Positions 1 through 39,201 of a stretch of DNA of 39,201 nt are shown here, one piece after another (within the stretch, counting starts at the first letter, position 1; the number at the start of each line of letters is the position of its first letter). The DNA comes from a virus. The stretch lies in the UHGV virus genome UHGV-0121072; one strand, given 5' to 3'. Made by a program: the position numbers and the translations under genes. Below the pieces are notes generated by a model. The model saw only the letters and a program-made list of their open reading frames with translations. It ran no database searches and was not told where the DNA came from.

Positions 1-1629
<1,629 letters not shown>

Positions 1630-1676
1630 TCACTCCTTAATCACAAACGCGAACAGAGGGACAGGACTCATTGTCC

Positions 1677-1698
1677 CATCCCTAAGGTGATAGTTTAG
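1677..1698 (-). promoter_or_regulatory. Phage RNAP promoter-like element, variant (minus sense CTAAACTATCACCTTAGGGA), upstream of gene 4
   Basis: Matches the genome consensus except 2 substitutions at -4/-3; same position as a T7 gene 4 promoter. Confidence 0.4.
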
Positions 1699-1910
1699 GC
1701 TTTGAAGAACTGAGCCAACTGGTTGGCTTTGGTGTCAGCTTGACGTGCCTTCATGCCCGCTTCCAGTGACGCTATGTTCAACTTGTCAGCCCGCAGCAAA
1801 GCATCAGCCCGCAGCAAAGCAGTCTTCTTTTCTACCTTTCGTTCCAGAACCGCAGCACGACGATAGCCACGCACCACCAGACGACCGAGAAATTCGATAA
1901 GTTTAATCAT
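1695..1910 (-). CDS. Hypothetical 71-aa protein, predicted coiled-coil, contains tandem ALLRAD repeat
   Basis: ORF with ATG at 1910 and AAGGAG SD; lies between lysozyme and gene 4 where T7 has gene 3.8; no recognisable motif. Confidence 0.45.
   Translation of the reverse strand: MIKLIEFLGRLVVRGYRRAAVLERKVEKKTALLRADALLRADKLNIASLEAGMKARQADTKANQLAQFFKA
1787..1822 (-). repeat. 18-bp perfect-but-one tandem duplication (cagcccgcagcaaagca t/g) inside the 71-aa ORF
   Basis: Two adjacent copies seen directly; encodes ALLRAD twice. Confidence 0.8.
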
Positions 1911-1934
1911 TTAGTTGTTCTCCTTTAGAGTTTA

Positions 1935-2396
1935 TTAACCGTGGTCAGATGTAACCAGTTCATTCTTGGTCCACCATCGCTTCACGTCGAAACTCGGACA
2001 GGCTTTGGCTGCTACTGAATGATGGGCCATTAGCTCTGCATTAGGGTACTTACTCATAAGCTCCTCCAGCTTGATGCGTAGGGAGTTCATCTGAGCAGGA
2101 GTGAAGTTAGCTTCAAACTTGCCCTTAGCGTCAATTCCACCTACAAGGCAGACGCCTACAGACCGTGAGTTCCAGTCCTTAACGTGTGACCCTACGACAT
2201 TGACCGGGCGACCCTCTTCCACAGTACCATCGCGCTTGATGATAAAGTGGTAGCCTACGTCCAGCCAGCCTTGCTGCTTGTGCCACATACGGATGGTCTC
2301 TACCCCGATGTCCATCTCTGGCTTGGTAGCCGAACAGTGAACGAAGATAGCGTCAGTCCGGGACCGTGGGTTGAATTGCACCTTACTCACCATCAT
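1935..2396 (-). CDS. gp3.5: T7 lysozyme / N-acetylmuramoyl-L-alanine amidase
   Basis: 153 aa; DAIFVHCSATKP, WLDVGYHFIIKRDGTVE, VCLVGGID, KACPSFD almost identical to T7 gp3.5. Confidence 0.93.
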   Translation of the reverse strand: MMVSKVQFNPRSRTDAIFVHCSATKPEMDIGVETIRMWHKQQGWLDVGYHFIIKRDGTVEEGRPVNVVGSHVKDWNSRSVGVCLVGGIDAKGKFEANFTPAQMNSLRIKLEELMSKYPNAELMAHHSVAAKACPSFDVKRWWTKNELVTSDHG

Positions 2397-2787
2397 ACAC
2401 CACCAGTTCTACTACCACTAGATTCAGGTGCTGGGTGAATCTTTGTGCGTCCGTGGTGTGCATCTGGAGACGCTTATGATTGAAGACGTGTGAGTTGCTA
2501 ATCTTCACGTAAACTTCGTCAGGCTTGCCGTGGACGATGAACGTCTGATCCACGGCAATCTTGTCGATTGTCAGGCGCTTACTGGTGATGGAAACTTCAG
2601 GAACCGCAGTCACAGGGTGGACTTCAGGTTTCACTTCCTCAAAGCGCCAGCGGAACATACCGTTGATGAATTCGTGGTTCTCTTCGGTAGCAACAAAGGT
2701 CTCACCAATTGGCGCGCAGTACTTGCTTAGCATTTCCGCAACGGAACGGTTCCAAAACGTATTTAGAACACGATAAGTCTTACTCAT
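2383..2787 (-). CDS. Hypothetical 134-aa protein with no T7 counterpart
   Basis: ATG at 2787 overlaps gp3 stop (ATGA) with AAGGAG SD 8 nt upstream; the track's upstream M is a GTG. No motif recognised. Confidence 0.5.
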   Translation of the reverse strand: MSKTYRVLNTFWNRSVAEMLSKYCAPIGETFVATEENHEFINGMFRWRFEEVKPEVHPVTAVPEVSITSKRLTIDKIAVDQTFIVHGKPDEVYVKISNSHVFNHKRLQMHTTDAQRFTQHLNLVVVELVVYDGE

Positions 2788-3239
2788 CACTTAACTCCTT
2801 TCTTCTTTGGAATGAGTATACCTGAAGGCATACGTACAGTCGCCTCTCGAAGCCACTCAACCGGGATGAATTTATCGGCAAACTTAAAGCCGTTCTTTTC
2901 GCACCATGCGCCATACGTGGTCGGAGACCCTTTGTATAACTTGGAGCGTGAACTTGAGAACACGAACCGAATGTCTAACTCTGGGTGCTGTTCTTTAATC
3001 AATAAGTGCTTCTTACGGTCTTCCACTGCGAAGATTCCCTTGGTCTCCACAATGATGCCATTTGGTAGCACAAAGTCTGGACAATAGGTATGAAGGGATT
3101 GAGGGATTGTGTACGCTATTTTATACATCTCGTACTCAGCCTTAACCCCGTTCTTCTCCAGCCACTCTTGGTTTTTTGCTTCCAGTCCAGACCGATAGAT
3201 TCCTACCGAGTGTCCTCTACTCATGCTACGTGTCGCCAT
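2787..3239 (-). CDS. gp3: Endonuclease I (Holliday junction resolvase)
   Basis: 150 aa; YCPDFVLPNGIIVETKG, DRKKHLLIKEQHPELDIRFVFSSS, KFADKFIP match T7 gp3. Confidence 0.85.
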   Translation of the reverse strand: MATRSMSRGHSVGIYRSGLEAKNQEWLEKNGVKAEYEMYKIAYTIPQSLHTYCPDFVLPNGIIVETKGIFAVEDRKKHLLIKEQHPELDIRFVFSSSRSKLYKGSPTTYGAWCEKNGFKFADKFIPVEWLREATVRMPSGILIPKKKGVK

Positions 3240-3670
3240 GTTTCTCTCCTTAGTATCTTACCTATTGTTGGCTGAGACACTCCGTAGATTGTGGCGAGTT
3301 GTCGCTGAGTAAGGATCGAAGACCTAATTTCCTTGACTTTAGTGTCAGTAAGTTTTGACATACCGCACTTCTCTCCCGGAACATGAGGAGGGTTTACACC
3401 GCGCCCCTTGTTACGCATGTCCTGAAGGTTATCCAATTGGGTCCCTACAGTAAGATGCTCAGGGTTACAACACAGCGGAGTATCACAGGTGTGTAACAGA
3501 ACGCCATTAGGTTCTTCACCTGTAATAAGCTCGTAGGCTACGCGATGTGCAAGCATGGTTTTTCCATTGTACCTAATCTGACCGTAGCCTTTGTTGTTAA
3601 CGCAGCCAGTGAAAAGCCAGCAGCTACCTGAAACCACAAGTCTCTGCTTAAGGCTTTCTACTGTAGCCAT
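3221..3670 (-). CDS. HNH homing-endonuclease-like protein
   Basis: 149 aa; HNH-like HTCDTPLCCNPEHLT and C-terminal IYGVSQPTIGKILRRETWRH as in T7 small HNH proteins; sits between SSB and endonuclease I. Confidence 0.8.
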   Translation of the reverse strand: MATVESLKQRLVVSGSCWLFTGCVNNKGYGQIRYNGKTMLAHRVAYELITGEEPNGVLLHTCDTPLCCNPEHLTVGTQLDNLQDMRNKGRGVNPPHVPGEKCGMSKLTDTKVKEIRSSILTQRQLATIYGVSQPTIGKILRRETWRHVA

Positions 3671-4368
3671 TAGAAGTCGTAATCGCCACCAGAGTTGGAG
3701 TCGTCACCACCTTCGGAACAATCGTCACCAAAGTCATCATCCCCGAAGTCACCATCGGTTGACGCTTTGTATCCAGTGCCTAGGTCTTCATCATCACCCC
3801 AGCCGCCATCTCCACCAGCGCCATCACCTTTCCATTCCTTCAGCTCTACCAGAAGGCAGGACTCAAGCTGGAGCTTAACGCTTGCACCAGTCGCAGCGTT
3901 CCACTTGAACGGTAGGACTTTAAACTTTACCTTCAGCTTTGAGCCAGCGCCAATATTCGGGACGTCACGGATTAACTTAGCATCGGTGTCGTAGAACCGT
4001 AATACGATAGGCTCTGACTTACCATCCTTCAGGTAAGACGCAAAGCATTTGAACTTCATGGTAACAGTGCCATCACCGTTCTCAATCCACGGCATGTCGC
4101 CTTCACGCGGTTCAATAGGCTTCTTGCCACGCTGAACCTGAGGTGGGTTCTTCTCGTGGTCTGCGAGTGCTTTTGCATACGCATCGTCGTGAATCTTCTG
4201 TAAGACATCAATCATCTTACGGACCTTCGGGTTGCGCAGGTCGAATGTCAGGTTGACTTTGTGTTCACCACGCTCGTTAAACTTGGTGTCTGCTTTGTTA
4301 AGCCATGCGTAAGGCTCAACGATACCAGCTACCGGAGTGGTGAAAGTCTTCAGTTGCTCTTTAGCCAT
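3670..4368 (-). CDS. gp2.5: Single-stranded DNA-binding protein
   Basis: 232 aa, same length as T7 gp2.5, with acidic Gly/Asp-rich C-terminal tail ending ...GGDYDF. Confidence 0.92.
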   Translation of the reverse strand: MAKEQLKTFTTPVAGIVEPYAWLNKADTKFNERGEHKVNLTFDLRNPKVRKMIDVLQKIHDDAYAKALADHEKNPPQVQRGKKPIEPREGDMPWIENGDGTVTMKFKCFASYLKDGKSEPIVLRFYDTDAKLIRDVPNIGAGSKLKVKFKVLPFKWNAATGASVKLQLESCLLVELKEWKGDGAGGDGGWGDDEDLGTGYKASTDGDFGDDDFGDDCSEGGDDSNSGGDYDF

Positions 4369-4408
4369 CGGTGTAAATCTCCTAATTTAAAAGTTACGAA
4401 CTGGACGT

Positions 4409-4430
4409 CTGTCCTACAGTGATAGTTTAG
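4409..4430 (-). promoter_or_regulatory. Phage RNAP promoter (variant CTAAACTATCACTGTAGGAC) upstream of gp2.5
   Basis: Consensus copy with one substitution at -3; position equals T7 phi2.5. Confidence 0.55.
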
Positions 4431-4585
4431 GTCTCAGGACGAATCCGTCCGACCACAAACCCAGCGTCCTCATACTCTTGGGACTTCAGGGTAGCCTCTT
4501 CAAGAGACTTTGCGTACACCGGGACCTCGAAGGACTGAACGCTGCCCTCAAGCTCCACGATGTATTTCTTCTCTACGTCAGTCAT
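4427..4585 (-). CDS. gp2: Host RNA polymerase inhibitor
   Basis: 52 aa from ATG at 4585 (AAGGAG SD); [14 protein letters not shown] resembles T7 gp2 SFEVPIYAETLDEAL. The track ORF extends further upstream in frame. Confidence 0.7.
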
Positions 4586-4700
4586 AAATCTCCTTGTCGA
4601 GAATCTCTTCCAGCTTAACAAGTTCCTCTTTGGATAAATCAGTGAAGTCCACGTACTCCTTAATAAGCTGGCACACAAAGTTAATCTGGTCTTGGTTCAT
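4578..4700 (-). CDS. Hypothetical small protein (gp1.8 position), 40 aa
   Basis: ATG at 4700 with AAGGAG SD 9 nt upstream; the longer track ORF starts at a GTG. Confidence 0.35.
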
Positions 4701-4778
4701 AAACCGCGCTCCTTCCATTGGTTGTATAACGTAATGTAGTCCGGGTTGAGAGTCTTCTCGTACATCTCCCTGCACCAC

Positions 4779-5117
4779 TCACTCGGCAGCATAGCACTTA
4801 CCTTTATGCAGGTCGAACAGATCCTGATAGAAGGCTGCTTTGTTCAGGTCCTTCTCCATAGTAGCCAGCTCTGACTTCTTGCCAGCCCGGAGTCGATACT
4901 TCAGGACGTTACCCATGCAGAACCCACGGAACTCACTCACAGTCATTGACCGTGCGATAATCTCAATGGATTCCACTCCGTCAAAGACTTGATAGTGAGA
5001 TGGCTTGCGAACCTCGTCATTTTTACTACACGCGTCGGCGATGACGCTGAAAACATCACCACAGTCGCACGGACCGAAGCTAAGGACCGAGCGGCACCAC
5101 TCCTTGTGCTTAGCCAT
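4779..5117 (-). CDS. gp1.7: Nucleotide kinase-like protein (C-terminal region of T7 gp1.7)
   Basis: 112 aa; KPSHYQVFDGVESIEIIARSMTVSEFRGFCMGNVLKYRLRAGKKSELA matches the T7 gp1.7 C-terminus; shorter than T7 (196 aa). Confidence 0.75.
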   Translation of the reverse strand: MAKHKEWCRSVLSFGPCDCGDVFSVIADACSKNDEVRKPSHYQVFDGVESIEIIARSMTVSEFRGFCMGNVLKYRLRAGKKSELATMEKDLNKAAFYQDLFDLHKGKCYAAE

Positions 5118-5370
5118 TTACCACCTCCTTCACGAACTCAACTAACAGACGAACGCGTGGCCACTTGGTGTAGACCACAGGTACGTTGGTCTCACGCTTT
5201 TGGCGAGCCTCTTCAGCTTTTCCCGGAGTAATCAGAGCGTAGACTGTAGGTGACAGCTTAACGGCCTTCCCGAAGTAGCCCAGCTTCTCGTCTCGCTTAA
5301 TGCAAGCGAACGGATTGTTAGACAGGTGGAATGTACCGGTATAACGATTGAACATTAAGTTCTTAAACAT
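5110..5370 (-). CDS. Hypothetical protein (gp1.6 position), 86 aa
   Basis: ATG with AAGGAGG SD; synteny only. Confidence 0.5.
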   Translation of the reverse strand: MFKNLMFNRYTGTFHLSNNPFACIKRDEKLGYFGKAVKLSPTVYALITPGKAEEARQKRETNVPVVYTKWPRVRLLVEFVKEVVNG

Positions 5371-5397
5371 GTCGGCCTCCTTAGGTCGAAGTTATGG

Positions 5398-5419
5398 TTG
5401 TCCTATAGTGATAGCTTAG
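5398..5419 (-). promoter_or_regulatory. Phage RNAP promoter (CTAAGCTATCACTATAGGAC) upstream of the gp1.6-like gene
   Basis: Consensus copy; position equals T7 phi1.5/1.6. Confidence 0.6.
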
Positions 5420-5435
5420 GGTCAGGATGGTGGCC

Positions 5436-5475
5436 CAGACGCAAAGAAACCCAGCAGTCCTAAGACCACTGGGTT
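5436..5475 (-). terminator. Intrinsic terminator candidate (TE-like) just after the ligase gene
   Basis: Minus-sense RNA AACCCAGUGGUC-UUAG-GACUGCUGGGUU gives a 12-bp stem (2 G.U) followed by UCUUUG; T7 has its host-polymerase early terminator TE after gene 1.3. Confidence 0.5.
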
Positions 5476-5484
5476 GACATTTAG

Positions 5485-6510
5485 TTAAATCTTGACTGTA
5501 GGATTATCCTCAGTCCCTCGCCATTGGTAGAATGACGGATGTCGCAAACTTCCATCTGGTGTCTCCTCCATGTAGGTAATCTGACAGGCCCAACCTTTGT
5601 AGTAATCTGGGTCTGACTTTACGTTCTCTGTGAACTCGGACATAAGGGCGCGACTAATGTTAGTTGCGGAGACCTCCATCCCGTTCTCGAGCATAACGTC
5701 GAAACCAATTACTAGACCTTCGTTTGCGAGACCTTCGGTTCCCCATACCGGGCGAACAACGTGACCGTCTGCCTCTTCGCTGGGCTTCATTTTCCACATG
5801 CCTGACTTCTTGCCACGCTTGTACTTACCCAGTGGGTCCTTGACCACCAGACCCTCATGTCCTTCAAGACGCTTCTGTTCGTACAGGGAGTTGAGCGACT
5901 CAAGGTCGTAGACCGTGTGTGACTCAGACAGAACCCAGTCGATTTCCGGGAAGTATTTCTGGAGGAGAGGGACGATAGCTTCGGCCTTCAGGCGTGTGAC
6001 GCTATGGATAGGACCTTCTGCTTTCGGGTCGGCAATGGTTGTCATGTCGACAATACCATAAACCACAACCTTAAGTCGTGACCGGGCGGCCCAGAACGGG
6101 ACCTTCTTGCCACGGTCCGGATAACATTCAGCGAACTCCTCGTTGCTGGGCTTGAGCCACTTGGTTCGAATGAGGCCTGAGGACGTATTAAAGTCCACAC
6201 CCTTGACCATGACCTCGCCATCAATCATTAGCCCGATACCTTCATAGCCAACTTGACGAAGGAACCACCGCCAGTCAGCCTGAGTCCACGCATTGCCTAA
6301 CTCAGAGTTCATCCACTCCAGTGCTGGCAGCGGTTTAGACTCACGACTTAACCAATAGGTCTCACCCTCTCGCAGCACCGGAAGATTCAACCGGACACCA
6401 TCGTACTTCACTTCAGCTTCCAGCGACCCAGCAGCTTCCAAAGCCTTCTTAATGCCAGACTCAGAGTAATCTACAGCGCGGTGCGGGTTGGTTTTGATAG
6501 TCATAGTCAT
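5485..6510 (-). CDS. gp1.3: ATP-dependent DNA ligase
   Basis: 341 aa; KxDGxR adenylation motif (EVKYDGVRLN), EGHEGLVVKDP, WKMKP, DGSLRHPSF match T7 ligase. Confidence 0.93.
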   Translation of the reverse strand: MTMTIKTNPHRAVDYSESGIKKALEAAGSLEAEVKYDGVRLNLPVLREGETYWLSRESKPLPALEWMNSELGNAWTQADWRWFLRQVGYEGIGLMIDGEVMVKGVDFNTSSGLIRTKWLKPSNEEFAECYPDRGKKVPFWAARSRLKVVVYGIVDMTTIADPKAEGPIHSVTRLKAEAIVPLLQKYFPEIDWVLSESHTVYDLESLNSLYEQKRLEGHEGLVVKDPLGKYKRGKKSGMWKMKPSEEADGHVVRPVWGTEGLANEGLVIGFDVMLENGMEVSATNISRALMSEFTENVKSDPDYYKGWACQITYMEETPDGSLRHPSFYQWRGTEDNPTVKI

Positions 6511-6758
6511 TATTTCCAGCTCCTATAAGCATTCAGTTGCTGCAAGCACCATTGCTCACAGCTAAAGATTTCGTGTTCGGTGAACTCGCGGGATACCAGA
6601 GGCTTCCCGTCTGCTTCCATGATGCTTACCAGAATTTTCCGGGAGCACGACAGGTCATCCATTCTGACCTCAAGTCCTGCCTCACTCATCTCGCGGTGGG
6701 TCCGGCCCAACGATGACCACTGGCTCGTGGACGCATCAAATAACCAACGTCTGCTCAT
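6510..6758 (-). CDS. Hypothetical protein (gp1.2 dGTPase-inhibitor position), 82 aa
   Basis: Synteny plus weak resemblance to T7 gp1.2, including the C-terminal ...WK. Confidence 0.5.
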   Translation of the reverse strand: MSRRWLFDASTSQWSSLGRTHREMSEAGLEVRMDDLSCSRKILVSIMEADGKPLVSREFTEHEIFSCEQWCLQQLNAYRSWK

Positions 6759-6761
6759 TCC

Positions 6762-6941
6762 TTATGCTCCTACGAAGTATTTCTCTTGGTTTACCAGCGA
6801 GTCTTTACCTTCAGCGTTACGGAAAGCACCTTTGACACCACCACCACGTTTAGTCTTGTTCAGCTTGCGGCCCTTCGGGATGTAGCCTTCAGTCTGCTGA
6901 CGTTCACGGATGCGCTCGAAGTTGATAGCGTTCTGATACAT
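6762..6941 (-). CDS. gp1.1: Small basic protein gp1.1-like, 59 aa
   Basis: Not in the ORF track (<60 aa); ATG at 6941, TAA at 6764..6762; contains KGRKLNKTKR as in T7 gp1.1. Confidence 0.55.
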   Translation of the reverse strand: MYQNAINFERIRERQQTEGYIPKGRKLNKTKRGGGVKGAFRNAEGKDSLVNQEKYFVGA

Positions 6942-6972
6942 ATGGTTAAATCTCCAGTAGTTTATTAGGGTT

Positions 6973-7013
6973 AATCATGAAGGCCACGACTTTGAGTCAT
7001 GACCTTGAGTCTA
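6973..7013 (-). promoter_or_regulatory. Conserved stem-loop, candidate RNase III processing site (upstream of gp1.1)
   Basis: Member of a repeated family TAGACTCAAGGTCAT-N-GTGGCCTT(T/C)ATGATTA (minus sense); stem AAGGUCAU/GUGGCCUU pairs only in minus-sense RNA because of G.U wobbles. Confidence 0.5.
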
Positions 7014-7033
7014 ATCCTATAGTGATAGTTTAG
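7012..7033 (-). promoter_or_regulatory. Phage RNAP promoter (CTAAACTATCACTATAGGAT) upstream of gp1.1
   Basis: Consensus copy; position equals T7 phi1.1. Confidence 0.7.
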
Positions 7034-7108
7034 GTTAACCTCTTCTTCGTTGGATTAAAGTGAATAATGCGAGTGCTCCTAGCCACAAGTCCAGTAACTG
7101 TAGGTCTG

Positions 7109-7324
7109 TCATTTGGTCTGCTCCAGCTTGGACACTGCGTCTTTCAGGTATTTCTCGTGGCTGGATTCCACAAGATAGACGAGGGTCTTGAATGGGACGT
7201 TAAGCTGTTTTGACATCTCGGTAGGAATGACCGTGGTCTTCACCAGACCCTTGCCGTTGTGTTCTGTTACGGTCACGATTTGAGTCCCACCATTAACGCC
7301 GGTCTGCTTGTGTGCAAATTTCAT
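7109..7324 (-). CDS. Hypothetical 71-aa protein immediately downstream of the RNAP gene
   Basis: ATG at 7324 with AGGAGA SD; no motif recognised. Confidence 0.5.
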   Translation of the reverse strand: MKFAHKQTGVNGGTQIVTVTEHNGKGLVKTTVIPTEMSKQLNVPFKTLVYLVESSHEKYLKDAVSKLEQTK

Positions 7325-7336
7325 AACTCTCTCCTG

Positions 7337-10018
7337 TTAAGCGAATGCATAGTCTGAAGACAAGACGTCTTCGATATTCAGTTTACCTTTCTTCGGAAGC
7401 TCTGGCAGCTTGTCGCGCTGGCTCTCATGAAGCTGGTATTCAAACTGCTCATAGAAGTCAAGCAGCACATCGTTGTCGCGGTAGGTCTCGACCATCGTCT
7501 CACGGACGCCACGGAACAGATACTCAGCGTCAGCCGGGATGGTACCGAAGCTATCGTGAATCACTGCGAATGACATCACGCCATACTTGCGGTGAGTGTG
7601 GACTACAGTCTTGCGTAGGTGGCTACCATCTTGTGAGTGGACGAAGTTCGGGCTAATGCCTGACTCCTGCTTGTGCTTGTCCAGCTCTTTCTTCATACCT
7701 TTATTGACTGTAGGCTGAAGGTTGAATGACCCTAAGAACATCAGGTTCAGACGAGTGGTATCCTTCTTGCGGTATTCCTGCCAGACCGGGAACCCATCAG
7801 GTGTGACCCAGTGTACCGGAAGGCAAGGCTTCAGTATTTCTCCAGTCTTCTTGTCCTTCACTTCAGCAGCCAGCAGCTTGGCAGCACCTTGAAGCCACTT
7901 CATCACGTCAACCGCAGCAACTACGGTCCCGCTCACAGCTTCCCAAATCATCTTAGCCATGAAGCGAGACGCTTGGCTTGGCTCGGTGAACATAGCTCCA
8001 GACCCTGAGTCAATCGCTGGCATCACGATGTCATCGTATACTTGGTCTGCGAATCCGTACTCTTTCGACCCGTAGGCCAGAGTCATGACTGAACGCTTAG
8101 GGACCTTACGTGACATACCGTAGGTCAGCCACTGACGGGCCAGCTCTCGTGTCCCCAGCTTGAGACGCTCGGTAATCTCACCAGTTTTCTTGTCCTCGTG
8201 AGTCACAACCTCGTTATCTGTACCGTTAACCAGCAGGACTTTAAGCTCCTCCTCAATGCGATCAGACACGATGCGGTAGATGTCTTGGACCTTACCGGAT
8301 GGCGTCAGGTTCACTGCATGTCCACCAATGTGGTCACGAAGCATCGCGCTGAAGTGCTGAATCCCAGAGCAGGACCCATCGAACGCTATCGGCAGCGAGC
8401 AGGAGTAAGACAAGCCGTGGTGCATTACGCCAGCATACTCGAAGCAGAACGCAAGGAAGCAGAACGGAGAGTCTAACTTGCCCCACCACTCAATGCTATC
8501 CATCGGTGCCTTAGCAGCAGCCATGATGTTGTCGTGGTTATCTTCCACCCACTTGATGCGCTCCTCGAAGGTGACTTTATCGACACCCGCACAGTTTGCA
8601 CCGTGGACCTTCAGCCATTTGAAACCATCAGCACCAATAGGCTTACCGACTGCCAGAGTAAGGAGACCCTTCTGCATGTCGTTACCCTGAGGGTTGAACA
8701 TCGGTACAGCGTAGACTCGACCGCGCCAGTCCATGTTGTATGGGAACCAGATGGCCTTGAACTGAGAGAACTTGTTCGCTTGGTTAACGATAAAGCTCAG
8801 TGACAATCTGCGTGACTGCCGGGCCTTCTCTCGGCGGTAGATACCGGCAGCAGCTTTCTTCCATGCCTTGAGTTCCTCTTCAGTCTCACCCACATAGTCT
8901 TCAGGCTTCAGTGGCTCCATCTGAGGGATGTCGTCAATAGGCGTGTTGTTCAACTTCTCGACCATGTTCACCACGTCCAGAACCTTCTTGTTCACTTTCC
9001 AAGGTGTATTCTGGATGATGTTGACAGCGTCATAGACTTCAGGCATGTACACGTCTTCGTAACGTGCCACCGCAGACTTAGACCCTAAGCGAATCAATGG
9101 TAACGGTCTGCGACCTTTGGCCCAGTACCCGCCGCCTACGACACCCGTCCACGGCTTAGGTGGAACGACGCAAGGCTGATAGACTGGTGCGATACCCGCA
9201 AGGCTGAATCCACGTTGTGCCATCTTCTTGACCCAGAAGTCTGACAGGTGGACCATCTCAACATCAGCCGCTGCATTGCCAGCACCATAACGCTTAAGCT
9301 CGACCAGTTGTGTGGACTGGATGACAATCTCAAGCATCTTGATGCCAACATGGACCGCCTCGGTCGGACTCCAAGTTCCCCACGCATCTTCCAGTTGACC
9401 CTGCTCCAGCATGGAGGCCTCAACCGCTTGCATGTAGGCTTTCTTGTAGGATGCCCCAGCTCGCTTGTTCAGGTTCTCAGCTATCGCCTTCTTGAAGTGC
9501 TCCTTCTCCTTGTCACGGATGCGACCGAAGCGGATTTCGTCCTCAAGTGTGCGACCTATCGCTGAGGCCATCGGTGTAATCGGTATCCCTTCAGGCTTGA
9601 CCAGCTTGGAGAGGATGACCTTCAGTATAATAACTGCAGCAGACTCGCAAGAGATACGCAGAGAGCGGTCCTTGACGGCCTTCTCTTCAGTGCTCAACAT
9701 GGTGAACGCTACGCTAGGACGAGAGGTTGACAGCTTCCCGTCTGGACCTTCATGCCACTCCCGAACGGCTTGCGCAATCTTAGGGACCAGAGTCTGCATC
9801 AAAGGCTTGGCGACCTGATTGTCTGCCAGTTCCCCGCGCTCTGTCTGGCGCTCAAGGTTCTTGATGAAACGTCGCTCGCCTTCAGTGTATGCCTCATGCT
9901 CAAGCTGAAGCTGCTTGACTGCAAGGTCTTGCCCGTAGTGGTCAGCCAGCAGGTTAAACGGCTCAATGGCGTTCGACACATCAGAGAAGTCGTGTTTGTC
10001 AATAGAGATGACGCTCAT
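7337..10018 (-). CDS. gp1: Single-subunit DNA-dependent RNA polymerase
   Basis: 893 aa; aligns along its length with T7 RNAP (FPYNMDWRGRVYA, DGSCSGIQHFSAMLRD, RSVMTLAYGSKE, HDSFGT, C-terminal ...FAFA). Confidence 0.97.
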   Translation of the reverse strand: MSVISIDKHDFSDVSNAIEPFNLLADHYGQDLAVKQLQLEHEAYTEGERRFIKNLERQTERGELADNQVAKPLMQTLVPKIAQAVREWHEGPDGKLSTSRPSVAFTMLSTEEKAVKDRSLRISCESAAVIILKVILSKLVKPEGIPITPMASAIGRTLEDEIRFGRIRDKEKEHFKKAIAENLNKRAGASYKKAYMQAVEASMLEQGQLEDAWGTWSPTEAVHVGIKMLEIVIQSTQLVELKRYGAGNAAADVEMVHLSDFWVKKMAQRGFSLAGIAPVYQPCVVPPKPWTGVVGGGYWAKGRRPLPLIRLGSKSAVARYEDVYMPEVYDAVNIIQNTPWKVNKKVLDVVNMVEKLNNTPIDDIPQMEPLKPEDYVGETEEELKAWKKAAAGIYRREKARQSRRLSLSFIVNQANKFSQFKAIWFPYNMDWRGRVYAVPMFNPQGNDMQKGLLTLAVGKPIGADGFKWLKVHGANCAGVDKVTFEERIKWVEDNHDNIMAAAKAPMDSIEWWGKLDSPFCFLAFCFEYAGVMHHGLSYSCSLPIAFDGSCSGIQHFSAMLRDHIGGHAVNLTPSGKVQDIYRIVSDRIEEELKVLLVNGTDNEVVTHEDKKTGEITERLKLGTRELARQWLTYGMSRKVPKRSVMTLAYGSKEYGFADQVYDDIVMPAIDSGSGAMFTEPSQASRFMAKMIWEAVSGTVVAAVDVMKWLQGAAKLLAAEVKDKKTGEILKPCLPVHWVTPDGFPVWQEYRKKDTTRLNLMFLGSFNLQPTVNKGMKKELDKHKQESGISPNFVHSQDGSHLRKTVVHTHRKYGVMSFAVIHDSFGTIPADAEYLFRGVRETMVETYRDNDVLLDFYEQFEYQLHESQRDKLPELPKKGKLNIEDVLSSDYAFA

Positions 10019-10087
10019 ACTTAAAGTCCTTGTTATTAGTCTTTCACTTAAAGTCTCTTTGGTCTTTCACTTGGAGTCTTAGACCTT

Positions 10088-10109
10088 GAGTCCTATAGTG
10101 ATAGTTAAG
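10088..10109 (-). promoter_or_regulatory. Phage RNAP promoter (CTTAACTATCACTATAGGAC) about 75 nt upstream of the RNAP gene
   Basis: Consensus copy with TTAAC variant also seen in two other copies; followed by two direct repeats gtctttcactt(a/g)(a/g)agtc in the leader. Confidence 0.6.
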
Positions 10110-10115
10110 TCAGAA

Positions 10116-10442
10116 TCACTTGCATATCAGTTGGTTAGCGTGAAGATGACTGAAGTCACCATGAGTCGTGTGCTTGATGGTTGACCGTTGGTCTATCGCC
10201 GTCCAGCCTGAGACCAGAAGTTTACCATCGTCAGTGATTGGTCGTCCACCATACGCCAGACACATCAGTTCGGACTTATGTCCCTCGGCCCTGAGCCTTG
10301 CTTGCAGTACCCGGTCGCGCTCCTGCTGTTGACGTTCTGAGTGACTTGAGGTCCCGTGACGGTAGCCCGTAGCCAGTGCTGAAAGCAGATTAAGGTCTGC
10401 GTCAAGTGCATGGACCAAGTTGATGCCATAAGATTTACTCAT
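10116..10442 (-). CDS. Hypothetical 108-aa early protein (occupies the slot of T7 protein kinase gp0.7)
   Basis: ORF directly upstream of the gene 1 promoter; start overlaps the stop of the preceding ORF; no kinase motifs. Confidence 0.5.
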   Translation of the reverse strand: MSKSYGINLVHALDADLNLLSALATGYRHGTSSHSERQQQERDRVLQARLRAEGHKSELMCLAYGGRPITDDGKLLVSGWTAIDQRSTIKHTTHGDFSHLHANQLICK

Positions 10443-10639
10443 TACAGTTTGCTCCCAAGAGTTGCTATATCCCAGACGTTCGCTAAGTTGCGCATGAATC
10501 GTCCGTTAGGTTGGCGCACAGTCCAGCGACCCAGACGTACATAGTTGAATTTGTAGACTTTACGCGCTTTGTTGATGTCTCTCACCAGCACGTAGACTAT
10601 AAGTCCATAGCCTATGGCTATCAATAGTGCGATACTCAT
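10442..10639 (-). CDS. Small membrane protein, 65 aa (N-terminal TM helix, basic C-terminus)
   Basis: ATG at 10639 overlaps the stop of the upstream 29-aa ORF (ATGA); hydrophobic segment IALLIAIGYGLIVYVLV. Confidence 0.45.
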   Translation of the reverse strand: MSIALLIAIGYGLIVYVLVRDINKARKVYKFNYVRLGRWTVRQPNGRFMRNLANVWDIATLGSKL

Positions 10640-10725
10640 AGTGATTTCCGTTTAATACAATCGTATATACCATAACCCATCATCCAGATAACTGGCGCTA
10701 GGCATACCCAGTAACCGATGTTCAT
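10636..10725 (-). CDS. Candidate 29-aa hydrophobic peptide
   Basis: ATG at 10725 with AGGAG SD 6 nt upstream; MNIGYWVCLAPVIWMMGYGIYDCIKRKSL; coupled to the next ORF. Confidence 0.25.
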   Translation of the reverse strand: MNIGYWVCLAPVIWMMGYGIYDCIKRKSL

Positions 10726-10751
10726 AGTTAACTCCTATCAATGTAAGTGAT

Positions 10752-10792
10752 AATCTTTGAGGCCACCTATCAGTCAGATGACCTCTCGTCTA
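10752..10792 (-). promoter_or_regulatory. Conserved stem-loop, candidate RNase III site (variant)
   Basis: aatctttgaggccac...atgacct... variant of the stem-loop family. Confidence 0.4.
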
Positions 10793-10798
10793 TCACTC

Positions 10799-11146
10799 CT
10801 ACACTTCCACCTCGATGGTTGTCATCTTGGTCACAGTAAGACCACCAGCAAGCTCAACCGCATAGCGTATCGCCTCCTCTTTGGACTTGAAGTCCTTTCC
10901 CGCAAGGTGGTATATGTCCCCTGTTATTACCTTAGATGGCCTGCGACTTACCGCAATAGCGTTTTCCATGGTAAGCTCACCACGGCTATACTGAGTAAAC
11001 CAGCGCTTCACCGAACTCGTCCCCACCCCGAACTTTTTGGCGGTTTCCGTCACCCTATCTATAACTCCCTCAGGCAGGGAGGTGTAGTAGTTAACAACGT
11101 TGAGTTTAAATGCTACCGAGAATACATTGCGAGTTTTAGCAGTCAT
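10799..11146 (-). CDS. Early protein with IS3/IS911 OrfA-type helix-turn-helix (HTH_Tnp_1-like), 115 aa
   Basis: N-terminus VFSVAFKLNVVNYYTSLPEGVIDRVTETAKKFGVGTSSVKRWFTQYSRG follows the IS3-family OrfA HTH pattern; no transposase catalytic domain follows. Confidence 0.55.
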   Translation of the reverse strand: MTAKTRNVFSVAFKLNVVNYYTSLPEGVIDRVTETAKKFGVGTSSVKRWFTQYSRGELTMENAIAVSRRPSKVITGDIYHLAGKDFKSKEEAIRYAVELAGGLTVTKMTTIEVEV

Positions 11147-11176
11147 TATTCTTTCCTTCTGTGGTTGTCAAGTGGT

Positions 11177-11210
11177 AATCACTCAGGCCACCATGTAGAT
11201 GACCTGTAGT
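11177..11210 (-). promoter_or_regulatory. Conserved stem-loop, candidate RNase III site (variant)
   Basis: aatcactcaggccacc atgtag atgacct variant of the family. Confidence 0.4.
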
Positions 11211-11217
11211 TTAACAC

Positions 11218-11343
11218 TCAGTACCCACCTGTCAGCGTTATGGTCAGACTTTGGTGATTAGCTACGTAGCAAGCACCACGCTTCATCATCTCGTAGCACC
11301 CATTGTAGAACGCCTGTTCACTGCTATAAGTTATCTGGTACAT
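11218..11343 (-). CDS. Candidate 41-aa early protein
   Basis: ATG at 11343 with GAGGA SD, TGA at 11220..11218; MYQITYSSEQAFYNGCYEMMKRGACYVANHQSLTITLTGGY. Confidence 0.3.
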   Translation of the reverse strand: MYQITYSSEQAFYNGCYEMMKRGACYVANHQSLTITLTGGY

Positions 11344-11500
11344 AGTTGCTTGTCCTCAGCGCGTAAGCTGTCGTATAGACGCTTGCGGCCCTCGTAGACC
11401 TCTTTCAGGTGACGCATAGTCGCATCGTGGTTTAACTGCCCGGTCTTGACCATAAGCCTGGCGTTGGTGACGTGGTGCTGGCAGAGACCATAAGTTAACA

Positions 11501-11845
11501 TCACTCGCAGTCCTCCTCGTCGCTCTCTTCAGCCTCAAACCAGACCACATCCGAGCTATCGAGCACGTCATTATATAGCGCCTCATAGATGCGAGCTTGC
11601 AATATACGCGTTACGTCCTTGGTCTCAGGCATCAGCCCAGAGTCTTCGAACTCGTGGTCTATACCATCAGCAGCCATCACCGTGAAGATCTCGTGGTAAT
11701 AGTGCGGAACCTGACTGTCTACGACTTCATGCAGCGCATCATGGTAGTCATCGCCTTCAGCTATTTCGTCGTACTGAATACGCTCGTTAAAGGCCTCAAC
11801 GGTTGCAGTCAGCAGCTCATAGTATGCGTTAGCGTTACGTTCCAT
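11501..11845 (-). CDS. ocr: Ocr (overcome classical restriction) DNA-mimic anti-restriction protein
   Basis: 114 aa; VPHYYHEIFTVMAADGIDHEFEDSGLMPETKDVTRILQARIYE nearly identical to T7 gp0.3; acidic C-terminus. Confidence 0.9.
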   Translation of the reverse strand: MERNANAYYELLTATVEAFNERIQYDEIAEGDDYHDALHEVVDSQVPHYYHEIFTVMAADGIDHEFEDSGLMPETKDVTRILQARIYEALYNDVLDSSDVVWFEAEESDEEDCE

Positions 11846-11876
11846 AGTTATATCCTCTCAGTTGTTAGTGACCATC

Positions 11877-11913
11877 AGTCAGGGCCTTCAGATGTAGACT
11901 CAAAGACCCTGTA
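11877..11913 (-). promoter_or_regulatory. Stem-loop upstream of ocr, candidate RNase III site
   Basis: Minus-sense CAGGGUCUU...AAGGCCCUG 9-bp stem; T7 has an RNase III site before gene 0.3. Confidence 0.4.
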
Positions 11914-12027
11914 GTTAGTCGCTATCGGCGCACATTAAGAGTTTATCCAGATTGTTAAAGAGCATTCCCTTCAGTCAGATGACTTCAGGTAGACCATTTC
12001 AGTGTTGGTCGTCACCGTTGTTTCGAT

Positions 12028-12064
12028 GTGGTACAGCTTACATCTTATCGTTACTGCTTGTCAA
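12028..12064 (-). promoter_or_regulatory. Host sigma70-type early promoter (T7 A2/A3-like)
   Basis: TTGACA, 18 bp, TAAGCT, then GTACCACATCGAAAC, closely resembling the T7 A3 region. Confidence 0.45.
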
Positions 12065-12169
12065 CTACTTTCTGTCATCTGCCTGTTGTTCGTATGACTT
12101 ATCAGGTTGTCTACTTAACCGGGATGACCCGGCGTCTTCACTATCCGGTTGTTGCCGTGTCGTGTTGAC

Positions 12170-12205
12170 GGAAGCTATTAAGCCATAGTCTAGACCTATA
12201 GTCAA
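12170..12205 (-). promoter_or_regulatory. Host sigma70-type early promoter (T7 A1-like)
   Basis: AT-rich upstream tract, TTGACT, 17 bp, CTTAAT; downstream ...CCGGTTAAGTAGACAACCTGATAAGTC resembles the T7 A1 leader. Confidence 0.4.
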
Positions 12206-12950
12206 TAGGAAATCTTAAATAATATTGATTAAGCTATCGTCGGCCCCATGGCGTAAGAGGATAGTCTTTGACTAACATGTATTAGACCTTAAGTCTATAG
12301 CTTTGTGTCTATTAGACTGTAGGTCTTTGACTGTAGGTAATGGCTTTACCGATGGTCGGTGACTGTAGGTTGTAGGACTGTAGGTTGTTGAGACCTATGG
12401 TTATACAGATAGGGACTCAGAGACAGACCAATAGTCCCTACCTATCGTCCTGACCTCCAGCCATAGCCTCTACCTATCGTTGACCAATAGTCCCACCTAT
12501 CGTTGACCAATAGTCCCACCTATCGTTGACCAATAGTCCCACCATCTGTCCAACCCTTATGATAGACTGGAGGTAGGGGCCACCCTTTGTCTGGACTGAA
12601 AGAGGGCCTATGGGGAGACTTGAGGTTCTTGAACTGTGAGATGTGGTCTCAAACTTTTGGTATAAAACTCATCGAAGACTGTAGGTGGCAGCTACTGTAG
12701 GTCAAGGACCGTAGGTCAGGCGACACTAGGATAGACCAATAAGTAGGATGACCCTAAGTGAGATTCTATTAAGGTGTTACCTAAAGTCCTTGACTACAGT
12801 ATCTAAGGTCAGTAGAGTAGCGTCAGCTATGAACTGACCTTAGGTCTTCAATGCGCGTATTCCCACTCCGTCTGATAATCTTCATCAGAGAACGACCCAT
12901 AAGACTCCTCGTCCATCCCTACCTCCTTTCGTTGATTGTTACCATGATTG
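12206..12950. repeat. Non-coding genome-terminus region with dispersed decamer repeats (plus-strand gactgtaggt and variants, at least 7 copies)
   Basis: No credible ORF; repeated decamers at 12315, 12329, 12361, 12377, 12677, 12693, 12707; position (between gene 19.5-like ORF and early promoters) equals the T7 terminal repeat/concatemer junction. Confidence 0.6.
12425..12551. repeat. Tandem repeat array, 23-bp unit acctatcgttgaccaatagtccc: 3 perfect copies (12472..12540) plus degenerate flanking copies
   Basis: Seen directly; contiguous identical units without spacers. Confidence 0.85.
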
Positions 12951-12952
12951 CG

Positions 12953-13111
12953 TTAATTACACTGAGACACCAGAGAACATACGAGAGTCTCGACCCACCC
13001 GACCCACTGACTTCCAGCAGTAACGCCAGCAGCAAGTAGAACAGCAGTAAGAAACCTATATGTAGCTCGATTGGTCGCCAGAGCTTTAAGTACAGCTTTG
13101 GTCTTTGCCAT
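12953..13111 (-). CDS. Candidate 52-aa membrane protein (gene 19.5 position)
   Basis: ATG at 13111 with AGGAGG SD; hydrophobic FLTAVLLAAGVTAGSQWVGWV; downstream of the terminal promoter as in T7. Confidence 0.3.
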   Translation of the reverse strand: MAKTKAVLKALATNRATYRFLTAVLLAAGVTAGSQWVGWVETLVCSLVSQCN

Positions 13112-13291
13112 ATGCTACATACCTCCTGTATCTATGGTCTGTGACTATCTGTATTGGAGGGATTATGATTAATATCACCCTCCTTCCATCGGTGCAAGCC
13201 TTAGGTAAGAACTCGGAGTCTGCCTCCTAAGGTCTTGCATAAAGTCTGCATATGTATATTCACTACAGTAATACTATAAGTAACCGGGGGT

Positions 13292-13313
13292 CTTCCCTAT
13301 AGTGATAGTTAAG
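13292..13313 (-). promoter_or_regulatory. Phage RNAP promoter (CTTAACTATCACTATAGGGA) after the terminase gene (phiOR-like)
   Basis: Consensus copy near the genome right end. Confidence 0.7.
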
Positions 13314-13408
13314 TCCAAACTCCTTGTAAAACAGTAGGTTAGACTGGTAGTAACTATAGGTTACTAACCGCGTATTAATGCAGCTTTCACCAATAGTTAT
13401 TCATTCAT

Positions 13409-15172
13409 CTAGTGGAACGTAACGTAGGACCCTAGTCCCAGCTCGTCGTCCGTATCGTGAGTTACCCGGACCCCATTGTCCCAGAACTCAGTGTGGATGG
13501 ACTCGAAGCCTTTCCGTGGGTTCTCCATCTGTTCCTCCAGCCACTCCTCAGTGACTTCACGTTCGCCTTTGTTGGCATCCTTAGCCATCGACTCAACGAA
13601 GAACTGTACACCGATAGCCAGCGCATCAAGTCGGTCATCGTGTGCCAAGGCTCCACGTTCACGAGAGATACGGGTCATCTGGTAGAAGAGAGAGTAGATA
13701 GGGTTACGAACACCATCCTTGTCAGAGGCTGTCTGGTAGTCTTGGACGATAGCAGCAGCGTTAACGATAAGTCGGTGAGACCCCATGATAGGCTCCAGAA
13801 CGTCACAGATGCGGAGTTCTTTCTGACCCTTACTCTTCACTTCAGTTACAGCAGCAGGATGGATACGGGCCGCTACAGGCTTGAATAGCTCAAGGTACAT
13901 ACCATCACCGAAGTTACCCTCAATGACGTATTCGTTGACCTTCCACTTATGACCAATCTTAGCCAGAGCTTCCAGAGTAGAGTCTTCGTATCCACCACGC
14001 ATACCACCAACCTCCATAGCGAAGATGTAGCCGTTGAGCTGGTACAATACCGCATAACCAGTTTCATCCTTACCACGACCACTAGGGTCAATGACCAGAA
14101 TCTTCTGGGTGTATGAGCTGAACGCAGAACCTACAGTCTGATACGTGTGGTACGAGTCACCAATGAGTCCAACGTTAGGAACGTCCTCACGCTTGTTCTG
14201 ATGGTTCGGCAACCATTGGTAGACCATTGGGCTAGACGCTGGGTCTAAGTCCGCTACGATAAGGTCACGGAGCTTCAGAGGGTATTTCTCGGCATCACTC
14301 AGGTTCGGGTTAAGCATGAACTGTAGAGCGAAGCCAGCTTTACCGTAGGACAGCTCACGTTCCTTCAGGTCAGTATCGTCGAATCGAACTTCATCGGTCG
14401 GACGCCAGTAGAAGGCCTCAGGGTCCTCTTCAAGCTCTGCCTGAAGCATAGGAGCCAGACGGTCTCCGTAAGACTGCCAGTCCTTCCTGTCGCGTGGATA
14501 ACGAGCAGGCCAGATAGTAGTGGTGTATCCACGGCCTTCTAGCTCACGATACAAGGTCATCTCGTTCTGAGGAGTACCCAGATAGATGATTGTACCTCCC
14601 GGCTTCAGGATAGCGTCGAACTCTTTCACAAGCTCTGACAGGCGGTCTCTTGCAGCCTGAGTCGCTGAGTTGTTCGGAACCTCAACGTCATCGGCAATCA
14701 GGATGTCAGCACGACTACCAGTCAACTGACCAGTGATACCAACTGACTTAACAGAAGGTGAGTGGTCAGGCTTGGCTGGCCCAACGTCGAAGCTAATAAC
14801 CGCATCTCGCTGTCCCTGCTTAGGTTTGAGTTCCTGAAGCTGAGGCATGAGGTCGATGATTCGCTTGATGAATATGGAGTTAGCATCAGCTCGTTCCTTT
14901 GAGGCAGACACAATCATGAACTTCAAGTCTGGGTTGTTCCATAGTTTCCAGACCACGAATGCACACGTAATGAAGGACTTCCCGATACCACGGAACGCCT
15001 GTAAGATGAAACGCCTGTTGTCCCCAGCCGATAGTTTCTTCGCCATGTCAATCTGACAGCGAGTCGGGACTGGGAGTGACAGAGCTTTCCATAGAACAAA
15101 CAGGAAGAACACGAAGTCTGCCTTCATACGGGCAGTCATTAGCGCCTGACGCGCCACTAAGTCTTTACTCAA
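13409..15172 (-). CDS. gp19: Terminase large subunit (TTG start)
   Basis: 587 aa; [73 protein letters not shown] match T7 gp19. Start codon at 15172..15170 is TTG with AAGGAGG SD 7 nt upstream. Confidence 0.93.
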
Positions 15173-15330
15173 GGTCTCACCTCCTTAGTTACCTTAAACC
15201 CAATCATCGTCGGGTTCTTACCGGAAGTCAGGGCCTCAGTAGCAACCCTGTAGGCAGACTCAATGCTTGTATAACGCCACCCAAGCATCTCAGAGCCGTC
15301 CAAGAACAGGTAGGTAGTCTTCCACATCAT
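15169..15330 (-). CDS. Candidate 53-aa protein between spanin and terminase genes
   Basis: ATGATG at 15330 overlaps the i-spanin stop with AAGGAGA SD; its TGA overlaps the terminase TTG start (TTGA). T7 has only a short gap here. Confidence 0.35.
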
Positions 15331-15773
15331 CTGGTCTCCTTATCTTGCTGTAAGGCTCTCACAGTGTCCTGAAGGGCCTTAATCCATTTGTCTCCTTTCA
15401 CTCCGATGGCGATAAGACGTTTAGCGTCTCGTTCGTCAAGTTCGGCGTAACCATCAATGACGCATCGACCGTCACTTTGCGTGGTTCCACTCGTTGGTTT
15501 GACTCGGATGCGCAACCGCTTATTGTCAGACTGAAGGTCAGCAATAATCCTATCAGTGCTGCCTTCCAGCGAGGACATTTCGTCCTGAAACCGTTTGGAC
15601 ACCTTGTTGACTTCAGCTTGGACAGCAAGTCTTGTATCCTCCGATGCCTTAAGATTCGAGGTGTATTCTGCATTGACCTTAGCCTCCCACTTATTGTTAG
15701 CGGTGTGGTAGCCGCCAGCAAACATCACTGCTGCAAGTAGCCACGGAGCCGCTCTCTTTAAAAATTCGAGCAT
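15327..15773 (-). CDS. gp18.5: i-spanin (Rz-like)
   Basis: 148 aa with N-terminal TM segment AAPWLLAAVMFAGGY and coiled-coil periplasmic part; GGGAGG SD. Confidence 0.8.
   Translation of the reverse strand: MLEFLKRAAPWLLAAVMFAGGYHTANNKWEAKVNAEYTSNLKASEDTRLAVQAEVNKVSKRFQDEMSSLEGSTDRIIADLQSDNKRLRIRVKPTSGTTQSDGRCVIDGYAELDERDAKRLIAIGVKGDKWIKALQDTVRALQQDKETR
15398..15673 (-). CDS. gp18.7: o-spanin (Rz1-like lipoprotein), embedded in the i-spanin gene in another frame
   Basis: ATG at 15673 with GGGAGG SD; lipobox LTISGC after hydrophobic ALIGLLLTFS; Pro-rich mature part. Confidence 0.7.
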   Translation of the reverse strand: MQNTPRILRHRRIQDLLSKLKSTRCPNGFRTKCPRWKAALIGLLLTFSLTISGCASESNQRVEPRKVTVDASLMVTPNLTNETLNVLSPSE

Positions 15774-15825
15774 AGTTGCCCTCCCAGTTTTCCAGATTTC
15801 ACGTAGCGTTACCTACGATAGTGTT

Positions 15826-15867
15826 AATCATAAAGGCCACCTACTACATGTAGATGACCTTGAGTCT
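15826..15867 (-). promoter_or_regulatory. Conserved stem-loop, candidate RNase III site (between gp18 and gp18.5)
   Basis: aatcataaaggccac ctactacatgtag atgaccttgagtcta; T7 has an RNase III site at this junction. Confidence 0.5.
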
Positions 15868-15882
15868 AACACTTAAGAGATA

Positions 15883-16146
15883 TTACTGTACTCCATATCC
15901 AGTGTCATTATCTTCCGTAGCGGAGAGCACCTTATCGTACTCTGCGTTCAGGGCCTCCATATCAGCCAGCGTCTTCTCGTCCACAGACACCTTGCTTAAC
16001 ACAAAGTTGTGACGAGCTAGCAGCTTCTCAATGGCGTTGTAGAGCTGAGGTGAACGCTTAGAGTCATCCCGCAGGTCTTGCAGCATGAGTCGAGCACGTT
16101 CAGTATCCAGCATCAAGAGGAACTTCTCTAAGTCCATCTGCGTCAT
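15883..16146 (-). CDS. gp18: Terminase small subunit
   Basis: 87 aa; synteny (after holin, before spanins) and RSPQLYNAIEKLLARH resembling T7 gp18. Confidence 0.7.
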   Translation of the reverse strand: MTQMDLEKFLLMLDTERARLMLQDLRDDSKRSPQLYNAIEKLLARHNFVLSKVSVDEKTLADMEALNAEYDKVLSATEDNDTGYGVQ

Positions 16147-16337
16147 GTTTTACCACCTCCTTTAATCGTTTTGTAGACTAGCACACCAATCTGGACAACG
16201 GTGTACGCGATAGCTGCAACGTAGAACCATTCGTTCAGTGTAAGTCCGAAGAAGAACCGACTGGCACCATCAGCCGCAGCGGTCCCGACGATAGGAGAGG
16301 CTTTAAGGACCTCATTCTTGAAGTCTAACTCAATCAT
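16143..16337 (-). CDS. gp17.5: Holin (class II)
   Basis: 64 aa; KASPIVGTAAADGASRFFFGLTLNEWFYVAAIAYTVVQIG nearly identical to T7 gp17.5. Confidence 0.85.
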   Translation of the reverse strand: MIELDFKNEVLKASPIVGTAAADGASRFFFGLTLNEWFYVAAIAYTVVQIGVLVYKTIKGGGKT

Positions 16338-16448
16338 AAAACCTCCAGTTTAAAGCGGGACGTCCGTGACCCAAAGTTGTTACCTTACGTTGGTCAGCGT
16401 GTAGTTAGCCTATAATGAGAAACTAACACCGCCGAAGCTGGGTTTTGA

Positions 16449-18782
16449 TTATGCACTATTAGCGGGTCTGTCTAAGTACCATCCATAGTTTGTTTTAGTC
16501 AATTGTATAAGCTCCCCGTTTGTTTTGTATTGAGTAACACCAGACGCCGTATTGTACATTATCCTCTCATTAACATTAACGCCACCTCCTTGTTTGACAA
16601 GGGTAACTACTGTACGTGACGAGAGTGGGAGTATACGTATTGTTTTGCCTACATACCCACCAGTTATTTTAGTGATCGCCGAGCCAGAGGCCCCCGAATC
16701 GAGATACAATAAATCCACCGCATCGGCATCAATGGTAGAAACAACTGAGTTTACGGTAGAAGTTGTTGCAGCGTTTTCCCTTACGAAAGACGAGCCATTC
16801 CAGCGGTACATCAACCCATCCGACAGACCAATAACCTTCTCATTAACCCCAATATCAGGCGCGTAAGTTTTAGATGTATCCACTATTTTAAAAGTACCGC
16901 AAAACGGAACGGGGATAATATTCGAGCCAGTTAAACGGTTAACTGTATATAGGGAGTTATTGACAGTCCATTGCCTACCATTCCATACACTCATGAAAGC
17001 CCCTGACGACAAAAGAACCGTAGAACTATAGCCGGTTTCAACATGCGCAGATTCAGACAATAACCCTTTATCTTGTGGGTTACTGAAATCGTCAGTGCAA
17101 TCAAATAGTCTTAAGTTAGCGCGCCCCTCGAATTTTCCTGTAGAACCAACAGGGGCCACAACGAAAAGATAATCCTTATCAAAACCATAATCAGGGCCAA
17201 CGCGTAAGAACGACGCCATACAGTTAGTGGTAGGGAACTGCCCTTTTACAACCCACTTTCCACTAGAATCTTGCATTAATAGCTTTTGAATGGCTATTGT
17301 GTACGACTTAGTAGTGGTATCCGCAGCACGCTCAATAGCGAAAGGCGTTCCGTCATAAAAATTTCCGAAACCAATTTCACCACCAGATGTGCCTATAGTA
17401 TCGGTATCTGTGTCTTTCCTGACATCTTCACCATAAATATAATTGCCGTCTTCGTCAGTAGTTATATACCCTTCTACAATACCTGAAGAAATAGTAGTAA
17501 GGTAGTAATAGGGTATCGCAGGCCTGCCATTAATGTATCCTACTTGCGTTGGTGCGATAGATGAGAAATACGCACCTGCAGGCTTAACGGCGGATGTAAT
17601 ATCAACTGGCGCACTCCATGTCTCCCCCCGATCTTTAGATACGCAATATTCAATAGTGGATGTGTTGTCCGGGTTTGTGCCTTGTTGTGCGTGACCCCAC
17701 CCCGTAATCCCCTTCATTGATGTAAAGAAACAATACAAATAGCCATCAAGATTATTCAGGAATAGTACCGTTTCAGATGTGGCATACCCTGGACCTTTGT
17801 TAACAACAGTTCCAGTTGTCCAGTTCACACCGTTATCATCAGATATTAGGTAATCGATGTGCATAGGTGTACCGTCCTGTCCTGGGTCAATATTGGCACC
17901 ATCCTTCACTGTGTAGATGCATACCACCCTACCACCTGGAAGTGATACCGCTTTTGGTGCAAAGTTAAATACATTCTCTACATAAGTTTGCAACTGTAAG
18001 CTCAAATTATTGTTAAAGCTTCTTGAGTGTTTATTCCCAAAAGTGAAATTAAATCTATTTTTTGCAAATGATAGCCTTTTGTAAAGCTCAAAATCTTTAT
18101 CCTTGACCGCTCCGTTAACTAAATCAACTCCGTCATCACCAGCTAGGTCACTTCTTAAACTTGCATCGCCAACACTAACCCATGCGTCAGATGATTTAGG
18201 AGTTGAACCAGCAGGAACGTTCTTTGGAAGAGTACCGTCCCAGCGGTAATACTCACCATCCTCTTCCCATAGCAGGACCTCGTTCCATTTTGTAACGTTG
18301 AAGCCTTTCTCGAAGGAGCGGCGGGTAATATAGCCAAATAGACCAGCTTCCTTTATACTAGCAGCGATTCGGCGTGCTTCATCCTCGCTATCCTTAGCGT
18401 TGCCAGCAGAGCTACCAGCAGCCTCGGCATACTCCTTCGCCAAGTCAACCGTTTGGTCTCGACCTTCTTCTGCAATATGGATAGCCTGAAGCTCTGCATT
18501 GGTCAGGTCAATAGCTGTTAAGACTGAGCCATTCCTGAAGTCTACCACTAAGTCAGTTCCAGTCTGACGGTGAATACGAACGATGTCAAAACCTGATTGG
18601 TCAACCAACATCTCAATCATCGTTGGGTTAAGGAATCGGTAATCTCGACCAACTTCCAGTACACGGTTCAGGGTAGGGTTAGAGCTATTCACCAGCGTAA
18701 CAACAACAAACGTTCTGGCTAGGTAGTCGAACTCGATCCTGTACCGAGTGCTTCCTGAAGGGAATTGTGTAATCGTTGACAT
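16449..18782 (-). CDS. gp17: Tail fiber/tailspike: T7 gp17-like N-terminal anchor domain fused to a sialidase-like (Asp-box) C-terminal domain
   Basis: 777 aa; first ~150 aa resemble the T7 gp17 N-terminus (FDYLARTFVVVTL, LVDFRNGSVLTAIDL); C-terminal part has two Asp-box motifs SDDNGVNW and SKDRGETW. Confidence 0.88.
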   Translation of the reverse strand: MSTITQFPSGSTRYRIEFDYLARTFVVVTLVNSSNPTLNRVLEVGRDYRFLNPTMIEMLVDQSGFDIVRIHRQTGTDLVVDFRNGSVLTAIDLTNAELQAIHIAEEGRDQTVDLAKEYAEAAGSSAGNAKDSEDEARRIAASIKEAGLFGYITRRSFEKGFNVTKWNEVLLWEEDGEYYRWDGTLPKNVPAGSTPKSSDAWVSVGDASLRSDLAGDDGVDLVNGAVKDKDFELYKRLSFAKNRFNFTFGNKHSRSFNNNLSLQLQTYVENVFNFAPKAVSLPGGRVVCIYTVKDGANIDPGQDGTPMHIDYLISDDNGVNWTTGTVVNKGPGYATSETVLFLNNLDGYLYCFFTSMKGITGWGHAQQGTNPDNTSTIEYCVSKDRGETWSAPVDITSAVKPAGAYFSSIAPTQVGYINGRPAIPYYYLTTISSGIVEGYITTDEDGNYIYGEDVRKDTDTDTIGTSGGEIGFGNFYDGTPFAIERAADTTTKSYTIAIQKLLMQDSSGKWVVKGQFPTTNCMASFLRVGPDYGFDKDYLFVVAPVGSTGKFEGRANLRLFDCTDDFSNPQDKGLLSESAHVETGYSSTVLLSSGAFMSVWNGRQWTVNNSLYTVNRLTGSNIIPVPFCGTFKIVDTSKTYAPDIGVNEKVIGLSDGLMYRWNGSSFVRENAATTSTVNSVVSTIDADAVDLLYLDSGASGSAITKITGGYVGKTIRILPLSSRTVVTLVKQGGGVNVNERIMYNTASGVTQYKTNGELIQLTKTNYGWYLDRPANSA

Positions 18783-18828
18783 TATGCCTCCTTTGTGATT
18801 TAAATGGAGACCTATGGTAGCGCCTCCC

Positions 18829-18850
18829 GTTTCCTATAGTGATAGTTTAG
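18829..18850 (-). promoter_or_regulatory. Phage RNAP promoter (CTAAACTATCACTATAGGAA) upstream of the tail fiber gene
   Basis: Consensus copy; position equals T7 phi17. Confidence 0.7.
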
Positions 18851-21800
18851 TCCTTGATGTGGATACCTTGCTCCTCAAACGTTCCAAGCAACAGCTTCTG
18901 GGTAATTGGGTCGTTCGGAACCAGTTCACGGAACGTATTATACATCCCGGTCATGTAGTCACGCTCGTTGACACGAGTATCAGCCTTGAGGTAGCCAGCC
19001 AAGTTGTAAGCCGAAGCGCCAACGTTAGCAGCATATCCGAAAGCTGGAACCTGCTCCAAGAAGTTACCAACAACATTCATCACAGGGCCACTTGTAGCTG
19101 CACCATATGCGATGGCACGTTCAGGCTTCTCTGTAGGCGAACGAGGTAGGATAGACGAACGGAGCATCTTAGTGTCCTCATATCCAGCGATGCCACCCAG
19201 AATGTTGGCGACACCAAGTGGTCCACCGAGATGTGAGCTACGGGACAGAGCCGCATATCCAATCATCGTCGGGTCCAGAGCTTGCTTGAGGTAGTCGCGG
19301 TCACGACCGTCCTGCATAGCGTAAGCCTTGATGTGTGCCTGAGTCATGTAGTAGATACCAGCAAGACCCATAGACATCACAGTGGACAGAGCAGCGTCCA
19401 TCGCTCGGTTGTTCTTCGTTGCGTTATAGAAGGTCCGCATGGTACGCCCATTGATGGACTTGATGACGAAGTTCTTAAACTGAAGGACAGTCTTAGCTAG
19501 AGGACCATAAGCCTTGGCGTCCATGTTGCTCAGCTTGTGTGGACGAAGCAGTGTCTCGTCAGCGATGGTGTCACCCATACGCCACAGGTCCATAGCCCTT
19601 GGGTCCTGACTGAACGCCTTCTTATCCTTGATGATGTGCTTCCCGTCTGGACCACGCGTCACTGACTCACGGATGAGGGACTTAATGCCCTTCCATTGGT
19701 CATCCGAGATACCAGCGGTCTTCAGCCATCGGTCATCGAACTTACGCTTACTACCAGTCAGGCTATGCTCCACGATGTCAGACAGGAATCCTTGACGTCC
19801 AGCATCTAACAGGTAGTTGGTCGTACCGTTGAGGACTTTAGTGAACGGAGAGCGTACTGCAAGTTCACCAGTGTAATACTTGGCAGTCCCCAGAGCTGTA
19901 GCTGTACCACGACCTAGGTCACTGTAAGACCTCAGACGGTCAATGACATCCTGTTTAGACGGACGGATTGAGTCATCCAATTCCTTACCGAAGATGACAT
20001 TGTGCAGGTCCTTAATCTCTGAGGCCCCCACCTTCTTGTTACGGAAGGCTAGGTCACGGAACATCGGGACTCCATGCAGCAGCGCCCGAACGTTACCACG
20101 AGCCAGCATACCACCAATCTCCGTTAAGTTCTGAACACCCATGTAGGCATTCTTAGCGAAGAACGATAGGTCTGTCATTGTGCGCATCACTGTAGCGAAG
20201 GCCGCATCATCAGCACCATCACGTCGAGCGCGACCAGTTAGAATCTTCAATGTGTCACGTAAGGTAGATACTTCACCTTTCAACTTACCGTCATCCCCAG
20301 CCTTGTTCATCATGGTCTCAACCAAATCCTTCATGTCCTTCGTGGTTTTGCCTGTACCAGCCATGATAGCAATATCGCCATTAACTCGACGGTTGTAGGC
20401 CGGGACAATCTTGTCCATGTCCCACTCACGCAGGTTGTTGACACTGAAGGTCTGACCATTAGGTAGGACGATTGACATATCGCTATCGAACAGGTTACGA
20501 GCCTCAAGGAAGCTGTTGTTCTCCAGACCAACCAGACCGTTGATGTTCTCTTCCATTACGGATGAACGTTCGAACTGCTCGGTGTGAGAGATACCGTAAG
20601 CCTTATCGTTGGCGTACTTATCGACCGCAGCAGCAAGTCCATCTGGAGTCAACGTAGGGTCAGCCTCTAAGAGTGCCTCGTCCACGCGTTTCTTGACTTC
20701 AGGTCGAGACGCATAGCTGGTCAACCATGACTTCTTGATGGCCTCCTGCAACGCCTCTGGACTCCCAAGCTCCTTGATGTACAGCTCCTTCATCTGTTTG
20801 CTATACACATGAGGGACGTAGGTTCCCTTGAAGCGGCTACCAGGAAAGATAGACTTAGCGTCTGCGCGACCGAACATAGCCGGGTTCTCCATCATCTCAC
20901 GCTTGGCGTCGAACTGGTTCTTCAGCAGGTCATAGACTTTCAGTTCTCCCGGAGTAAGTTCAGCCTTCAGGTTTCCGCTACCATCTTCGATAGCCATAGA
21001 CACCCGCTGGTAGATGTCCTGACGGAATGCGCCAGAGTCTCGCCAGAATGCTGTCTGGAAGTACGGGTCCTTGAGTGCCTCAGTAACCGCATCGTCGATG
21101 TCGTTGTAGAACCGATGGTCCACAGCACGAAGTCTCTCGAATACGTCTGACGCAGTGGTCCCGATTTTACCTGAAGCCCCAGACTGCATACCAGTTGGTG
21201 AACGCACTAAGTCAGCAGCGACCCCACGAATCTCAGGGTTCTCAGACCGAAGCAGCTTCAGACCAATCTCGGTAAGTCCACTAAGGTTCACACCAGCAGC
21301 GGCACGTTCCGGCTCAATCACTTCGTCAAAGACCTGACGTGTCTTAGGGTTCAGAGGGTTCTCACCAATCAGGATTGAACCATCCTCCAGCCGCACACTA
21401 CCCGGCTCATTCGGAACGTCAGCGAACTTAACGCCTTGATGACTAAAGGTCTGCTCACCTTCCTGAATAGGGAGACGAGACAGGTCCTGACCATCAACGT
21501 TACGAGCGGTCTCACGAGCTTCCAGACGTGTAGCTGGGCCAGCAAACTCATTAGTGTTGCGACCTAAGGCTCTTCCTAACCCATCAGCGATAGCAGTCAT
21601 ACCACCACCGAAGAGAGCACCACCAAGGATAGCTTCAGCCACATGAGCATCACCACCAGACACTGAGGTACGGGCCATCTCGGACACACCAGCCAGTGCT
21701 CCAGATTGAGCAGCCACGGTGAACATCTTGTTGACCAGCTTACCGCCTTTACCAACCTGTCCAGCGATAGGAACGTATGTCAGAGGGTCTACACCAGCAC

Positions 21801-22734
21801 CAATCACACCAGCGGCTAACTGAGCACCAGTCCCAGCCTTGGCCTTCTCTTGGTCCAACTTCTGGTTCTCAAGCGCCAAGTTAATAAGCTCAGTAAGGTT
21901 CTGAGGAGAGCCACCAGTAATGACTCCGTAATACTGAGGCAGAACCCCAGCGTTACGAATCTGGTCCAGCTCCTCACGAGACCACTTATGGTTGTTCCAT
22001 CGGGTTGGGTTGAACACATCGCCAATGACATCAAGTGAGTCCTCGGTCTGACCAGCGCGGATAGCCACGCCGACCATAGAGTTCTTCACTTCAGCTTCTG
22101 TAGCAGGACCAAAACCGAACCACGTAGAGCGGTCCTCTCGTTCCTGCATGGTATCGCCAGTAGCCTTATAGAACATCTCACCGAACGATTCGTTTGGAGC
22201 TTCAGGTGCTTGACCCTCAATGTTCAGACCAGCAGCGGTCGGAAGGTTCTCACCCAGAGCTACTTTAGGTTTCGCCTTTAATCCTTCCGTGAGTGCGTCA
22301 AATACGTTAGCGCTTACTGGTGGAGTCTTTGGGCTAATGCCATTGAGTGCTCGTGCGACTCCCTTCTGATAGACTTCAGGGTTGTACCGGGAGCCTGTCT
22401 CATGGAAGCTTATAGCTTGAGCCAGAGAAGACAGGGTGTCAGGGTCCGATAGGTCTAGACTCTGGGTAGCTGGAATACCAGTTGCAGCCACCACTGAGTC
22501 AATATAAGCCTTAGTGTCGTTCTCGTTAGGAGGCGCCCATCGGTTGATAATCTTCTCGATGGAGTCATAACCTTGGCGACTGTATGACAGCAGGTTTTTA
22601 CCTAAAGCTCGGACGCCAGACTCTGGACTATCGAAGGTGACGAATGCGCCATCATCTCCAGTCATTCCTTCCCATTGGTCCTTACTTACCCGGATATTAC
22701 CCGGATTGTTATTGCGAATACCACGAGTCGCCAT
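18847..22734 (-). CDS. gp16: Internal virion protein D (ejectosome core)
   Basis: 1295 aa; central and C-terminal regions match T7 gp16 (GVIGAGVDPL, RLEARETARN, VRSPTGMQSGASGK, NSFLEARNLFDSD, MDLWR); N-terminal ~180 aa differ from T7. Confidence 0.9.
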   Translation of the reverse strand: MATRGIRNNNPGNIRVSKDQWEGMTGDDGAFVTFDSPESGVRALGKNLLSYSRQGYDSIEKIINRWAPPNENDTKAYIDSVVAATGIPATQSLDLSDPDTLSSLAQAISFHETGSRYNPEVYQKGVARALNGISPKTPPVSANVFDALTEGLKAKPKVALGENLPTAAGLNIEGQAPEAPNESFGEMFYKATGDTMQEREDRSTWFGFGPATEAEVKNSMVGVAIRAGQTEDSLDVIGDVFNPTRWNNHKWSREELDQIRNAGVLPQYYGVITGGSPQNLTELINLALENQKLDQEKAKAGTGAQLAAGVIGAGVDPLTYVPIAGQVGKGGKLVNKMFTVAAQSGALAGVSEMARTSVSGGDAHVAEAILGGALFGGGMTAIADGLGRALGRNTNEFAGPATRLEARETARNVDGQDLSRLPIQEGEQTFSHQGVKFADVPNEPGSVRLEDGSILIGENPLNPKTRQVFDEVIEPERAAAGVNLSGLTEIGLKLLRSENPEIRGVAADLVRSPTGMQSGASGKIGTTASDVFERLRAVDHRFYNDIDDAVTEALKDPYFQTAFWRDSGAFRQDIYQRVSMAIEDGSGNLKAELTPGELKVYDLLKNQFDAKREMMENPAMFGRADAKSIFPGSRFKGTYVPHVYSKQMKELYIKELGSPEALQEAIKKSWLTSYASRPEVKKRVDEALLEADPTLTPDGLAAAVDKYANDKAYGISHTEQFERSSVMEENINGLVGLENNSFLEARNLFDSDMSIVLPNGQTFSVNNLREWDMDKIVPAYNRRVNGDIAIMAGTGKTTKDMKDLVETMMNKAGDDGKLKGEVSTLRDTLKILTGRARRDGADDAAFATVMRTMTDLSFFAKNAYMGVQNLTEIGGMLARGNVRALLHGVPMFRDLAFRNKKVGASEIKDLHNVIFGKELDDSIRPSKQDVIDRLRSYSDLGRGTATALGTAKYYTGELAVRSPFTKVLNGTTNYLLDAGRQGFLSDIVEHSLTGSKRKFDDRWLKTAGISDDQWKGIKSLIRESVTRGPDGKHIIKDKKAFSQDPRAMDLWRMGDTIADETLLRPHKLSNMDAKAYGPLAKTVLQFKNFVIKSINGRTMRTFYNATKNNRAMDAALSTVMSMGLAGIYYMTQAHIKAYAMQDGRDRDYLKQALDPTMIGYAALSRSSHLGGPLGVANILGGIAGYEDTKMLRSSILPRSPTEKPERAIAYGAATSGPVMNVVGNFLEQVPAFGYAANVGASAYNLAGYLKADTRVNERDYMTGMYNTFRELVPNDPITQKLLLGTFEEQGIHIKD

Positions 22735-22738
22735 TATG

Positions 22739-25021
22739 TTACTCCTTACCGATTAAGGTGTTTGCGATACCCTCCAGTGAGACATCATTGTACATCCCAC
22801 CGCGCTTCTCGATGTTGGCCTCTCGGTCAGCTCGACGTTTGTCACCAGCAGCTTTAGTCCCGACGATACGCGCTCGCTTGTTAGCGTCACGTTCTGCCTG
22901 AGCGTATGCGGCATCTTGTGCCTTCTGCTGTTGTTCGCGGTAGAGTTTACCTACAAGTTCTTTATCGTAGCGAATACGAATAGTCCCTGTAGCGTCTTGG
23001 AGGAAGATAGAGCCGTTCTGTTCAACAACGGACAGCTGAGAGTTCACTACCCAAGGGTTGGCCTTAATGAGCTGCTGACGAGCGGTGTCTATAATGTCTC
23101 GACCCACCTGCCATGACTCTGGGTTATCCCCGACCATAAGCTGGTGCTTGGACACCATGCCTATTGACTTACCGTCAGAACCTTCAGACTGGAACGTTAC
23201 GGTGTTCTCATTCAGCCAGCGTTGAGTCTGCTGAGTTGCAGCGTCAGCGTTACCTGTACGATAATACCATGAGTCCCAGACCTTACGAGCACTTGAGTCC
23301 AGAGACGTAGGAAGACGCGAAAGGTCCTTATTACGAGAGTCGTTCTTCAACTCCTGCCACGACTTGTCTGACTCCATGCGCATCTCACGGCTTTGACTTG
23401 CAGCTTGCTTATCAGCTTCAATCATCGTCTGAGGGTCCAGACCCATCTTGTCCATCTGGTCGAACGTAGAGAACAACTGAGCTTGGTCAGGATACAGAGC
23501 AGCAAAACTTGAAGGGTCCTGAGTGTAGGCACGACGAAGAGACTCGAAGCGTTGCATCTTGTCTGGGTCGTACTGCCCACGGATGACCGCAGCTTGCCAC
23601 TCACCAGCAGCGTCCTGAGTAAGCGTCTGGAAGGCATTACGGAACGGACCGTTGTTAGTGTCAGCTCTTAACAATGCCACCTTCTGAGCGTCCTTAGCAG
23701 CCTCAGGGATGTCCATCTGGTCAATCTGCTGTAGCTTGGCAGACGCATAGTTGTTCATGTCTGAACGCTTAAACTCTCCTGTAGCTTCAGATACCGGAAG
23801 GTCCTCATAGTTGGTGGACACGTTGTCCCCAGCCAGACGTCGCTGATAAACTTGGTCAATGACCAGTTGCTTGTTCTGGGTCTGGATTAACTTCGTGTTC
23901 TCCTTCGCCTGTTCAGCAGACTTACGCTTTACCGCTTCCAGTAGTGTGGCTTCGGCGTTAATAAGCATCTGGCGCTGAGGGGTGAGTTCTTCACCGGGTT
24001 GAAGCTGGTTGTTCTGCTCCTTGAGTTTCTGAATCTGGGCAAGACCAATGGTTGGGTCATCCTGAAGAATTGCAGACTGAACGCCTAACGCCAAGTCTTC
24101 CTGATACTTAGCCACCAGTTTATACTCAGTGCCTTGGGCCTCAACCATAGCAGCATTGAAGACGTCAGGTCCTACAATCTCTTCGATGGTAGCGTCAACA
24201 CCATTAAGGGTGATACGCTCGCCACGGACTTGCTGTAGGAAGTTTGAGCCTCCTGACTTCTGTATTGCGTCACGGACAGTCTGGGTGATGACCTCTCGTG
24301 CTCTCTGGTCCGAAGGTATAGCAGCAGTCGTCAATCCATCCCGAAGGTAGGCCATGAAGGTCTTTCCAGACTCAGGCGAACGCAGCAGGTCCCCATCGTT
24401 AAGGAACGAGTTCATCTCAATACGAGTGTTCAACATTGCTGTCTCTTCAGACTGCTTGCTGAAATACTTATTGAATGACCCGTAGATAGCGATGTTTCGG
24501 TCCGTGATGTTATCGTTGAATCCACGCTGGAAGAACTCGTCGGTAGGGTTAATACCCGCCTCTTCAGCATAGGACTTAGCGGCATCCTGAAGTCGCTGGT
24601 GGCGATACTCTTCCATGTCCTGACGTGTACGGAACTCACCGTTCTGAATCTTAACGTTAATCTCGTCATCCACCGCAAAGGCAGCGTTACGACCGGTCTT
24701 GACTCGAAGTGCTTCCATAGCGTAAGGGTCATCCTGATACAGCAGTGTTCCGTTCTGGATAGCCTCACGTCTTTGCTGAGGTGTCAGTTTACGGATAATC
24801 TCGTTAGACCGCTCGTCGGCCCGTGTCTTCTCCTCGTCTTTGAACTGCTTGTATAGTCCAGTACCAGACTCAACGAAGTTGGTTAACGCCCGAGCCAGAC
24901 CTGAGTCACCAGTTGGAGCCTGAACGTTTGCTGCTTGATAGTTGACGGCGATAGTTTTACCCGGCGCTCTGCCACGACCCATAGTCCGATTAGCCAGAGC
25001 TGATTCAATATTACTAGCCAT
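22739..25021 (-). CDS. gp15: Internal virion protein C
   Basis: 760 aa; synteny between gp14 and gp16 and size close to T7 gp15 (747 aa). Confidence 0.85.
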   Translation of the reverse strand: MASNIESALANRTMGRGRAPGKTIAVNYQAANVQAPTGDSGLARALTNFVESGTGLYKQFKDEEKTRADERSNEIIRKLTPQQRREAIQNGTLLYQDDPYAMEALRVKTGRNAAFAVDDEINVKIQNGEFRTRQDMEEYRHQRLQDAAKSYAEEAGINPTDEFFQRGFNDNITDRNIAIYGSFNKYFSKQSEETAMLNTRIEMNSFLNDGDLLRSPESGKTFMAYLRDGLTTAAIPSDQRAREVITQTVRDAIQKSGGSNFLQQVRGERITLNGVDATIEEIVGPDVFNAAMVEAQGTEYKLVAKYQEDLALGVQSAILQDDPTIGLAQIQKLKEQNNQLQPGEELTPQRQMLINAEATLLEAVKRKSAEQAKENTKLIQTQNKQLVIDQVYQRRLAGDNVSTNYEDLPVSEATGEFKRSDMNNYASAKLQQIDQMDIPEAAKDAQKVALLRADTNNGPFRNAFQTLTQDAAGEWQAAVIRGQYDPDKMQRFESLRRAYTQDPSSFAALYPDQAQLFSTFDQMDKMGLDPQTMIEADKQAASQSREMRMESDKSWQELKNDSRNKDLSRLPTSLDSSARKVWDSWYYRTGNADAATQQTQRWLNENTVTFQSEGSDGKSIGMVSKHQLMVGDNPESWQVGRDIIDTARQQLIKANPWVVNSQLSVVEQNGSIFLQDATGTIRIRYDKELVGKLYREQQQKAQDAAYAQAERDANKRARIVGTKAAGDKRRADREANIEKRGGMYNDVSLEGIANTLIGKE

Positions 25022-25032
25022 TAGTCCTCCTC

Positions 25033-25623
25033 TTAGCTATGACCTGTAGGTGTACCTTTAGCAGCACTAATTGGTGCAGCACCACCACCAGAGCGGGACG
25101 CTCCAGAGATTGACTTACCAGCGGCGTAGCCTTGCATCCCGGCGGTAGCAACATTAAGTGCATGAGCCAGTGGGTTGGTCTTAATGATTTTACCTTGACC
25201 ACGGATAGCAGACTTGGTGTTCTCAATGTTGGCGATACGGTTCCCGAAGATAGCCGCATAATCGCGGTTGTAACTTTCGGTAATCCCTGCTCGCTCCTTG
25301 ACTGTATCTCCTTCGACCTGACGTTCAATCCTGTCCATAGAGTTACCTTCTAGACCGGACTCAGCCACCGCAGCTCGGACCATGCCCTGATTGCGGATAC
25401 CGTTGAGCGTGATCTCTGTCAGTTCAGCCATCTGCTGCTCCTTCAGGCCTCGCTCCTGCATCCTCAGGTTGGCGTCAGAGTAGTTCATCTGCTTAACCAT
25501 TTCCTGAGCCTGTCGGTTCTGAGCGTCAATTGCTGCACCTTCTGCCTTGGCCTGTTGGGATGCGGACATAGTGGCACCAGCTACAGACATGACTCCTAGA
25601 CCGATGGATACTGGTTCACACAT
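25033..25623 (-). CDS. gp14: Internal virion protein B
   Basis: 196 aa (same as T7); N-terminal MC...; EGNSMDRIER resembles T7 EGSSMDRIKR. Confidence 0.85.
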   Translation of the reverse strand: MCEPVSIGLGVMSVAGATMSASQQAKAEGAAIDAQNRQAQEMVKQMNYSDANLRMQERGLKEQQMAELTEITLNGIRNQGMVRAAVAESGLEGNSMDRIERQVEGDTVKERAGITESYNRDYAAIFGNRIANIENTKSAIRGQGKIIKTNPLAHALNVATAGMQGYAAGKSISGASRSGGGAAPISAAKGTPTGHS

Positions 25624-26078
25624 ACGTCCTCCTTAGAGATAGTGAATAATTGAAAACGCTCACCAGTTACTGGGCTGATAGTCCAATCATCATGGAACTT
25701 AGCCCCAAGCAACTTCAAGAATTTAATGTGAGACTTATTGCCTGACCACACGTAGTTCCAGATGGTCCCGTATTGGTCTAACATTAAGTCCCTGTACTCA
25801 GAGATGCAGCGAATGAACTCTCGCTTCTCTTTAGGTCTCAGCTTATAGACCAGACCGGAAGTCAAGAACCATACGTTATCCCCTTGGTTTCCACCATAGG
25901 CAAACACTTCGCCTACACCGTTCGTTAAAACCACAGATGACGGGGATAAATGCTTAAGCAGTCTTTCAGATAGACCCACGGTTGACCCGTAGTTTGCTTT
26001 GCACTCATTAACATCATCTGCTGAAAGATGCCACAGAAAGTAGTGGACATCTGGTTCCGTAGCCTTGCGAATATACAT
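25596..26078 (-). CDS. Hypothetical 160-aa protein in the gp13 (internal virion protein A) position
   Basis: ATG with AAGGAG SD directly downstream of a promoter; assignment by synteny only. Confidence 0.45.
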   Translation of the reverse strand: MYIRKATEPDVHYFLWHLSADDVNECKANYGSTVGLSERLLKHLSPSSVVLTNGVGEVFAYGGNQGDNVWFLTSGLVYKLRPKEKREFIRCISEYRDLMLDQYGTIWNYVWSGNKSHIKFLKLLGAKFHDDWTISPVTGERFQLFTISKEDVCVNQYPSV

Positions 26079-26097
26079 AAAGTCTCCTTATAACCTT

Positions 26098-26147
26098 AAG
26101 GGCCTATAGTCCCTATAGTGATAGTTAAGGTAAATCTATAGGCCCTT
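26098..26147. repeat. Perfect 12-bp inverted repeat (AAGGGCCTATAG ... CTATAGGCCCTT) enclosing the phi13-like promoter
   Basis: Arms at 26098..26109 and 26136..26147 are exact reverse complements; the loop contains the promoter core. Confidence 0.8.
26108..26129 (-). promoter_or_regulatory. Phage RNAP promoter (CTTAACTATCACTATAGGGA) upstream of the gp13-position gene
   Basis: Consensus copy; position equals T7 phi13. Confidence 0.7.
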
Positions 26148-26154
26148 CAATAAG

Positions 26155-28512
26155 TTAGACGGAACGAGCTTTCTTAGCGTATGACGCCTCCCAGCCACAC
26201 CCAACGATTGACACTGGGGTAGGGTAGTCGGACTCTAAGGTTAGACTCGTGGTTAATGCGTTACCATTCATAGCGAAGCGATACTGTCCATCCCCAATGC
26301 TGGTAGTCCCAATTGTCTGCTGACCAAGGGTGTACCCGTTGAAGGTGTTCACGAACTCACGCTCACCGTTTCTGACAATTAGTCTCAGAGCGCCAGTGTC
26401 CTTGTAGTTTACCCAAGCCCTGCGAAGCTGTAGACGCCCAGTGTCTTCAGACTGAGTACCACTATCGTCTTCAATCTTAATAAGGAACCGTGAGAACTTG
26501 TAGGACATCAGATAAGACCTTCCGATGAACACTGTACGTCCTGACCAATCGCCGTTGAGTACAGCCACAGTTGAGATGTCAGTCAATTCACCAAGGTCCA
26601 CGTAGGCACCCTGACTGTCAATAAGATAGTACCGACCGGGAGACGGAGCGTTTCCACCATAAGCAGAACCAATGTCAACCGTAGTCTTATAGGTGTCAGA
26701 GTTGTATGAGTCAATTGGTATTACCATAGACACCTTGGAGTCAACGTGGAGTCTATACGGCTCTAATGGAAAGTCAGTTGCCTCCTTGATGAACTTAAGG
26801 TGCTCAAGGTCCACGCCGCCTTGGTGCTGACGAACAATGAACATGGTAGAGCCAATCGACGCAGACGCCAGAATCTTATCAGTTTTAGGGAACTCCCAGT
26901 GCGACCAAGAGGCTTGAAGCTGTACGCCGTCCTTAAACAAGAACTTGTAGATGTAGATTCGGTTGTATGCACCTGTAGAGTTTACGCAGATGTAGTTCTC
27001 AGTCCCGGTACCTTGAATATCGAACACCCCGTTAGGGATGTAGGACAGTACGTGACCAGTTGTATCATCGGCATCCTTCACATCAGACACATCAGCTACA
27101 GCGAAGTATCGCTTAATGCTGGTGAATGACCCACGAGGCGCTGAGAAGAAGACTGAGCGTCCTACAGCGAACGGTCTGGCATTGTCACCTAGGGCAAACT
27201 CTGAGCCTACATCAAGCTGGATAGACTTCGAGGTAAGTACCCCAGAGCTTGTCATCACGAACTGCACCTCGTCAGACCAAAGTAGTAGCTGCTCGCTAAA
27301 CGGAACGGCATACTTAAGGATTGAGATTCGAGGGTGACTTACAGCTACGTCAATAGGGTCATCATCACTCAGTGTCGCCACACTCTTAGGGAAGAACGCA
27401 AAGTAGCTGGCTGAACGGCTCATGATTACGTTCTCACCTGACAAGAACCCAAGCCTGTTCCTGTAGAAGAACACATCGTTAATCGTAGCATCCACGAAGC
27501 TAGGCATAGGGTTTGTGTCATCATTACCAGCACCACGCTTAGACCAGTCCAGAGTCTTGAACTCAAAGGAGCCATCAGATTGTCGTACCAGAGCGTGTGG
27601 CATTGTGGTGTTATCGAACCCAGTGACAACTCCCGGCTCCACTGTCTCCTTCCACGTCTTAGTGTTGGAGTCATATATCACGTAGTATTCATCGGCGCTA
27701 CTGTTTGTCTCGCCTTGAATCTTAATGATATACCCATTAGGAGCGGCAAGAGGTAGTTTAGAGATTGTCTGCACAGTGTCTAGGACTGGGCTTATTAGCT
27801 GGTTAGCGTAGCCGTCCTCCGTCTCCACTGAGTTAATATCGGTCCCTGAAGGAGCTGTGATTAGCAGGAATCCAGACCCAAGGTCAAACGTGAAGGTAGG
27901 ATAGGCAGCAACAAGAAGGTCTCTCAGAGCTGCTCCAATGGCTTGAGCGTCCACCTTAGGTGGGTCATTCTTGGCATCATTACCTGCTGGCAACTTATGC
28001 GAAACCTTAACGCCTCCGTTGATTCCTACCTTAAGGGTGCGACCATACTGTCCCCCACGAAGGTTGATTAAAGCATGAGCTTTACGATTATAACCAGAGT
28101 GTGACTTCTCGCTTCCACCTTTAACGACAACCTTACGGTTAACGACGAACGTATAGTCTGCCACGGTAACGACACGGATGTCATCTCGGGGGTTGGAGGA
28201 CTTAACGTAGTCTACCGCACCTGACACTGAGTATTGATTGCCACTCAAGTCAACTACCTGAATGTTGGACCCATTGAACACGATGTAATACTGCTCATGC
28301 TCGTCACGGTTAATCAGATGGAACTTAGGGTTGCTCCCAACGTCGATGTTAAGACGTCTCTTGAAGACTGTAGGTGGGCGCTTCTGGAGGCCATCACTCT
28401 CGGATGACCAGCAGTTAACCTGTTCCTCGCCTTGGTCTGAGAACCTCAGTATATCAGGCTGCTGGCTAATGCCACCTTTAAGATTTTTTATGCTTTGTGT
28501 GATAAGCGGCAT
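26155..28512 (-). CDS. gp12: Tail tubular protein B
   Basis: 785 aa; QSIKNLKGGISQQPDILRF, FYRNRLGFLSGENVI, DDDPIDVAVS, RLQLRRAWVNY, IVGCGWE match T7 gp12. Confidence 0.93.
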   Translation of the reverse strand: MPLITQSIKNLKGGISQQPDILRFSDQGEEQVNCWSSESDGLQKRPPTVFKRRLNIDVGSNPKFHLINRDEHEQYYIVFNGSNIQVVDLSGNQYSVSGAVDYVKSSNPRDDIRVVTVADYTFVVNRKVVVKGGSEKSHSGYNRKAHALINLRGGQYGRTLKVGINGGVKVSHKLPAGNDAKNDPPKVDAQAIGAALRDLLVAAYPTFTFDLGSGFLLITAPSGTDINSVETEDGYANQLISPVLDTVQTISKLPLAAPNGYIIKIQGETNSSADEYYVIYDSNTKTWKETVEPGVVTGFDNTTMPHALVRQSDGSFEFKTLDWSKRGAGNDDTNPMPSFVDATINDVFFYRNRLGFLSGENVIMSRSASYFAFFPKSVATLSDDDPIDVAVSHPRISILKYAVPFSEQLLLWSDEVQFVMTSSGVLTSKSIQLDVGSEFALGDNARPFAVGRSVFFSAPRGSFTSIKRYFAVADVSDVKDADDTTGHVLSYIPNGVFDIQGTGTENYICVNSTGAYNRIYIYKFLFKDGVQLQASWSHWEFPKTDKILASASIGSTMFIVRQHQGGVDLEHLKFIKEATDFPLEPYRLHVDSKVSMVIPIDSYNSDTYKTTVDIGSAYGGNAPSPGRYYLIDSQGAYVDLGELTDISTVAVLNGDWSGRTVFIGRSYLMSYKFSRFLIKIEDDSGTQSEDTGRLQLRRAWVNYKDTGALRLIVRNGEREFVNTFNGYTLGQQTIGTTSIGDGQYRFAMNGNALTTSLTLESDYPTPVSIVGCGWEASYAKKARSV

Positions 28513-28521
28513 AGGCCCTCC

Positions 28522-28749
28522 TTAAATCATACTCATTAGGACGTATCCGTCAGCGATGTCACCAACGTCAGCAATGTGGACAACCTTACGTGCTACCTGT
28601 TGTCCAGTATACCCGTTGTCCCACTCGTTCAGGATAAGCCAGTCGCCAACCTTAAAGTCCCGGTCGTTAAGTCTCAGCTCTGCTGTCTTTAGACCTAGCT
28701 GTACCGGACCAAAGTGCTGGCGGTGAATCTTCAGGTTGTGACTAGCCAT
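28522..28749 (-). CDS. Small ASCH-like (DUF3850-type) protein, 75 aa, inserted between tail tubular genes
   Basis: ATG overlaps gp11 stop (TAATG) with GGAGG SD; pattern LKIHRQHFGPVQLGLKTAELRLNDRDFKVGDWLIL...YTG...GYVLMS recalls DUF3850 proteins (from memory). Confidence 0.5.
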   Translation of the reverse strand: MASHNLKIHRQHFGPVQLGLKTAELRLNDRDFKVGDWLILNEWDNGYTGQQVARKVVHIADVGDIADGYVLMSMI

Positions 28750-29315
28750 TAGTCCCTCCCGATGTCAGACATCATGTTGTAGCGACCAGTGTCCATCTCG
28801 TACTCCATAACCTGCTGATAGAGTTCTGCTTCCTGCTCACGAAGGTATAGCTCTGACTCTTGGCTACCGAAGAACTTAGCGTTGAACTCACGGCTGGCCT
28901 TGGTAACGATGTAGTCCCTGAATACCACTGGCATCTCAGAGAATGGTTTCATCTCAACAAGCTCCACCGTTATAGGGTCGGTGAAAGTGGTTGACTGAGT
29001 GGACAGGTCGTACAGGTATCCACCCATGTTGCTGTAGTAGCTGGTGGCCCCGGCAGTCATTACACGAAGGTATGACGGTAGGAATCGAATCCTATTGTCT
29101 TGGACATCAGGTGTCAGGACAGCAGCTTCGTTGATATTAAAGTTCCAGCCTTTAGCTTGGACCTGACGATTGACACGATGCAGTATACGTTGAGCGTTCG
29201 AGACGTCAGCGTTCCCCTCGTCAAGCTGTAGGACTGCTGGTTCACCGATAGCAGCTAACATATCGTTGATGGCATCTAAGTCATCGTTAGCATTCAGTGG
29301 AATGTAGTGAGCCAT
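28749..29315 (-). CDS. gp11: Tail tubular protein A
   Basis: 188 aa from ATG at 29315 (AGGAGG SD); INDMLAAIGEP, RILHRVNRQVQAKGWNFNI, IVTKASREFN resemble T7 gp11. The track's upstream ATG (29345) lacks an SD. Confidence 0.85.
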   Translation of the reverse strand: MAHYIPLNANDDLDAINDMLAAIGEPAVLQLDEGNADVSNAQRILHRVNRQVQAKGWNFNINEAAVLTPDVQDNRIRFLPSYLRVMTAGATSYYSNMGGYLYDLSTQSTTFTDPITVELVEMKPFSEMPVVFRDYIVTKASREFNAKFFGSQESELYLREQEAELYQQVMEYEMDTGRYNMMSDIGRD

Positions 29316-29323
29316 ACTCCCTC

Positions 29324-29413
29324 CTATCTGTCGTAAGGACTGCATGGTCCAGTTAGTAGCATAGTCACCCAGAAACTAACAAATAGTCCCAAGGCTATAA
29401 GTAAATAGCACAT
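29324..29413 (-). CDS. Candidate 29-aa hydrophobic peptide between the terminator and gene 11
   Basis: ATG at 29413 with GAGGAG SD; MCYLLIALGLFVSFWVTMLLTGPCSPYDR; stop lies within the gp11 SD. Confidence 0.2.
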   Translation of the reverse strand: MCYLLIALGLFVSFWVTMLLTGPCSPYDR

Positions 29414-29437
29414 AAGTCTCCTCTCACTTTAAGCACG

Positions 29438-29478
29438 AAAAAAAAACCCTCAAGCACCCGAAGGCACCCAAGGGTTTT
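29438..29478 (-). terminator. Tphi-like transcription terminator after gene 10
   Basis: Minus-sense RNA ACCCUUGGGUGCC-UUCG-GGUGCUUGAGGGU (13-bp stem with G.U pairs, UUCG loop) followed by a run of 9 U; same position and style as T7 Tphi. Confidence 0.75.
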
Positions 29479-29488
29479 CATATAGTTA

Positions 29489-30663
29489 TCATTCAGTAGC
29501 AGCTAACTCAGCTTCCTTTCGAGCCTTGTTTGCCGCACGGGTACGGGCAGCTTTCTGTTGTGGCGTTAGCTCTTGCTCAACTTCAGTAAGGGACTCAGTG
29601 TCCCCTACGAGTTTGCGAGAAGTTAAGCCTCGTTGAAAACCAGCGCACCACATGCTTCAGGACGCAGACCACCGTGACCCATAGCGTACTTACCAACAAT
29701 CAGGTCACCCTGAGCATCGACGTCGCGGTCACGTTCCAGCGCCAAGTCACGCAGCTTAACAGTACCCACAGCAGAGCGGTGAGAGAACAGACCCACAACG
29801 TTGTCAATAGCAACTTTAACGTCGCCAGTAACAGTCGCCGGGAATGCGTGTTTCTGACCTGAAGCGATAGTGATACCGTCGGCACCACGGGTCTCACCAG
29901 CACCACCCTGTACCAGATGCGGAACTTCAACAACAACGAAGCCCATCACGTTACGGATGTTACCAGTCTCTGGGTCAATCAGCGCAGCATAGTTAGCAGC
30001 GTTCGGCATCAGAGCCGCGAGGATTGCAGAGTAGTTGTCCGGCGTGGTGTAGAAGTAACGGTCGCCAGCAGGAACGTAGTTGGAGGTCAGCTTCGCACGA
30101 GCAATGGTCAGTTGACCGATGATTGCTTCACCCAGTTTAGCCGGGGTATCGAGGTCAGCCTTCTTACCAACTTCCAGTACGGACGCAGTACCCAGACCTG
30201 CGATGTTCTCGTTGGATGCAGCCGGGAGGTTACACAGGATGGCCATTTCAGCAAGCACCGCACCATCGGCAGCGATAGCCAGAGCTTCACCCAACTGGTT
30301 GGAATACTCGCCAGCCACGTCATAGTGGTTCATCGCGTCTTCAATGTCGAAAATCATCACATCGGCAGTCAGCAGACCATCAATGGTAATCACTTTCTCG
30401 GTATGTTTAATACCTTTACGCTTATCGGACAGTCGCTCACCCGGAGCCAGATACACACCAGAGGTGCGACCCATGACCGGGAACTGAGCAGACTTACCGT
30501 TCTGAATGGTACGGACAATATGTTTGTCAGCAGTTACAGAGCGGCGAGTGAATGCGGTCAGGACTTCACCAGCAAATACCTTCAGGAACAACGCCAGAGC
30601 GTCGGAACTGGATTTGCCTTTACCTTGGTCTGTACCAATTTTCTGACCCGGAACGTTTGCCAT
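29489..30663 (-). CDS. gp10B: Minor capsid protein 10B produced by -1 frameshift near the end of 10A (predicted)
   Basis: Slippery G GTT TTC (29641..29635) four codons before the 10A stop; the -1 frame stays open for 48 codons and stops at 29491..29489 just before the terminator. Confidence 0.55.
29623..30663 (-). CDS. gp10A: Major capsid protein 10A
   Basis: 346 aa; KHTEKVITIDGLLTADV, DIEDAMNHYDV, ALMPNAANYAALIDPE, HRSAVGTVKLRDLALER, KYAMGHGGLRPEA match T7 gp10A; AGGAGA SD. Confidence 0.96.
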   Translation of the reverse strand: MANVPGQKIGTDQGKGKSSSDALALFLKVFAGEVLTAFTRRSVTADKHIVRTIQNGKSAQFPVMGRTSGVYLAPGERLSDKRKGIKHTEKVITIDGLLTADVMIFDIEDAMNHYDVAGEYSNQLGEALAIAADGAVLAEMAILCNLPAASNENIAGLGTASVLEVGKKADLDTPAKLGEAIIGQLTIARAKLTSNYVPAGDRYFYTTPDNYSAILAALMPNAANYAALIDPETGNIRNVMGFVVVEVPHLVQGGAGETRGADGITIASGQKHAFPATVTGDVKVAIDNVVGLFSHRSAVGTVKLRDLALERDRDVDAQGDLIVGKYAMGHGGLRPEACGALVFNEA

Positions 30664-30777
30664 ATGATAATTCTCCTATTCAATTGAAAGATAAAGTTTA
30701 TTACTTACTGTATGCCCAATCCGTATGGACTGAAGTAATAGGGAAACATTGAGTCTCTTCCTTTCAGAGTCTCTTGG

Positions 30778-30799
30778 TCTCCCTATAGTGATAGTTTAG
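30778..30799 (-). promoter_or_regulatory. Phage RNAP promoter, best consensus copy (CTAAACTATCACTATAGGGAGACC), upstream of the capsid gene
   Basis: Position equals T7 phi10; carries the GGGAGA initiation sequence. Confidence 0.8.
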
Positions 30800-30801
30800 T
30801 C

Positions 30802-31686
30802 CTACAGGCTTGAGGCGGCTACCTTAGCGCGAACTTCCATCGTGTACTTAGCGTCACGCAGGTATCGCGGGTCACTCATAGCCTTAATCATGTCAGCCTT
30901 GGAGCTGAATGCTTCGGTCTGAGGAGCCTTAGGTGCGACCACAGGTTTAGCCTGAGTGGTGATGGTACGCTGAGGTTTAACGCCCACAGCTTTACCCAGA
31001 GTCTTGCCAGCCAGATTCAGCAGAGCTTTGGTAGTCGCAATGTCCTTACGAACGATAGCAGCTTCCAGTGCCTCACGAGTTGACGGGTCGTTTGACTCAA
31101 GGTGTGACAGGATTCGATTAAACTGTTCAGCACCACCAGCGTAGCGAACCACACCAGCAGCATACTGTTCAGCCAGAGCTTCCTGACCACGGACAAACGA
31201 ATCTACGAAACGCTTGGTGTAACCTGCTTCCTGCAACTTAGCGTAGGATGCGTCAGACAGCTTACCGTCCTTGGCGTATTCAGCCTTGATAGCGGCAATT
31301 TCATCAGCAGTGACCTTGCCAGCTTCTACAGCAGAAGACACCATGTCGTCAAATGCAGCTTCGTTTTCATCCAGAGCGGTGACACTTTCGGTCAGCTCTT
31401 TCGGAGCATCACCCAGTTCAACGAACTCAGGTTGCTCACCATCGGTCTCAGACTCGTCGTCGTCGGACTCGTGGTCATCTTCACCTTCAGTCTCTTCGAC
31501 GTTTTCGTCTTCTTCGGTCGCCTCTTCGTTTTCGGCTTCCAGTTGCTTGAAGGTAATAGCGTCATCGCCATCACGAACAGCTACGTCCTGTTCAAGCATA
31601 GACTTCTGGTGTTCGTTCAGGTCCTCAACGGAACCAGTGATTGCATTAGAGCTAACGCCGAACTCGGCATAAACTGATTGAGACAT
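30802..31686 (-). CDS. gp9: Capsid assembly (scaffolding) protein
   Basis: 294 aa from ATG at 31686 (AAGGAG SD); acidic central region; KAMSDPRY and GYTKRFVDSFVRGQEAL match T7 gp9. Confidence 0.88.
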   Translation of the reverse strand: MSQSVYAEFGVSSNAITGSVEDLNEHQKSMLEQDVAVRDGDDAITFKQLEAENEEATEEDENVEETEGEDDHESDDDESETDGEQPEFVELGDAPKELTESVTALDENEAAFDDMVSSAVEAGKVTADEIAAIKAEYAKDGKLSDASYAKLQEAGYTKRFVDSFVRGQEALAEQYAAGVVRYAGGAEQFNRILSHLESNDPSTREALEAAIVRKDIATTKALLNLAGKTLGKAVGVKPQRTITTQAKPVVAPKAPQTEAFSSKADMIKAMSDPRYLRDAKYTMEVRAKVAASSL

Positions 31687-31757
31687 TGAGTCATTCTCCT
31701 TTGATTGAAATGGTAGGAACAACGGGACTAGAAACCTACAAATTGTAGACCAGACGT

Positions 31758-31779
31758 TGTTCCTATAGTGATAGTTTAG
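31758..31779 (-). promoter_or_regulatory. Phage RNAP promoter (CTAAACTATCACTATAGGAA) upstream of the scaffold gene
   Basis: Consensus copy; position equals T7 phi9. Confidence 0.75.
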
Positions 31780-33344
31780 GCTTGAGCCATGTCCTCACCA
31801 GCTCCCTGACCTACAGCAGCACCCATGTTAGCACCAGCAGCAGACGCACCGTTGACCACAGCTCCTTGAGCGGATTGTTCAGCAATACGTTGCATCTTCT
31901 CGTCCTGAGTAAGCAGTAAACCAGCCGTGTCAATACCTAAGGCGTTCAGCAGTCGCAGCTTCAGGGTCGGCAAGTTAATGTCTGGGTCCTGTTGCAGAGG
32001 CTGTAGCCCGGTCATCATGTTGACTGCCTGAGTCAGCTTCTCCAAGTCCTGACCACGTCCCAGAGCTTCCAGACCAGTGGAGACCGTAGGCTCTACCGCT
32101 TCTTTCGGAAGGTCAGGAATCATGCCAGCAGACTGAAGCTGGTTCATCAACACACGGACTATAGGTAACTGAAGCTCTTGTGACTGCACTGAGTACACGC
32201 CACCTAAGGTCGCCTCCAGTTCGCCTGCAACATAACGAATCTCTTCAGCAGTGACCCGCTCGGCATTACGCTGAACAGCACTATTAAGAAGGAAGGCCCA
32301 GCCTAAACGTTGCTCGATAGCGTCAGCCACCGACTTGGCAATCGTAAAGTCCTGACCTTTCGTCAGTTGCAGGAAGTTGATGTCCTCAACTCGACCAGCC
32401 ACGAACTCACCTGTAGCCGCCTTGTTCAGACGACGAGGTTGCGTGATACCGTTCGGGTTAACGAGGCCCACCACCTTGGAGGCTACCTTAGCCATTTTGG
32501 TGATAGCTTCTGTAATCGTCTCCAGCGAGTTCAGGTCTCCCAGATACTCCTCGCAGTAAGAACGACCATAGTCTTCACCATCTAGTCGAACCATTCGTAC
32601 TGGGATGTACGGACATGCAGTCAGCGGGTATGAACCATCGGTCCCTGCTACCTCAATGCCTTCAACTTCCTCGTAGCGCAGATACTCGTCGTCCTGACGG
32701 TAGATGTGCGTATACACTTCAAGCTCTGTGTCAGGCTCATAGTCGTCTGCGTTGAGTTGAGACTTCACGTCTTCCGGTAGAGCACTAAACGCTACCTTGT
32801 CGAGAGTCACAATCTGCAAGATGTTACCGAACGCATCACGTTGAACAACGTAAGACACTAAGCGGTACATTCGCATGGGACTGTAAGTACCCTGTTCAGG
32901 CTCTGGAATGTAGAGCAGACAGTTACCGGAGACGATAAGCTGCTTCAGAGCTTCGAACAATGGGACACGGAAACTGTTGGTCTCCATGTAGGCCATCAAC
33001 ACACGCTCTACCATAGCCAGTCCTTCGTCAACACGAGCAGCAGCCTCTGAGTCCTGACTCAAGGTCTTTGCCTCATATTCGGAGACTGTCAGTCGCATCC
33101 ACGGTGACTGAGGGAATAATGCCAACATCAGCTTTGCAGCCAAGTTGTTCAAGCAGCGAGCACCTACAGCTTGCCACGGAGTTGTGTACTCAGTAGACGA
33201 GTTGTCGGACTCCTTAGGAAAAAGTGACGGGATAGTGACAGCAGCACAGTTCTGAGCGCGTGTCTCGTAAGGCTGTCGTCCGTTCTTCAATCTATCATAA
33301 ACTGACTTCGCGCCTTCAGCAGCAAATCCTTCACGTTCAGCCAT
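31776..33344 (-). CDS. gp8: Portal (head-to-tail connector) protein
   Basis: 522 aa; GAKSVYDRLKN, PYETRAQNCA, TPWQAVGAR, YRLVSYVVQRDAFGN, ACPYIPVRMVRLDGEDYGRSY match T7 gp8. Confidence 0.96.
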   Translation of the reverse strand: MAEREGFAAEGAKSVYDRLKNGRQPYETRAQNCAAVTIPSLFPKESDNSSTEYTTPWQAVGARCLNNLAAKLMLALFPQSPWMRLTVSEYEAKTLSQDSEAAARVDEGLAMVERVLMAYMETNSFRVPLFEALKQLIVSGNCLLYIPEPEQGTYSPMRMYRLVSYVVQRDAFGNILQIVTLDKVAFSALPEDVKSQLNADDYEPDTELEVYTHIYRQDDEYLRYEEVEGIEVAGTDGSYPLTACPYIPVRMVRLDGEDYGRSYCEEYLGDLNSLETITEAITKMAKVASKVVGLVNPNGITQPRRLNKAATGEFVAGRVEDINFLQLTKGQDFTIAKSVADAIEQRLGWAFLLNSAVQRNAERVTAEEIRYVAGELEATLGGVYSVQSQELQLPIVRVLMNQLQSAGMIPDLPKEAVEPTVSTGLEALGRGQDLEKLTQAVNMMTGLQPLQQDPDINLPTLKLRLLNALGIDTAGLLLTQDEKMQRIAEQSAQGAVVNGASAAGANMGAAVGQGAGEDMAQA

Positions 33345-33356
33345 CTACGTGCCTCC

Positions 33357-33605
33357 TTATAAAGAAATACCGCCACCAGAGGTACGAGAGACCTGAAGGC
33401 TACGCTTACCAGAACGCTTCACTTTCTTCTCATCAGATGCGGTTGTTTCAGTATCCACATCCTCCACTTTGTCGTTCGGTACTTCCACTGGTGCTGCTGG
33501 GGCCTGAGCCTCAACAACCTTAGGTGCATCGTCAGCTCCAAGACCAACGGTACCTAGCGTACTTTTCACCACTTTCTTGAATGCCTTACTGATTGATTTA
33601 CCCAA
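33357..33605 (-). CDS. gp7.3: Tail/ejection protein gp7.3-like
   Basis: 82 aa; MGK..., Lys-rich N-terminus and C-terminal SGGGI as in T7 gp7.3. Confidence 0.75.
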   Translation of the reverse strand: MGKSISKAFKKVVKSTLGTVGLGADDAPKVVEAQAPAAPVEVPNDKVEDVDTETTASDEKKVKRSGKRSLQVSRTSGGGISL

Positions 33606-34002
33606 GATTAATCTCCTTAGTTGTTACGATGTCTACCGACCCTGAAACATGCTTGACACGAGAATACCAGTCAAGACCCCAACGCTTGCACTCTTCGTTT
33701 ATGATGTGCCTGACAGTCTCAAGAACCTTGCGGGAGGACTGCGAGTCACGACGAATAGCGACGATTGAAAGGTCAAGACCGGGAGTCGGTCGGTGCCAAG
33801 ATGCGGTAGCCAGCATGTAGAGATACGCTACTGGTTGACCTGAGACATCGTAGATTGTGTACTCTTCACCGTCGAACTCGTCAGCCATACGGTAAGTATG
33901 AGCCTTGAAGTCCTCGAATGTCTTGAAGTTAGACTGCCCGTCTTCCCAGAGGCGACAAGCGCACATGTGGCGACCTTCGCGTGAGTTGAGATATGGTAGC
34001 AT
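33598..34002 (-). CDS. gp7: gp7-like virion protein
   Basis: 134 aa; C-terminal half resembles T7 gp7; start choice uncertain (weak SD at both candidate ATGs). Confidence 0.65.
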   Translation of the reverse strand: MLPYLNSREGRHMCACRLWEDGQSNFKTFEDFKAHTYRMADEFDGEEYTIYDVSGQPVAYLYMLATASWHRPTPGLDLSIVAIRRDSQSSRKVLETVRHIINEECKRWGLDWYSRVKHVSGSVDIVTTKEINLG

Positions 34003-34006
34003 TGTC

Positions 34007-34231
34007 TTACCCCATGTTTACGCCAGAGGCTCGCATAGCGCGGCTCACTGACGATTTATCTTTAGGTGCAGACTCCTTCTTGACCTTCAGGTCTTTGATA
34101 CCTTTGGTCTCGTTGATGTCCACATCCGATTCAGCCCCGATGTCAACTGACGCAACTTCCTCACTCAGAGGTGCTGGTTCAGGTGCTTGGACCGAAGGCT
34201 TCGGAGTGCTAATCTTCGGACTGAAACACAT
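34007..34231 (-). CDS. gp6.7: gp6.7-like virion protein
   Basis: 74 aa; N-terminal MCFSPKI and PEPAPL as in T7 gp6.7; AGGAGG SD. Confidence 0.75.
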   Translation of the reverse strand: MCFSPKISTPKPSVQAPEPAPLSEEVASVDIGAESDVDINETKGIKDLKVKKESAPKDKSSVSRAMRASGVNMG

Positions 34232-34245
34232 AGTCCCTCCTATAG

Positions 34246-34518
34246 TTAATCGAACTGAACGGTATCTTTCAGCTCACGACGCATAGCAATCGCAGAGTCT
34301 AGAGTGTCAGAGCAATACTGGAGACCCTTGATAAACCCGGCAATGAACGCATCGCTGTAGCCCTGCTGCTTGAGGAGACTAATAGCTCCCATCTTCTCAG
34401 CGTAGCTTGCGTTGAACAATACGTGCAGGAACTGGATGGCAGACTGGGAGATGTTCGGGACATCAAGTCTTTCTTCCTGTAACTGCTTAACAACGTTTTC
34501 AATAGCATTAATCGCCAT
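34246..34518 (-). CDS. Hypothetical protein (gp6.5 position), 90 aa
   Basis: ORF downstream of the phi6.5-like promoter with AGGAG SD; synteny only. Confidence 0.5.
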   Translation of the reverse strand: MAINAIENVVKQLQEERLDVPNISQSAIQFLHVLFNASYAEKMGAISLLKQQGYSDAFIAGFIKGLQYCSDTLDSAIAMRRELKDTVQFD

Positions 34519-34579
34519 CTTGAAGCTCCTCTTTAAGTTAAGACTAAAGTCTATCTTATAGTCATATCTTAGGTCCTAA

Positions 34580-34601
34580 AGTCCCTATAGTGATAGTTTA
34601 G
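34580..34601 (-). promoter_or_regulatory. Phage RNAP promoter (CTAAACTATCACTATAGGGA) upstream of the gp6.5-position gene
   Basis: Consensus copy; position equals T7 phi6.5. Confidence 0.75.
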
Positions 34602-34654
34602 TGTTTCACCTATGGATGACTGTTGGATTGATAGGATATGACTATCGGTTAGAC

Positions 34655-34747
34655 TCAGTGTTTAGGGCGGTTGTTCGACCCGAACCACTTATACATGCAG
34701 TAAAGGGCCAGAAGTCCGACCCAGTAGATTACATGGATGGTGTCCAC
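34655..34747 (-). CDS. Candidate 30-aa hydrophobic peptide with GTG start (gp6.3 position)
   Basis: GTG at 34747 preceded by AAGGAGG at 7-nt spacing; overlaps the 3' end of gene 6 in another frame. Confidence 0.2.
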   Translation of the reverse strand: MDTIHVIYWVGLLALYCMYKWFGSNNRPKH

Positions 34748-35598
34748 AGGATGACCTCCTTGGACTTAGGGTCATAGTCGGAGGCTCGACAAATACGAGC
34801 GACCTGAGCTTGGACCAGAAGTTCCTCCTCGGTCATCCCAGCTTTAGCAGCCAGAGTCACCATGCAGTCCCACAACGTCATGTCCTCTCGCTTAGGATAC
34901 TTCTTCCACTCAGTCTTAATCTGGCCTTTGTTCTTACCAGTCTTAAGCTCACGGCTCTCCTGCACGAAGTAGTATGGCTCGTCAAGGAACTCACGAGTTG
35001 TGTCCTCACCCATACCCGGAATCCCACCGTAGCCATCTGTAGTATCACCCTTGATGGTCTGCTCCATGTGCCAGTAGTCTGCCTCGGCAGTCGTATGACT
35101 CAGGATTTCACCAGTTGTCAACCAGAAGAACTCACAGTTCGGGATGGTCTTGAAGTCCTTATCACAGGACACCAGCACCGCATGGTCGCACCCAACAATC
35201 TGAGGTCGAGTACCAATGATACCCATGCAGTCATCGCCCTCAAGCGTAGGACGCAGGAAGCTGTTGAACCGTGGGTCAGCCATCACTTCGGCTACGAACT
35301 TCTTGTAACCTACAGGCTTGCGAGAACCTTTACGGTTGGCCTTATAGGTAGGTAGGACGTCCTTACGCCAGTTGTAATCGTCGGTGAAGCACATCACAAT
35401 CTTAGCGTCTTTCCACGCCTTGCGCTTCTTAACGATTTCAGCTATGGTGTTCTCAAGGATACGACGAGCCTTCTCGTGGTCGCAGATAAGTGTCCAGATG
35501 TCATCACCCCAGTCTGTCTCGTCCTCGGCAGCAGCCATAGAGGAGAAGACCAGATAGTCACCATCCAGCACCAGAGCTATCTTCTTCTCAGAACCCAT
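34729..35598 (-). CDS. gp6: 5'-3' exonuclease (FEN-like)
   Basis: 289 aa; CDHEKARRILE, NYKANRK, PVGY, LEGDDCMGIIG, SCDKDFKTIPNCEFFW, WHMEQTIKGDTTDGYGGIPG, TLWDC...AKAGMTEEEL match T7 gp6. Confidence 0.93.
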   Translation of the reverse strand: MGSEKKIALVLDGDYLVFSSMAAAEDETDWGDDIWTLICDHEKARRILENTIAEIVKKRKAWKDAKIVMCFTDDYNWRKDVLPTYKANRKGSRKPVGYKKFVAEVMADPRFNSFLRPTLEGDDCMGIIGTRPQIVGCDHAVLVSCDKDFKTIPNCEFFWLTTGEILSHTTAEADYWHMEQTIKGDTTDGYGGIPGMGEDTTREFLDEPYYFVQESRELKTGKNKGQIKTEWKKYPKREDMTLWDCMVTLAAKAGMTEEELLVQAQVARICRASDYDPKSKEVILWTPSM

Positions 35599-36037
35599 CG
35601 TCTAGACCTCCCGTAGCCATAGCGACCGTAGCTGGCATCAAGGTAACTTTCGGCTCCTCAATACGTTCCAGAGTTACCCCAGGCTTCAGCCATTTGTTGG
35701 CGAACTCATGGGCCATGTCATTATCCTCTGAGTTGAGGTGTGACATCAAGCTCCAGAAGTTGGAAGATATTTCGGTCTCCTTCTCAACCTGGCGATATAC
35801 GCCCCAGTCATTTACCTCTGAACCGCAGCTGTCACTCCACATACCACTGGCTACGATGGTCAGCCCGATGAACGGACGCCACTCATAGGCATCAGAGGGA
35901 GACTCTGCGTATGCCTCAACGTCCTTCTCGGTCAAGGTGTATGACCAAGATGCGTAGAACTCATCGTACTTTCTGTGCTCCGTCTCGCACTCACCCATGT
36001 CAAGGACCAGCTCTTTCAGACTTTCAGGTATCTTCAT
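35588..36037 (-). CDS. Strongly acidic 149-aa protein in the gp5.9 (RecBCD inhibitor) position; function unknown
   Basis: ATG at 36037 overlaps gp5.7 stop (ATGA) with GGAGG SD; about 29 Asp/Glu versus about 12 Lys/Arg/His; ends ...GGLDDGF; no resemblance to the 52-aa T7 gp5.9. Confidence 0.55.
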   Translation of the reverse strand: MKIPESLKELVLDMGECETEHRKYDEFYASWSYTLTEKDVEAYAESPSDAYEWRPFIGLTIVASGMWSDSCGSEVNDWGVYRQVEKETEISSNFWSLMSHLNSEDNDMAHEFANKWLKPGVTLERIEEPKVTLMPATVAMATGGLDDGF

Positions 36038-36243
36038 AGACAGCCTCCATGTTGATTCAGGAACTTGGTGCCCGCAGCGGTAATCTCCCATGCACCGTTG
36101 TTACGCCCATCCGTAGACAGGCAGCTCAGATGTCCACGACTCGCAGCCTCAGCCACAAGTGCAGCGTTGTTGCGCACATAGTTGGACTGAAATGTCTTCG
36201 GGCAGGACTTAAGGGCCGCTAGGACCCGTAAGTATTCACTCAT
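36034..36243 (-). CDS. gp5.7: gp5.7 homolog (host stationary-phase sigma factor inhibitor in T7)
   Basis: 69 aa; KSCPKTFQSNYVRNNAALVAEAASRGHLSCL and GGAWEITAAGTKFL nearly identical to T7 gp5.7. Confidence 0.85.
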   Translation of the reverse strand: MSEYLRVLAALKSCPKTFQSNYVRNNAALVAEAASRGHLSCLSTDGRNNGAWEITAAGTKFLNQHGGCL

Positions 36244-36524
36244 TGCTTGACCTCGAATCGCAGGTTGGATACTCTGAACTGGCCATCACCAAAGGCGTCT
36301 ACCAGCTCCTCCTTGATGATCTTCTTGGCGACAATCTCAATGGCAGACTCAGGACCTGACTCGATTGCTGTTTTGACAAGAGCCACCTGAAGTCCATCCA
36401 GCTTCTCACCCTCAGCGTAGGCTTTAGTCATCTCAGCCAGTTGGCGACACACGGTCTCTTCTTCTTTTGAGTTGACAACCATCTTCAGGTCTAAACTCAC
36501 ACGAATACGTTTAGTAATAGCCAT
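36240..36524 (-). CDS. gp5.5: gp5.5-like protein (H-NS-binding protein in T7)
   Basis: 94 aa; N-terminal MAITKRIRVSLDL pattern like T7 gp5.5, plus synteny. Confidence 0.6.
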   Translation of the reverse strand: MAITKRIRVSLDLKMVVNSKEEETVCRQLAEMTKAYAEGEKLDGLQVALVKTAIESGPESAIEIVAKKIIKEELVDAFGDGQFRVSNLRFEVKQ

Positions 36525-36685
36525 TAGCCTTCTCCTTCTTCTTCGTTATGCTCTTTCAGAATTTCATGAATGTCTCGACTGCATGAACCACTGAGGTTTG
36601 GATTATAACCAGACTCCTCGTGTCCACACCACCAAGCTGACCGCATCAGGTCTTTGACCTCCTGCTCGCTATAAGTTTTAGCCAT
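36524..36685 (-). CDS. Candidate 53-aa protein directly after the DNA polymerase gene
   Basis: ATG overlaps the DNAP stop (TAATG) and its TAA overlaps the next ATG; MAKTYSEQEVKDLMRSAWWCGHEESGYNPNLSGSCSRDIHEILKEHNEEEGEG; below the track cutoff. Confidence 0.4.
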   Translation of the reverse strand: MAKTYSEQEVKDLMRSAWWCGHEESGYNPNLSGSCSRDIHEILKEHNEEEGEG

Positions 36686-38856
36686 TAGTGACACTCCTTC
36701 CACGTTGGTCCAATCTTACCTTCGGTATCAAGGACACATTTAAAGTTATAGAACTCACCCACCTTACGCATAGCAAGTTGAGCAATCTTGACGACTTCTT
36801 CGGCAATCTCCTGAGTACGACACGCAATCTGCAATTCGTCATGCACCCAAGCCATGTACGCAAAGTCGCCTTCCCAGCCGTGAACATACCCTGCCTCTTC
36901 GAGCATACGTTCAGTCTCCACAATCCAGTGCTTACAGACTACCGCACCATCACCTTGAAGTAATGCGTTCAGTGCTGAGTGTGGCGACCGGATGTGGATA
37001 CGGCGACCATCAAGTCCACGCAACCAACGGCGTTTCCACTTGACGATGTTCTCTCCGTCCACCCACTTAGAGTCTGAGATTAACGTACTACTAACAGCTT
37101 CCCTGAGGTCTTTGATGGCTGGTGTACCCTCAATGAATTTCTTCATGAGAGCTGAACCTTCCTTCTTACCGCCTCCGACTATCAGTCCAATCTTAGCGGC
37201 CCCTGCACCATACAGGAACGCATAGATGAACGTCTTGGCGTTGTTACGGAAAGCCTCATGATCGTGGTTCGATTTATCGCGTGGGACGTTAGGTGCTAAC
37301 CCAGCGTTTACTGCGTTGGCCCAGTGGATGTCACCTTCTACCACAGTCTTCGCATAGTCACCACCATCAAACGGAGCCGCTCGGTTCCCCAGACAACGAA
37401 GCTCAAGACCTGAGGCATCCACGCCTACTTGAATCCAAGGGTCTGGCTTACCGTCCTTCTTGTTCCACGCTGCACCGAAAGCACCACGGCAAGTCTCACC
37501 ATATGGGGCACCATTAGCCGGGACCTGAGCCATGTTTGGTGAACTATGGGTCGCACGTCCGGTTACTGCCCCGCATGGGTTGATTGAACCGTGCATACGT
37601 CCGTCTGGACCTACAAGTTTCAACCATGCGTTCTTACCTTCAGCCGCCTGACCGATGCGCTTCTGGACTACCAGATACTCACGGACCAGCTCTACGCAAG
37701 CCTGAGCCTCTGCGTCTGGCAACTTAACGTGTTCTAACGTCTCGTCATCGACTACAGGTTTACCAGTGTCAGTGAAGTCAACAGGCTCCCAGCCACGCTC
37801 CATCAGGACTTTCGCTAAGTGGTCTCCGCTTCCCGGATTAAACTCAACGTAAGTGATTGGCGTGAATGGTGCTCCTTCCATCGTGTCTCGCGTATCGAGT
37901 TCACAAGGTTCAAGACCTAAGCGTTGAGCTTTGTTCTTCGGCTTCTTAAAGATGCCACCGACCTTGGGATACACGACTCTCGGATACTTCGGGAGGTCCT
38001 TACCTGTCCGTGGATGCCTGAAGAACTCCTTGCCTCCCTTCGGTGCATACCAGCTACCGAAAGTCGAACGCAGCTTGTCCAGCAACTCCGCACGTTTGAC
38101 GGTGAGTTCACGATATAAGCCTTCGACCATCTCGGTGTTCATCGGATAGCCGTTACGCTCCATCTTCGCACAGGTCCACGCAGCATCATGTTCCAGACGC
38201 AACGCATAAATCTGTTCGAAAGCGAACTGTCCAGACTGGAAGTAATACTTGTCAGTCAGGAACTTCTTGAACAATGCCAGTGTGACCACAACGTCTTGAA
38301 CGTTATAGTCCAGCATCTCCTGAGACGGGAACAACCATTCGTCCCCAGACTTATATTCGATACCTTCGGCCTTGCACTTGGCAACGTAATCGTGTTTGTA
38401 TTCACCCTTCATCTCACCTAGACGATAGCCCCAAGCCTCAAGAGACTGGCGTCCCATCATCTTAGGTGGAAGACGACCAGATTTCACCGCGCCCATGTCT
38501 GAGAACTTAATGTTTGGATACATCAAGCGGCCCAGCACCAAGGTATCAATCATCTTGTGTTTCGGGAAGTTAAAACGTTTCCCAAAGTACAGACGTTTCA
38601 GCTTGTCAATAGCCGGGACGTCATAGTTGATACCGTTGTGAAATACCAGCATACCATCAGGCGATGCGGCAATCTCTTCCACTTTATGAACATACTCTTT
38701 GAAGCCACCGACGATACCGACCATCGGCGCTACCCCATACTTAAGGGTCTCATTCGACTCGGCATTAATCAGGACCCCACAATGGAACTGGGACACGGTG
38801 TCAAGGAGACCGTTTGTCTCGATGTCCGAACCCCAAATATCCTTAAGGTCAAACAT
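36685..38856 (-). CDS. gp5: DNA polymerase (family A, with 3'-5' exonuclease domain)
   Basis: 723 aa from ATG at 38856 (GGGGGA SD); DIETNGLL, FHNGINYDVPAI, QDVVVT, SGSGDHLAK-region, RAAPFDGGDYA, YMAWVHDE match T7 gp5. The track's longer ORF starts at an upstream GTG. Confidence 0.96.
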   Translation of the reverse strand: MFDLKDIWGSDIETNGLLDTVSQFHCGVLINAESNETLKYGVAPMVGIVGGFKEYVHKVEEIAASPDGMLVFHNGINYDVPAIDKLKRLYFGKRFNFPKHKMIDTLVLGRLMYPNIKFSDMGAVKSGRLPPKMMGRQSLEAWGYRLGEMKGEYKHDYVAKCKAEGIEYKSGDEWLFPSQEMLDYNVQDVVVTLALFKKFLTDKYYFQSGQFAFEQIYALRLEHDAAWTCAKMERNGYPMNTEMVEGLYRELTVKRAELLDKLRSTFGSWYAPKGGKEFFRHPRTGKDLPKYPRVVYPKVGGIFKKPKNKAQRLGLEPCELDTRDTMEGAPFTPITYVEFNPGSGDHLAKVLMERGWEPVDFTDTGKPVVDDETLEHVKLPDAEAQACVELVREYLVVQKRIGQAAEGKNAWLKLVGPDGRMHGSINPCGAVTGRATHSSPNMAQVPANGAPYGETCRGAFGAAWNKKDGKPDPWIQVGVDASGLELRCLGNRAAPFDGGDYAKTVVEGDIHWANAVNAGLAPNVPRDKSNHDHEAFRNNAKTFIYAFLYGAGAAKIGLIVGGGKKEGSALMKKFIEGTPAIKDLREAVSSTLISDSKWVDGENIVKWKRRWLRGLDGRRIHIRSPHSALNALLQGDGAVVCKHWIVETERMLEEAGYVHGWEGDFAYMAWVHDELQIACRTQEIAEEVVKIAQLAMRKVGEFYNFKCVLDTEGKIGPTWKECH

Positions 38857-38877
38857 GGTTAATCCCCCGTTTAATCT

Positions 38878-38916
38878 AATCATAAAGGCCACTCGCTGTG
38901 AATGACCTTGAGTCTA
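38878..38916 (-). promoter_or_regulatory. Conserved stem-loop, candidate RNase III site (upstream of gene 5)
   Basis: aatcataaaggccac tcgctgtga atgaccttgagtcta, third near-identical copy of the family. Confidence 0.5.
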
Positions 38917-38919
38917 GAC

Positions 38920-39084
38920 CTAGAAGTCTGTACGTAAGAAGTGGTACATGAACTTACGGTTAGCCTTCTTCCATGCCTTAGAGTCGAACCTTTGGTCTCC
39001 CAGAATGTTGGACAGGCAGGTTGCTTCATCGCTCCACCATTTGTACATGAACCGATGGTAGCGAGCTTTAAGTTTCTTTAGCAC
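38920..39084 (-). CDS. Candidate 54-aa basic protein with GTG start (gene 4.x position)
   Basis: GTG at 39084 with GGAGG SD 7 nt upstream; ends ...RTDF; between gene 4 and gene 5. Confidence 0.3.
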   Translation of the reverse strand: MLKKLKARYHRFMYKWWSDEATCLSNILGDQRFDSKAWKKANRKFMYHFLRTDF

Positions 39085-39126
39085 TAACGGTCCTCCATAA
39101 AATTCTTATAATCAGCTATATCACGC

Positions 39127-39201
39127 CTAGAAGTCTTGATCTTCCCACGAGCCGCTATCCTCTTCTCCGCTGCTGCCAGTGAAGCTAATTGGTTCAAGCC
39201 A
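39127..39201 (-). CDS. gp4: DNA primase/helicase, C-terminal 24 codons (continuation of 1..1626 across the window boundary)
   Basis: Minus-sense WLEPISFTGSSGEEDSGSWEDQDF* matches the acidic T7 gp4 C-terminus and joins in frame to ...LEYNKTTG ending at position 1. Confidence 0.85.
   Translation of the reverse strand, partial: WLEPISFTGSSGEEDSGSWEDQDF

Follow-up and report, generated by a model that had tools for sequence, protein, structure and literature searches.

The closest described counterparts of the elements considered here are the promoters of phage K1F and its relatives in the genus Kayfunavirus of the T7 family. The promoter entries of GenBank record MZ726794 are described there as 'similar to (A/C)CTAAACTATCACTATAGGRAAA', the K1F consensus (Scholl and Merril 2005), and repeats of CTWAACTATCACTATAGG have been reported as promoters in another Kayfunavirus (PMC13298934). 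Purified RNA polymerase (RNAP) of Ro45lw, which belongs to the genus as a different species, transcribes in vitro from ACTTAACTATCACTATAGGGA with G as +1 (JBC 2025, PMC12272871). The K1F recognition loop has also been grafted onto T7 RNAP. The resulting T7(K1F) enzyme gave 17-fold induction in vivo with high orthogonality (Temme 2012; PMC3458549), and the loop and its promoter PK1F have served as an orthogonal part in synthetic biology since 2012, including the K1FR sigma fragment (Segall-Shapiro 2014; PMC4299498). Table 2 of PMC11880802 gives this graft as T7 RNAP 754S/756N/761V, cognate to ACTAT at -12 to -8. It is an engineered chimera, in which T7 supplies the remainder of the enzyme and all of the promoter except -12 to -7, and which has neither the natural MCTWA block at -17 to -13 nor the natural divergent N-terminal AT-rich recognition loop.

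The DNA analysed here (the window) is the virus genome UHGV-0121072 at its full length of 39,201 nucleotides, and it is a complete K1F-like Kayfunavirus genome, reverse-complemented and circularly permuted. Many deposited phages are about 94% identical to it. A check for an already deposited copy gave best matches of approximately 94–95% over 90–92% of a 25-kb query, and matches in IMG/VR are at most 97.6% identical, over short pieces. Judged by sequence comparison, the phage is a member of its genus in its own right, though an ordinary one. The proteins of K1F (NC_007456) are collinear on the window with about 85–100% identity for most genes. The host-range module differs, since gene 17 is shared over its N-terminal ~226 amino acids only, and some accessory genes differ as well.

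Eleven elements at gene boundaries

A search of both strands of the window with CTAAACTATCACTATAGG, allowing up to three mismatches, returns exactly 11 matches, all on the minus (coding) strand (Table 1), as the initial annotation had claimed. Five of these are exact over the 18-mer core, five have one mismatch and one has two. Only 0.01 matches are expected by chance and none of 100 shuffles reaches 11. When the circularised window was scanned on both strands with a weight matrix spanning -17 to +4, the scores were cleanly bimodal, with the 11 sites (29.3–35.0 bits) standing apart from everything else; the highest score elsewhere is 16.3 bits and the plus-strand maximum 11.4 bits. The 18-mer is thus not found at similar density on the plus strand, an outcome that had been named in advance as one that would speak against promoters, and the sub-cores CACTATAGG and AACTATCAC have no plus-strand occurrence in the window. 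No weaker promoter copies were found with the matrix; the sole sub-threshold site is the 16.3-bit one, at 34553–34573 in the phi6.5 leader. This degenerate copy was also considered as an RNase III-like hairpin and rejected, its fold being no stabler than those of shuffles (z = 0.19).

The whole element is approximately 23 bp long (-17 to +6, consensus MCTWAACTATCACTATAGGRA). Positions -11 to -5, -2 to +2 and several others are invariant across the 11 sites, all of which have A or C at -17 and a purine (R) at +3; -12 to -8 reads ACTAT in ten and GCTAT in one. The coordinates given earlier (1677, 4409, 10088 and so on) are four lower than ours because they included +3 to +6. All 11 sites lie at gene boundaries of a T7-order gene map and every one is oriented with transcription. 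The initial annotation had called them intergenic, which holds as to their placement between genes but not strictly, as four copies overlap the end of the preceding gene, whose stop codon is the TAA at -15 to -13 (genes 2, 'gp17', 8 and 16; ORF ends 4427, 1695, 31776 and 18847).

Table 1. Predicted promoters, polymerase gene, specificity-loop codons and terminator in the window
Feature	Position	Strand	Sequence and context	K1F counterpart
phi1	10092–10109	-	CTTAACTATCACTATAGG, T at -14; +1 G at 10093, RNAP start (10018) 75 nt downstream	2475–2492, identical 18-mer
phi1.1	7016–7033	-	exact 18-mer; after RNAP gene and gp06, before 1.1/1.2/ligase block	5553–5570
phi1.6	5402–5419	-	G at -12; between ligase gene and gene 1.6 (ATG 5370)	7184–7201, shares G at -12
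phi2.5	4413–4430	-	G at -3; TAA at -15 to -13 is gene 2 stop; gene 2.5 start 4368	8500–8517, shares G at -3
phi4	1681–1698	-	C at -4, T at -3; weakest match, 29.3 bits; TAA is stop codon of upstream 71-aa ORF; gene 4 (primase/helicase) downstream, start 1626, wraps across window ends	10867–10884, shares -4/-3 changes
phi6.5	34584–34601	-	exact; start GGGAC; gene 6 (exonuclease) upstream, gene 6.5 (ATG 34518) downstream	
phi9	31762–31779	-	exact; TAA is gene 8 (portal) stop; precedes gene 9 (scaffold)	
phi10	30782–30799	-	exact; only one of the 11 with full T7-like GGGAGA start; precedes major capsid gene (ATG 30663)	
phi13	26112–26129	-	T at -14; between genes 12 and 13; -16 to +6 is the Ro45lw promoter tested in vitro	
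phi17	18833–18850	-	exact; TAA is gene 16 stop; precedes tailspike gene (ATG 18782)	
phiOR	13296–13313	-	T at -14; after terminase gene 19; ~650 bp upstream of inferred genome end; -17 to +4 (ACTTAACTATCACTATAGGGA) is identical to the minimal promoter shown to work for Ro45lw in vitro	
Gene 1, single-subunit RNAP	7337–10018	-	893 aa; identity to K1F 98.4%, Ro45lw 94%, T7 63.7%	
Specificity-loop codons	7706–7759	-	window residues 754–771, T7 Q744–I761, read TTRLNLMFLGSFNLQPTV	
Tphi-like terminator	29442–29479	-	gene 10/gene 11 gap; 17-bp G+C-rich stem, then T run	

We read the eleven 18-mers, with a probability of roughly 0.97, as promoters of the middle and late classes in a K1F-type phage of the T7 family, recognised by its own RNAP. 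The window shows the features by which the T7 family is known, namely the ~23-bp element, the conserved -7 to +2 segment CACTATAGG, the position upstream of gene blocks and an encoded T7-like RNAP. Their putative promoter function and start site are carried over from the K1F-loop grafts and from the Ro45lw RNAP. Host sigma-70 promoters and chance matches we discount altogether as explanations of the repeats: no -35/-10 architecture is present at the repeats, sigma-70-like sites do not coincide with them and are not above shuffles in the window (17 vs 19.1 and 14 vs 15.8), and 11 copies were found against the 0.01 expected. Alternatively, the repeats could be a dispersed element of another kind, for example a signal for recombination, packaging or the origin of replication, whose likeness to T7 promoters is superficial. 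There is some precedent in T7, whose primary replication origin is overlapped by phi1.1A/B and whose concatemer processing requires phiOR, and individual copies here may likewise have second roles. As an account of the whole set a non-promoter element is very improbable, given the strict gene orientation, the placement directly ahead of gene blocks, the conserved initiation core and the fact that a 94%-identical RNAP, that of Ro45lw, transcribes from the same sequence.

The specificity block and the cognate polymerase

The specificity block was first described as AACTAT at -12 to -8. In the proper register -12 to -8 is ACTAT, with AACTAT spanning -13 to -8; the difference from T7 stands. The strings quoted with it for T3, K11 and SP6 belong to the -11 to -7 register, not to -12 to -8. 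The block is nevertheless unlike those it was compared with, being ACTAT against CGACT in T7 and against the K11-type block in AATTAGGGCACACTATAGGGA. The marks of the T7 group (Teseptimavirus), CGACT at -12 to -8 and R756 in the loop, are both absent, and the loop has N756.

A specificity-loop variant had been predicted in the cognate RNAP, and comparison of the loops bears this out: relative to T7 it carries Q754S, R756N and I761V and keeps R746, N748 and Q758. These substitutions are the ones listed in Table 2 of PMC11880802, and thus cognacy to ACTAT is supported; the T7(K1F)/PK1F pair has the same 754S, 756N and 761V and the same -12 to -8 block as the window. N748 is unchanged although -11/-10 differ from T7 (GA to CT), and the simple T7 contact map does not explain the residue-to-base reading at these two positions. 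The N-terminal AT-rich recognition loop is strongly divergent, with PDGKLSTSRPS in the window vs VKAK-RGKRPT in T7.

The window and K1F agree closely in both partners of the recognition. K1F also has 11 sites, syntenic with those of the window and paired with them one-to-one; each departure from consensus in an 18-mer is common to the two phages, -16 to +2 is identical at all 11 sites, and differences are confined to flanking bases outside -17 to +3 at a few sites. The consensus (A/C)CTAAACTATCACTATAGGRAAA, in the form in which MZ726794 attributes it to K1F, is matched by the sites of the window. About 22 IMG/VR contigs, almost all of ~39–40 kb, carry the exact 18-mer, mostly in several copies each. 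In Ro45lw the promoter is the same as phiOR of the window, and the same as phi13 from -16, and its loop differs from that of the window only in having L for M at T7 position 750. The in vitro transcription suggested in the initial annotation has in effect already been performed, with the 94%-identical Ro45lw enzyme.

Could the sites nevertheless serve a polymerase of a specificity other than that of K1F, that is, a new class? The two RNAPs differ at 14 of 893 residues, including T765M (T7 numbering) at the distal end of the specificity hairpin. The recognition segment corresponding to T7 Q744–I761 is, however, identical in the two, as are the promoters from -16 to +2 at all 11 sites, and position 765 varies in Ro45lw too, which has S for the window's M there and uses the same promoter. 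We regard a new class as exceedingly improbable. The specificity of the window is the fifth well-known class, that of K1F, which the initial annotation did not recognise. Its reading of the repeats as promoters, with a specificity other than those of T7, T3, K11 and SP6 and a cognate loop variant, is correct but already known, as the K1F/Kayfunavirus set has been published.

Transcription programme and comparison with T7

The class II/III promoters of T7 (TAATACGACTCACTATAGGGAGA) share with those of the window their length, architecture, -7 to +2 core and G start, and T7 has sites before genes 1.1, 1.6, 2.5, 6.5, 9, 10, 13 and 17 and at the right end, as does the window. The two sets differ in -12 to -8 (CGACT in T7, ACTAT here), in -17 to -13 (TAATA in T7, MCTWA here) and in number, with 17 sites in T7 and 11 in the window, where phi1 before gene 1 is an extra site that T7 lacks. 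The one-to-one mapping onto T7 promoters that had been proposed therefore holds in one direction: a T7 counterpart exists for ten of the 11 sites, while seven T7 promoters (phiOL, the second phi1.1, phi1.3, phi1.5, phi4c, phi4.3 and phi4.7) have none in the window by the weight-matrix scan. A terminator consensus scan of the window showed no overall excess over shuffles, and only the hairpin between genes 10 and 11 stands out; by analogy with T7 it would end most phi9/phi10 transcripts.

In the working that we propose, the early region and gene 1 would first be transcribed by the host RNA polymerase, after which the phage polymerase would fire from the 11 sites, rightward along the genome. Transcription would start at the first G of GG, and the RNAP of the window is predicted to initiate from CTAAACTATCACTATAGGGA templates. 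The -7 to +2 segment would act as the T7-family melting and initiation region, and the specificity loop, with Ser, Asn and Val at T7 positions 754, 756 and 761, would read ACTAT at -12 to -8 in the major groove. The near-consensus sites (phi6.5, phi9, phi10, phi13, phi17 and phiOR) would drive the structural genes and the off-consensus sites (phi1.6, phi2.5 and phi4) those of DNA metabolism, and phi1, upstream of gene 1, would probably exert positive feedback on polymerase synthesis. By analogy with T7, phi1.1 and phiOR may also serve in replication and packaging.

The variant copies noted earlier are all present: the sites at 10092, 13296 and 26112 carry T at -14, that at 4413 carries G at -3, and that at 1681 has C at -4 with T at -3. 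The G at -12 in 5402 is a further variant that the earlier list lacked. The relative strengths of the promoters are presumed from such departures from consensus, and the graded strengths suggested for the variant copies are plausible in the light of T7 class II/III promoters and fit the pattern across relatives. There phi1.6 has G at -12 or at -3, position -3 of phi2.5 is G or T, C at -4 is retained in phi4 and the late promoters are at consensus, in a sample that is biased toward consensus copies since the loci were fetched by exact consensus matches. Tentatively, and at slightly less than even odds, we combine three proposals: that the off-consensus bases encode promoter strength under selection and do not reflect drift, that phi1 provides feedback, and that the N-terminal loop reads the invariant C at -16 and T at -15. 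The K1F grafts based on T7 offer no test of contact between that loop and -16/-15.

The analysis places the window in Kayfunavirus and provides a ready transcription map of the phage, on which the cognate RNAP, 11 phage promoters and a single Tphi-like terminator are placed. What appeared as a 'new' specificity is the K1F class, already in use as an orthogonal RNAP/promoter pair. The value beyond correct annotation is small, with modest openings in the class II strength hierarchy, the feedback from phi1 and the natural recognition of -17 to -13.

Promoter copies and their placement

A search of the window with up to three mismatches returned 11 matches to CTAAACTATCACTATAGG, all on the minus strand, where 0.01 would be expected by chance and none of 100 shuffles approached 11; the eleven minus-sense copies of the initial annotation are thus borne out. 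Its positions denote the same sites and are 4 lower than the 18-mer coordinates used here, since they included +3 to +6. The exact 18-mer is found at five sites (7016, 18833, 30782, 31762, and 34584), three carry T at -14 (10092, 13296, and 26112), and single-site variants have G at -12 (5402), G at -3 (4413), and C-4/T-3 (1681). Information content across the 11 sites is approximately 2 bits over -16 to +2, and positions -17 (A/C), +3 (A/G), and +4 are partly conserved. A log-odds matrix derived from positions -17 to +4, run over both strands of the circularized window, scored the 11 sites at 29.3–35.0 bits and the next best sequence at 16.3, and the plus-strand maximum was 11.4; shorter cores, CACTATAGG and AACTATCAC among them, have zero plus-strand occurrences in the window. 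The repeat therefore does not occur at comparable density on the plus strand or inside genes, a pattern that had been named as speaking against a promoter.

All sites lie at gene boundaries, and the term intergenic is approximate because at 4 of the 11 the TAA at -15 to -13 also terminates the upstream gene, with a coding/promoter overlap of 3–4 nt. The proposed one-to-one map onto T7 promoters holds in one direction: T7 has annotated phage promoters at 10 of the 11 site positions (it lacks one directly before gene 1, where the window has phi1), whereas seven T7 promoters (phiOL, the second phi1.1, 1.3, 1.5, 4c, 4.3, and 4.7) have no counterpart in the window. A strong hairpin and the T-run behind it occupy the location of T7 Tphi. 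Within the transcribed leader, 10 nt downstream of phi6.5, lies CCTAAGATATGACTATAAGAT, a degenerate sequence resembling the promoter (16.3 bits); it is also kept in K1F and ASO2B and may be a decayed duplicate promoter. The predicted fold of the phi6.5 leader RNA is no more stable than those of shuffles.

Features of the window; promoter copies (lower coordinate of the 18-mer) run in transcription order
Feature	Position	Strand	Placement or product	Overlap with upstream stop codon
phi1	10092	minus	before gene 1	
phi1.1	7016	minus	after gene 1 and gp06	
phi1.6	5402	minus	between ligase and gene 1.6	
phi2.5	4413	minus	between gene 2 and gene 2.5	4427-4430 (gene 2, ORF end 4427)
phi4	1681	minus	before gene 4	1695-1698 ('gp17', ORF end 1695)
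phi6.5	34584	minus	before gene 6.5	
phi9	31762	minus	before gene 9	31776-31779 (gene 8, ORF end 31776)
phi10	30782	minus	before gene 10	
phi13	26112	minus	before gene 13	
phi17	18833	minus	before gene 17	18847-18850 (gene 16, ORF end 18847)
phiOR	13296	minus	after gene 19	
Degenerate copy	34553-34573	minus	phi6.5 leader	
Hairpin and T-run	29479-29442	minus	between genes 10 and 11	
RNAP gene	7337-10018	minus	893 aa	
Gene 4	1-1626 + 39136-39201	minus	primase/helicase	
Gene 17	16449-18782	minus	tailspike, 777 aa	
HNH ORF	3221-3670	minus	between gene 2.5 and gene 3, 149 aa	
DNA polymerase gene	36685-38892	minus	uninterrupted	
Early-region ORF	10799-11146	minus	115 aa	

The K1F promoter and its cognate polymerase

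The repeats are the K1F-type promoter known from the literature, with its cognate loop; the repeat set itself is confirmed and its function as promoters is supported. In K1F (NC_007456) this 18-mer likewise has exactly 11 matches, at syntenic positions, and every off-consensus base recurs at its site: T-14 in the copies preceding genes 1 and 13 and in the right-end copy, G-12 at phi1.6, G-3 at phi2.5, and C-4/T-3 at phi4. GenBank record MZ726794 (phage ASO2B) labels these elements promoters 'similar to (A/C)CTAAACTATCACTATAGGRAAA Enterobacteria phage K1F consensus sequence' (Scholl D and Merril C, 2005), and CTWAACTATCACTATAGG repeats are described as promoters of another Kayfunavirus in a 2026 paper (PMC13298934). 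The exact 18-mer also occurs in about 22 IMG/VR contigs, mostly in several copies each and nearly all of ~39–40 kb. The purified RNA polymerase (RNAP) of Escherichia phage Ro45lw (Kayfunavirus) transcribes from ACTTAACTATCACTATAGGGACT, with ACTTAACTATCACTATAGGGA as minimal promoter and G as +1 (Takatsuki et al., 2025; PMC12272871). This minimal 21-mer is identical to phiOR over -17 to +4 and differs from phi13 only at -17, and the in vitro transcription proposed earlier has therefore essentially been done, with the RNAP of a relative.

The RNAP of the window is 98.4% identical to that of K1F, 94% to that of Ro45lw, and 63.7% to that of T7, and it contains the loop variant that had been predicted. 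The segment matching T7 positions 744–761 reads TTRLNLMFLGSFNLQPTV, as it does in K1F; the changes from T7 that matter are Q754S, R756N, and I761V, and R746, N748, and Q758 are retained. Promoter recognition by T7 RNAP depends mainly on R746, N748, R756, and Q758 (PMC11880802), and Table 2 of that paper gives the graft '754S, 756N, 761V' of Temme et al. as cognate to ACTAT at -12 to -8, against CGACT for wild type. According to Temme et al. (2012; PMC3458549), T7(K1F) is active on the predicted promoter with 17-fold induction and is highly orthogonal; the pair was later reused as the K1FR sigma fragment and the PK1F promoter (Segall-Shapiro et al., 2014; PMC4299498). The retained residues fit the retained bases, C-7 and T-8 as in T7, and R756N goes with a C-to-A change at -9; a simple T7 contact map does not explain CT instead of GA at -11/-10, N748 being the same. 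The AT-rich recognition loop near the N terminus has diverged strongly from that of T7 (VKAK-RGKRPT in T7, PDGKLSTSRPS in the window), which parallels the change of the -17 to -13 block from TAATA to MCTWA.

Genome layout and gene content

Every long ORF of the window is encoded by the minus strand, the gene order follows that of T7, K1F proteins are collinear with the window, and megablast assigns it to Kayfunavirus (the genus of K1F-like phages within the T7 family) at ~93–95% identity to many deposited phages of Escherichia, Citrobacter, and others; no identical sequence was found among those fetched, the best short pieces reaching 97.6%. Gene 4 leaves at position 1 and resumes at 39201, and the window is therefore a complete genome, circularly permuted and reverse-complemented. 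The left ends of K1F and Ro45lw map to ~12641, and the right end of K1F falls at ~12861–12482. This implies that the direct terminal repeat is present once, collapsed near 12470–12641, an artefact that arises when a linear genome with repeated ends is assembled.

Only the N-terminal ~226 aa of the tailspike are common with the 1064-aa endosialidase of K1F, and its Pfam matches are the N-terminal domain of T7 tail fibres, Tail_spike_N, and, below threshold, a region of BNR/sialidase-like repeats. The receptor-binding module has apparently been exchanged, and the host capsule or O-antigen is then probably other than K1. The HNH homing-endonuclease ORF between gene 2.5 and gene 3 (PF13392, E = 1e-9) has no counterpart at that place in K1F and is positioned like T7 gene 2.8. 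Compared with the uninterrupted DNA polymerase gene of the window, K1F gene 5 (12921–15690) is annotated as two joined pieces around an HNH endonuclease insertion. The early-region ORF is unmatched among the K1F proteins tested and has weak helix-turn-helix matches under Pfam cut-offs (BrkDBD, E = 1e-4); judged from these, it may encode a small DNA-binding early protein.

Promoter variation among relatives

We aligned the regions homologous to each promoter from K1F, ASO2B, and IMG/VR pieces. Late promoters are near-invariant (phi6.5 identical in 21/21; phi17 in 19/21, the remaining two alignments ending at +5/+6), a figure biased toward the consensus at late sites as the loci were fetched via exact consensus matches. 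Middle promoters are always off-consensus in varying ways: phi1.6 has G-12 or G-3, phi2.5 has G-3 or T-3, and phi4 keeps C-4; at phi1, -14 and -3 are variable. Weaker class II promoters are known in T7, and the off-consensus middle promoters would be the pattern expected from selection for this weaker class.

Follow-up and report, generated by a model that had tools for sequence, protein, structure and literature searches.

Gene organization and transcription of the locus

The DNA analyzed here, referred to as the window (positions 1–39201, all 39,201 nucleotides), appears to be a complete genome of ~39.2 kb that is circularly permuted and given in reverse orientation; all of its genes lie on the minus strand. 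Between the genes for endonuclease I and lysozyme it carries an open reading frame (ORF) of 134 codons, which is present as the original prediction had described and which we refer to as gene 3.2. The gene, its neighbors and its promoter map as follows.

2383..2787, minus strand: coding sequence of gp3.2, 134 amino acids plus a TAA stop codon, 15.6 kDa, pI ~6.4 (from the ORF list and the sequence)
2795..2800, minus strand: Shine–Dalgarno sequence AAGGAG of gp3.2, within the 3′ end of gene 3 (from the sequence)
2787..3239, minus strand: gene 3, endonuclease I, the upstream neighbor of gp3.2 (Pfam Phage_endo_I, E = 4e-75)
1935..2396, minus strand: gene 3.5, lysozyme/amidase, the downstream neighbor of gp3.2 (Pfam Amidase_2, PHROG 822)
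4411..4427, minus strand: phi2.5-like promoter of the phage RNA polymerase, 5′ of gene 2.5 (consensus AACTATCACnnTAGGnA)

On the minus strand, the ATG of gp3.2 occupies positions 2787–2785 and the TAA positions 2385–2383, with 134 codons in between, and an in-frame GTG is found at 2790, one codon 5′ of the ATG. The Shine–Dalgarno sequence that had been claimed for the gene was located at 2800–2795 and is separated from the ATG by 7 nt. Gene 3 is overlapped by less than the 4-nt ATGA first reported: gene 3 ends with the TGA at 2789–2787, and the junction reads TGATG with 1 nt common to the two genes. At the other end, the reported overlap of 14 nt with gene 3.5 applies to the first lysozyme ATG (2396), but it shrinks to 11 nt if translation begins at the second ATG, as in the annotation of K1F gp3.5. 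These overlaps with both neighbors suggest translational coupling. In T7, by comparison, gene 3.5 comes straight after gene 3 (10257–10706 followed by 10706–11161), just as the original prediction had stated.

The promoter consensus AACTATCACnnTAGGnA is found at 11 sites in the window against 0.25 expected, and none of the 11 AACTATCACTATAGGnA-like matches lies on the plus strand. Downstream of the promoter at 4427–4411, the next one is located at about 1697–1679, with zero sites between 4411 and 1697, and gp3.2 therefore belongs to a single class II unit (gp2.5-HNH-gp3-gp3.2-gp3.5-gp3.7), which bears out the middle-class location proposed earlier. As read from the sequence, gp3.2 is most probably transcribed together with the SSB, endonuclease I and lysozyme genes. 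Two antisense ORFs opposite gp3.2 (2530–2730 and 2561–2776, plus strand; 66 and 71 amino acids) are probably chance occurrences because no gene of this genome lies on the plus strand.

The HNH gene of this unit (3221–3670, minus strand) lies between gp2.5 and gene 3, overlaps the start of gene 3 by 19 nt and encodes a homing endonuclease of 149 amino acids with an HNH_3 domain and a C-terminal HTH. It is missing from K1F, phiHAO2-2 and the IMG/VR relatives L018 and L019, in which homology passes from 3666 to 3215, and is present in HC13; T7 has gene 2.8 in the matching slot. Elsewhere, the genome encodes a homologue of the DNA mimic Ocr (11501–11845, minus strand; Pfam ocr, E = 3e-32); one known anti-restriction protein is therefore already present in the phage. 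Its tailspike (16449–18782, minus strand) combines the N-terminal anchor of the T7 tail fibre with a TSP1/Gp66-type N-domain and sub-threshold matches to BNR/sialidase-like repeats, and may have a capsule- or glycan-degrading specificity.

Gene 3.2 is a conserved resident of Kayfunavirus genomes

The window region is 84–92% identical in DNA sequence to the genomes of Kayfunavirus (K1F-like) phages. The slot of the 134-codon ORF is occupied in these phages by K1F gp3.2 (157 amino acids), EcoDS1 gp3.2, CR44b gp3.01 and phiHAO2-2 gp17 (134 amino acids), the last of which is 96% identical to the window protein over its full length, and its position between gene 3 and the amidase gene was confirmed in the window, K1F, phiHAO2-2, HC13, CR44b and metagenomic contigs. 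The protein matches two PHROG profiles, phrog_15211 (E = 1.5e-40, amino acids 64–134) and phrog_16385 (E = 2.1e-40, amino acids 47–134), both labelled ‘unknown function’. We regard it as virtually certain that the ORF is the Kayfunavirus gene 3.2 and that its product has the two-module architecture described below. The ORF is in fact already known: its annotation goes back to the K1F genome, it is listed as a ‘hypothetical protein’ in >200 deposited phage genomes, and in the literature the name ‘gp3.2’ was found in annotation tables only.

In the comparison with relatives that had been recommended as a check, tblastn recovered an intact gp3.2 in syntenic position from 219 phage records, and the phages concerned have hosts in the genera Escherichia, Salmonella, Enterobacter, Citrobacter, Cronobacter, Klebsiella, Pectobacterium/Dickeya, Morganella and Providencia. 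A large protein collection contains 257 gp3.2 clusters at 90% identity. The family is narrow, comprising 12 clusters only in an exhaustive hmmsearch of 1.84 billion representative proteins, and the same search of 1.84e9 representatives returned no distant homologue of either module. Every contig or record of the family that was inspected derives from a T7-like phage. As T7 lacks gp3.2 whereas Kayfunavirus has it genus-wide, the earlier description of an extra gene wedged between two others holds with respect to T7, but within its own genus the gene is conserved and syntenic rather than freshly inserted.

Pairwise Nei–Gojobori comparison of the C-terminal 65 codons of 18 alleles gave a median dN/dS of 0.13, the median dS being ~0.8, and in comparisons with more distant alleles dS rose to 1.5–2.2, so that synonymous sites approach saturation, while dN stayed near 0.1. 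These values show a real protein-coding gene under purifying selection. The original prediction had allowed for the possibility that close relatives carry the ORF as a frameshifted remnant; the relatives are not remnants, selection on their core is strong, and an untranslated remnant is effectively excluded for gp3.2 itself. A remark in the ESh23 record (‘nonfunctional ... due to mutation’) is uninformative: the record is UNVERIFIED and other genes in it bear the same remark.

The window allele has Asp at codon 80 (GAT, 2548–2550), where at least 90% of the family, including phiHAO2-2, have Gly (GGT), and Ala at codon 78, where most members have Gly. The exact window protein (P0001) is found on 7 public contigs, and the Asp80/Ala78 allele is therefore not a sequencing error.

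The conserved core is predicted to be a small SH3-like barrel

The C-terminal half of gp3.2 is the part shared by all members of the family. It contains the following two elements.

2386..2598, minus strand: conserved core, amino acids 64–134, predicted SH3-like small β-barrel, equal to the free-standing 74-amino acid form
2437..2499, minus strand: invariant motif S97-N98-S99-H100-x-F102-N103 ... Q108-M109-H110-x-T112 ... R116-F117, predicted β-hairpin and following short helix (from alignments and model)

A second clade shares this core. The most divergent of the 12 clusters, P0129, comes from a T7-like contig, on which it is located directly after endonuclease I, and its relatives, which include the Providencia phages PSTCR2 and PSTRCR_120, have a core that is ~35% identical to that of the window protein. 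The columns invariant in both clades are F83, Y93, S97-N98-S99-H100, F102-N103, Q108-M109-H110, T112 and R116-F117, and the window protein has all columns of the resulting pattern F..Y...SNSH.FN....QMH.T...RF. The Providencia-phage clade, too, carries several different N-terminal domains in the same two-part design. In L026 (6466–7039), a member of the Providencia-phage-like clade, two ORFs of 117 and 79 amino acids without a Pfam hit separate the gp3.2 homologue from the amidase gene.

In a full-length AF2 model computed with a uniform alignment, amino acids 1–52 have a pLDDT of ~90–95 and the core a pLDDT of <50; the core is unreliable in this model because the alignment is too uniform. Re-prediction of the core with the divergent sequences of the Providencia clade raised its pLDDT to 85.6, with a pTM of 0.71. 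Structure prediction, which had been suggested as a check, thus folds both halves of the protein confidently. The core model is a mostly-β small barrel with one short helix and has the five- or six-stranded, partly open barrel of ~60 residues that defines the SH3-like class. In this model, SNSH.FN and QMH.T are the two strands of one β-hairpin, and given the alternation of side chains in a hairpin and the predicted secondary structure, N103, Q108 and H110 should be displayed on one face.

The N-terminal domain is encoded by a replaceable cassette

The N-terminal half of gp3.2 and the sequence that joins it to the core are made up of three elements, which overlap in part.

2629..2787, minus strand: N-terminal variable domain, which we termed type A, amino acids 1–53, predicted small α/β fold (AF2, tblastn, hhalign)
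2599..2628, minus strand: Pro/Val-rich linker, amino acids 54–63 (PEVHPVTAVP), from an alignment of long forms; AF2 confidence is low
2576..2778, minus strand: replaceable cassette, codons about 4–70, in which DNA homology to relatives is lost (blastn)

In blastn comparisons with K1F, HC13 and four IMG/VR relatives (L004, L018, L019 and L023), gene 3 aligned down to 2768–2784, there was zero alignment within the cassette of any of the six, and homology resumed at 2575–2582, beyond which it spans the core and the lysozyme gene. Homology is lost at sharp edges (2778 and 2576), and the cassette is therefore discrete. In family alignments, there is no alignable similarity N-terminal to about residue 64 and near-identity C-terminal of it.

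The type A domain is itself predicted with confidence (AF2 pLDDT 89–95 over amino acids 1–50). When 159 long forms were sorted, at least five Kayfunavirus types of N-domain were distinguished (A, that of the window; B, that of K1F; C/F; D; and E) along with others, and no relation of these types to one another or to the core was detected by hhalign, with a probability of <20% for every pair. Type A was found by tblastn in 4 of 50,697 phage records, which represent three phages (phiHAO1-1, phiHAO2-2 and CR8, the latter with two records), and type B in 56 phage records including that of K1F. No copy of either type was detected by tblastn outside the gp3.2 locus or as a free ORF; they are always in frame with the core. 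The linker of the long forms exists in two allelic versions, PEVHSVTAVPEV and PQVLPASSVPPV, which are not linked to the type of N-domain.

The N-domain can be missing altogether or duplicated. A core-only form of 74–76 amino acids is found in the phages HC13, Dev2, SH3/SH4 and others, and the 74-amino acid form occupies 14 of 22 IMG/VR loci. An internal start that would yield a core-only product from the window gene is unconvincing, as the sole candidate is the GTG at codon 52, which has a GAGG just 2 nt upstream. The metagenomic protein P0124 (226 amino acids) carries a type B and then a type C/F module in tandem ahead of the linker and core. In another case, the 39.7-kb assembly L036 (601–1074, protein P0029), two frameshifts that compensate each other put the type B domain out of frame; its true sequence is readable in frame +2, and the core is kept in frame. 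This scrambled N-domain reflects either a faulty assembly or an allele that occurs in nature. The same assembly has an HNH gene (97 amino acids) between gp3.2 and the amidase gene.

Among type A alleles, the N-domain has a dN of 0.08–0.67 and an ω of 0.12–0.57, compared to a dN of 0–0.12 and an ω of 0–0.12 for the core, and in one pair the core proteins are identical while the N-domains differ with a pN of 0.33. The N-domain is thus constrained, but it evolves several-fold faster than the core and is mosaic.

Searches for known protein families

Sequence searches of Pfam, NCBIfam, PADLOC and the PDB with the window protein and family profiles returned nothing significant, which agrees with the statement in the original prediction that the protein has no recognizable motif. 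The SH3_3, SH3_5 and SH3_8-type families of Pfam (endolysin SH3b) matched 0 of 39 family members at E ≤ 10. A Foldseek search of the PDB with the full-length AF2 model, in which the core is unreliable, gave no match at E ≤ 0.001. Fold searches of the BFVD retrieved members of the family and many uncharacterised phage proteins of 70–90 amino acids, none with an annotated function, and beyond such phage proteins the PDB and BFVD together yielded generic barrels only. The nucleotide-metabolism role that had been put forward earlier is unsupported: there is no match to an enzyme family, and the predicted fold is an SH3-like barrel of 65–70 amino acids.

Several individual matches were considered and rejected. 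The match of the window protein to the Druantia protein DruB (PADLOC, E = 0.002) is a chance match because it was obtained for 1 of 39 members only and the core alone has none. Matches to Imm11 (PF07791) in 8 of 39 members, the window protein not among them, are all sub-threshold: the best scores 13.1 bits against a gathering threshold of 22.1, with E-values of 0.04–0.06 over 28 residues. A 2H phosphoesterase has two H-x-T/S-x motifs in a two-lobed fold of ~180 amino acids, whereas gp3.2 has one HxT-like element only (H110-T111-T112), its H100 is followed by V-F-N, and its predicted fold is an SH3-like barrel; the single element and the wrong fold also speak against gp3.2 as a half-site enzyme. 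Finally, a match to Tad2 is no better than those to dozens of unrelated barrels.

A model for gp3.2 function and its alternatives

Most small non-essential proteins of the T7 group act by binding and inhibiting a single host protein, and a binder is therefore favored for gp3.2. By analogy with these proteins, we tentatively propose that gp3.2 is a non-enzymatic modular binder in which the core serves as a dock and the N-domain adds a second, lineage-specific specificity. The core would dock, via its invariant hairpin patch of polar and aromatic residues, on a target conserved across Enterobacterales hosts or in the phages themselves. This docking would be the basic function of gp3.2 because many phages make do with the 74-amino acid core-only form. 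The N-domain, which is exchangeable, would add lineage-specific binding, for instance to a strain-variable host factor or a defence protein, and a target of this kind would explain both its fast evolution and its recombinational swapping. Homing endonucleases beside the locus plausibly promote the exchange of the cassette: the presence of HNH genes next to it in the window and in L036 suggests that endonuclease-stimulated recombination helps to shuffle it. The proposed binder accounts for the core-only forms, for an N-domain that evolves fast and is exchanged as a cassette, for a tether that has been kept, and for the occurrence of the design in two clades.

The protein is possibly a counter-defence protein, and such a role is compatible with a hypervariable N-terminal module. 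A more specific version, in which the gene is a modular host-interaction or counter-defence locus and each type of N-domain neutralises or recruits a different strain-variable host factor, is conceivable but doubtful. The literature on anti-defence in Kayfunavirus mentions only Ocr and gp1.2/PifA. With ω <1, the rapid evolution of the N-domain could also be due to a relaxation of constraint and not to an arms race.

The two modules of gp3.2 may not cooperate at all. The core alone would then perform the function of gp3.2, and the N-domains would be unrelated accessory proteins that act independently of it and have been fused in frame, for the sake of expression, at a permissive and translationally coupled site. 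We assign this arrangement a low but appreciable probability considering (i) how common the core-only form is, (ii) that the N-domain types are mutually unrelated, (iii) the tandem stacking of two of them in P0124, and (iv) the doubly frameshifted type B domain of one assembly, where a scrambled N-domain ahead of an in-frame core suggests that the N-domain is dispensable but translation of the core is not. Mere fusion for expression fits poorly, however, with the tblastn result that types A and B are confined to this locus, always in frame and never free. It leaves the retention of the Pro/Val-rich tether in aligned long forms without a reason, and the fused design has been kept in a second, deeply diverged clade.

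The partner of the core could also be a phage protein. According to this explanation, which we consider unlikely, the core influences DNA processing or transcription by binding endonuclease I or the lysozyme/RNA polymerase, and gp3.2 as a whole regulates phage metabolism instead of being directed at the host. Genes that overlap are often coupled in translation, and their products are often partners. In two diverged clades gp3.2 always comes straight after gene 3, the overlap with gene 3 measures 1–4 nt, and in Kayfunavirus gene 3.5 is overlapped too, as would be expected of such a partnership. Against this, the gene 3/gene 3.5 pair of T7 does without gp3.2, other genes intervene between gp3.2 and the amidase gene in L026 and L036, and a hypervariable domain swapped as a cassette is unexpected in a purely internal housekeeping interaction.

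SH3-like, KOW and Tudor-like folds raise the question of whether the core binds DNA or RNA, such as the replication or recombination intermediates generated by the products of the neighboring genes. A median core pI of 8.4, with values up to 10.1, would be in line with this, but the core of the window protein is near neutral (pI 6.6–7.2), the net charge across the family is about 0 to +5, and with Ser, Asn, His, Thr and a single Arg as its invariant residues it has no basic patch. As the core is not consistently basic, we rejected the argument for nucleic acid binding from charge, and we hold this function to be quite improbable.

The invariant Ser, Asn, His, Thr and Arg of the core could equally form a small-molecule or catalytic site instead of a docking surface. 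In this case, the Ser/His/Thr/Arg cluster would belong to an oligomeric mini-protein that acts, for example, as a sponge or a hydrolase for a nucleotide of host immune signalling. That these residues are polar, of the catalytic type and kept at ~35% overall identity is consistent with such a site. Nevertheless, we judge it very improbable: the match to Tad2 is equalled by dozens of unrelated barrels, no sequence match to an enzyme or sponge family was obtained, the one HxT-like element (H110-T111-T112) does not make a 2H phosphoesterase, and a sponge or enzyme would leave the swappable N-domain unexplained. As for a non-functional ORF, arisen by chance or decaying between two real genes, its lack of a known domain is outweighed by its intactness in 219 phage records and 257 protein clusters, a dN/dS of ~0.1 at high dS, a strong Shine–Dalgarno sequence with overlaps to both neighbors, and confident AF2 folds for both halves, which together make this explanation scarcely credible and effectively refute it.

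The modular swapping architecture and SH3-like core of gp3.2 have no description in the literature searched, and the main value of the locus lies in the combination of a conserved mini-barrel with a recombination-swapped folded domain that has been kept in two diverged clades. In lytic phages, loci of such design are promising starting points in the search for functions in host takeover or counter-defence. Pathogenic E. coli, including K1-capsulated strains, as well as Salmonella Typhi and Citrobacter are targets against which Kayfunaviruses are under development, and if the type of N-domain affects which strains are permissive, this knowledge would aid the choice or engineering of therapeutic phages. 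The gp3.2 family is small, soluble and experimentally tractable.

Comparison with known systems

The closest counterparts of the window protein occupy the same slot and have cores that are 75–97% identical to its own: gp3.2 of K1F, EcoDS1 and Dev2, gp3.01 of CR44b and CR8, and gp17 of phiHAO2-2. They differ in what precedes the core. K1F has a type B N-domain, which is unrelated to the type A domain of the window, whereas Dev2 and HC13 have the core alone in place of a two-module protein.

The predicted fold of the core resembles that of FeoA, the C-terminal domain of DtxR/IdeR/ScaR, the SH3 domain of ribosomal protein L2, the KOW domain of EF-P/eIF5A, and Tudor. This is a resemblance of fold only, as the sequence identity between the core and these SH3-like barrels is 5–15% and there is no Pfam match even at E ≤ 10. 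To our knowledge, the SNSH/QMH.T/RF motif is not a feature of the FeoA, DtxR, L2, EF-P or Tudor barrel families.

The host inhibitors gp2, gp5.5, gp5.7, gp5.9, gp1.2 and gp4.5 of T7 are like gp3.2 in their size and their early or middle expression, and they share with it a patchy distribution in T7-like phages and the absence of enzymatic motifs. Four of them, gp2, gp5.5, gp5.7 and gp5.9, each have a single host protein as the target that they bind and inhibit. The likeness is one of analogy only, no relation in sequence or fold between gp3.2 and these small inhibitors having been shown, and we know of no small T7 inhibitor in which a conserved dock is combined with a swappable domain.

A conserved module joined to an exchanged one is also found in two other kinds of phage proteins. 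Kayfunavirus tailspikes, with their N-terminal anchor from the T7 fibre, consist of a fixed, conserved module and an exchanged one, as gp3.2 does, and the tailspike of the window (16449–18782) is another protein with a conserved anchor and a variable module. The internal proteins of T4, with their conserved capsid-targeting sequence, likewise join a conserved anchor to a variable module. Unlike both, gp3.2 can dispense with its variable part entirely in some of its forms, and it is a 15-kDa, non-structural class II product whose conserved half is C-terminal.

Follow-up and report, generated by a model that had tools for sequence, protein, structure and literature searches.

A family of six intergenic stem-loops in a K1F-like phage genome resembles the RNase III processing sites of T7

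The window, the whole stretch of 39,201 nt that was analysed, derives from a K1F/EcoDS1-like relative of T7 (Kayfunavirus) whose genes lie on the minus strand. Six stem-loop elements (sites A to F) lie on this coding strand, each of them intergenic or touching only a stop codon, with the next start codon 15–45 nt away. In the early region, site A (11866..11924) is found 20 nt upstream of the start codon (11845) of the ocr-like ORF (ocr, gene 0.3) and is the positional equivalent of T7 R0.3. Site B (11170..11219) overlaps the stop codon of a 41-aa ORF and is located 23 nt upstream of a 115-aa ORF (start 11146), and site C (10745..10798) begins 1 nt past the stop codon of the latter; the next small ORF (start 10725) follows site C after 19 nt. 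The 5′ arm of site D (6966..7019) begins at the +1 (approximately G7017) of a phage RNA polymerase promoter downstream of gene 1 (7016..7038, minus strand, consensus ...CTAAACTATCACTATAGG), which abuts the element. A 59-aa ORF (6941..6762) follows 24 nt further downstream, a layout like that of T7 phi1.1A/R1.1, and the EcoDS1 orthologue of the promoter is annotated as a phi promoter (6034..6056). Site E (38872..38922) opens, with its first three bases, on the stop codon that ends a 42-aa ORF (39048..38920); the site lies 15 nt upstream of the ATG (38856) of the DNA polymerase gene (gene 5), as the positional equivalent of T7 R4.7. Finally, site F (15819..15874) is placed between the genes for the terminase small subunit (gene 18, 16146..15883) and an Rz-like spanin (gene 18.5, 15773..15327), equivalent to T7 R18.5.

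A preliminary description of this DNA had proposed three near-identical copies and three looser variants of one stem-loop. The 15 + 15 nt pattern TAGACTCAAGGTCAT-N(9-13)-GTGGCCTTYATGATT matched exactly three times, always on the minus strand, at 6973..7013 (site D), 15826..15868 (site F) and 38878..38916 (site E), where none was expected, and a match occurred in 0 of 100 dinucleotide shuffles. For the looser variants, we used a covariance model trained on T7 R0.3, R0.5, R1, R1.1, R1.3, R4.7 and R18.5 only. When it was run over the whole window with the filters off, six matches were obtained with E-values from 7e-10 to 3e-4; the next match (34546..34509, E-value 3.9) was dismissed as noise. Each of the looser variants fell inside a model match, at 10745..10798 (site C, 38.3 bits, E-value 1.5e-6), 11170..11219 (site B, the best match, 52.2 bits, E-value 7.4e-10) and 11866..11924 (site A, 28.7 bits, E-value 3.1e-4). 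Site A, with a bulged upper stem, scored much below the other sites, and the exact copies scored 51.5 bits (site F, E-value 1.1e-9), 47.6 bits (site E, 9.1e-9) and 46.3 bits (site D, 1.9e-8). In a control, T7 R6.5, which was held out of training, was recovered with an E-value of 2.6e-7. The search for further copies by pattern and covariance model thus returned the same six elements only. These results confirm that the repeated intergenic stem-loops are real and lie where they had been placed, although their proposed extents were too short: each element reaches approximately 5–7 nt further on both sides, into a lower stem.

Minimum free energy predictions and the model alignment gave an irregular two-stem hairpin with an internal loop at all six sites. 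The hairpin spans about two helical turns. The site-specific sequences beyond the first-proposed ends pair into a lower stem of 8–9 bp; above it come an asymmetric internal loop, with ACUC on its 5′ side and UAUGA on its 3′ side or a variant of these, and 10–14 bp of upper stem. Site A folds at -21.8 kcal/mol with both stems and the internal loop. The base of the upper stem reads (C)AAGGUCAU/GUGGCCUU; at sites D, E and F it is CAAGGUCAU/GUGGCCUU, exactly as in T7 R1.1, and sites A, B and C depart from this through compensatory pairs. The proposal that the stem forms only in minus-sense RNA was borne out by folding energies of -17 to -24 kcal/mol for minus-sense RNA versus -7 to -17 kcal/mol for plus-sense RNA. 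The complementary strand folds 3–10 kcal/mol worse than the transcribed strand, and the structure is strand-specific because G.U pairs become C.A mismatches on the complementary strand.

Conservation of the flanks had also been taken as a sign of sequence-specific recognition. This inference holds only in part: the conserved flanks are the 4/5-nt internal loop, which holds the predicted scissile bond, and the top of the lower helix, and therefore they are structural parts of the hairpin and not an extra recognition tag. Recognition of T7 R1.1 has been assigned to base pairs of the proximal and distal boxes in the upper stem (PMC1540722), and Chelladurai et al. (1991; cited in PMC6121014) describe in their title a conserved sequence element as dispensable for accurate in vitro cleavage. 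At the six sites, the proximal and distal box region of the upper stem appears compatible with RNase III binding.

Covariation was examined in 106 distinct sites of T7-like phages aligned to the model. Standard pairs were present in 93.7% of cells (one cell being one site and one pair), compared to at most 49% when partners were slid. Compensatory changes on both sides were found in 17 of 19 pairs, and none of 500 shuffles reached the observed values. Since the alignment was fitted to the model and most loci were retrieved with a pattern that fixes the core, covariation is freely tested only in the lower stem and the apical part. The most conserved parts are the internal loop and the base of the upper stem: GG/CC is invariant, and of the 28 sites outside the selection by the retrieval pattern, 27 have the loop U. 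Within the window, A-U, C-G and G-C all occur as the second closing pair; the closing pair of site B is C-G versus A-U at other sites, a compensatory change, and the second closing pair of site C is G-C instead of A-U.

The strand bias and the pairing data bear on whether the elements are primarily signals at the DNA level, such as recombination patches, replication-origin hairpins, or triggers or decoys of host defence. The palindrome of a T7 RNase III site is a DNA trigger of the Lamassu DdmABC system (PMC11707656), and homology breakpoints between related phages occur at hairpin edges, with two 'hybrid hairpin' junctions visible. However, G.U pairs make the structure strand-specific and all copies are on the transcribed strand, G-C to G-U changes among T7-like sites preserve the pairs at the RNA level, and any role in recombination would follow secondarily from the sequence being repeated. 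We consider a primarily DNA-level function very unlikely. The elements are not promoters either: they show no similarity to the 23-bp consensus (..TAAACTATCACTATAGG..), of which a scan allowing up to 2 mismatches found 12 minus-strand copies, and only site D abuts a promoter, which the scan placed at 7029..7016.

The same architecture is present in T7. Dunn and Studier are said to have described, in 1983, a consensus class of T7 sites comprising R0.3, R0.5, R1, R1.1, R4.7, R6.5 and R18.5. The window elements share with this class the core ACUCAAGGUC..GGCCUUUAUGAUU, the succession of lower stem, 4/5-nt asymmetric internal loop and upper stem, and the intergenic placement on the coding strand. 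T7 5855..5895, between phi1.1A and phi1.1B, reads AAACTCAAGGTCATTCGCAAGAGTGGCCTTTATGATTG and has the core of the window copies; the longer T7 segment 5848..5898 has the same core as site D. T7 R0.5, which reads GATAGACTCAAGGTCGC..GTGGCCTTTATGATTATC, matches the copies in its core as well, so that the upper-stem base and internal loop of sites D, E and F are common to R1.1 and R0.5, and the core of site B resembles T7 R1 (ACAGGUCAUCU...GGUGGCCUGA). Four of the six sites are syntenic with T7 sites, namely R0.3 (before ocr), R1.1 (following the phage promoter that lies downstream of gene 1), R4.7 (before gene 5) and R18.5 (in the gap separating genes 18 and 18.5), in agreement with the coincidence of positions noted previously before 0.3, before 1.1 and between 18 and 18.5. 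At the 1.1 site, the promoter +1 is the first base of the hairpin in both phages.

The two systems also differ. The window has six consensus sites versus eight in T7, and two of its early sites bracket a gene absent from T7. Its three late and middle copies are more uniform in the core than the T7 paralogues. A site of the R6.5 type, with a promoter in its loop, was not found when looked for around the promoter at 34597..34584. An equivalent of R1.3 was not detected in the window, and before gene 1 there is only a weak hairpin (10092..10040), which we do not count as a site: the 5′ half GGACUCAAGGUCU is kept there, but the fold is weak (z -0.5) and the model E-value exceeds 10. The T7 sites were mapped experimentally, whereas those of the window are predicted from sequence.

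EcoDS1 and K1F carry orthologous copies at the same positions with the site-specific lower stems kept. These are EcoDS1 902..960 and K1F 708..766 for site A, EcoDS1 1491..1543 and K1F 1767..1819 for site C, EcoDS1 13042..13093 and K1F 12854..12905 for site E, and EcoDS1 35937..35990 and K1F 36447..36500 for site F, which in T7 corresponds to 36817..36867. Recent gene conversion among sites D, E and F was rejected because their EcoDS1 and K1F orthologues keep both the site-specific lower stems and the apical sequences.

We conclude that the six elements are very probably T7-type RNase III processing signals, a reading put forward in the preliminary description and supported here by homology to the T7 sites in sequence and structure. 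In T7, the R1.1 hairpin lies between genes 1.0 and 1.1, has an asymmetric internal loop of 4 nt/5 nt and is cleaved both in vivo and in vitro (PMC6121014); R0.5 and R1.1 also function as processing sites in engineered constructs (PMC3643576). By homology, the elements of the window phage would be carried on polycistronic mRNAs, early as well as late, that are transcribed from the minus strand, and host RNase III would bind the upper stem and cleave only once, on the 3′ strand of the internal loop between UAU and GA. The predicted cuts are ...CCCUGACU/GAUGG at site A (before GAUGG, between 11877 and 11876), ...CCUGAGU/GAUUA at site B (between 11181 and 11180), ...CCUCAAA/GAUUA at site C (between 10756 and 10755), ...CCUUCAU/GAUUA at site D (between 6977 and 6976), and ...CCUUUAU/GAUUA at both site E (between 38882 and 38881) and site F (between 15830 and 15829), with the break before GAUUA at sites B to F. 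Such a cut would leave the hairpin as the protective 3′ end of the upstream message, with a presumable effect on mRNA stability, and would create a new 5′ end 25–55 nt before the next start codon. The T7 cleavage coordinates reportedly given by Dunn and Studier (1983) coincide in all eight sites with a single consensus position (nucleotide 50 in every T7 segment compared), and their agreement on one position supports the predicted cut position.

A database record offers a different label for some of these hairpins. In the record of the close relative vB_EcoA_ASO2B (MZ726794), the homologues of the hairpin before ocr and of the two that flank the 115-aa ORF are labelled 'rho-independent terminator; discovered using WebGeSTer', which would make them intrinsic terminators separating early transcription units. 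Like such terminators, the window elements are intergenic hairpins containing G+C; unlike them, their stem is broken by an internal loop, and no U-tract follows any of the six (tails ACAACUG, GACAACC, ACAUUGA, AUAAACU, AACGGGG and UCGUAGG). A terminator scan called none of the six sites, yet it found the true late terminator after the capsid gene (29479..29442). Furthermore, the genes immediately downstream include essential ones (gene 5, 18.5/19) that lack a separate promoter, and the T7 homologues are processing sites, not terminators. We therefore rejected the terminator reading as extremely improbable.

Alternatively, the hairpins could act mainly independently of RNase III, as mRNA stabilisers, exonuclease barriers or modulators of translation, with their likeness to T7 reflecting ancestry only. 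T7 can be propagated on hosts without RNase III (PMC6938266), protection from exonucleases by 3′-terminal hairpins is described in the introduction of PMC1540722, and the window has other conserved 5′-UTR hairpins without the consensus. The most conserved parts are, however, the internal loop and the base of the upper stem, where R1.1 has its cleavage site and its proximal and distal boxes; a simple barrier hairpin would not need such conservation, and a protective 3′ hairpin itself requires a cut just after the hairpin. We regard this explanation as unlikely, and processing by RNase III remains the preferred reading.

Outside the six-element family, a candidate seventh site of the T7 R3.8 type (1650..1681, minus strand) starts from the +1 of the promoter before gene 4. 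This hairpin, followed by CCCUCUGUUCGC, aligns with T7 phi3.8/R3.8, including the invariant CCCUYUGUUCGC, and folds at -20.2 kcal/mol (z -2.6). The consensus model misses it, as it also misses T7 R3.8, which is likewise non-consensus and promoter-adjacent. In addition, a 12-bp perfect stem enclosing the phi13 promoter (hairpin at 26147..26098) is reminiscent of the non-consensus T7 R13. Unlike the six elements, these two counterparts were undetected by the model and are assigned by position and partial alignment.

Paralogous hairpins bracket variable early-gene cassettes. The 115-aa ORF lies exactly between sites B and C, where EcoDS1 has a single hairpin composed of the upstream flank of B and the body of C. 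K1F gene 0.2 is likewise bracketed by hairpins, and the EcoDS1 hairpin combines K1F_708 and K1F_1031 in a hybrid whose crossover falls within the 3′ arm that the two share. Tentatively, the hairpins might also serve as short patches of homology for the gain and loss of early-gene cassettes in Kayfunavirus, an acquired gene bringing its own site. With less likelihood still, the near-invariant internal loop ACUC/UAUGA may be kept for a partner other than RNase III.

RNase III features were absent from the annotations of EcoDS1, two K1F records, CR44b and ASO2B, and none were listed in the T7 records examined. Rfam gave no match for the whole window at the gathering score and none for the early region at E-values up to 1. 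T7 itself has no Rfam match, so Rfam has no family for such sites and its silence is uninformative. The elements are close relatives of the textbook T7 RNase III sites, ordinary and already understood, and unannotated in this group of phages; current understanding of RNase III and of T7 gene expression is unchanged. Given that the genus records examined omit or mislabel the sites and that Rfam lacks a corresponding family, annotation would gain from a small covariance model. The value is mostly practical, for the annotation of T7-like phages and for transcript maps in phage engineering, and cassettes bounded by hairpins give a hint of how small early genes pass from one related phage to another.

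The pattern TAGACTCAAGGTCAT-N(5-25)-GTGGCCTTYATGATT matched the window exactly three times, always on the minus strand and at the three near-identical stem-loops of the preliminary description (6973..7013, 15826..15867 and 38878..38916; sites D, F and E), and none of 100 shuffled sequences contained a match. Read on the minus strand, the three looser early-region variants (sites A, B and C) have AGGTCAT..GTGGCCT in common, except the copy before gene 0.3, which carries AGGGTCTT..AAGGCCCT instead. When folded with a few extra bases per side, each element gave two stems separated by an interior loop, the lower stem being built from site-specific sequence; thus, the units first described hold as the conserved core of elements that extend to ~50-59 nt. 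The folding energy was -17 to -24 kcal/mol in minus-sense RNA and -7 to -17 kcal/mol in plus-sense RNA, in agreement with the earlier proposal that G.U pairs make the stem strand-specific. Because the structure is strand-specific, a primary role at the DNA level is unlikely, although the palindromes of T7 RNase III sites can, as DNA, trigger the Lamassu DdmABC system (PMC11707656).

In T7, the core seen in the window copies recurs between phi1.1A and phi1.1B as AAACTCAAGGTCATTCGCAAGAGTGGCCTTTATGATTG, which is the R1.1 processing signal. We folded 76-nt windows around ten T7 RNase III cleavage coordinates, which we take to be those of Dunn and Studier (1983). In eight of the ten sites, both the consensus ACUCAAGGUC..GGCCUUUAUGAUU and the two-stem shape were present, and the cut coordinate mapped to one consensus position in every one of these eight, namely the U preceding GA. 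The flanks of T7 R0.5 (GUGAUAGACUCAAGGUCGC..GUGGCCUUUAUGAUUAUCAC) were nearly identical to those of the three best window copies. A covariance model was then built from seven aligned T7 sites, with lower stem, 4-5 loop and upper stem imposed and no window sequence included. With filters off, this T7-only model returned exactly six matches in the window, all on the minus strand and all at the six elements: F (15874..15819; E 1.1e-9), E (38922..38872; E 9.1e-9), D (7019..6966; E 1.9e-8) and, spanning E 7.4e-10 to 3.1e-4, the looser variants B (11219..11170; E 7.4e-10), C (10798..10745; E 1.5e-6) and A (11924..11866; E 3.1e-4). The search for further copies suggested in the preliminary description ended there, the next match in the window reaching only E 3.9. 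The model also recovered T7 R6.5, a site withheld from training whose loop contains the phi6.5 promoter, and detected orthologously placed sites in both EcoDS1 (five) and K1F (six). Since the EcoDS1, K1F and T7 orthologues retain site-specific lower stems and apices, the D, E and F cores did not arise by recent copying from one another.

Using megablast, 89 phage records matched window positions 6500..11500 at 92-94% identity over most of the query, all of them from K1F/EcoDS1/SH3-like phages of the genus Kayfunavirus (Autographiviridae, Studiervirinae). The ORF map places every gene on the minus strand in a circularly permuted order, with gene 1 RNA polymerase at 10018..7337, gene 19 terminase at 15172..13409 and gene 5 DNA polymerase at 38856..36685, and a window scan for the phage promoter consensus (..TAAACTATCACTATAGG..) found 12 minus-strand copies with at most 2 mismatches. 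Between gene 19.5 and the host promoters (non-coding, ~12400..12900, minus), three tandem GGTGGGACTATTGGTCAACGATA copies (~12545..12475) and an 11-bp perfect hairpin (12843..12803, minus) presumably mark a genome end or concatemer junction, in which case the window would be a permuted, reverse-complemented genome. All six sites are intergenic, with no more than a stop codon overlapped, and the distance from their ends to the next start codon is 15-45 nt. Site A is followed by ocr and site E by the DNA polymerase, site F is flanked by the terminase small subunit and an Rz-like spanin, and RNA polymerase, a 71-aa ORF and a phage promoter lie upstream of site D. By EcoDS1 and T7 annotation, A, F, E and D occupy the positions of T7 R0.3, R18.5, R4.7 and R1.1, which matches the coincidence noted earlier before gene 0.3, between genes 18 and 18.5 and before gene 1.1. 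The site D hairpin starts at the promoter +1 (~G7017), just as T7 R1.1 (5848..5898) starts at the phi1.1A +1 (5848).

By homology, host RNase III would cut each site once, on the 3' side of the internal loop; the predicted minus-strand cuts are 6977/6976 (D), 38882/38881 (E), 15830/15829 (F), 11181/11180 (B), 10756/10755 (C) and 11877/11876 (A, shifted by one nucleotide to agree with the covariance-model alignment). A loop or bulge limits cleavage to one phosphodiester and the leftover 3' hairpin guards against exonucleases; recognition depends on the base pairs of the proximal and distal boxes of the stem (PMC1540722), and specific pairing preferences near the cut are backed by in vivo data (PMC6212723). 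T7 has ten RNase III sites, often paired with promoters (PMC6938266; bioRxiv 10.1101/106799).

A pattern scan of IMG/VR found at least 119 stretches, nearly all on ~40-kb contigs, and in 80 of these loci, together with the window, EcoDS1 and K1F, the model located 174 sites. Among the best 150 of the 174 sites (106 distinct sequences), standard pairs filled 93.7% of cells (a cell being one base pair in one sequence) versus 27-49% with partners slid; both sides changed at 17 of 19 pairs, and none of 500 shuffles reached the observed values. The independent evidence comes from the apical pairs and from the lower stem, where all nine pairs showed compensatory change, because the core was already set by the retrieval pattern and the sequences had been aligned by fitting to the model. 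The internal loop (ACUC / UAUGA) and GG/CC pairs were almost invariant also in the 28 sites outside the pattern's selection. The second closing pair varies among the window's own sites, being A-U in D, E and F, C-G in A and B, and G-C in C. The flanks whose conservation beyond the stem was previously read as suggesting sequence-specific recognition are the scissile-bond loop and the top of the lower helix rather than an extra tag, and their conservation extends over the whole phage subfamily instead of being particular to this genome.

The deposited record MZ726794.1 (Escherichia phage vB_EcoA_ASO2B) labels the homologous hairpins (150..185, 950..982 and 1388..1423 of the locus) as rho-independent terminators, identified with WebGeSTer. 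However, a U-tract is absent at all six window sites, and a terminator scan called none of them yet detected the true late terminator at 29479..29442. Because the homologous hairpins lack a U-tract, the terminator label is probably a misannotation.

In the early region (10745..11219, minus), paralogous putative RNase III hairpins bracket variable genes: a 115-aa ORF (11146..10799) with a weak transposase-HTH match lies exactly between B and C. At this position EcoDS1 has one hairpin (1491..1543) with the upstream flank of B and the body of C, and in K1F two hairpins (708..766 and 1031..1083) bracket gene 0.2; EcoDS1 holds a hybrid of the two K1F hairpins, whose crossover lies within CTGACTGATAGTCACTAAC, the 3' arm that both share. 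Breakpoints in the megablast alignments are concentrated at hairpin edges; they also occur at other gene boundaries, so the clustering may not be specific to hairpins. Between ocr and gene 1 (10116..11845, minus), comparing ORF sizes alone, we found none sized like the T7 gene 0.7 kinase (359 aa), a protein kinase reported to stimulate RNase III.

Other hairpins accompany promoters on the minus strand. One, located at the +1 of the phage promoter that precedes gene 4 (1650..1681), aligns with T7 phi3.8/R3.8, including the invariant CCCUYUGUUCGC, and is likely an RNase III site of this different, R3.8-type class. A perfect 12-bp inverted repeat (26098..26147; z -3.3) encloses the phi13 promoter (26125..26112), so only transcripts reading through from gene 12 could form its stem, an arrangement that recalls T7 R13 and R6.5. 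A strong 5'-UTR hairpin before gene 9 begins at the +1 of the phi9 promoter (31714..31765; -22.4 kcal/mol, z -4.9, with a perfect outer stem of 11 bp) and would be a 5' stabiliser or else a further processing site. At the start of the transcript from the pre-gene 1 promoter (10040..10092) stands GGACUCAAGGUCU, which is the 5' portion of the RNase III consensus. The 3' portion is diverged and folding is weak (z -0.5); the element may be a decayed R1 site.

Taken together, homology to the T7 sites supports the RNase III interpretation proposed from the sequence, and the six elements appear to be processing sites of a known kind, unannotated in this genus. No family in Rfam release 15 matches the window or even T7's own RNase III sites, and hence these sites, though well studied, are invisible to standard RNA annotation.

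Follow-up and report, generated by a model that had tools for sequence, protein, structure and literature searches.

A probable self-amplifying promoter directly upstream of the RNA polymerase gene in a K1F-like phage genome

The first promoter served by the phage polymerase lies far upstream of the polymerase gene (gene 1) in the best-described T7-like phages. This promoter, phiOL, is found at nt 405 in T7, at nt 366–388 in T3, and at nt 479–501 in K11, which places it about 2.5–2.8 kb upstream of gene 1 and to the left of the host promoters (A1–A3 in T7). None of the three phages presents a phage promoter directly ahead of gene 1, which starts at nt 3171 in T7. In T3, this position is occupied by an annotated RNase III stem-loop (R1, nt 2908–2956), and the sequences of T7 and Berlin carry an R1-type hairpin in the same slot. 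Further phage promoters follow gene 1, namely phi1.1A/B in T7 and phi1.05, with the annotated primary origin, in T3; these promoters constitute the primary origins of the two phages. Although gene 1 of T7, T3, and K11 is located downstream of phiOL, these phages have no known strong autoregulation of gene 1, and the T7 polymerase is subject to negative feedback by the T7 lysozyme. The initial annotation of the locus described here contrasted it with a T7 gene 1 that has no phage promoter before it. This description is correct for the 0.7–1 intergenic region, which contains no T7 promoter, but it is inexact beyond that region, because phiOL lies upstream of the whole early region and precedes gene 1 by about 2.6 kb.

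Our analysis was based on a viral DNA sequence of 39,201 nt (UHGV-0121072), the whole of which is referred to as the window. The ORFs of the window are encoded on the minus strand. A 2.5-kb query centered around the promoter described below matched 224 phage records, mostly with 90–95% identity, and the matched records that we inspected were classified as Kayfunavirus (K1F-like Studiervirinae) with Escherichia, Salmonella, Citrobacter, or Enterobacter listed as hosts. Based on the minus-strand ORFs and on these matches, the sequence identifies the window as a K1F-like genome that is reverse-complemented and circularly permuted. The product of its gene 1 is 98.4% identical to the K1F RNA polymerase (RNAP). 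The K1F genome (DQ111067) presents the same promoter, with +1 at nt 2491, followed by the same leader and the same 75 nt to the ATG of the RNAP gene. Across a 301-nt block around the promoter and leader, K1F and the window are 97% identical, with a few SNPs in hairpin loops and no essential difference. The features of the locus are listed in Table 1.

Table 1. Coordinates of the features discussed in the text (positions in the window)
Feature	Position	Strand	Details
gp3.5-type amidase/lysozyme	1935..2396		phrog_822
Homologue of the host RNAP inhibitor gp2	4678..4427	-	PF16857
Gene 1, single-subunit RNA polymerase	7337..10018	-	893 aa; Pfam RNA_pol 3e-106, RPOL_N 1.5e-14
Gene 1 translation initiation region	10011..10031	-	SD AAGGA 10031..10027, spacer CTTTAAGT, ATG 10018..10016
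Gene 1 mRNA leader (predicted)	10019..10093	-	75 nt; A-rich and purine-rich
Direct repeat, copy 2	10036..10056	-	AGACTTTAAGTGAAAGACTAA (gene strand)
5'-proximal hairpin (predicted fold)	10055..10090	-	CUC..GGUCU..ACU-CCA-AGU..AGACC..GAG
Direct repeat, copy 1	10059..10079	-	AGACTCCAAGTGAAAGACCAA (gene strand)
Putative K1F-type phage RNAP promoter	10088..10110	-	-17 to +6: aCTTAACTATCACTATA followed by GGACTC; motif statistics, conserved position, loop co-variation
Last early ORF before the promoter	10116..10442	-	108 aa; phrog_7066, function unknown

The early region of the window contains ocr, which was detected with Pfam. The ORFs located between ocr and gene 1 encode small proteins of unknown function (115 aa at most), and none of them matched a kinase family in Pfam or PHROG. 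Since no ORF of this interval exceeds 115 aa and none is kinase-like, the Kayfunaviruses appear to lack the gp0.7 kinase. Whole-genome scans of the window and of K1F, Ro103C3lw, Ro45lw, and Kc166A did not reveal any phiOL-like copy either. One early ORF (10799..11146) resembles HTH proteins and might represent a regulator acting on the repeats of the gene 1 leader; its matches to Pfam and PHROG were all below threshold.

The initial annotation had proposed that a consensus promoter is found at 10092..10109, about 75 nt upstream of the gene 1 ATG, and our analysis bears this out. The 18-mer CTTAACTATCACTATAGG is present on the minus (gene) strand at 10109..10092 without a single mismatch to the motif. 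The predicted +1 is G10093, which is separated by 75 nt from the A of the RNAP ATG (10018), and the site matches both the invariant core TCACTATAGG and the +1 G of a consensus of about 23 bp. The stop codon of the preceding ORF (10116) is located 6 nt ahead of the 18-mer; the promoter, lying between this stop codon and the ATG, is therefore intergenic. When up to three mismatches were allowed, we identified 11 matches to the 18-mer across the window, all of them on the gene strand, relative to an expectation of 0.02 by chance, and none of 100 shuffled sequences reached this number. We then scored all sites with a leave-one-out weight matrix covering positions -20 to +8. The 11 copies obtained 25.7–39.8 bits and the copy preceding gene 1 obtained 27.4 bits, which ranks it ninth, while the best non-promoter site of the genome reached 15.7 bits. 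This genome-wide matrix yielded no weaker promoter copy elsewhere in the early region. On the linear genome, the pre-gene-1 copy is thus the phage promoter located farthest to the left; like phiOL of T7, T3, and K11, it is the first phage promoter and it lies upstream of gene 1.

The start of the predicted transcript, GGAC, had been regarded as a variant initiation region. It is not aberrant in the window, since the copies at 5402 and 4413 start in the same way and three more copies start with GGA, so that GGA starts are found for six of the 11 promoters. GGAC is a normal start of the early/middle type in this genome.

The position of the promoter is conserved across relatives. Whole-genome scans of K1F, Ro103C3lw, Ro45lw, and Kc166A showed a promoter 74–81 nt before the RNAP ATG in every case, and it was the leftmost promoter of each genome. 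The promoter was also present in all 12 GenBank relatives that we sampled, down to 74% identity, and in all 19 RNAP gene starts obtained from IMG/VR. The latter set was retrieved using only the ribosome-binding site (RBS) and ATG and is therefore unselected for the presence of a promoter. The sequence around the promoter is conserved as well: the 301-nt block is 95–99% identical in 143 of 222 phage records, whereas the 2.5 kb around it mostly show 90–95% identity.

In addition to being conserved, the promoter changes together with the polymerase. Every promoter of Ro103C3lw, including the copy preceding gene 1, presents the T3-like sequence AAACCCTCACTATAGG. The specificity loop of its RNAP reads TRLDLMFLGTFRLQPT, in contrast to TRLNLMFLGSFNLQPT in the window, K1F, Ro45lw, and Kc166A: the Ro103C3lw enzyme possesses D and R, as does T3, at the two positions where K1F-type enzymes possess N and N. 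Loops with N/N are paired with AACTAT promoters and loops with D/R are paired with AACCCT promoters. The two differing positions are those of T7 N748 and R756, residues known to determine specificity. As judged from these sequences, the Ro103C3lw lineage illustrates neatly how, in nature and inside a single genus, the specificities of promoter and polymerase have switched in concert. Within Kc166A, the early and middle promoters, including the one preceding gene 1, present CACTGTAGG and the late promoters present CACTATAGG. In a published experiment, a T7 RNAP equipped with the specificity loop of K1F showed orthogonal activity on a promoter with the -12 to -7 consensus of the K1F subfamily (PMC3458549).

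These results bear on a further possibility, in which the site would be a relic without function or would resemble the consensus by chance. Its below-median matrix score would be compatible with such an origin, but a perfect 18-mer at a chance expectation of 0.02, its conservation in every relative that we examined, and its switch to a T3-like version along with the polymerase make this explanation hardly credible. Because the promoter is conserved in position and switches with the specificity loop of the polymerase, it is almost certainly functional. More specifically, we consider it likely that the site serves the phage's own K1F-type RNAP as a functioning promoter, that it is of the early/middle, class II-like kind with a GGA start, and that it is the first to be encountered on the linear genome. 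The promoter may nevertheless be weak, based on its ninth rank among 11 copies and on a TATA region that departs, in some lineages, from the consensus of the genome (CACTAAAGG in the Ro45lw type and CACTTTAGG in ASO2B).

The arrangement of the locus suggests that the polymerase probably boosts its own production through this promoter, 75 bases before its gene. In the circuit that we propose, the host RNAP would first transcribe the early region from ocr through gene 1, because the phage polymerase is absent from the cell at entry and a promoter that needs this polymerase cannot start its production. The upstream sigma-70 candidates are weak matches to the consensus and not more numerous than in shuffled sequences; TTGACT and TTGACA boxes are found at about 12205 and 12064 without convincing -10 elements. 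Because these matches are weak, the bootstrapping step is deduced from necessity and from the T7-like gene order. The first polymerase molecules would then initiate at G10093 and produce an mRNA composed of the 75-nt leader, gene 1, and downstream genes. We did not identify any intrinsic terminator-like site between 6800 and 13500, an interval covering gene 1 and its flanks, and a transcript starting at 10093 must therefore run into gene 1. On the gene strand, no terminator-like site was detected near gene ends in 1–6900, and transcription would run on into the middle genes. The sole strong terminator in the regions scanned, which leave out 31001–39201 on the path, is a Tphi-like hairpin that follows the capsid gene (29479..29442). 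Gene 1 would in this way be placed under positive feedback and become independent of the host RNAP once the latter is shut off by the gp2 homologue. The gp3.5-type amidase/lysozyme could in turn exert a negative control, as in T7.

The suggestion of the initial annotation that the RNAP could amplify its own transcription is thus in agreement with the motif statistics, the genus-wide position of the promoter, its co-variation with the specificity loop, and the lack of a terminator before the gene. We infer autoregulation from the wiring of the locus, and the same applies to initiation at G10093, to the strength of the feedback, and to the role of the leader repeats; searches of the literature accessible to us returned no transcript-mapping data for Kayfunavirus.

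Alternatively, the promoter might act as a substitute for phiOL in replication or entry. It would give rise to a transcript that primes or activates DNA replication, comparable to those of T7 phi1.1A/B, T3 phi1.05, or phiOL, or the RNAP would drive the internalisation of the genome, and the self-transcription of gene 1 would be a by-product. The lack of a phiOL-like copy left of gene 1 would fit this role, and the Kayfunaviruses also lack the promoter and AT-rich module that T7 and T3 possess right after gene 1. The composition of the leader points in the same direction: among the 11 promoter-proximal regions, it ties with that of copy 34585 for the lowest G+C (0.37, relative to 0.50 for the genome) and is the most purine-rich (0.64, relative to 0.53). 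The T7 phi1.1B leader and the annotated T3 origin further have several motifs in common with it, namely CTYAAGGTCT, ACTTTAAG, AAGAC, and the RBS GGACTTTAAGTATG, and the opposite strand of window-type leaders contains TGGTC, a sequence that T7-type primases recognize.

Several observations argue against this interpretation, however. Based on a score of 77, relative to 28.9 +/- 6 (z about 8), a relationship between the leader and the origins of T7 (phi1.1B) and T3 (phi1.05) was considered; it was rejected as evidence, as this score is driven by the identical 15-nt RBS. Without the shared RBS, the similarity is marginal: dinucleotide shuffles reach the observed score in 29 of 1000 cases for T7 and in 81 of 1000 cases for T3 (p about 0.03 and 0.08), and other T7 loci score equally well against the leader. 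The leader is 63% A+T, whereas the full T7 phi1.1B leader is 71% A+T and its AT-rich core is even higher. Finally, the conservation of TGGTC does not extend to the Ro45lw-type leader. We consider it unlikely that replication or entry is the principal role of the promoter.

The leader itself resembles the RNase III sites of the T7 group, and its hairpin can be regarded as a diverged version of the R1.1 type. It begins with the segment GACUCAAGGUC (10092..10082), which is the 5' arm of the window's own RNase III-type sites, and it presents the 5' arm ACUCAAGGUC(A) that is used to recognize R sites. Exact copies of the sequence GACTCAAGGTC, which corresponds to +2 to +12 of the leader, are found on the gene strand at 7011, 15866, and 38914, each continuing as ...GTGGCCTTYATGATTA; this sequence also constitutes the 5' arm of T7 R1.1 and of T3 R0.3 and R0.5. 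Judging from their likeness to T7 R1.1 (ACTCAAGGTCATTCGCAAGAGTGGCCTTTATGATTG) and to the annotated R0.3, R0.5, R1.1, and R1.3 of T3, these three sites of the window have the architecture of T7-group RNase III sites. We conducted a pattern scan for the canonical 3' arm GUGGCCUUYAUGAUU, which yielded sites at 38917, 15869, 11214, and 7014 and no match in the gene 1 leader. The site at 11214 represents a fourth RNase III-type candidate in the window and is R1-like.

The leader has retained the 5' arm together with an internal segment, GACUC-N-AAGU, that is much like the 7014 site. Its 3' arm reads AAAGACCAAAG, which leaves only the GGUCU/AGACC and ACU/AGU hairpin, with stems of 5 bp and 3 bp, relative to an upper stem of about 12 bp (10–12) in true R sites. 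RNA folding was compared to shuffled sequences. The canonical RNase III-type sites fold at z-scores of -3.4 to -3.9, whereas the stability of the promoter-initiated leader RNA does not exceed that of shuffles (z -0.31), and neither the leader alone (z 0.15) nor a 191-nt context (z 0.12) shows any significance. A scan of 6500–13600 against Rfam (E<=1) returned no match. Across 13 leader sequences of low diversity, RNAalifold predicted a weak consensus (-3 kcal/mol), which pairs the 5' ACU..AGGUC with the RBS, and it detected no covariation or compensatory changes. Scans of viral contigs returned the same few leader types, and a single metagenome scan returned mostly chance matches with a few near-identical leaders; because sequence diversity is this low, the covariation tests are underpowered.

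Promoters joined to RNase III hairpins are common in this group of phages. In the T7 phi1.1A-R1.1 module and in the T3 phi1.1-R1.1 and phi1.3-R1.3 modules, +1 abuts a hairpin starting with ACUCAAGGUC and transcription starts with GGA or GGG, as in the window; the annotated stem-loops of the two T3 modules overlap the ends of the promoters. The window possesses a module of its own combining a promoter and an RNase III hairpin at 7033..6969. The gene 1 leader differs from the T7 and T3 modules in that the 3' arm is replaced by AAAGACCAAAG, that the stem is much weaker, and that the module precedes gene 1 rather than following it. The simplest reading of these sequences is that the leader derives from a T7-group module of promoter and RNase III-type hairpin whose hairpin has decayed, or from a promoter that became fused to an ancestral R1 site.

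The leader also contains repeated sequences. The initial annotation had noticed two direct repeats, which we recovered as 21-nt copies that are 86% identical and spaced by 23 nt. They are the middle members of a family of four degenerate 18-nt units (10011–10028, 10038–10055, 10061–10078, and 10075–10092) that extends from the transcription start to the RBS and ATG, the unit at the RBS being the fourth and most diverged copy. The RBS GGACTTTAAGTATG is identical to that of T7 gene 1.1. Two of the units, AGACTCCAAGTGAAAGAC and AGACTTTAAGTGAAAGAC, are similar to the actual initiation region AAGGACTTTAAGTATGAGCGT, and we read the direct repeats as likely serial duplications of the RBS unit of gene 1 that subsequently decayed. 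The 23-nt repeat as such is not kept in the Ro45lw-type, Kc166A, and L114 leaders, in which short RGACT-N3-AAGT elements recur. Two other interpretations of the repeats were rejected. As upstream mini-ORFs (GUG AAA GAC UAA), they differ in reading frame and stop codons from one leader type to another. As inverted promoters on the opposite strand (TTTCACTTAAAG), they contain one extra base and do not match the specificity region, and the weight matrix yielded nothing above 12 bits on this strand.

The repeats might additionally pair with the promoter when it is transcribed as part of a longer RNA. The AGTGA of the repeats is complementary to the promoter core TCACT, and the promoter core UCACUAUAGG finds a partial complement in the segment CUUUAAGUGA of repeat copy 2 (10053..10044), with which it is paired in the predicted fold of the read-through RNA. 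This RNA is predicted to form one long interrupted hairpin in which UCACU/AGG is paired with CUU/AGUGA. For a tightly trimmed segment including the promoter, the predicted fold reaches -17.4 kcal/mol and is modestly significant (z -2.48). Comparable values were obtained for the Ro45lw type (z -2.44), for Kc166A (z -2.33), and for the Ro103C3lw type (z -3.07). In the Ro45lw type, the pairing involves a perfect 11-nt inverted repeat (TATCACTAAAG/CTTTAGTGATA), and the A at position -2 is unique to the pre-gene-1 promoter copy of that genome. The leader and promoter region of the window contains no inverted repeat of at least 9 nt, and the promoter-repeat stem is not formed in the fold predicted for the L114-type leader.

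Such pairing raises the possibility that the block is conserved chiefly as an R1-type hairpin for the RNase III processing or stability of host-made early RNA, with the promoter core as the 5' strand of its lower stem and the promoter-like sequence being kept at least partly for pairing. The R1 stem-loop annotated in T3 and the matching hairpins of T7 and Berlin are located exactly at this position, the leader starts with the exact 5' arm found at 7014, 15869, and 38917, and both the read-through folds of the four leader types and the inverted repeat and -2 A of the Ro45lw type would be expected. On the other hand, the leader lacks the canonical 3' arm and has a short upper stem, the window itself lacks a long inverted repeat, the L114-type leader lacks the stem, RNAalifold detected no covariation, and Rfam returned no match. 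Moreover, the SNPs of type-A leaders are not clearly enriched at unpaired positions, two lineages break predicted pairs, and promoter function, not pairing, accounts for the way in which positions -8 to -12 co-vary with the polymerase loop. We give little credence to RNA processing as the main reason for the conservation of the block.

Promoter function and pairing could also be combined in a single dual-use module. In host-made read-through RNA, the promoter, paired with the distal AGUGA repeat, would make up the lower stem of an R1-like processing or regulatory hairpin; polymerase-made RNA, which would start within this stem, would escape it. The decayed RBS copies would act as standby or regulatory sites, and the module may have replaced the missing phiOL in replication or entry. 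If this were true, the gene 1 mRNAs made early and those made by self-amplification would differ in how they are processed, in how stable they are, or in how they are translated. We judge this combined model to be rather improbable, and the pairing between promoter and leader should be considered as a lead and not as a finding.

Self-transcription of gene 1 from the adjoining promoter is our preferred reading, and a cognate promoter adjoining the polymerase gene has been described before. In the Pseudomonas phage LUZ100, phi1 is located directly upstream of the RNAP gene, its transcription start was mapped, and a positive feedback loop was proposed (PMC10134795). For the Vibrio phage phiA318, a similar promoter (phi-A8) was predicted upstream of the RNAP gene and autoregulation was proposed (PMC4099482). 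In these circuits, as in the one that we propose, the host RNAP would supply the first polymerase before self-amplification sets in. LUZ100 is a distant, temperate-like relative of T7 in which a MarR-type repressor was proposed to gate the loop, whereas no repressor is evident in the window. In the Kayfunavirus Sparklingdew, the repeat CTWAACTATCACTATAGG was reported in 2026 as putative promoters, one copy being located at the 3' end of SPD_007 (PMC13298934). The gene that follows, SPD_008, encodes the RNAP, but that study does not discuss whether the RNAP transcribes its own gene (PMC13298934).

The promoter preceding gene 1 must be regarded as already known, because the published consensus includes this copy and because LUZ100 and phiA318 provide precedents for the feedback. 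It is contained in the K1F sequence, available since 2005, and in more than 200 records. The modestly new elements are the explicit evidence for its genus-wide presence and its co-variation with the polymerase, the view that the leader is a promoter/RNase III module which has decayed and is followed by duplicated RBS units, and the predicted pairing between promoter and leader. Current understanding remains unchanged, but annotations are refined: the copy preceding gene 1 is missing from the annotation of several database records, among them the GenBank record of K1F, in which promoters are not annotated, and the RefSeq record of Ro45lw.

K1F-type polymerase/promoter pairs already serve as orthogonal parts in synthetic biology. 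The synthetic T7 'autogene' made by Dubendorff and Studier in 1991 reportedly carried an engineered cognate promoter upstream of the polymerase. The cassette of the window, composed of promoter, 5' hairpin, leader, and RBS, could represent a natural autogene and a ready-made self-amplifying module. With a positive feedback loop built in, the supply of polymerase need not stop upon inhibition of the host RNAP. Our results suggest a genus-wide departure from the textbook circuit of T7, in which K1F-like phages appear to lack both the gp0.7 kinase and phiOL and present a cognate promoter adjoining the polymerase gene.

Ro45lw (NC_048136), a relative of the window phage, carries a perfect 11-nt inverted repeat, TATCACTAAAG / CTTTAGTGATA (2407-2417 / 2461-2471), whose arms flank the transcription start of its pre-gene-1 promoter. 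The same inverted repeat was found in SAKp10309, LET1, CHRF_30001, ENT2 and several IMG/VR contigs. The A at position -2 that the repeat requires is unique to the pre-gene-1 copy among the promoters of the Ro45lw genome. The RefSeq annotation of this genome gives seven other promoters and omits this one.

Promoter sequences also vary within Kayfunavirus. Across the whole genome of Ro103C3lw (MN067430), every promoter is of the T3-like form AAACCCTCACTATAGG, and this lineage also includes CtuP_B1, 01_vB_Eclo_IJM, L017 and L098. The RNA polymerase of the Ro103C3lw lineage has a specificity loop changed from N..N to D..R together with a T7-like AT-rich recognition loop. This is a natural switch of polymerase/promoter specificity within a single genus. 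In Kosakonia phage Kc166A, the promoter classes are cleanly divided by sequence: all of the early and middle promoters (3296, 6869, 8554, 9629 and 14777) read CACTGTAGG, and the late promoters (18874 onward) read CACTATAGG.

Features identified in the window, with position, strand and context
Feature	Position	Strand	Context
HNH endonuclease ORF, 149 aa	3221..3670	minus	PF13392, 1.3e-9; C-terminal HTH
RNase III-type hairpin, canonical T7-group, …ACTCAAGGTCAT…GTGGCCTTYATGATTA	7014..6969	minus	position as T7/T3 R1.1
Early ORF, 115 aa	10799..11146	minus	helix-turn-helix matches, sub-threshold
RNase III-type hairpin, canonical T7-group, R1-like, ACAGGTCATC…GGTGGCCTGA	11214..11173	minus	early region
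23-nt unit GGTGGGACTATTGGTCAACGATA, three to four tandem copies	about 12545..12470	minus	non-coding genome-end region
Phage promoter copy	13313..13296	minus	directly after tail-fibre gene, ahead of genome-end region
Tail-fibre/spike ORF, 587 aa	13409..15172	minus	
RNase III-type hairpin, canonical T7-group, …ACTCAAGGTCAT…GTGGCCTTYATGATTA	15869..15822	minus	position as T7/T3 R18.5
Terminator, strong, 17-bp stem + T-run	29479..29442	minus	downstream of major capsid gene
RNase III-type hairpin, canonical T7-group, …ACTCAAGGTCAT…GTGGCCTTYATGATTA	38917..38874	minus	before DNA polymerase gene

Three of the four RNase III-type sites in the window were folded, and these gave z values of -3.4 to -3.9 relative to shuffled sequence. 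The HNH ORF is flanked by the genes for the ssDNA-binding protein and endonuclease I and is likely a homing endonuclease insertion. The early ORF could encode a small DNA-binding protein: its sub-threshold matches are to BrkDBD (1.4e-4) and a transposase-HTH PHROG (5e-4), and a NinH-like protein is annotated around this region in one relative. The tail-fibre/spike ORF is shorter than the K1F endosialidase gene (32666-35860, about 1,064 aa), so the receptor specificity of the window phage probably differs from that of K1F.

Because the promoter behind the tail-fibre gene lies between that gene and the genome end, it is phiOR-like. Its K1F counterpart is at nt 38869 of 39704. In the circularly permuted assembly of the window, the promoter is directed over the genome junction to the early region. 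Near the 23-nt tandem array, many short CCTACAGTC-like repeats occupy 12400-12330, and these genome-end repeats are reminiscent of the arrays adjoining the T7 terminal repeats. The terminator is at a position equivalent to Tphi. Finally, T7 (5993-6009) and Kayfunavirus (window 10031..10016) have the same 14 nt, GGACTTTAAGTATG, as a translation initiation region, but it stands before different genes: gene 1.1 in T7 and gene 1 in Kayfunavirus.

Follow-up and report, generated by a model that had tools for sequence, protein, structure and literature searches.

Three small open reading frames (ORFs) directly upstream of the phage RNA polymerase gene of UHGV-0121072 form a compact unit, with an RNase III-like hairpin upstream and a phage promoter before gene 1 downstream, and this layout is normal for Kayfunavirus, with nothing unusual about it. 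The DNA analyzed here (39,201 nucleotides, hereafter the window) belongs to a Kayfunavirus, a K1F/SH3-like relative of T7 with its genes on the minus strand, and its early region is about 92% identical to those of Citrobacter phage SH3 and other Kayfunavirus genomes. Toward gene 1, the order is the 29-aa, the 65-aa and the 108-aa ORF, followed by the RNA polymerase gene (Table 1). The initial annotation had listed the same three ORFs, and all of them were recovered in place on the minus strand. While this observation is confirmed, the interpretation attached to it, which set the unit in place of a missing protein kinase gene, is only partly supported. Taken as a whole, the locus is probably best explained as a Kayfunavirus early unit that is unrelated to kinase loss and encodes host-acting accessory proteins.

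Table 1. Features of the early region and its flank in the window.
Feature	Position	Strand	Basis
Gene 1, T7-type single-subunit RNA polymerase, 893 aa	7337-10018	-	ORF; conserved neighbour of the 29/65/108 unit
Phage-RNA-polymerase promoter consensus ACTATCACTATAGGA	10091-10105	-	Exact match, between the 108-aa gene and gene 1
108-aa soluble protein, K1F gp0.38 family	10116-10442	-	phrog_7066, E = 1e-44 over residues 25-108
65-aa protein, T3 gene 0.6 / K1F gene 0.6/gp0.37 homologue	10442-10639	-	phrog_2385, E = 4.7e-32
29-aa predicted membrane peptide	10636-10725	-	ATGA coupling to the 65-aa gene; variable slot
Long imperfect RNA hairpin	10745-10798	-	Fold -24.3 kcal/mol, z = -3.8; directly precedes the 29/65/108 unit
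115-aa helix-turn-helix (HTH) protein	10799-11146	-	Weak HTH matches: BrkDBD 1.4e-4, HTH_23, HTH_Tnp
Second hairpin copy, upstream flank of the HTH cassette	11170-11219	-	Fold z = -2.5; synteny
Ocr (gene 0.3), anti-restriction DNA mimic	11501-11845	-	Pfam ocr 3.3e-32; phrog_2568 1.1e-53

Both junctions within the unit had been described as ATGA overlaps. This was found for the 29/65 junction (10639-10636), but the 65/108 junction is a TAATG in which stop and start share a single base, 10442. The 29-aa ORF is preceded by a good Shine-Dalgarno sequence (AGGAG at 10736-10732), and the 108-aa ORF by GGGAG at 10456-10452. Pairwise dN/dS was 0.20 for the 29-aa, 0.22 for the 65-aa and 0.16-0.23 for the 108-aa ORF, which shows purifying selection on all three small ORFs; the RNA polymerase and Ocr gave 0.05 and 0.17, respectively. 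That the 29-aa ORF, and perhaps the 65-aa ORF too, arose by chance and encodes nothing is barely credible. Such short ORFs are common by chance and the 29-aa ORF is unannotated in several GenBank relatives, e.g. SH3, but the two ORFs are intact in 15 and 19 related loci, respectively, with dN/dS of about 0.2, and have a good Shine-Dalgarno sequence and a start/stop overlap; moreover, their hydrophobic character, including that of the 29-aa peptide, is kept across divergent copies and the 65-aa family reaches other genera. The order of the unit also persists in divergent phages, as a ~40-kb SAMase-carrying phage contig with a 37%-identical gp0.38 relative reads 45 aa, 65 aa, 98 aa and RNA polymerase. 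Judged from these comparisons, the three ORFs are genuine, translationally coupled early-region genes that are conserved across many relatives.

By synteny with T7 and T3, the unit would belong to the early (class I) region of Kayfunavirus, which host RNA polymerase would transcribe, and would lie in its promoter-distal part. The early coding region starts with the Ocr gene. The two hairpins in Table 1 represent repeat families D2/D3 and are 83% identical; in relatives, the same element lies ahead of each cassette, and ASO2B annotates it as 'terminator'. The copy next to the unit probably serves for RNase III-type processing and marks where a cassette begins or ends. A terminator scan found none, a scan for sigma-70-like promoters gave no enrichment over shuffles, and an Rfam scan of the early region returned no matches. 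On the other side of the unit, the phage promoter lies inside the 97-nt spacer between the 108-aa gene and gene 1. Its consensus has 12 matches in the window against 1.1 expected, and the position before gene 1 is kept in most relatives checked, including K1F, SH3 and EPr2. The polymerase encoded by gene 1 is 98-99% identical to those of SH3 and K1F over its first 300 residues.

The statement that the early region lacks a protein kinase gene was borne out. With T7 gp0.7 and the Kayfunavirus 244-aa kinase as tblastn queries, the best match in the whole window had an E value of ~0.4 (0.41), and the gp0.7 kinase domain (~230 aa, e.g. the KVGFKKEDSGAAY block) has no detectable homology in the window. 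The accompanying view that the 108-aa ORF stands there instead of the kinase did not survive comparison with relatives. Among 27 related loci, which were chosen for carrying gp0.38 (the family of the 108-aa protein), seven hold a 244-aa, kinase-domain-only gp0.7 homologue alongside the unit (L004, L006, L011, L017, L019, L020 and L021), and the Kayfunavirus-type kinase is present in ~44 of the 224 GenBank phages that carry gp0.38, about a fifth. This kinase sits upstream of the unit in its own hairpin-bounded cassette, and gp0.38 is therefore neither a replacement nor a descendant of gp0.7. The variable slot able to hold the kinase corresponds in the window to the 115-aa HTH gene (~17 phage records at ≥80% identity), not to the gp0.38 position; in other Kayfunaviruses, it is empty or contains the short gp0.7-type kinase or both genes. 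Kinase absence is in fact the majority state in Kayfunavirus. The layout is standard for the group: between genes 0.3 and 1, the type phage K1F carries no kinase annotation, and the genes there are named 0.6 and gp0.38.

The map position nevertheless invites comparison with gp0.7. In T7, the gp0.7 gene likewise closes the early region ahead of gene 1 and follows a small membrane ORF and a gene at the 0.6 position. Neither domain of gp0.7 is similar to gp0.38 by sequence or profile. A two-sequence BLASTP comparison of the 108-aa protein with gp0.7 yielded nothing significant, its sole match being a low-complexity one of 22 residues at positions 242-260 of T7 gp0.7 (E = 0.16), and the gp0.38 family alignment compared with that of the gp0.7 C-terminal domain (~130 residues) gave an hhalign probability of 0.6%. 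In newer Pfam, this C-terminal host shut-off domain is PF27024; the Pfam copy scanned here lacks that model, as T7 gp0.7 itself was unmatched. A 'GDF' likeness of gp0.38 to T7 gp0.7 was dropped, being absent from other gp0.7 C-terminal domains. The proposal that the 108-aa protein arose from gp0.7 by truncation or divergence, from either the kinase or the C-terminal domain, could draw on its place just upstream of gene 1 and on the short BLASTP match. By sequence comparison, it is effectively refuted by the hhalign result, by the lack of kinase motifs together with the failure of either kinase type to match the window, and by the bona fide gp0.7 kinase homologue found beside gp0.38 in the same genomes.

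A different relationship, in which the 108-aa protein would match the kinase-independent host-transcription shut-off domain of gp0.7 in function, by analogy and not by homology, seems unlikely, although it agrees with several features of the locus. The layout of the T7/T3 0.7 mRNA is matched (hairpin, small membrane ORF, T3-0.6 homologue, gp0.38, gene 1). The Kayfunavirus kinases, where present, lack the gp0.7 C-terminal domain, since the 244-aa protein aligns only to approximately residues 8-228 of T7 gp0.7. In addition, gp0.38 occurs in every Kayfunavirus-like locus examined, within a set chosen for carrying it. Against this, both the hhalign and the BLASTP comparisons speak for no sequence relationship, and the gp0.7 C-terminal domain is poorly conserved among T7, T3, Pharr and Erwinia phage pEp_SNUABM_12; therefore, map position alone is weak evidence.

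The 108-aa protein itself belongs to a family already represented in databases, where an identical copy exists. Its homologue is labelled gp0.38 in the K1F and EcoDS1 records and falls in the same family (phrog_7066, hypothetical protein), with 76% identity to K1F gp0.38 over residues 25-108; the position directly upstream of gene 1, the conserved core and the C-terminal tail are all as in the window. Homologues form 141 clusters at 90% identity, no precomputed Pfam domain appears among the 120 listed, and the cluster contigs, where large, are phage-sized (~40 kb). Gp0.38 adjoins gene 1 on its upstream side in the window, in the 27 related loci and in the 37%-identical relative, with the exception of the distant member P0133, whose 1.6-kb contig shows a different neighbourhood. 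The family appears to be restricted to Kayfunavirus-like phages. A profile search run exhaustively over 1.84 billion representatives retrieved 14 matches, comprising small gp0.38-family proteins and one 1,594-aa protein, the latter match being taken as compositional, and none of the 14 is of known function.

The description of the 108-aa protein as uncharacterised and free of kinase motifs stands. Neither Pfam nor NCBIfam yielded a family of note for the 108-, 65- or 29-aa protein, a profile search of the 108-aa protein against PDB sequences gave nothing below E = 0.5, and the fold libraries gave no match. Structure matches in BFVD were orthologues only, including 'Gp0.38 [EcoDS1]', and an hhalign comparison of gp0.38 with the 56-aa protein that Przondovirus encodes between its 0.6 homologue and 0.7 gave 1.6%. 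The profile search and structure prediction that the initial annotation had proposed for this protein thus yielded phrog_7066 as the only family, an AlphaFold2 (AF2) model and no homologue of known function.

The 108-aa protein starts with a helix that varies within the family (residues 1-24), continues with a conserved helical core (~33-88) and ends in a C-terminal tail of very high conservation (89-108; HTTxGDFSHLHANxLICK). In the divergent family alignment, four of the six invariant columns fall in the C-terminal stretch 92-100, and the tail is also found on a different N-terminal domain (P0132, phrog_11917). The N-terminal extensions, by contrast, vary freely, with forms of 83, 86, 108, 130 and 139 aa: the window encodes the 108-aa form with a 24-residue N-terminal helix, whereas K1F has a short form (~84 aa), and the 130-139-aa forms of other relatives contain an inserted segment. 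A shallow alignment resulted in an AF2 model with a pLDDT of 50, which rose to 69.6 when more divergent homologues were added (core ~80-87, tail low, pTM 0.45). With moderate confidence, the model suggests a small helical core plus a tail that is itself modelled with low confidence; this tail could instead contribute to an oligomer interface, or be a structured element for which the alignment was too shallow.

Because the protein is basic and helical, and its gene invariably adjoins gene 1 across a spacer with a phage promoter, it might be thought to modulate the phage's own transcription, through the gene 1 polymerase or the downstream promoter, and not that of the host. We consider this very improbable. 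The fold searches detected no DNA-binding or polymerase-binding fold, and the inherited T7-type gene order explains the adjacency equally well. Furthermore, gp0.38 may be dispensable in K1F, as the record NC_007456 has no gene annotated at this position and contains only a truncated match (residues 41-108; longest ATG ORF 59 aa).

The 65-aa protein could be connected to a family outside the genus. It aligns with the T3 gene 0.6 protein, which has the same length (65 aa), as has the K1F homologue; the latter is named 0.6 in the K1F record, and the counterpart in the ASO2B record is gp0.37. Both the T3 and the window protein are encoded in the early region after a small hydrophobic ORF and share an N-terminal transmembrane helix followed by the motifs (V/L)(R/K)D(I/F).K and TVR..NGRF. 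By tblastn, homologues were found in 511 phage records, including Przondovirus and Ningirsuvirus, and those of Pharr and Bas104 match phrog_2385. The 65-aa protein is thus not specific to Kayfunavirus, and is shared by several Studiervirinae genera. T7 gp0.6A (phrog_8393), in contrast, is unrelated to it. Two differences from the T3-type homologues were noted, namely the C-terminal end (…DIATLGSKL in the window, …YIATH in T3-type homologues) and the downstream neighbour: in T3, Przondovirus, Ningirsuvirus and Bas104 the 0.6 homologue is followed by a full-length 0.7 kinase, directly or after one small ORF, while in the window gp0.38 takes this place.

The 29-aa and 65-aa proteins had both been called hydrophobic, which applies to them in part. 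In the 65-aa protein, it holds for the predicted transmembrane helix 1-19 (Kyte-Doolittle 2.48) but not for the basic conserved tail, which contains TVRQPNGRF and shows a lower dN/dS (0.14, compared with 0.22 overall); the overall pI is 11.0. The 29-aa peptide is moderately hydrophobic in the window (1.37), with the best 17-residue window in relatives reaching ~2.3, and Providencia phage EPr2 annotates its counterpart as a transmembrane protein. Its slot upstream of the 65-aa gene is filled by at least three unrelated peptides, the alternative occupants being a 55-aa two-helix protein (phrog_7319) and a 45-aa T7 gp0.5-like protein (phrog_16572), the latter in L026 and L030. T7 gp0.5, a 47-aa hydrophobic early protein of the same PHROG, occupies the same slot, while the 29-aa peptide shows no detectable relationship to it (best PHROG match E = 0.19; the ORF is missed by tblastn with T7 gp0.5).

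Such slot swapping also bears on whether the three products form one membrane complex, in which the small anchors would recruit the 108-aa protein, e.g. for superinfection exclusion or control of genome entry. The ATGA and TAATG coupling suggests co-expression, and the order of small ORF, 65 aa and gp0.38 is kept in the 37%-identical relative. However, stop/start overlaps also join the Ocr and 57-aa genes and the 57-aa and 41-aa genes of the same early region, T3, Przondovirus, Ningirsuvirus and Bas104 have a member of the 65-aa family but no gp0.38, and L008 and L015 have gp0.38 but lack an intact 65-aa gene. Moreover, four loci tolerate an HNH endonuclease gene between those for the 65-aa protein and gp0.38. 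A dedicated complex is improbable on this evidence, and the separate occurrence of the two genes together with the intervening HNH gene points to independence of the three proteins.

We return to the explanation favoured at the outset, of host-acting accessory proteins, which would be made in the first minutes of infection. Most likely, gp0.38 would bind a host protein as a small adaptor or inhibitor, with the helical core presenting a flexible conserved C-terminal peptide, [HY]T[TS]xGDF[ST]HL..., that would fold on binding. The idea of a binding tail is suggested by the invariant tail columns, the low-confidence tail in the AF2 model, the presence of the tail on another domain and the variable N-termini. 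For the T3-gp0.6-like protein and the 29-aa peptide, the inner membrane would be the most likely site of action, with no involvement of gp0.38; the former is predicted to be membrane-anchored with its basic tail in the cytoplasm, and the latter is the positional equivalent of T7 gene 0.5. The proposed host-binding mechanism draws on where the genes lie, how large their products are, how these are conserved and what is generally known of T7 early genes, as neither sequence nor fold searches found a gp0.38 relative of known function or fold. The literature on gp0.38, K1F early genes, gp0.5/0.6 and Kayfunavirus transcriptomics yielded no functional data, and the supplements of the phage accessory-gene screen of Silas et al. 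2023 contained no gp0.38-family signature peptides. A bolder and rather doubtful version would make gp0.38 a new class of early host-takeover or anti-defence effector, whose portable tail docks a host protein and which might supply kinase-independent shut-off of the gp0.7 C-terminal type.

Overall, the 29-, 65- and 108-aa ORFs are ordinary, already-catalogued hypothetical genes, and the importance of the locus is small, being that of a catalogued, uncharacterised early module of K1F-like phages; no long-standing question becomes newly testable through it. What changes is the reading of the region: the kinase slot in Kayfunavirus is a separate cassette that does not coincide with the position of gp0.38, no relationship links gp0.38 to gp0.7, and the 65-aa protein is a T3 gp0.6 homologue. 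As Kayfunaviruses are now being isolated and characterised as candidate therapeutic phages, it is reasonable to screen their conserved early proteins, and above all gp0.38 with its portable tail, for interactions with the host.

The region from 10000 to 11900 of the window (minus strand) shares ~92% identity with Citrobacter phage SH3 and many further genomes of Kayfunavirus, the K1F-like members of the T7 subfamily Studiervirinae. The window holds such a genome in circularly permuted form, with its genes on the minus strand. The features of the early region, in which gene 1 encodes the T7-type RNA polymerase, are collected in the table; the 29-, 65- and 108-aa ORFs lie on the minus strand, exactly at the positions given in the initial annotation. 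The 57-aa ORF next after Ocr looks like a member of the T7 gp0.4 (FtsZ inhibitor) family: tblastn with T7 gp0.4 aligned 41 residues (37% identity, E = 0.006), and an orthologue in a related locus (L030) carries PF26807 (Phage_T7_GP04). In T7, gp0.4 acts on FtsZ (PMC9372555).

Features of the early region and insertions in related IMG/VR genomes (L handles)
Feature	Sequence	Position	Strand	Remark
Terminase	window	13409-15172	-	
Ocr	window	11501-11845	-	Pfam ocr, 3e-32
57-aa gp0.4-like gene	window	11331-11504	-	
41-aa ORF	window	11218-11343	-	
Second hairpin copy	window	11170-11219	-	83% identical to the first; upstream of HTH gene; fold z = -2.5
115-aa helix-turn-helix (HTH) gene	window	10799-11146	-	between 41-aa and 29-aa ORFs
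Imperfect hairpin, ~55 nt	window	10745-10798	-	just upstream of 29-aa ORF; -24.3 kcal/mol, z = -3.8
29-aa ORF	window	10636-10725	-	
65-aa ORF	window	10442-10639	-	
108-aa ORF	window	10116-10442	-	followed by gene 1
Phage promoter ACTATCACTATAGGA	window	10091-10105	-	exact consensus; in 97-nt spacer between gp0.38 stop and gene 1
Gene 1, RNA polymerase	window	7337-10018	-	
Endonuclease_7 insertion	L013	3076-3498		
Endonuclease_7 insertion	L017	3118-3552		
Endonuclease_7 insertion	L019	3076-3498		
Endonuclease_7 insertion	L021	2720-3142		

The 29- and 65-aa ORFs overlap by ATGA (10639-10636), as had been proposed, whereas the second junction described as ATGA is TAATG, a one-base overlap at 10442. 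A Shine-Dalgarno sequence, AGGAG, lies 6 nt upstream of the 29-aa start, and GGGAG lies 9 nt upstream of the 108-aa start. The description of the two small proteins as hydrophobic fits only in part. The 65-aa protein has one clear N-terminal membrane helix (Kyte-Doolittle 2.48, residues 1-19) but its remainder is basic (overall pI 11.0), and the 29-aa peptide is moderately hydrophobic in the window (1.37) and more so in relatives; the record of Providencia phage EPr2 lists its homologue as a transmembrane protein. The 108-aa protein is hydrophilic. We considered whether the small ORFs might be spurious. However, codon-level comparison with up to 26 related loci gave dN/dS of 0.20 (29 aa), 0.22 (65 aa; 0.14 in its tail) and 0.16-0.23 (108 aa), next to values of 0.17 (Ocr) and 0.05 (polymerase), which indicates that all three are real genes under purifying selection and not chance ORFs.

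The 108-aa protein matches phrog_7066 (E = 1e-44), a family named gp0.38 in GenBank and UniProt (K1F, EcoDS1), and has 141 homologous clusters at 90% identity, one of them 100% identical. None of these clusters has a precomputed Pfam domain among the matches listed, those with a source name are all hypothetical, and their contigs, where large, are phage-sized (~40 kb). When 1.84 billion representative proteins were searched exhaustively with the family profile, only 14 matched, and the family is therefore very narrow. The 65-aa protein matches phrog_2385 (E = 5e-32), corresponds to gene 0.6/gp0.37 of K1F and aligns along its length with the 65-aa gene 0.6 protein of T3. With the T3 protein and the aligned homologues from Przondovirus (Pharr), Ningirsuvirus (pEp_SNUABM_12) and T7-like phage Bas104 it shares the N-terminal helix and a TVR..NGRF motif. 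No family matched the 29-aa peptide, which 15 related loci carry intact.

The initial annotation saw no kinase gene in the early region, and the rest of the window encodes none either. Its further claim that the 108-aa gene stands in place of a kinase does not hold, as Kayfunavirus kinases occupy a separate upstream slot alongside gp0.38. In a set of 27 related loci, this variable slot follows the 41-aa gene and precedes the small membrane ORF; some loci have no gene in it, and others have the 115-aa HTH gene that the window carries, a short kinase (7 loci) or both. Enterobacter phage vB_VIPECLMC06, for instance, has a 244-aa 'protein kinase' upstream of the 29/65/108 unit. GenBank phage records hold gp0.38 in ~224 cases, a Kayfunavirus-type kinase in ~44 and the HTH gene in only ~17 (at ≥80% identity). 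K1F has no kinase annotated between 0.3 and 1, and in Kayfunavirus phage B1 a 243-aa kinase precedes hypothetical proteins of 53, 64 and 108 aa and the polymerase (PMC12785254). Together, these gene contents indicate that absence of the kinase is the usual condition in Kayfunavirus and that, where present, it coexists with gp0.38 at another position.

The 108-aa protein is not a truncated or divergent gp0.7 either: BLASTP gave only a 22-residue low-complexity match, and profile-profile comparison of the gp0.38 family with the gp0.7 C-terminal domains by hhalign gave 0.6% probability. The 244-aa kinase aligns with the T7 gp0.7 kinase domain (~31% identity, roughly residues 8-228) but lacks the C-terminal host shut-off domain. 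An alternative, attractive because the Kayfunavirus kinases lack this domain but rather unlikely, is that gp0.38 is an analogue of it.

The assignment to the 0.7 position is right in the sense that gp0.38 is the last early gene before gene 1. The layout mirrors the '0.7 mRNA' of T7 and T3, namely a hairpin, a small membrane ORF (0.5 slot), the T3 0.6 homologue, the last early gene (0.7 slot) and gene 1. A SAMase-carrying phage contig of roughly 40 kb, whose gp0.38 relative is only 37% identical, keeps the order 45 aa (T7 gp0.5-like), 65 aa, 98 aa and polymerase, which points to a deep origin of this order. The two hairpins flank the HTH gene, and in relatives such an element stands in front of each cassette (HTH, kinase, membrane-ORF unit). 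Analogy with the annotated T3 RNase III sites R0.3, R0.5 and R1 and with the established biology of T7 makes them probable RNase III-type processing sites, and they may also be joints at which recombination adds or removes cassettes. The record of phage ASO2B calls these elements terminators, but they have no T-run.

The promoter consensus occurs 12 times in the window, where 1.1 matches would be expected, and the copy before gene 1 is at the same position in most relatives checked, including K1F, SH3 and EPr2. The polymerase gene could therefore be transcribed by its own product. The T7 and T3 records annotate only the E. coli promoter C upstream of gene 1 (T3 also the RNase III site R1). Action of gp0.38 on the phage polymerase or the adjoining promoter was considered as well.

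Comparison of relatives indicates that the parts of the unit are separable. At least three peptides with no relationship to one another alternate in the small-peptide slot, namely the 29-aa type, one of 55 aa with two helices (phrog_7319) and one resembling gp0.5. A deletion fuses the 29- and 65-aa genes in one relative, and another lacks the 65-aa gene. In four IMG/VR Kayfunavirus genomes an Endonuclease_7 gene (HNH-type, PF02945, E = 6e-26; 140-144 aa), presumably a homing endonuclease, lies between the 65-aa and gp0.38 genes. This separability argues against a single membrane complex of the three proteins. The neighbouring 115-aa protein has weak helix-turn-helix or transposase-HTH similarity (BrkDBD, 1.4e-4); Klebsiella, Pectobacterium and T7-like phages have more distant copies, and Dev2 and IMEP24 carry fragments of it fused to further early genes.

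Members of the gp0.38 family (83-139 aa) combine interchangeable N-terminal extensions with a constant core of ~80 residues. The AlphaFold2 model from a more divergent alignment (pLDDT 69.6; ~80-87 over residues 40-90) has helices at 9-25, 33-53, 56-63 and 71-88 and a low-confidence tail at 89-108. Fold searches found no fold relative, and no sequence relative of solved structure was found. Conservation within the family is highest in the tail, TTKGDFSHLHANPLICK, where T92, G95, F97 and L100 are invariant and D96 and H99 nearly so. The tail also occurs on a different, unrelated N-terminal domain of ~50 residues (phrog_11917) in protein P0132 and in Enterobacter phage 02_vB_Eclo_IJM and Salmonella phage CHRF_30001, in the latter just downstream of a 65-aa homologue, suggesting that the tail is a portable functional module. 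A zinc site was rejected, as distant members have not kept the tail's histidines and cysteine.

The most distant relative, P0133 (118 aa; Logan contig SRR27278212_1543, 457-1343), has other neighbours: it overlaps a 176-aa phrog_8679 protein on its upstream side and a 93-aa ORF on its downstream side, and the ORF after these does not encode an RNA polymerase. At the gp0.38 locus the two K1F records may differ from each other. NC_007636 (2214-2465) annotates gp0.38, matching residues 25-108, whereas NC_007456 (2262-2468) annotates nothing, matches residues 41-108 only and has a longest ATG-started ORF of 59 aa. Possible explanations are a genuine disruption, a sequencing difference, or a start codon other than ATG that escaped the ORF scan.

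T7 class I proteins such as Ocr, gp0.4 (on FtsZ) and gp0.7 hit host targets within minutes. By this analogy, gp0.38 would most plausibly be a small host-protein-binding effector, whose helical core would present the conserved peptide, which would fold on binding; for the T3 gp0.6-like 65-aa protein and the small peptide, the site of action would be the inner membrane. We offer this mechanism tentatively, at somewhat less than even chances. Literature searches found no functional study of these proteins, and every family that they match carries the annotation 'hypothetical'.

Among known entities, the nearest are K1F/EcoDS1 gp0.38 for the 108-aa protein, T3 gp0.6 and K1F gp0.37/0.6 for the 65-aa protein and, by position only, T7 gp0.7 and gp0.5. 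The three ORFs are conserved accessory genes of the early region that look translated and belong to a known set of families, an identification we hold with high confidence. The gene set had already been catalogued and is arranged here in its usual way; what the analysis adds is negative or corrective. What remains as a novel reading is that gp0.38 may be an effector of a new kind, with a docking peptide that is portable.

Follow-up and report, generated by a model that had tools for sequence, protein, structure and literature searches.

The 115-residue open reading frame (ORF) of the virus genome UHGV-0121072 is probably an optional early-gene unit lying between two hairpins of the RNase III-processed type, with an oligomeric, DNA-binding product that serves as an early regulator or in host takeover. 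As judged from the sequence and from a structural model, the product is not a transposase, having a basic helix–turn–helix (HTH) domain followed by a linker with the motif NAIAVS and then by a small ββα module. The hairpins are an element of an already known kind, and the protein is an uncharacterized variant of the OrfA-like HTH proteins that has been taken up by lytic phages.

The window, by which we mean the whole stretch of 39,201 nucleotides analysed, is the genome, in circularly permuted form, of a T7 relative of Kayfunavirus-like type (K1F group), with its genes on the minus strand. The RNA polymerase (RNAP) gene is found at 7337–10018 (−) and the large terminase gene, which adjoins the left end of the genome, at 13409–15172 (−). 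We note that the arrangement is permuted or concatemer-style, as the right-end terminase gene abuts left-end repeats and early promoters at 12200–13300. The noncoding left end (12300–12720) is rich in short repeats, with three exact, overlapping copies of a 26-nt sequence at 23-nt spacing (12472–12543), and this region also holds at least five copies of GACTGTAGGT (12315–12388 and beyond). A 47-nt repeat resembling a phage-RNAP promoter (reverse complement GACTTAACTATCACTATAGG) is present in two copies of 81% identity, one immediately upstream of the RNAP gene (10092–10138, −) and the second, close to the left-end region, immediately downstream of the terminase gene (13296–13342, −).

The neighbours of the 115-aa ORF are small ORFs. 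Upstream of it are an ocr homolog at 11501–11845 (−; phrog_2568, E = 1e-53), a member of the gp0.4 family and a 41-aa ORF. The gp0.4-family member is the 57-aa ORF at 11331–11504 (−), directly after ocr (phrog_5058, E = 5e-27); T7 gp0.4 is an inhibitor of FtsZ. PF26807, labelled Phage_T7_GP04 on another contig, occurs in the fusion protein P0029, the N-terminus of which is homologous to this 57-aa ORF. The 2.2 kb surrounding the 115-aa ORF has matches in 270 phage records, mostly at 80–95% identity, and the protein itself was detected by tblastn in 26 phage records, none of which is T7. These counts are consistent with the statement of the earlier note that T7 has nothing like this gene, and they bear out its view of the gene as an accessory one, inserted in the early region devoted to host takeover.

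The ORF occupies 10799..11146 (−) including the stop codon, exactly as first described, and starts with ATG. It is preceded by a 23-nt leader (11147..11169, −) in which a Shine–Dalgarno sequence, AAGGA, is located at 11158–11154, 7 nt before the ATG; the leader is conserved in phage ASO2B. The ratio dN/dS is below 1 in both halves of the ORF across diverged homologs, which indicates that it is a real coding sequence. An antisense ORF of 150 aa at 10757..11209 (+) was taken to be a spurious shadow of the minus-strand gene.

Each side of the ORF is occupied by a hairpin on the sense strand between minus-strand ORFs. The upstream hairpin (type A) extends over 11170–11219 (−) with its upper stem at 11185–11205, overlapping with its first bases the stop codon of the 41-aa ORF before it. 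Its downstream counterpart (type B) extends over 10745–10798 (−) with its upper stem at 10760–10784. In the fold of both, an internal loop separates a lower from an upper stem, so that the two flanking stem-loops that had been noticed earlier do exist, although the full two-helix elements are slightly wider than was originally given. Compared with dinucleotide-preserving shuffles, the folding has z = −2.6 for the upstream and z = −4.4 for the downstream hairpin. The two are direct repeats of each other (families D7 and D13). A repeat search found no inverted-repeat pair bracketing the ORF, and in the region of 10750..11220, where inverted repeats or target duplications had been thought worth seeking, only the direct repeats D7 and D13 bracket it; no target-site duplication is visible around the ORF, the insertion junction being the GAGTG of the hairpins. 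An Rfam search of the early region returned no family at E ≤ 1.

Further members of the same hairpin family are present on the sense strand of the window at 6981–7005 (−), downstream of the RNAP gene in a position like that of T7 R1.1, and at 15834–15860 (−) and 38886–38908 (−), with a location near the late genes and a position possibly analogous to R18.5 among these. The copy at 15834 has AGGTCATCTACATG in common with the hairpin accompanying the HTH gene, and a variant copy is found at 11881–11910 (−), just before ocr, like R0.3. The stem-loops thus do not belong to an IS-like structure or to one specific to the gene, as had been proposed, but are direct repeats with additional copies elsewhere in the window and with homology to the RNase III sites of T7.

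The homology was established by folding the T7 early intergenic gaps at R0.3, R0.5, R1, R1.1 and R1.3, the positions of which we take to be those given by Dunn & Studier in 1983; the T7 GenBank and RefSeq feature tables, as shown, do not list RNase III sites. The gaps gave the same type of hairpin with near-identical sequence. The upper stem of the upstream hairpin, CAGGUCAUCU..GGUGGCCUGA, is nearly identical to that of T7 R1 (compare CAGGUCAUCUacauGGUGGCCUGA in the window with CAGGUCAUCUgcggGUGGCCUGA in R1), and the 3′ side of the downstream hairpin, GGCCUCAAAGAUUAUCACUU, resembles T7 R0.5, GGCCUUUAUGAUUAUCACUU; the likeness to R1 and R0.5 covers the upper stems and the 3′ flanks. When five window copies, four T7 sites and the copies from phages Peacock and K1F were aligned, an invariant core AGG.C...GTGGCCT was found across all 11 sequences, including the T7 sites at the R0.5, R1, R1.1 and R1.3 positions. 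In this alignment the two-helix structure pairs 89.8% of cells, compared with 25–46% when the 3′ partners are slid by 1–3 columns, and 11 of the 21 pairs show compensatory change, with both sides altered; none of 500 shuffles reaches the observed pairing values. On this comparative evidence we predict that the flanking hairpins are neither IS ends nor terminators but RNase III processing sites of the generic T7 type, by which the early transcript is punctuated. In T7, RNase III cuts early RNA at five sites, giving mono- and dicistronic mRNAs (PMC4858673), and in both T3 and T7 the R0.3 site is located between promoter A3 and gene 0.3 (PMC3276506).

Alignment of the window and ASO2B, in which the gene is present, with Peacock and K1F, in which it is absent, indicates a single clean presence/absence difference of 421 nt (10799–11219), while the surrounding DNA of phages with and without the gene is about 90% identical. 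This unit comprises the upstream hairpin, the Shine–Dalgarno leader and the ORF. Its start is the GAGTG at the opening of the upstream hairpin, where it overlaps the stop codon of the preceding ORF, and it ends at the stop codon of the 115-aa ORF, right before the GAGTG of the next hairpin. The type A hairpin is missing from Peacock and K1F together with the ORF. The type B hairpin is resident with or without the gene, being found in Peacock, K1F, IMEP24, pO2 and ASO2B. Each gene variant has its own 5′ hairpin, and the diverged version of the gene in pO2 carries a different one. The alignments thus indicate that the exchangeable unit is an RNase III site plus a gene, and that its gain or loss takes place at the GAGTG with which each predicted site opens. 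Penshu1 is another phage that has the gene. Outside Kayfunavirus, in VLCpiA3d, SRT7, Dev2 and JJY1, the gene is not bracketed by hairpins, which suggests that bracketing is a property of the local punctuation of the transcript and not of the gene. We also note in Peacock (L003, sense 1021–1393) a second unit built in this way from a hairpin and a gene: ahead of ocr, CPT_Peacock_004 is bounded by two R0.3-type hairpins that are nearly identical, where K1F, ASO2B and IMEP24 have a single hairpin.

The N-terminal half of the protein (residues 6–55; 10982..11131, −) is a basic, three-helix HTH domain of the transposase type, of the kind seen in IS3 OrfA, Brinker and CENP-B, and this assignment is firm at the level of the family. 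For the window protein by itself every Pfam match falls below the gathering threshold, with 15.4 bits versus 24.1 for HTH_Tnp_1 and 22.2 versus 23.4 for the best match, BrkDBD (PF09607). The homolog P0026 passes the HTH_Tnp_1 threshold with 27.6 bits, and 15 of 24 diverse family members match this model at E ≤ 0.01 (best 3.5e-10). The original description of an IS3/IS911 OrfA-type HTH therefore stands for the family and is weak for the window copy taken singly. Among solved structures the family profile matches the IS3-type, OrfA-like protein Cgl2762 (PDB entry 2jn6; E = 1.9e-4) and Brinker (E = 1.4e-3). Residues 10–55 form three helices in the AlphaFold model, with a pLDDT of about 90. The domain has a net charge of +5 in the window protein and of +3 to +5 in most members despite a column identity of about 40%, and Arg6, Lys14, Trp49 and Gln52 are conserved.

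Matches to LRR and repebody entries in the PDB were rejected as an artefact, since the score is summed over repeats from a 16-residue chance match (NYYTSLPEGVIDRVTE) and no single stretch is significant. The sequence in question, within ORF residues 15–35 (about 11042–11104, −), mimics the LRR consensus NQLTSLPxGVFxxLT. It may also lie behind the multi-stretch matches to long proteins in the exhaustive search described below, and possibly behind the 'F-box domain' label in phage P1723.

The linker (residues 56–70; 10937..10981, −) carries the motif G.L.L.NAIAVS(R/H)KP, which is the signature of a wider superfamily. It has the highest mean column identity of any segment, 0.68, and is present even in the weakest significant matches of the exhaustive search. 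The C-terminal module (residues 71–115; 10802..10936, −) is modelled as a β-hairpin, a helix and a low-confidence terminal strand; in the AlphaFold2 model the hairpin (79–86) and helix (89–99) have a pLDDT of about 77 and the last 13 residues fall below 60. There are 32 invariant columns among 22 homologs, almost all of them after residue 56. The C-terminal half has dN/dS values of 0.10–0.21 at dS values from 0.4 to above 2, and its conservation is consequently the result of purifying selection and not merely of recently shared DNA; in the HTH half dN is about 0.8. Between the window and ASO2B, dS is 0.08 in the N-terminal half and 0.38 in the C-terminal half, a difference that points to recombination inside the gene. 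Scanned alone, the C-terminal module has no Pfam, PHROG or NCBIfam match, and no structural match was found among solved structures; DUF2188 is a possible relative, but at E = 0.18 and 12.4 bits against a threshold of 22 it is a lead only. Within the protein the C-terminal half is thus the part that is both most conserved and most unusual, a point that the earlier note missed.

HTH-less forms of the module are also found. In P0029 it is fused to an N-terminus of the gp0.4 family and in P0008 to a homolog of the 41-aa ORF upstream of the gene in the window, while P0032 is a 56-aa HTH-less form. In the gp0.2 of Dev2 (L009, 759–1076) an N-terminal fragment of SAM lyase is fused in frame to the module, and the RefSeq name 'SAM-dependent methyltransferase' for this protein looks wrong. 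In the 'ocr' of IMEP24 (L010, 517–1077) about the first 128 residues of a K1F-type ocr are fused in frame to it. P0008, P0028 and P0029 are clusters of one sequence each, two sequences make up P0032 and the IMEP24 fusion is known from one phage record, so that the HTH-less fusions may be recent deletions.

The family is small. An exhaustive profile search of 1.84 billion representatives returned only 70 proteins at E ≤ 0.001, 12 of them at E ≤ 1e-10, and a second large homology search with a diverse profile gave no characterized or informatively named member and no new source name. All of the small members inspected have G.L.L.NAIAVS(R/H)KP directly after the HTH and then differ in their C-termini, which may be the ββα module, a coiled coil (P0040, P0063, P0072 and P0082) or a short β-rich tail; the coiled coil is found only in distant members, and in the window protein the model has neither a leucine zipper nor a coiled coil after the HTH but a β-hairpin and a helix. 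Two HTH units are present in P0036, P0038, P0074 and P0083. Every context that could be recovered is a phage region of early type, near ocr, SAM lyase, gp0.4, the T7-type kinase or the RNAP gene, or else in a run of small co-directional ORFs, and no DDE transposase gene was seen in any relative's context examined. A whole-chain Foldseek search of the PDB gave nothing significant, and a search of a viral structure library returned homologs only. The label 'SiR5 protein' could not be traced in PDB sequence searches or in the literature. PADLOC-DB holds no match for the window protein, although this is a weak test as the database covers defence systems rather than anti-defence genes. The motifs of the protein are absent from the supplements of an accessory-gene screen (bioRxiv 10.1101/2023.04.06.535777), and the SFPH2 genome paper does not discuss the gene.

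Two other explanations of the locus were considered, in each of which the hairpins would have a different meaning. In one, the ORF is a remnant or a domesticated fragment of an IS3-family insertion sequence and the flanking repeats are relics of IS ends. The HTH_Tnp_1-type HTH of the family would fit this, as would weak matches to the IS3 and IS66 TnpA NCBIfam models and the fact that UniProt gives the homologs in SFPH2 and Phoria the name 'Transposase'. However, that name reflects the HTH only, all of the NCBIfam scores are far below their cut-offs, and the ORF list of the window contains no frameshift partner or DDE ORF following the gene, as had been observed at the outset. The repeats are direct and not inverted, and they are homologous to the T7 sites. 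The homolog search that had been proposed as a check located homologs in phages and none among 72,556 plasmids or 5,426 complete E. coli genomes, and the nearest relatives all carry the NAIAVS linker and sit in phage contexts. The suggestion of a domesticated IS fragment thus lacks support as a recent event, the gene belonging instead to a phage-borne superfamily with a linker of its own; this explanation is largely refuted and, in our estimation, extremely improbable. In the other, the hairpins are rho-independent terminators that insulate the gene, a moron with a promoter of its own. In the ASO2B record both hairpins are entered as terminators and a σ70-like promoter is placed between the upstream hairpin and the ORF (L001, locus 2496–2522), and a perfect TTGACA lies at 11171–11166 (−) between that hairpin and the start codon. 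Against this, a U-tract (T-run) is absent after either hairpin, a terminator scan of 9900–13400 found zero terminator-like sites, and promoter-like matches are no more frequent than in shuffles (7 found compared with 5.4 expected). The ASO2B promoter feature extends only into the first bases of the ORF, and if transcription started 5–9 nt beyond its −10 element, it would do so inside the first codons; the TTGACA is probably not the promoter of the gene, since transcription from it would begin inside the coding sequence. The hairpins moreover match known processing sites in core, covariation and likeness to T7. We consider this explanation very unlikely. The gene is not the classical moron that had been suggested, as it has neither a terminator nor a convincing promoter of its own and the unit is bounded by processing sites.

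In the reading that we prefer, host RNA polymerase would, as in T7, transcribe the early region as one long precursor, which host RNase III would cut at the hairpins between genes. Given that two hairpins bracket the ORF, the gene would leave the precursor as a short mRNA of its own, with the 5′ end in the upstream site and the 3′ end formed by the downstream hairpin. The protein would bind DNA through the HTH and, to judge from its architecture, oligomerize through the C-terminal module, and would act early during infection, either regulating transcription or serving in host takeover. The parallel with IS3 OrfA and the coiled coil that distant members have in the same position suggest the oligomeric DNA-binding role, and from its position among those for ocr, gp0.4 and the kinase the gene may reasonably be considered for a role in host takeover or regulation. 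The analysis yielded neither a DNA target nor an operator nor any cis element specific to the gene. Also weighing against this reading, one does not usually see a dimerization module so much more conserved than the domain that binds DNA, the C-terminal module persists in HTH-less fusions, which fits an effector better, and the model of this module is of moderate confidence only.

In the main alternative, the active effector would be the C-terminal module itself, which would bind a conserved protein of the host in host takeover or anti-defence, the fast-evolving HTH being an accessory part for targeting or regulation. The contrast between the low dN/dS of the module and the high dN of the HTH would be expected here, and in Dev2, IMEP24, P0029, P0008 and P0032 the module has stayed in frame although the HTH is lost. 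Both of the partial copies found by frame-agnostic tblastn are in-frame fusions. The surroundings of ocr, gp0.4 and kinase genes would suit an effector, and the terminal strand has no confident fold in the monomer model, as would be expected if it folds on a partner. However, the fusions are rare and may be recent neutral deletions, protein searches detect in-frame survivors only, no anti-defence or defence-related profile and no structural analogue matches the module, and the coiled coil of distant relatives in the same position suggests a role in oligomerization. We think an effector of this kind possible but on balance unlikely. A bolder combined proposal is that the module is a portable, previously undescribed effector directed against an Enterobacterales-wide factor and that the RNase III hairpins are recombination joints for trading early genes; we regard this combination as distinctly doubtful. 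If it were true, T7-like phages would swap early host-takeover genes as units of hairpin plus gene, and would keep the C-terminal module after losing the HTH by fusing it to the N-termini of ocr, SAM lyase or gp0.4.

Returning to the preferred reading of an early regulator or host-takeover factor in an optional unit, no result on this gene or its hairpins overturns current understanding. The comparison provides a concrete picture of early-region variation in T7-like phages, in which whole units of processing site and gene appear to come and go at the edge of a hairpin. It also corrects annotation, since the 'terminators' of ASO2B are better described as putative RNase III sites and the UniProt 'Transposase' of SFPH2 and Phoria is not a transposase, and it draws attention to a small family, specific to phages, in which an OrfA-like HTH and a NAIAVS linker are joined to a C-terminal module that can be swapped.

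Several known systems offer comparisons. OrfA of the IS3 family consists of an HTH and a leucine zipper. The 115-aa protein shares with IS911 OrfA, IS629 OrfA (2rn7) and Cgl2762 an N-terminal arm and three-helix HTH with the pattern FK...W, and a small overall size in which the HTH precedes a presumed oligomerization part. It differs in lacking an OrfB/DDE partner, a frameshift site and IS ends, in having the NAIAVS linker and ββα module in place of the leucine zipper, and in belonging to a family encoded by lytic phages only. The N-terminal DNA-binding domains of Brinker and CENP-B are eukaryotic, have no counterpart to the C-terminal module and are matched in Pfam with a sub-threshold score. 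T7 Gp5.7 (PMC5569994) and the Aca repressors (PMC9410906) offer an analogy for how the protein may work, a likeness of logic resting on neither sequence nor fold, and Gp5.7 is the product of a middle gene whereas the gene in the window is early. The hairpins resemble the early T7 sites R0.3, R0.5, R1, R1.1 and R1.3 in their sense-strand, intergenic place in the early operon, in their two helices with an internal loop between them, and in the core AGGUC...GUGGCCU with the 3′ flank GAUUA. They differ from the T7 sites in being predicted from sequence, in their loop and inner-stem sequences, and in that an extra site in the window goes with an extra gene.

Follow-up and report, generated by a model that had tools for sequence, protein, structure and literature searches.

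A predicted GH33-like tailspike module carried as a cassette on a T7 gp17-type anchor

Introduction

What does the tailspike of a T7-like podovirus act on when only its N-terminal anchor is of the T7 type? The question is raised by a gene in the viral genome UHGV-0121072 (39,201 nt; this whole stretch is referred to below as the window). A sequence-only reading of the locus had taken the first ~150 residues of the product for the N-terminal domain of T7 gp17 and the remaining ~620 residues as unrelated to the T7 fiber. Two Asp-box motifs in the latter part had suggested a propeller of the sialidase/BNR type and an enzymatic, receptor-degrading tailspike. In this study, the gene was followed up by profile searches, structure prediction, family alignment and comparison with related phages. 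The features that were identified are listed in Table 1.

Results and Discussion

Table 1. Features of the tailspike locus, with positions counted from the first nucleotide of the window.
Feature	Position	Strand	Basis or remark
gp16-like internal virion protein, 1295 aa	18847-22734		ORF list; flanks the tailspike gene
Tailspike gene	16449-18782	minus	ORF list; ATG to stop, 777 aa, span includes the stop codon
T7 gp17-type tail-docking anchor, aa 1-150	18333-18782	minus	PF03906, 9vvr_A, gp17 structures
5' crossover zone, gene nt 526-595, aa ~176-199	18188-18257	minus	Kayfunavirus and donor-module identities overlap
Tail_spike_N (TSP1/gp66-type) adaptor, aa 155-206	18165-18320	minus	PF18668
Six-bladed beta-propeller of GH33 sialidase type, putative catalytic, aa ~260-612	16947-18005	minus
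N-F-A-P, FRIP equivalent, aa 273-276	17955-17966	minus	HMM alignment, 'nfaP' against 'FRIP' of five GH33 structures
D299, predicted acid/base catalyst	17886-17888	minus	Aligns with acid/base Asp loop ('VDL'); invariant in 25/25 lineages
Asp-box 1, SDDNGVNW, aa 314-321	17820-17843	minus	Regex; aligns with first Asp-box of Bacteroides sialidases
Asp-box 2, SKDRGETW, aa 382-389	17616-17639	minus	Regex; aligns with 'SxDdGkTW' of GH33 structures
E469, predicted partner of the nucleophile Tyr	17376-17378	minus	GH33 alignment; invariant in 25/25
R485, second triad arginine	17328-17330	minus	Aligns with 'MRD'; invariant in 25/25
R554, third triad arginine	17121-17123	minus	Aligns with 'GRN'; Arg in 24/25
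Y585, predicted nucleophile ('GYS')	17028-17030	minus	GH33 alignment; invariant in 25/25
C-terminal beta-sandwich domain, aa ~616-777	16452-16937	minus
3' crossover, non-coding, 24-29 nt after the stop	16420-16448	minus	Donor identity reaches 16420-16425; weak hairpin inside

Genomic setting

The gene order around the spike is gp16 - spike - holin - small terminase, with a spanin gene also on the downstream side. In T7-like genomes, a location between a gp16-type gene and the holin, small terminase and spanin genes is that of gene 17. Kayfunavirus genomes, LNA3 and CHX131 among them, share ~93% identity with the first 25 kb of the window over ~85% of this length; of the tailspike gene, only the first ~600 nt match these genomes. 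The gene product is best explained as the only receptor-binding spike of a T7-like podovirus that infects E. coli and belongs to Kayfunavirus. A promoter and terminator scan around the tailspike gene revealed nothing above the shuffled background. Among public sequencing runs, nine contigs of phage size carried the exact 777-aa protein. No deposited phage in the searched collection joins it to a Kayfunavirus anchor.

Anchor and adaptor

The N-terminus is a T7 gp17-type anchor, as had been proposed. Pfam Phage_T7_tail (PF03906) matches aa 10-113 above its cut-off (E 7.5e-15; 55.4 bits vs 25.2), and the T7 gp17 N-terminal structures (7boz, 8dsp) match this part of the spike as well. The anchor DNA shares 92-96% nucleotide identity with Kayfunavirus gp17 genes, and the solved Kayfunavirus tail spike 9vvr_A is ~95% identical over aa 1-220 and unrelated past ~aa 220. 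The 9vvr entry holds 18 chains, the count expected for six trimers.

The T7-type anchor is followed, ahead of the variable part, by a widely shared Tail_spike_N adaptor (PF18668; E 2.2e-14; 53.7 bits vs a cut-off of 25), and aa 148-224 match CBA120 TSP3/TSP4 and other tailspike structures. Adaptors of this type are common to tailspikes across many phage genera. The earlier description of ~620 unrelated residues is refined here by this adaptor and by a division into two domains, a ~350-aa propeller and a ~165-aa C-terminal beta domain.

Predicted fold

An AlphaFold2 model was built for aa 225-777 with 21 homologues (mean pLDDT 78.5, pTM 0.74). It shows a short, poorly predicted linker, then a long series of sheets of four strands each (aa ~260-612), and finally a C-terminal beta domain set apart from them; the sheets are predicted to form a six-bladed propeller of the GH33 sialidase type. 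In the structure comparison, the highest fold score was obtained with the gut microbial sialidase Hz136 (37.1), followed by the P. gingivalis sialidase and C. perfringens NanH (35.4) and the S. typhimurium sialidase (34.9). The scores of a GH93 arabinanase (27.9) and the phage phi92 endosialidase (25.7) were lower. The comparison thus returned the sialidase/BNR type of propeller that had been anticipated, with GH33 sialidases at the top, above the endosialidase, and the predicted fold is not a non-enzymatic one. A profile of the module family detected GH33 structures from Bacteroides and Parabacteroides at E 3e-16 to 2e-15, with the entire catalytic domain covered. Two Pfam models stayed under their gathering cut-offs, BNR_2 (PF13088) at 28.9 vs 31.4 bits and the BNR repeat at 21.6 vs 27 bits, and none of the NCBIfam models matched the tailspike.

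Both Asp-boxes that had been read from the sequence are present, and they are located within the predicted propeller. Across all six reading frames of the window (78,398 codons), the strict pattern S.D.G..[WFY] has only two matches, both in the tailspike ORF, so the boxes are not chance strings. The other Asp-box positions are degenerate in the GH33 alignment (TDEDGNY, CTDDFSNP), which leaves two canonical boxes vs the usual four or five. The C-terminal beta-sandwich is probably a trimer stabiliser or an accessory glycan binder.

Predicted active-site residues

The active site was mapped by profile alignment to five solved GH33 enzymes, a purely sequence-based assignment, and its conservation was followed in a family alignment of 25 lineages (down to 21% identity, 361 columns). 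In the alignment to Bacteroides GH33 sialidases (E about 1e-16), five of the six positions that are canonical for catalysis are occupied by conserved residues, which supports the suggestion of an enzymatic, receptor-degrading tailspike. Only 17 of the 361 columns are invariant, and they include D299, E469, R485, Y585 and the FRIP proline (P276). Such a pattern is the one expected if purifying selection acts on a working active site, and it is our main argument that the spike would be catalytic. The Tyr/Glu nucleophile pair of the GH33 mechanism is an adaptation to an anomeric carbon that bears a carboxylate.

The sixth position is the first arginine of the triad, the FRIP arginine, which is important for activity in cellular sialidases. 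In the window's spike this position is Phe274, and the carboxylate pocket would be unlike that of cellular sialidases as a result. At position 274, the 10 lineages of the window's clade have Phe or Tyr, a single intermediate lineage has Gln, and each of the 14 outgroup lineages has Arg; the FRIP equivalent reads YRMP in Kuttervirus ECML-4 gp189 and LRLP in an 873-aa Kayfunavirus spike. Since the arginine is present in Kuttervirus and in other Kayfunavirus relatives, its loss is derived and specific to the clade. Two basic residues, Arg285 and Lys293, are also specific to the clade. In the model, Lys293 is found beside Phe274, where the adjacent strand reaches the active site, and may partly stand in for the lost arginine. 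The distribution of Arg285 tracks the loss of the FRIP arginine. It was considered as a relocated first arginine; this is unlikely, because Arg285 co-occurs with the FRIP arginine in three lineages and, by the secondary structure of the model, belongs to a turn on the side of the propeller away from the active site.

The module has the predicted fold of GH33, Asp-boxes, two of the arginines, the Tyr/Glu pair and the Asp, but it lacks the FRIP arginine and falls under the Pfam cut-off. For these two reasons it is described here as GH33-like and is not filed as a canonical member of the family.

Cassette boundaries and carriers

The part of the gene past ~aa 200, together with ~25 nt beyond the stop codon, is a cassette that was gained by recombination at conserved junction motifs. 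In blastn comparisons, identity to Kayfunavirus LM33_P1 (92%) extends from upstream to gene nt 595 and is found again from window position 16414. Identity to Sashavirus BDX09P1 (87%) covers gene nt 526 to 29 nt beyond the stop, and identity to Agtrevirus RPN242 and Gamaleyavirus nithesis (77%) covers gene nt ~597 (594-600) to 24 nt beyond the stop. These breakpoints place the cassette at window positions ~16420-18187, with the 5' crossover inside the Tail_spike_N domain. GC content is 0.44-0.46 over the cassette vs ~0.50 in the flanks. Conserved junction motifs have been described in receptor-binding genes of E. coli phages, where 'motif one' ends the anchor domains and 'motif three' lies downstream (PMC10408124). 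The 5' crossover corresponds to the former and the 3' crossover to the latter.

Phages and prophages that are unrelated to one another carry the cassette on four further types of anchor. Over aa 225-777, amino acid identity to the spike is 78-91% in Sashavirus BDX09P1 (91%), Agtrevirus RPN242, PC3 and PH4 (79%), Gamaleyavirus nithesis (78.5%) and E. coli prophages, whereas the N-terminal anchors of these carriers differ and are TSP-type, gp66-type (~1050 aa), P22 head-binding or epsilon15-like. The P22-type head-binding and epsilon15-like anchors belong to the prophages (P0015, P0016). Identity of this level over the entire module implies that the receptor is presumably the same or a closely related one. 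In Providencia and Morganella, the module was detected at ~48% identity. Prophage copies in draft assemblies of E. coli, Providencia and Morganella include GCA_054663175.1, WP_241227397.1, WP_252383420.1 and WP_349487706.1.

Module family and related systems

When 1.84 billion representative proteins were searched exhaustively, relatives were found in 53 clusters at E<=1e-3 and in 10 clusters at E<=1e-30, nearly all of them of tailspike length. The module family is very small and phage-restricted. It includes spikes of Kuttervirus (ECML-4 gp189, FEC14 and Sajous1 gp139, the last annotated as 'exo-alpha-sialidase') and of other Kayfunavirus (P0023/P0024, 873 aa). These spikes share the domain order, the conserved D/E/R/R/Y set and a C-terminal domain motif with the spike of the window; they differ in that identity is 22-33%, the FRIP arginine is retained and the position of K293 is occupied by hydrophobic residues. 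The Sajous1 protein has been detected in the virion by mass spectrometry (PMC10892097). A study of Ackermannviridae subtypes assigned no receptor to the sialidase-like Kuttervirus tailspikes, and no biochemical or structural study of the module family was found in the literature searched.

The bacterial GH33 exo-alpha-sialidases (for example B. thetaiotaomicron BTSA, 4bbw; Parabacteroides, 4fj6; Hz136, 6mnj; C. perfringens NanH, 8ub5; S. typhimurium, 1dil) are 10-20% identical to the module. They have the FRIP arginine where the spike has Phe, the spike has only two canonical Asp-boxes, and its target is presumably a bacterial polysaccharide, whereas the bacterial enzymes act on host sialoglycans. 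The GH58 endosialidases (K1F endoNF; phi92, 4hiz) are likewise horizontally acquired tailspikes with a sialidase-fold propeller and a modular anchor, and K1F has the same genus backbone as the phage of the window. The tailspikes of EP75 are beta-helix enzymes and of no relevance to the module. The sialidase-type tailspikes that have been characterised are GH58 endosialidases (review, PMC6966330), and spikes of the GH33-like kind are otherwise known as database annotations only. New here are a module that is GH33-like and not endosialidase-like, its delimitation as a cassette shared with four other phage groups and prophages, the tiny phage-only family to which it belongs, and a clade within it that is devoid of the first triad arginine.

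Proposed function and alternative readings

We propose that the gene encodes a trimeric, docked spike which is an active retaining glycosidase of the sialidase type, directed at an O-antigen or capsule in which a sialic-acid-like sugar occurs. The probability of this explanation as a whole is put at about 0.6. By analogy with the solved Kayfunavirus and T7 tails, six trimers per virion would be docked through the gp17-type anchor. The bound sugar would be an acidic one of the 2-keto-3-deoxy type (Kdo or a sialic, legionaminic or pseudaminic acid), with its carboxylate held by R485 and R554, and the glycosidic bond would be cut by a retaining mechanism with Y585/E469 as the nucleophile pair and D299 as the acid/base. 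Cutting or trimming of the O-antigen or capsule would give the phage access to the outer membrane and would set its host range. Endo- and exo-cleavage are both compatible with the proposal.

The missing first arginine can also be taken as a sign that the propeller is catalytically dead and, like a lectin, keeps the sialidase fold merely to bind the polysaccharide; the attachment proteins of paramyxoviruses have a sialidase fold and only bind. In a pure binder, however, one would expect the nucleophile Tyr and the acid/base Asp to have drifted, whereas the other five catalytic positions are kept down to ~21% identity in an alignment with merely 17 of 361 columns invariant. Furthermore, phage endosialidases (endoNF) function with a reduced, two-arginine set. 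We regard a binding-only spike as unlikely. The remodelled triad would equally be accounted for by an active sialidase-fold glycosidase whose substrate is neutral or differently charged and not sialic-acid-like. Such a substrate is improbable in view of the two arginines out of three and the Tyr/Glu pair that are retained, and of GH33 scores far above that of GH93.

The Kayfunavirus backbone brings to mind an endosialidase (GH58) for the K1 capsule, as in phage K1F, the type species of the genus, and some other members of the genus do encode endosialidases. This reading was rejected as very improbable: the fold scores speak against it, and the nested beta-barrel, stalk and C-terminal intramolecular chaperone domains of GH58 are absent. 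The retaining sialidase-type glycosidase is preferred here. A more specific and very tentative reading is that the clade represents a distinct, phage-only branch of the sialidase fold with a two-arginine active site, in which Phe or Tyr replaces the FRIP arginine and the clade-specific Lys293 is added. Such a branch may have evolved to cut Kdo or an in-chain, non-sialic nonulosonic acid (pseudaminic, legionaminic or 8-epi-legionaminic) in uncommon O-antigens or capsules of E. coli, Providencia or Morganella.

Candidate substrates and hosts

Kdo-containing capsules are possible substrates in addition to O-antigens. Among the O-antigens of E. coli, Neu5Ac is present in O24, O56, O104, O145 and O171, 8-epi-legionaminic acid in O108, legionaminic acid in O161, and pseudaminic acid in O136 and O165 (PMC7685785). 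Neither the module nor its prophage copy had a match in 5,426 complete E. coli genomes (megablast, blastn). Such absence is compatible with a rare serotype and proves nothing. The cluster members have strain-less names, one of them being 'exo-alpha-sialidase', and the context of the prophage contained no serotype information. In the literature on hosts of the carrier phages, no paper on BDX09 was found, and the papers that mention RPN242 assign no receptor.

Significance

The spike is an ordinary kind of phage part with a single unusual active-site change, and if none of the functional readings holds, it is one more case of modular tailspike exchange. If it is active, it would be an example of a sialidase active site that works without the first arginine. 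Should the reading as a two-arginine depolymerase be true, it would be the first sialidase-fold, endo-acting depolymerase of a 'legionaminidase/pseudaminidase' type. Activity on a sialic-acid-like polysaccharide would make the module a reagent to type or strip such antigens. For E. coli, the candidate antigens for this use are O24, O56, O104, O145, O171, O108, O161, O136 and O165. Tailspike modules determine which strains can be infected and are the parts that are swapped in the engineering of therapeutic and diagnostic phages. Having already moved among five virus groups and no fewer than five types of anchor, the module described here is a ready-made, portable specificity cassette.

Genome context and origin of the module

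The window appears to be an almost complete, reverse-oriented Kayfunavirus genome. Every large ORF seen in window 1-39201 is on the minus strand, and the cumulative GC skew falls steadily along it. The gp16-type protein upstream of the tailspike gene has a lytic-transglycosylase-like N-terminus; its relatives are annotated as "peptidoglycan transglycosylase" or "internal virion protein with endolysin domain".

GC content over the tailspike cassette (window 16001-19000) drops to 0.436-0.460, compared with 0.49-0.52 in the adjoining kilobases, which fits a foreign origin of the module. About 25-29 nt following the stop codon move along with the module, and Kayfunavirus identity returns only from position 16414. 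This stretch probably represents the conserved element, "motif three" or terminator, that has been reported downstream of receptor-binding genes. It contains a weak hairpin, AAACCCAGCTTCGGCGGTGTT (minus strand), for which a simple terminator scan gave no call.

Features of the window and related spikes
Feature	Position	Strand	Length	Remark
R285 codon	17928-17930	-		basic residue, invariant in the window's clade
K293 codon	17904-17906	-		basic residue, invariant in the window's clade
K329 codon	17796-17798	-		basic residue, invariant in the window's clade
Co-transferred 3' stretch	16420-16448	-	~25-29 nt	directly after tailspike stop codon
gp16-type internal virion protein	18847-22734	-	1295 aa	upstream of tailspike gene
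Prophage version 1			803 aa	epsilon15-like context
Prophage version 2			693-694 aa	annotated "phage tailspike protein"
P0023/P0024, Kayfunavirus tailspikes			873 aa	from metagenomes
ECML-4 gp189	L005:2317-4551			Kuttervirus sialidase-type spike

Remodelled FRIP site and related spikes

K293, R285 and K329 are invariant within the window's clade, while the corresponding positions are mostly hydrophobic or variable in relatives retaining the FRIP arginine. In the model, K293 is predicted to lie next to Phe274 on the adjacent strand; the profile alignment places it opposite the arginine of "YDVR" in the Bacteroides sialidases. R285 and the FRIP arginine occur together in three intermediate lineages.

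With 22-33% identity, the sialidase-type spikes found in other Kayfunavirus and in many Kuttervirus phages are distant relatives. Unlike the window's module, ECML-4 gp189 and P0023/P0024 retain the FRIP arginine, and the catalytic residues predicted from sequence for these relatives are fully canonical. No receptor was assigned to these spikes in the literature searched.

The module also occurs, in two lengths, in prophages of E. coli draft genomes (L003:10001-12412 and cluster members P0122-P0135). Its absence from the complete RefSeq E. coli genomes (n = 5,426 searched) may point to a rare host type.

Follow-up and report, generated by a model that had tools for sequence, protein, structure and literature searches.

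What does an exact inverted repeat do when it encloses a phage promoter in the short gap between two genes of a T7-group phage? The repeat lies between genes 12 and 13 of the virus genome UHGV-0121072, which was analysed over its full length of 39,201 nucleotides (hereafter the window). A preliminary description of this DNA had offered three functions for it, namely an RNA processing site, an attenuation site and a protein-binding palindrome, and these are weighed here against the fold of the RNA, the conservation of the repeat in related phages and the structures found at the same junction in other genera.

Genome context of the repeat

The window is a Kayfunavirus genome (K1F/EcoDS1-like, T7 group, Studiervirinae) presented as the minus strand of the gene map, and all of its genes lie on the minus strand. 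From 25500 to 26800 it is matched by 219 phage records at 80–96% identity, nearly all of them Kayfunavirus; the 141 nt around the repeat are 100% identical to EcoDS1 and K1F, and this region is present in 222 GenBank phage records. Relative to the usual T7-group map the window runs as the reverse complement, and it is circularly permuted with respect to EcoDS1; the positions of φ13 (26113) and φ6.5 (34585) imply that the conventional left end is internal to the window and does not coincide with an edge.

Gene 12, an open reading frame for tail tubular protein B (785 aa), occupies 26155–28512 on the minus strand, and the open reading frame of gene 13 (160 aa) occupies 25596–26078 on the same strand. 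The 76-nt gap that separates them holds both the inverted repeat and the promoter φ13. The gene 12 stop codon is found 6 nt upstream of the 5′ arm of the repeat and the gene 13 Shine-Dalgarno sequence 9 nt downstream of the 3′ arm, and the segment formed by the gene 13 ribosome-binding site (AAGGAG, 26088–26083) and the AUG start codon (26078–26076) covers 26076–26088 on the minus strand, 3 nt downstream of the lower helix described below.

Genes 13 and 14 directly overlap in the window (about 25596–25623). An endonuclease VII gene of about 400 bp lies between these two genes in vB_EcoP-101136BS1, EcoDS1 (gp13.5), Penshu1, yong1, U8 and CY1 (coordinates 1478–1879 in the sequence filed as L002 and 25877–26278 in EcoDS1), and the window is without it. 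A homing-endonuclease or insertion scar was considered as the source of the repeat and rejected, since the extra endonuclease VII gene of the relatives sits between genes 13 and 14 and not at the repeat.

Geometry of the repeat and of promoter φ13

The two 12-mers reported in the preliminary description, AAGGGCCTATAG (26098–26109) and CTATAGGCCCTT (26136–26147), were confirmed to be exact reverse complements over 12 bp with a spacing of 26 nt, and they form the only perfect inverted repeat of at least 12 bp with a loop of 3–60 nt in the window. On the mRNA (minus) strand the 5′ arm, 5′-AAGGGCCUAUAG-3′, spans positions −34 to −23 (26136–26147), with the conserved core GGCCUAUAG at 26144–26136, and the 3′ arm, 5′-CUAUAGGCCCUU-3′, spans +5 to +16 (26098–26109), with the conserved core CUAUAGGCC at 26109–26101. 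Between the arms, at 26110–26129 on the minus strand, CTTAACTATCACTATAGGGA matches the phage-RNAP promoter consensus exactly. The identical site is annotated as promoter phi13 (25367–25389) between gp12 and gp13 in the curated EcoDS1 record EU734172, so that the earlier placement of the promoter at 26108–26129 was essentially right; the EcoDS1 annotation puts −17 to +6 at 26130–26108 on the minus strand, with +1 at 26113. The consensus occurs 9 times in the window when up to 3 mismatches are allowed, or 11 times with a looser search for the core, in every case on the minus strand.

The 26-nt loop comprises the promoter φ13 plus 26131–26135 (AUUUA), and +5 and +6 are the first two bases of the 3′ arm. 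Read along the mRNA strand, the order is therefore 5′-AAGGGCCUAUAG (−34 to −23), AUUUA, CCUUAACUAUCACUAUA/GGGA and CUAUAGGCCCUU (+5 to +16). The first 7 nt of the 3′ arm duplicate the promoter core CUAUAGG, whose end is 2 nt upstream, giving the tandem core copies CACUAUAGGGA-CUAUAGGCCC, the second of which is the 3′ arm. Because the 3′ arm is this second CUAUAGG copy at +5, the whole promoter is left in the loop and the stem does not depend on the promoter proper. These junctions contain three TATAGG-like motifs, one each in the promoter core, the 3′ arm and the ribosome-binding site region.

A perfect 12-bp repeat with a loop of 3–60 nt arose in 11% of 300 first-order Markov shuffles of the window (mean 0.16 per shuffle), and for this reason the length of the repeat is only mildly unusual and is weak evidence when taken alone. 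The repeat is judged non-random because it is centred on a promoter within a 76-nt gap and is kept in relatives. Membership in a repeat family was rejected, the arm sequence being found nowhere else in the window apart from the promoters themselves. A scan of IMG/VR for the arm pair returned the gene 12–13 junction only, besides 5 unrelated chance matches (e.g. collagen-like repeats and other hairpins).

Folding of read-through and φ13-initiated RNA

The hairpin that had been proposed for RNA reading through from gene 12, with a 12-bp stem and the promoter in its loop, was recovered in the folding calculations. The read-through 50-mer folds at −20.4 kcal/mol (z = −3.8), a stability reached by 0 of 200 shuffles, and the 12-bp stem is both the minimum-free-energy and the centroid structure of the read-through RNA, with a probability of about 1. 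The entire intergenic region gives z = −3.0, and over the read-through folds 0–1 of 200 shuffles were equally stable. RNA initiated at +1, on the other hand, contains the 3′ arm alone, as had also been stated, and has no significant structure (−9.8 kcal/mol, z = +0.9). The upper stem paired with a probability of 0.98–1.00 in all ten sequence variants that were folded. In a weaker alternative the 5′ arm can pair over 7 bp with the promoter core.

The perfect 12-bp repeat is not the whole of the structure, since a second, lower helix extends it. The 5′ strand of this helix, UAACU (26153–26157, minus strand), includes the gene 12 stop codon UAA (26157–26155) and was obtained from the RNAalifold consensus of 15 sequences; the 3′ strand, GGUUA (26091–26095, minus strand), was obtained from both the fold and RNAalifold, and reads AGUUA in most relatives, the difference producing a U-G pair here. 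Two unpaired A residues (26096–26097) separate the lower helix from the upper stem. Over the 15 sequences 98.7% of the cells of the lower helix are paired, with one U-A to U-G change in 4 sequences and one T-to-C change that breaks a pair. The two helices measure 12 and 5–6 bp in the window (17–18 bp in total) and 9–18 and 5–7 bp in relatives, reaching about 23 bp in total; in two variants with UUUC after the 5′ arm (L018 and L062) the stem grows inward to +1 to +4, up to about 18 + 5 bp.

There is no U-run after the stem, where the sequence is CCCUUAAGG in the window and CCCUUUAAG in relatives, with the tail UUAAGGUUAU, and no terminator-like site was detected between 25900 and 26400 on either strand. 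The φ13 hairpin thus does not show the combination of a G+C-rich hairpin and a direct U-run that characterizes a class I terminator. An Rfam search of the whole window gave no match.

Masking of the gene 13 Shine-Dalgarno sequence was also considered, given that the minimum-free-energy fold of the window sequence pairs GUCU..CUUAU with AUAAG.GAGAC, but this pairing is not conserved. Among 10 variants the Shine-Dalgarno pairing probability was 0.11–0.51 in read-through RNA versus 0.25–0.58 in φ13-initiated RNA, and masking was dropped as a conserved mechanism because the read-through values are not consistently higher.

Conservation within Kayfunavirus

Junction sequences (identified below by L numbers) were taken from 23 IMG/VR contigs located via gp13, from a scan for the arm pattern and from 6 GenBank records at the low-identity end of the matches. 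Nineteen distinct junction sequences were collected, of which 15 were aligned. The record OP272493 (L058) was left out; its region is degraded, but the record itself looks error-ridden, with fragmented ORFs and indels.

The preliminary description held that absence of the inverted repeat from close relatives, together with a lack of transcript ends or processing there, would refute its proposal; the repeat was found in all close relatives. What is conserved is narrower than the perfect 12-bp repeat seen in the window. The inner 9 bp, GGCCUAUAG/CUAUAGGCC, are invariant in all Kayfunavirus-like sequences recovered, bar one A-to-G change giving a G-U pair, and they are kept even where gp13 identity has dropped to 62–67% (L022–L025). 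Conservation breaks down in the outer three pairs: of the 15 distinct sequences, 6 have the G-C pair (it is mismatched in the other 9) and 11 have the adjacent A-U pair, all of the changes being on the 5′ side and without compensation. Among the sequences aligned, the perfect 12-bp repeat is a trait of the K1F/EcoDS1 subclade, and wider conservation is limited to the inner 9 bp.

The 9-bp core is also kept where other promoter upstream regions occupy the loop, AAACUAUUACACCCUCACUAUAGGGA in L019, L022 and L059–L061 and AAAUAUUUAACACUCACUAUAGGGA in L025, so that the core arms stay at −31 to −23 and +5 to +13 while the promoter upstream region changes. Identical arms around three promoter upstream regions are consistent with a stem that is independent of the promoter. 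Flanking intergenic positions vary and carry indels, and GGCC, by which both arms are extended, does not vary. Pairing is preserved in two one-sided changes, each giving G-U on the mRNA strand, and no compensatory double change was found within the genus among the 15 aligned sequences; in the absence of such double changes, the evidence within the genus is conservation and not covariation, and it has no statistical support as covariation.

About half of the distinct variants (L013, L014, L017, L020, L022, L024, L059, L060 and L062) differ by an 11-nt indel (AUACUUUAAGA-like) between the lower helix and the Shine-Dalgarno sequence, which means that the length of the gene 13 leader varies while the hairpin does not. 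A more distant relative, L021 (IMGVR_UViG_2700988933_000001, 1420–1503; gp13 67% identical), is without the GGCC arms, and here GUCCCCUAU pairs with AUAGGGGAC of its own promoter. For the upstream segment AAAGUCCCCUAUGG of L021 there are two possible partners, the core of the L021 promoter (CUAUAGGGGAC) and the ribosome-binding site region of gene 13 (GUAUAGGAGACUUU).

Hairpins at φ13 in other genera

Some 1,350 Studiervirinae records match gp12. The gene 12–13 junctions of T7, T3, Vi06, K11, 285P, Kvp1, PP74, fPS-50, RPN15 and Pf-10 were compared with that of the window. A hairpin overlapping φ13 was found in every enterobacterial genus compared, as represented by T7, Vi06, the T3-like RPN15, K11, Berlinvirus (285P, Kvp1 and PP74) and Helsettvirus (fPS-50), with z-scores of −2.7 to −6.4. 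In these genera an upstream segment pairs with the core and start region of the phage's own φ13. The 5′ and 3′ arms are UUCUCCCUGUGGUGG and CUCACUAUAGGGAGAA in T7 (z = −4.2), GUCUCCCUGCGGUGA and UCACUAAAGGGAGAC in T3 (z = −6.2), CCUUAUGGUGUGCUC and GGGCACACUAUAGGGAG in K11 (z = −6.4) and GCCUCUUUCAAUA and UAUUGAGAGGGGC in fPS-50 (z = −4.8), and the hairpin of the Berlinvirus 285P has z = −3.6. Since the promoter sequences differ between genera, both sides of the stem have changed and the pairing has persisted, and a 5′ arm that changes in step with the promoter amounts to covariation at the level of genera. In the Pseudomonas phage Pf-10 the gap is 29 nt long and no hairpin of this kind is present, and the feature is accordingly not shared by the whole subfamily.

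The T3 record AJ318471 annotates a stem_loop at 25443–25480 as 'RNase III recognition site R13', overlapping the 'T3 promoter phi13' at 25457–25479, and in the same record the stem_loop R6.5 (17135–17206) wholly encloses the promoter φ6.5 (17160–17182). RNase III sites are not listed in the T7 records examined, and none is annotated in the Kayfunavirus records examined, EcoDS1 and K1F carrying the promoter at most. In fPS-50 (LT961843; 1030–1063 in L067) an annotated 'terminator' overlaps the φ13 promoter, and this is most likely an R13-type hairpin that was caught by a terminator predictor. The T3 Luria sequence (AJ318471; about 3497–3511 in L072) has a run of 15 G between R13/φ13 and the gene 13 start, at which place the T3-like RPN15 has GAGGGG.

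Other promoter hairpins in the window

Two of the 11 promoters in the window lie inside a hairpin, φ13 and the φ6.5 equivalent. The latter promoter (34582–34601, minus strand, +1 at 34585) matches φ6.5 of EcoDS1, and its hairpin spans 34548–34655, with 24-nt arms (34548–34571 and 34632–34655) that are 83% complementary and separated by 60 nt, and folds at −33.3 kcal/mol (z = −4.4). By its arrangement it looks like a counterpart of T3 R6.5. With both the φ13 and the φ6.5 equivalents in hairpins, the window phage repeats the T3 pattern of R6.5 and R13.

At the φ9-equivalent promoter (31714–31765, minus strand, +1 at 31763) a perfect 11-bp stem begins at about +1 (region of GGAACAACG...CGUUGUUCC), and transcripts from it would consequently begin with a 5′ stem-loop. 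Strong hairpins are also found just downstream of the promoters at 7017 and 1682.

Interpretation of the φ13 hairpin

The reading that we favour, with moderate confidence, is that the φ13 repeat is the Kayfunavirus counterpart of the R13 RNase III processing hairpin of T7 and T3. Four results obtained here bear on it directly, namely the fold, its conservation, its equivalence in position to the annotated R13 and the contrast between read-through RNA, which forms the hairpin, and promoter-initiated RNA, which does not. Of the three functions originally offered, processing fits best, given the hairpins of six other genera and R13 of T3; the structure belongs to a known feature of the T7 group that had gone unrecognised in the preliminary description.

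Late transcripts from upstream promoters would run through gene 12 and fold at the gene 12–13 junction into a bipartite hairpin made up of the UAACU/GGUUA lower helix, a small internal loop, the 12-bp upper stem (9 bp of it conserved) and the 26-nt φ13 loop. Host RNase III would cut this hairpin, probably on its 3′ side within the internal loop at about 26096–26097. The cut would leave a gene 11–12 message with a protective 3′ hairpin, and would free a message for gene 13 onward with a 5′ end close to that of the RNA made from φ13. RNA initiated at φ13, having the 3′ arm alone, would escape processing. Cleavage by RNase III, the place of the cut and its consequences for RNA stability are all suggested by analogy with the T7 and T3 sites.

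The same fold and the same conservation would be expected if the hairpin were a functional RNA structure that is not an RNase III substrate, serving as a barrier to 3′–5′ exonucleases or as an insulator between the folding of genes 12 and 13, with any processing left to another nuclease. In most relatives no more than 9 bp of the upper stem are conserved, a short duplex for RNase III, and this agrees with such a role. However, the T3 record labels the hairpins at the equivalent positions as RNase III sites, R13 is counted as an RNase cleavage site of T7 (PMC6938266), and without a terminator no transcript 3′ end is expected here unless the RNA is cleaved. We regard a role of this kind as unlikely.

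It is less probable still that the repeat has no function of its own and is a by-product of the duplication of the promoter core (CTATAGG-GA-CTATAGG) beside an older upstream complement, CCTATAG. Because CTATAG is itself palindromic, an inverted repeat arises easily in this way, and the start of the 3′ arm with the exact promoter sequence CTATAGG, the 7 bp that the 5′ arm can form with the core and the frequency of perfect 12-mer repeats among shuffled windows are all as such an origin would have it. What it explains is the origin and not the conservation, since the GGCC extension is invariant at 62–67% gp13 identity while neighbouring positions vary, and the equivalent hairpins of other genera are far more stable than shuffles.

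The arms might instead be conserved as DNA, either as a protein-binding palindrome that flanks or modulates φ13 or as part of a promoter-dependent secondary replication origin. Within the genus the arms are invariant and do not covary, and their positions stay fixed while the promoter upstream region changes, as would suit a DNA site; T7 φ13, in addition, has been reported to support plasmid replication in infected cells. These observations have to be set against hairpins with unrelated arms in the other genera, which favour pairing over a sequence-specific site, against the occurrence of the motif once per genome and at no other promoter, and against the two pairing-preserving changes, which are G-U pairs in the sense RNA and mismatches in the DNA. 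We know of no candidate protein that would bind the φ13 palindrome. The protein-binding function offered at the outset is disfavoured because other genera keep the pairing and not the sequence, and a DNA-level role of either kind seems to us very improbable.

An attenuator or pause site for the phage RNAP, cutting gene 12 read-through so that genes 13 onward depend on φ13, is hardly credible: a stable hairpin does lie directly upstream of gene 13, and the terminator predicted by the fPS-50 annotator overlaps φ13, but T7-type class I terminators need a U-tract and here no U-run follows the stem, with no terminator-like site on either strand.

If the φ13 hairpin is taken as the R13 counterpart, the feature has been kept in at least seven Studiervirinae genera despite complete turnover of its sequence, and in Kayfunavirus it has been rebuilt on a duplicate of the promoter core, leaving stem and promoter uncoupled. 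A larger role, which we mention as a long shot, would be that of a sorter of read-through from promoter-initiated RNA, after which the messages of genes 13–16 would differ in stability, translation or timing, Kayfunavirus having shifted the 3′ arm onto the downstream copy and so let promoter and RNA structure evolve independently. Such uncoupling of promoter and RNA structure would explain the presence of three upstream regions between identical arms.

For annotation, the φ13 and φ6.5-equivalent stem-loops could enter Kayfunavirus records as putative RNase III sites, and in the engineering of K1F-type therapeutic phages insertions at the gene 12–13 junction should respect the hairpin. Nothing found here overturns current understanding. 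A literature search for φ13 or R13 together with RNase III returned a T7 simulation paper only, and no transcript-end data for a Kayfunavirus came up in the literature searched.

Comparison with known RNase III sites

R13 of T7 and T3 occupies the same place as the window hairpin, in the gap between genes 12 and 13, and overlaps φ13 in the same manner, so that read-through RNA holds the whole hairpin and φ13-initiated RNA begins inside it. In T7 and Vi06, as in the window, there is a lower helix beneath the upper stem, formed between the end of gene 12 and the gene 13 leader. The upper stem of T7 ends at 27280 in the fold, and the T7 R13 cut, which Dunn and Studier reportedly placed at nucleotide 27281 in 1983, would then fall immediately 3′ of this stem.

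The differences are mostly of geometry. The core and start region of the promoter (about −9 to +6) serve as the 3′ arm in T7, T3, K11, Berlinvirus and Helsettvirus, and the loop has 5–10 nt. In the window, by contrast, CUAUAGG occurs a second time, followed by CCCUU, and this segment at +5 to +16 is the 3′ arm; the loop, of 26 nt, takes in the whole promoter, and the stem has fewer pairs (12 bp, 9 of them conserved). The arms share no sequence with R13 of T7 and T3 (GGCCUAUAG vs UCUCCCUGUGG), and the equivalence is one of position and architecture only.

In its architecture R6.5 of T3 is like the window φ13 hairpin, with a bipartite stem interrupted by an internal loop, the promoter from −17 to −1 in the apical loop and the 3′ arm shortly after +1, although it lies at a different locus and its helices are longer (about 9 + 10 bp). 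The early T7 sites of the R1.1 type share the bipartite stem, the internal loop and an overall length of about two helical turns; they differ in having small apical loops with no promoter inside, and in that their cleavage and the proximal and distal box rules are experimentally established. With an upper stem of 9–12 bp and a loop of 26 nt, the window hairpin is shorter and more open than the classical T7 substrates of RNase III. Substrates of the E. coli enzyme hold roughly 20–22 bp of mostly paired RNA, often with an internal loop in between, and its cuts leave 5′-phosphate and 3′-OH ends. A duplex of ~22 bp can be accommodated by the enzyme (PMC6212723), and the composite helix of the window comes near this range, at its short end. 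Taken together with these systems, the φ13 hairpin is most likely one more case of the structure known from T7 and T3, unexceptional for this group of phages and with a modest variation in geometry.
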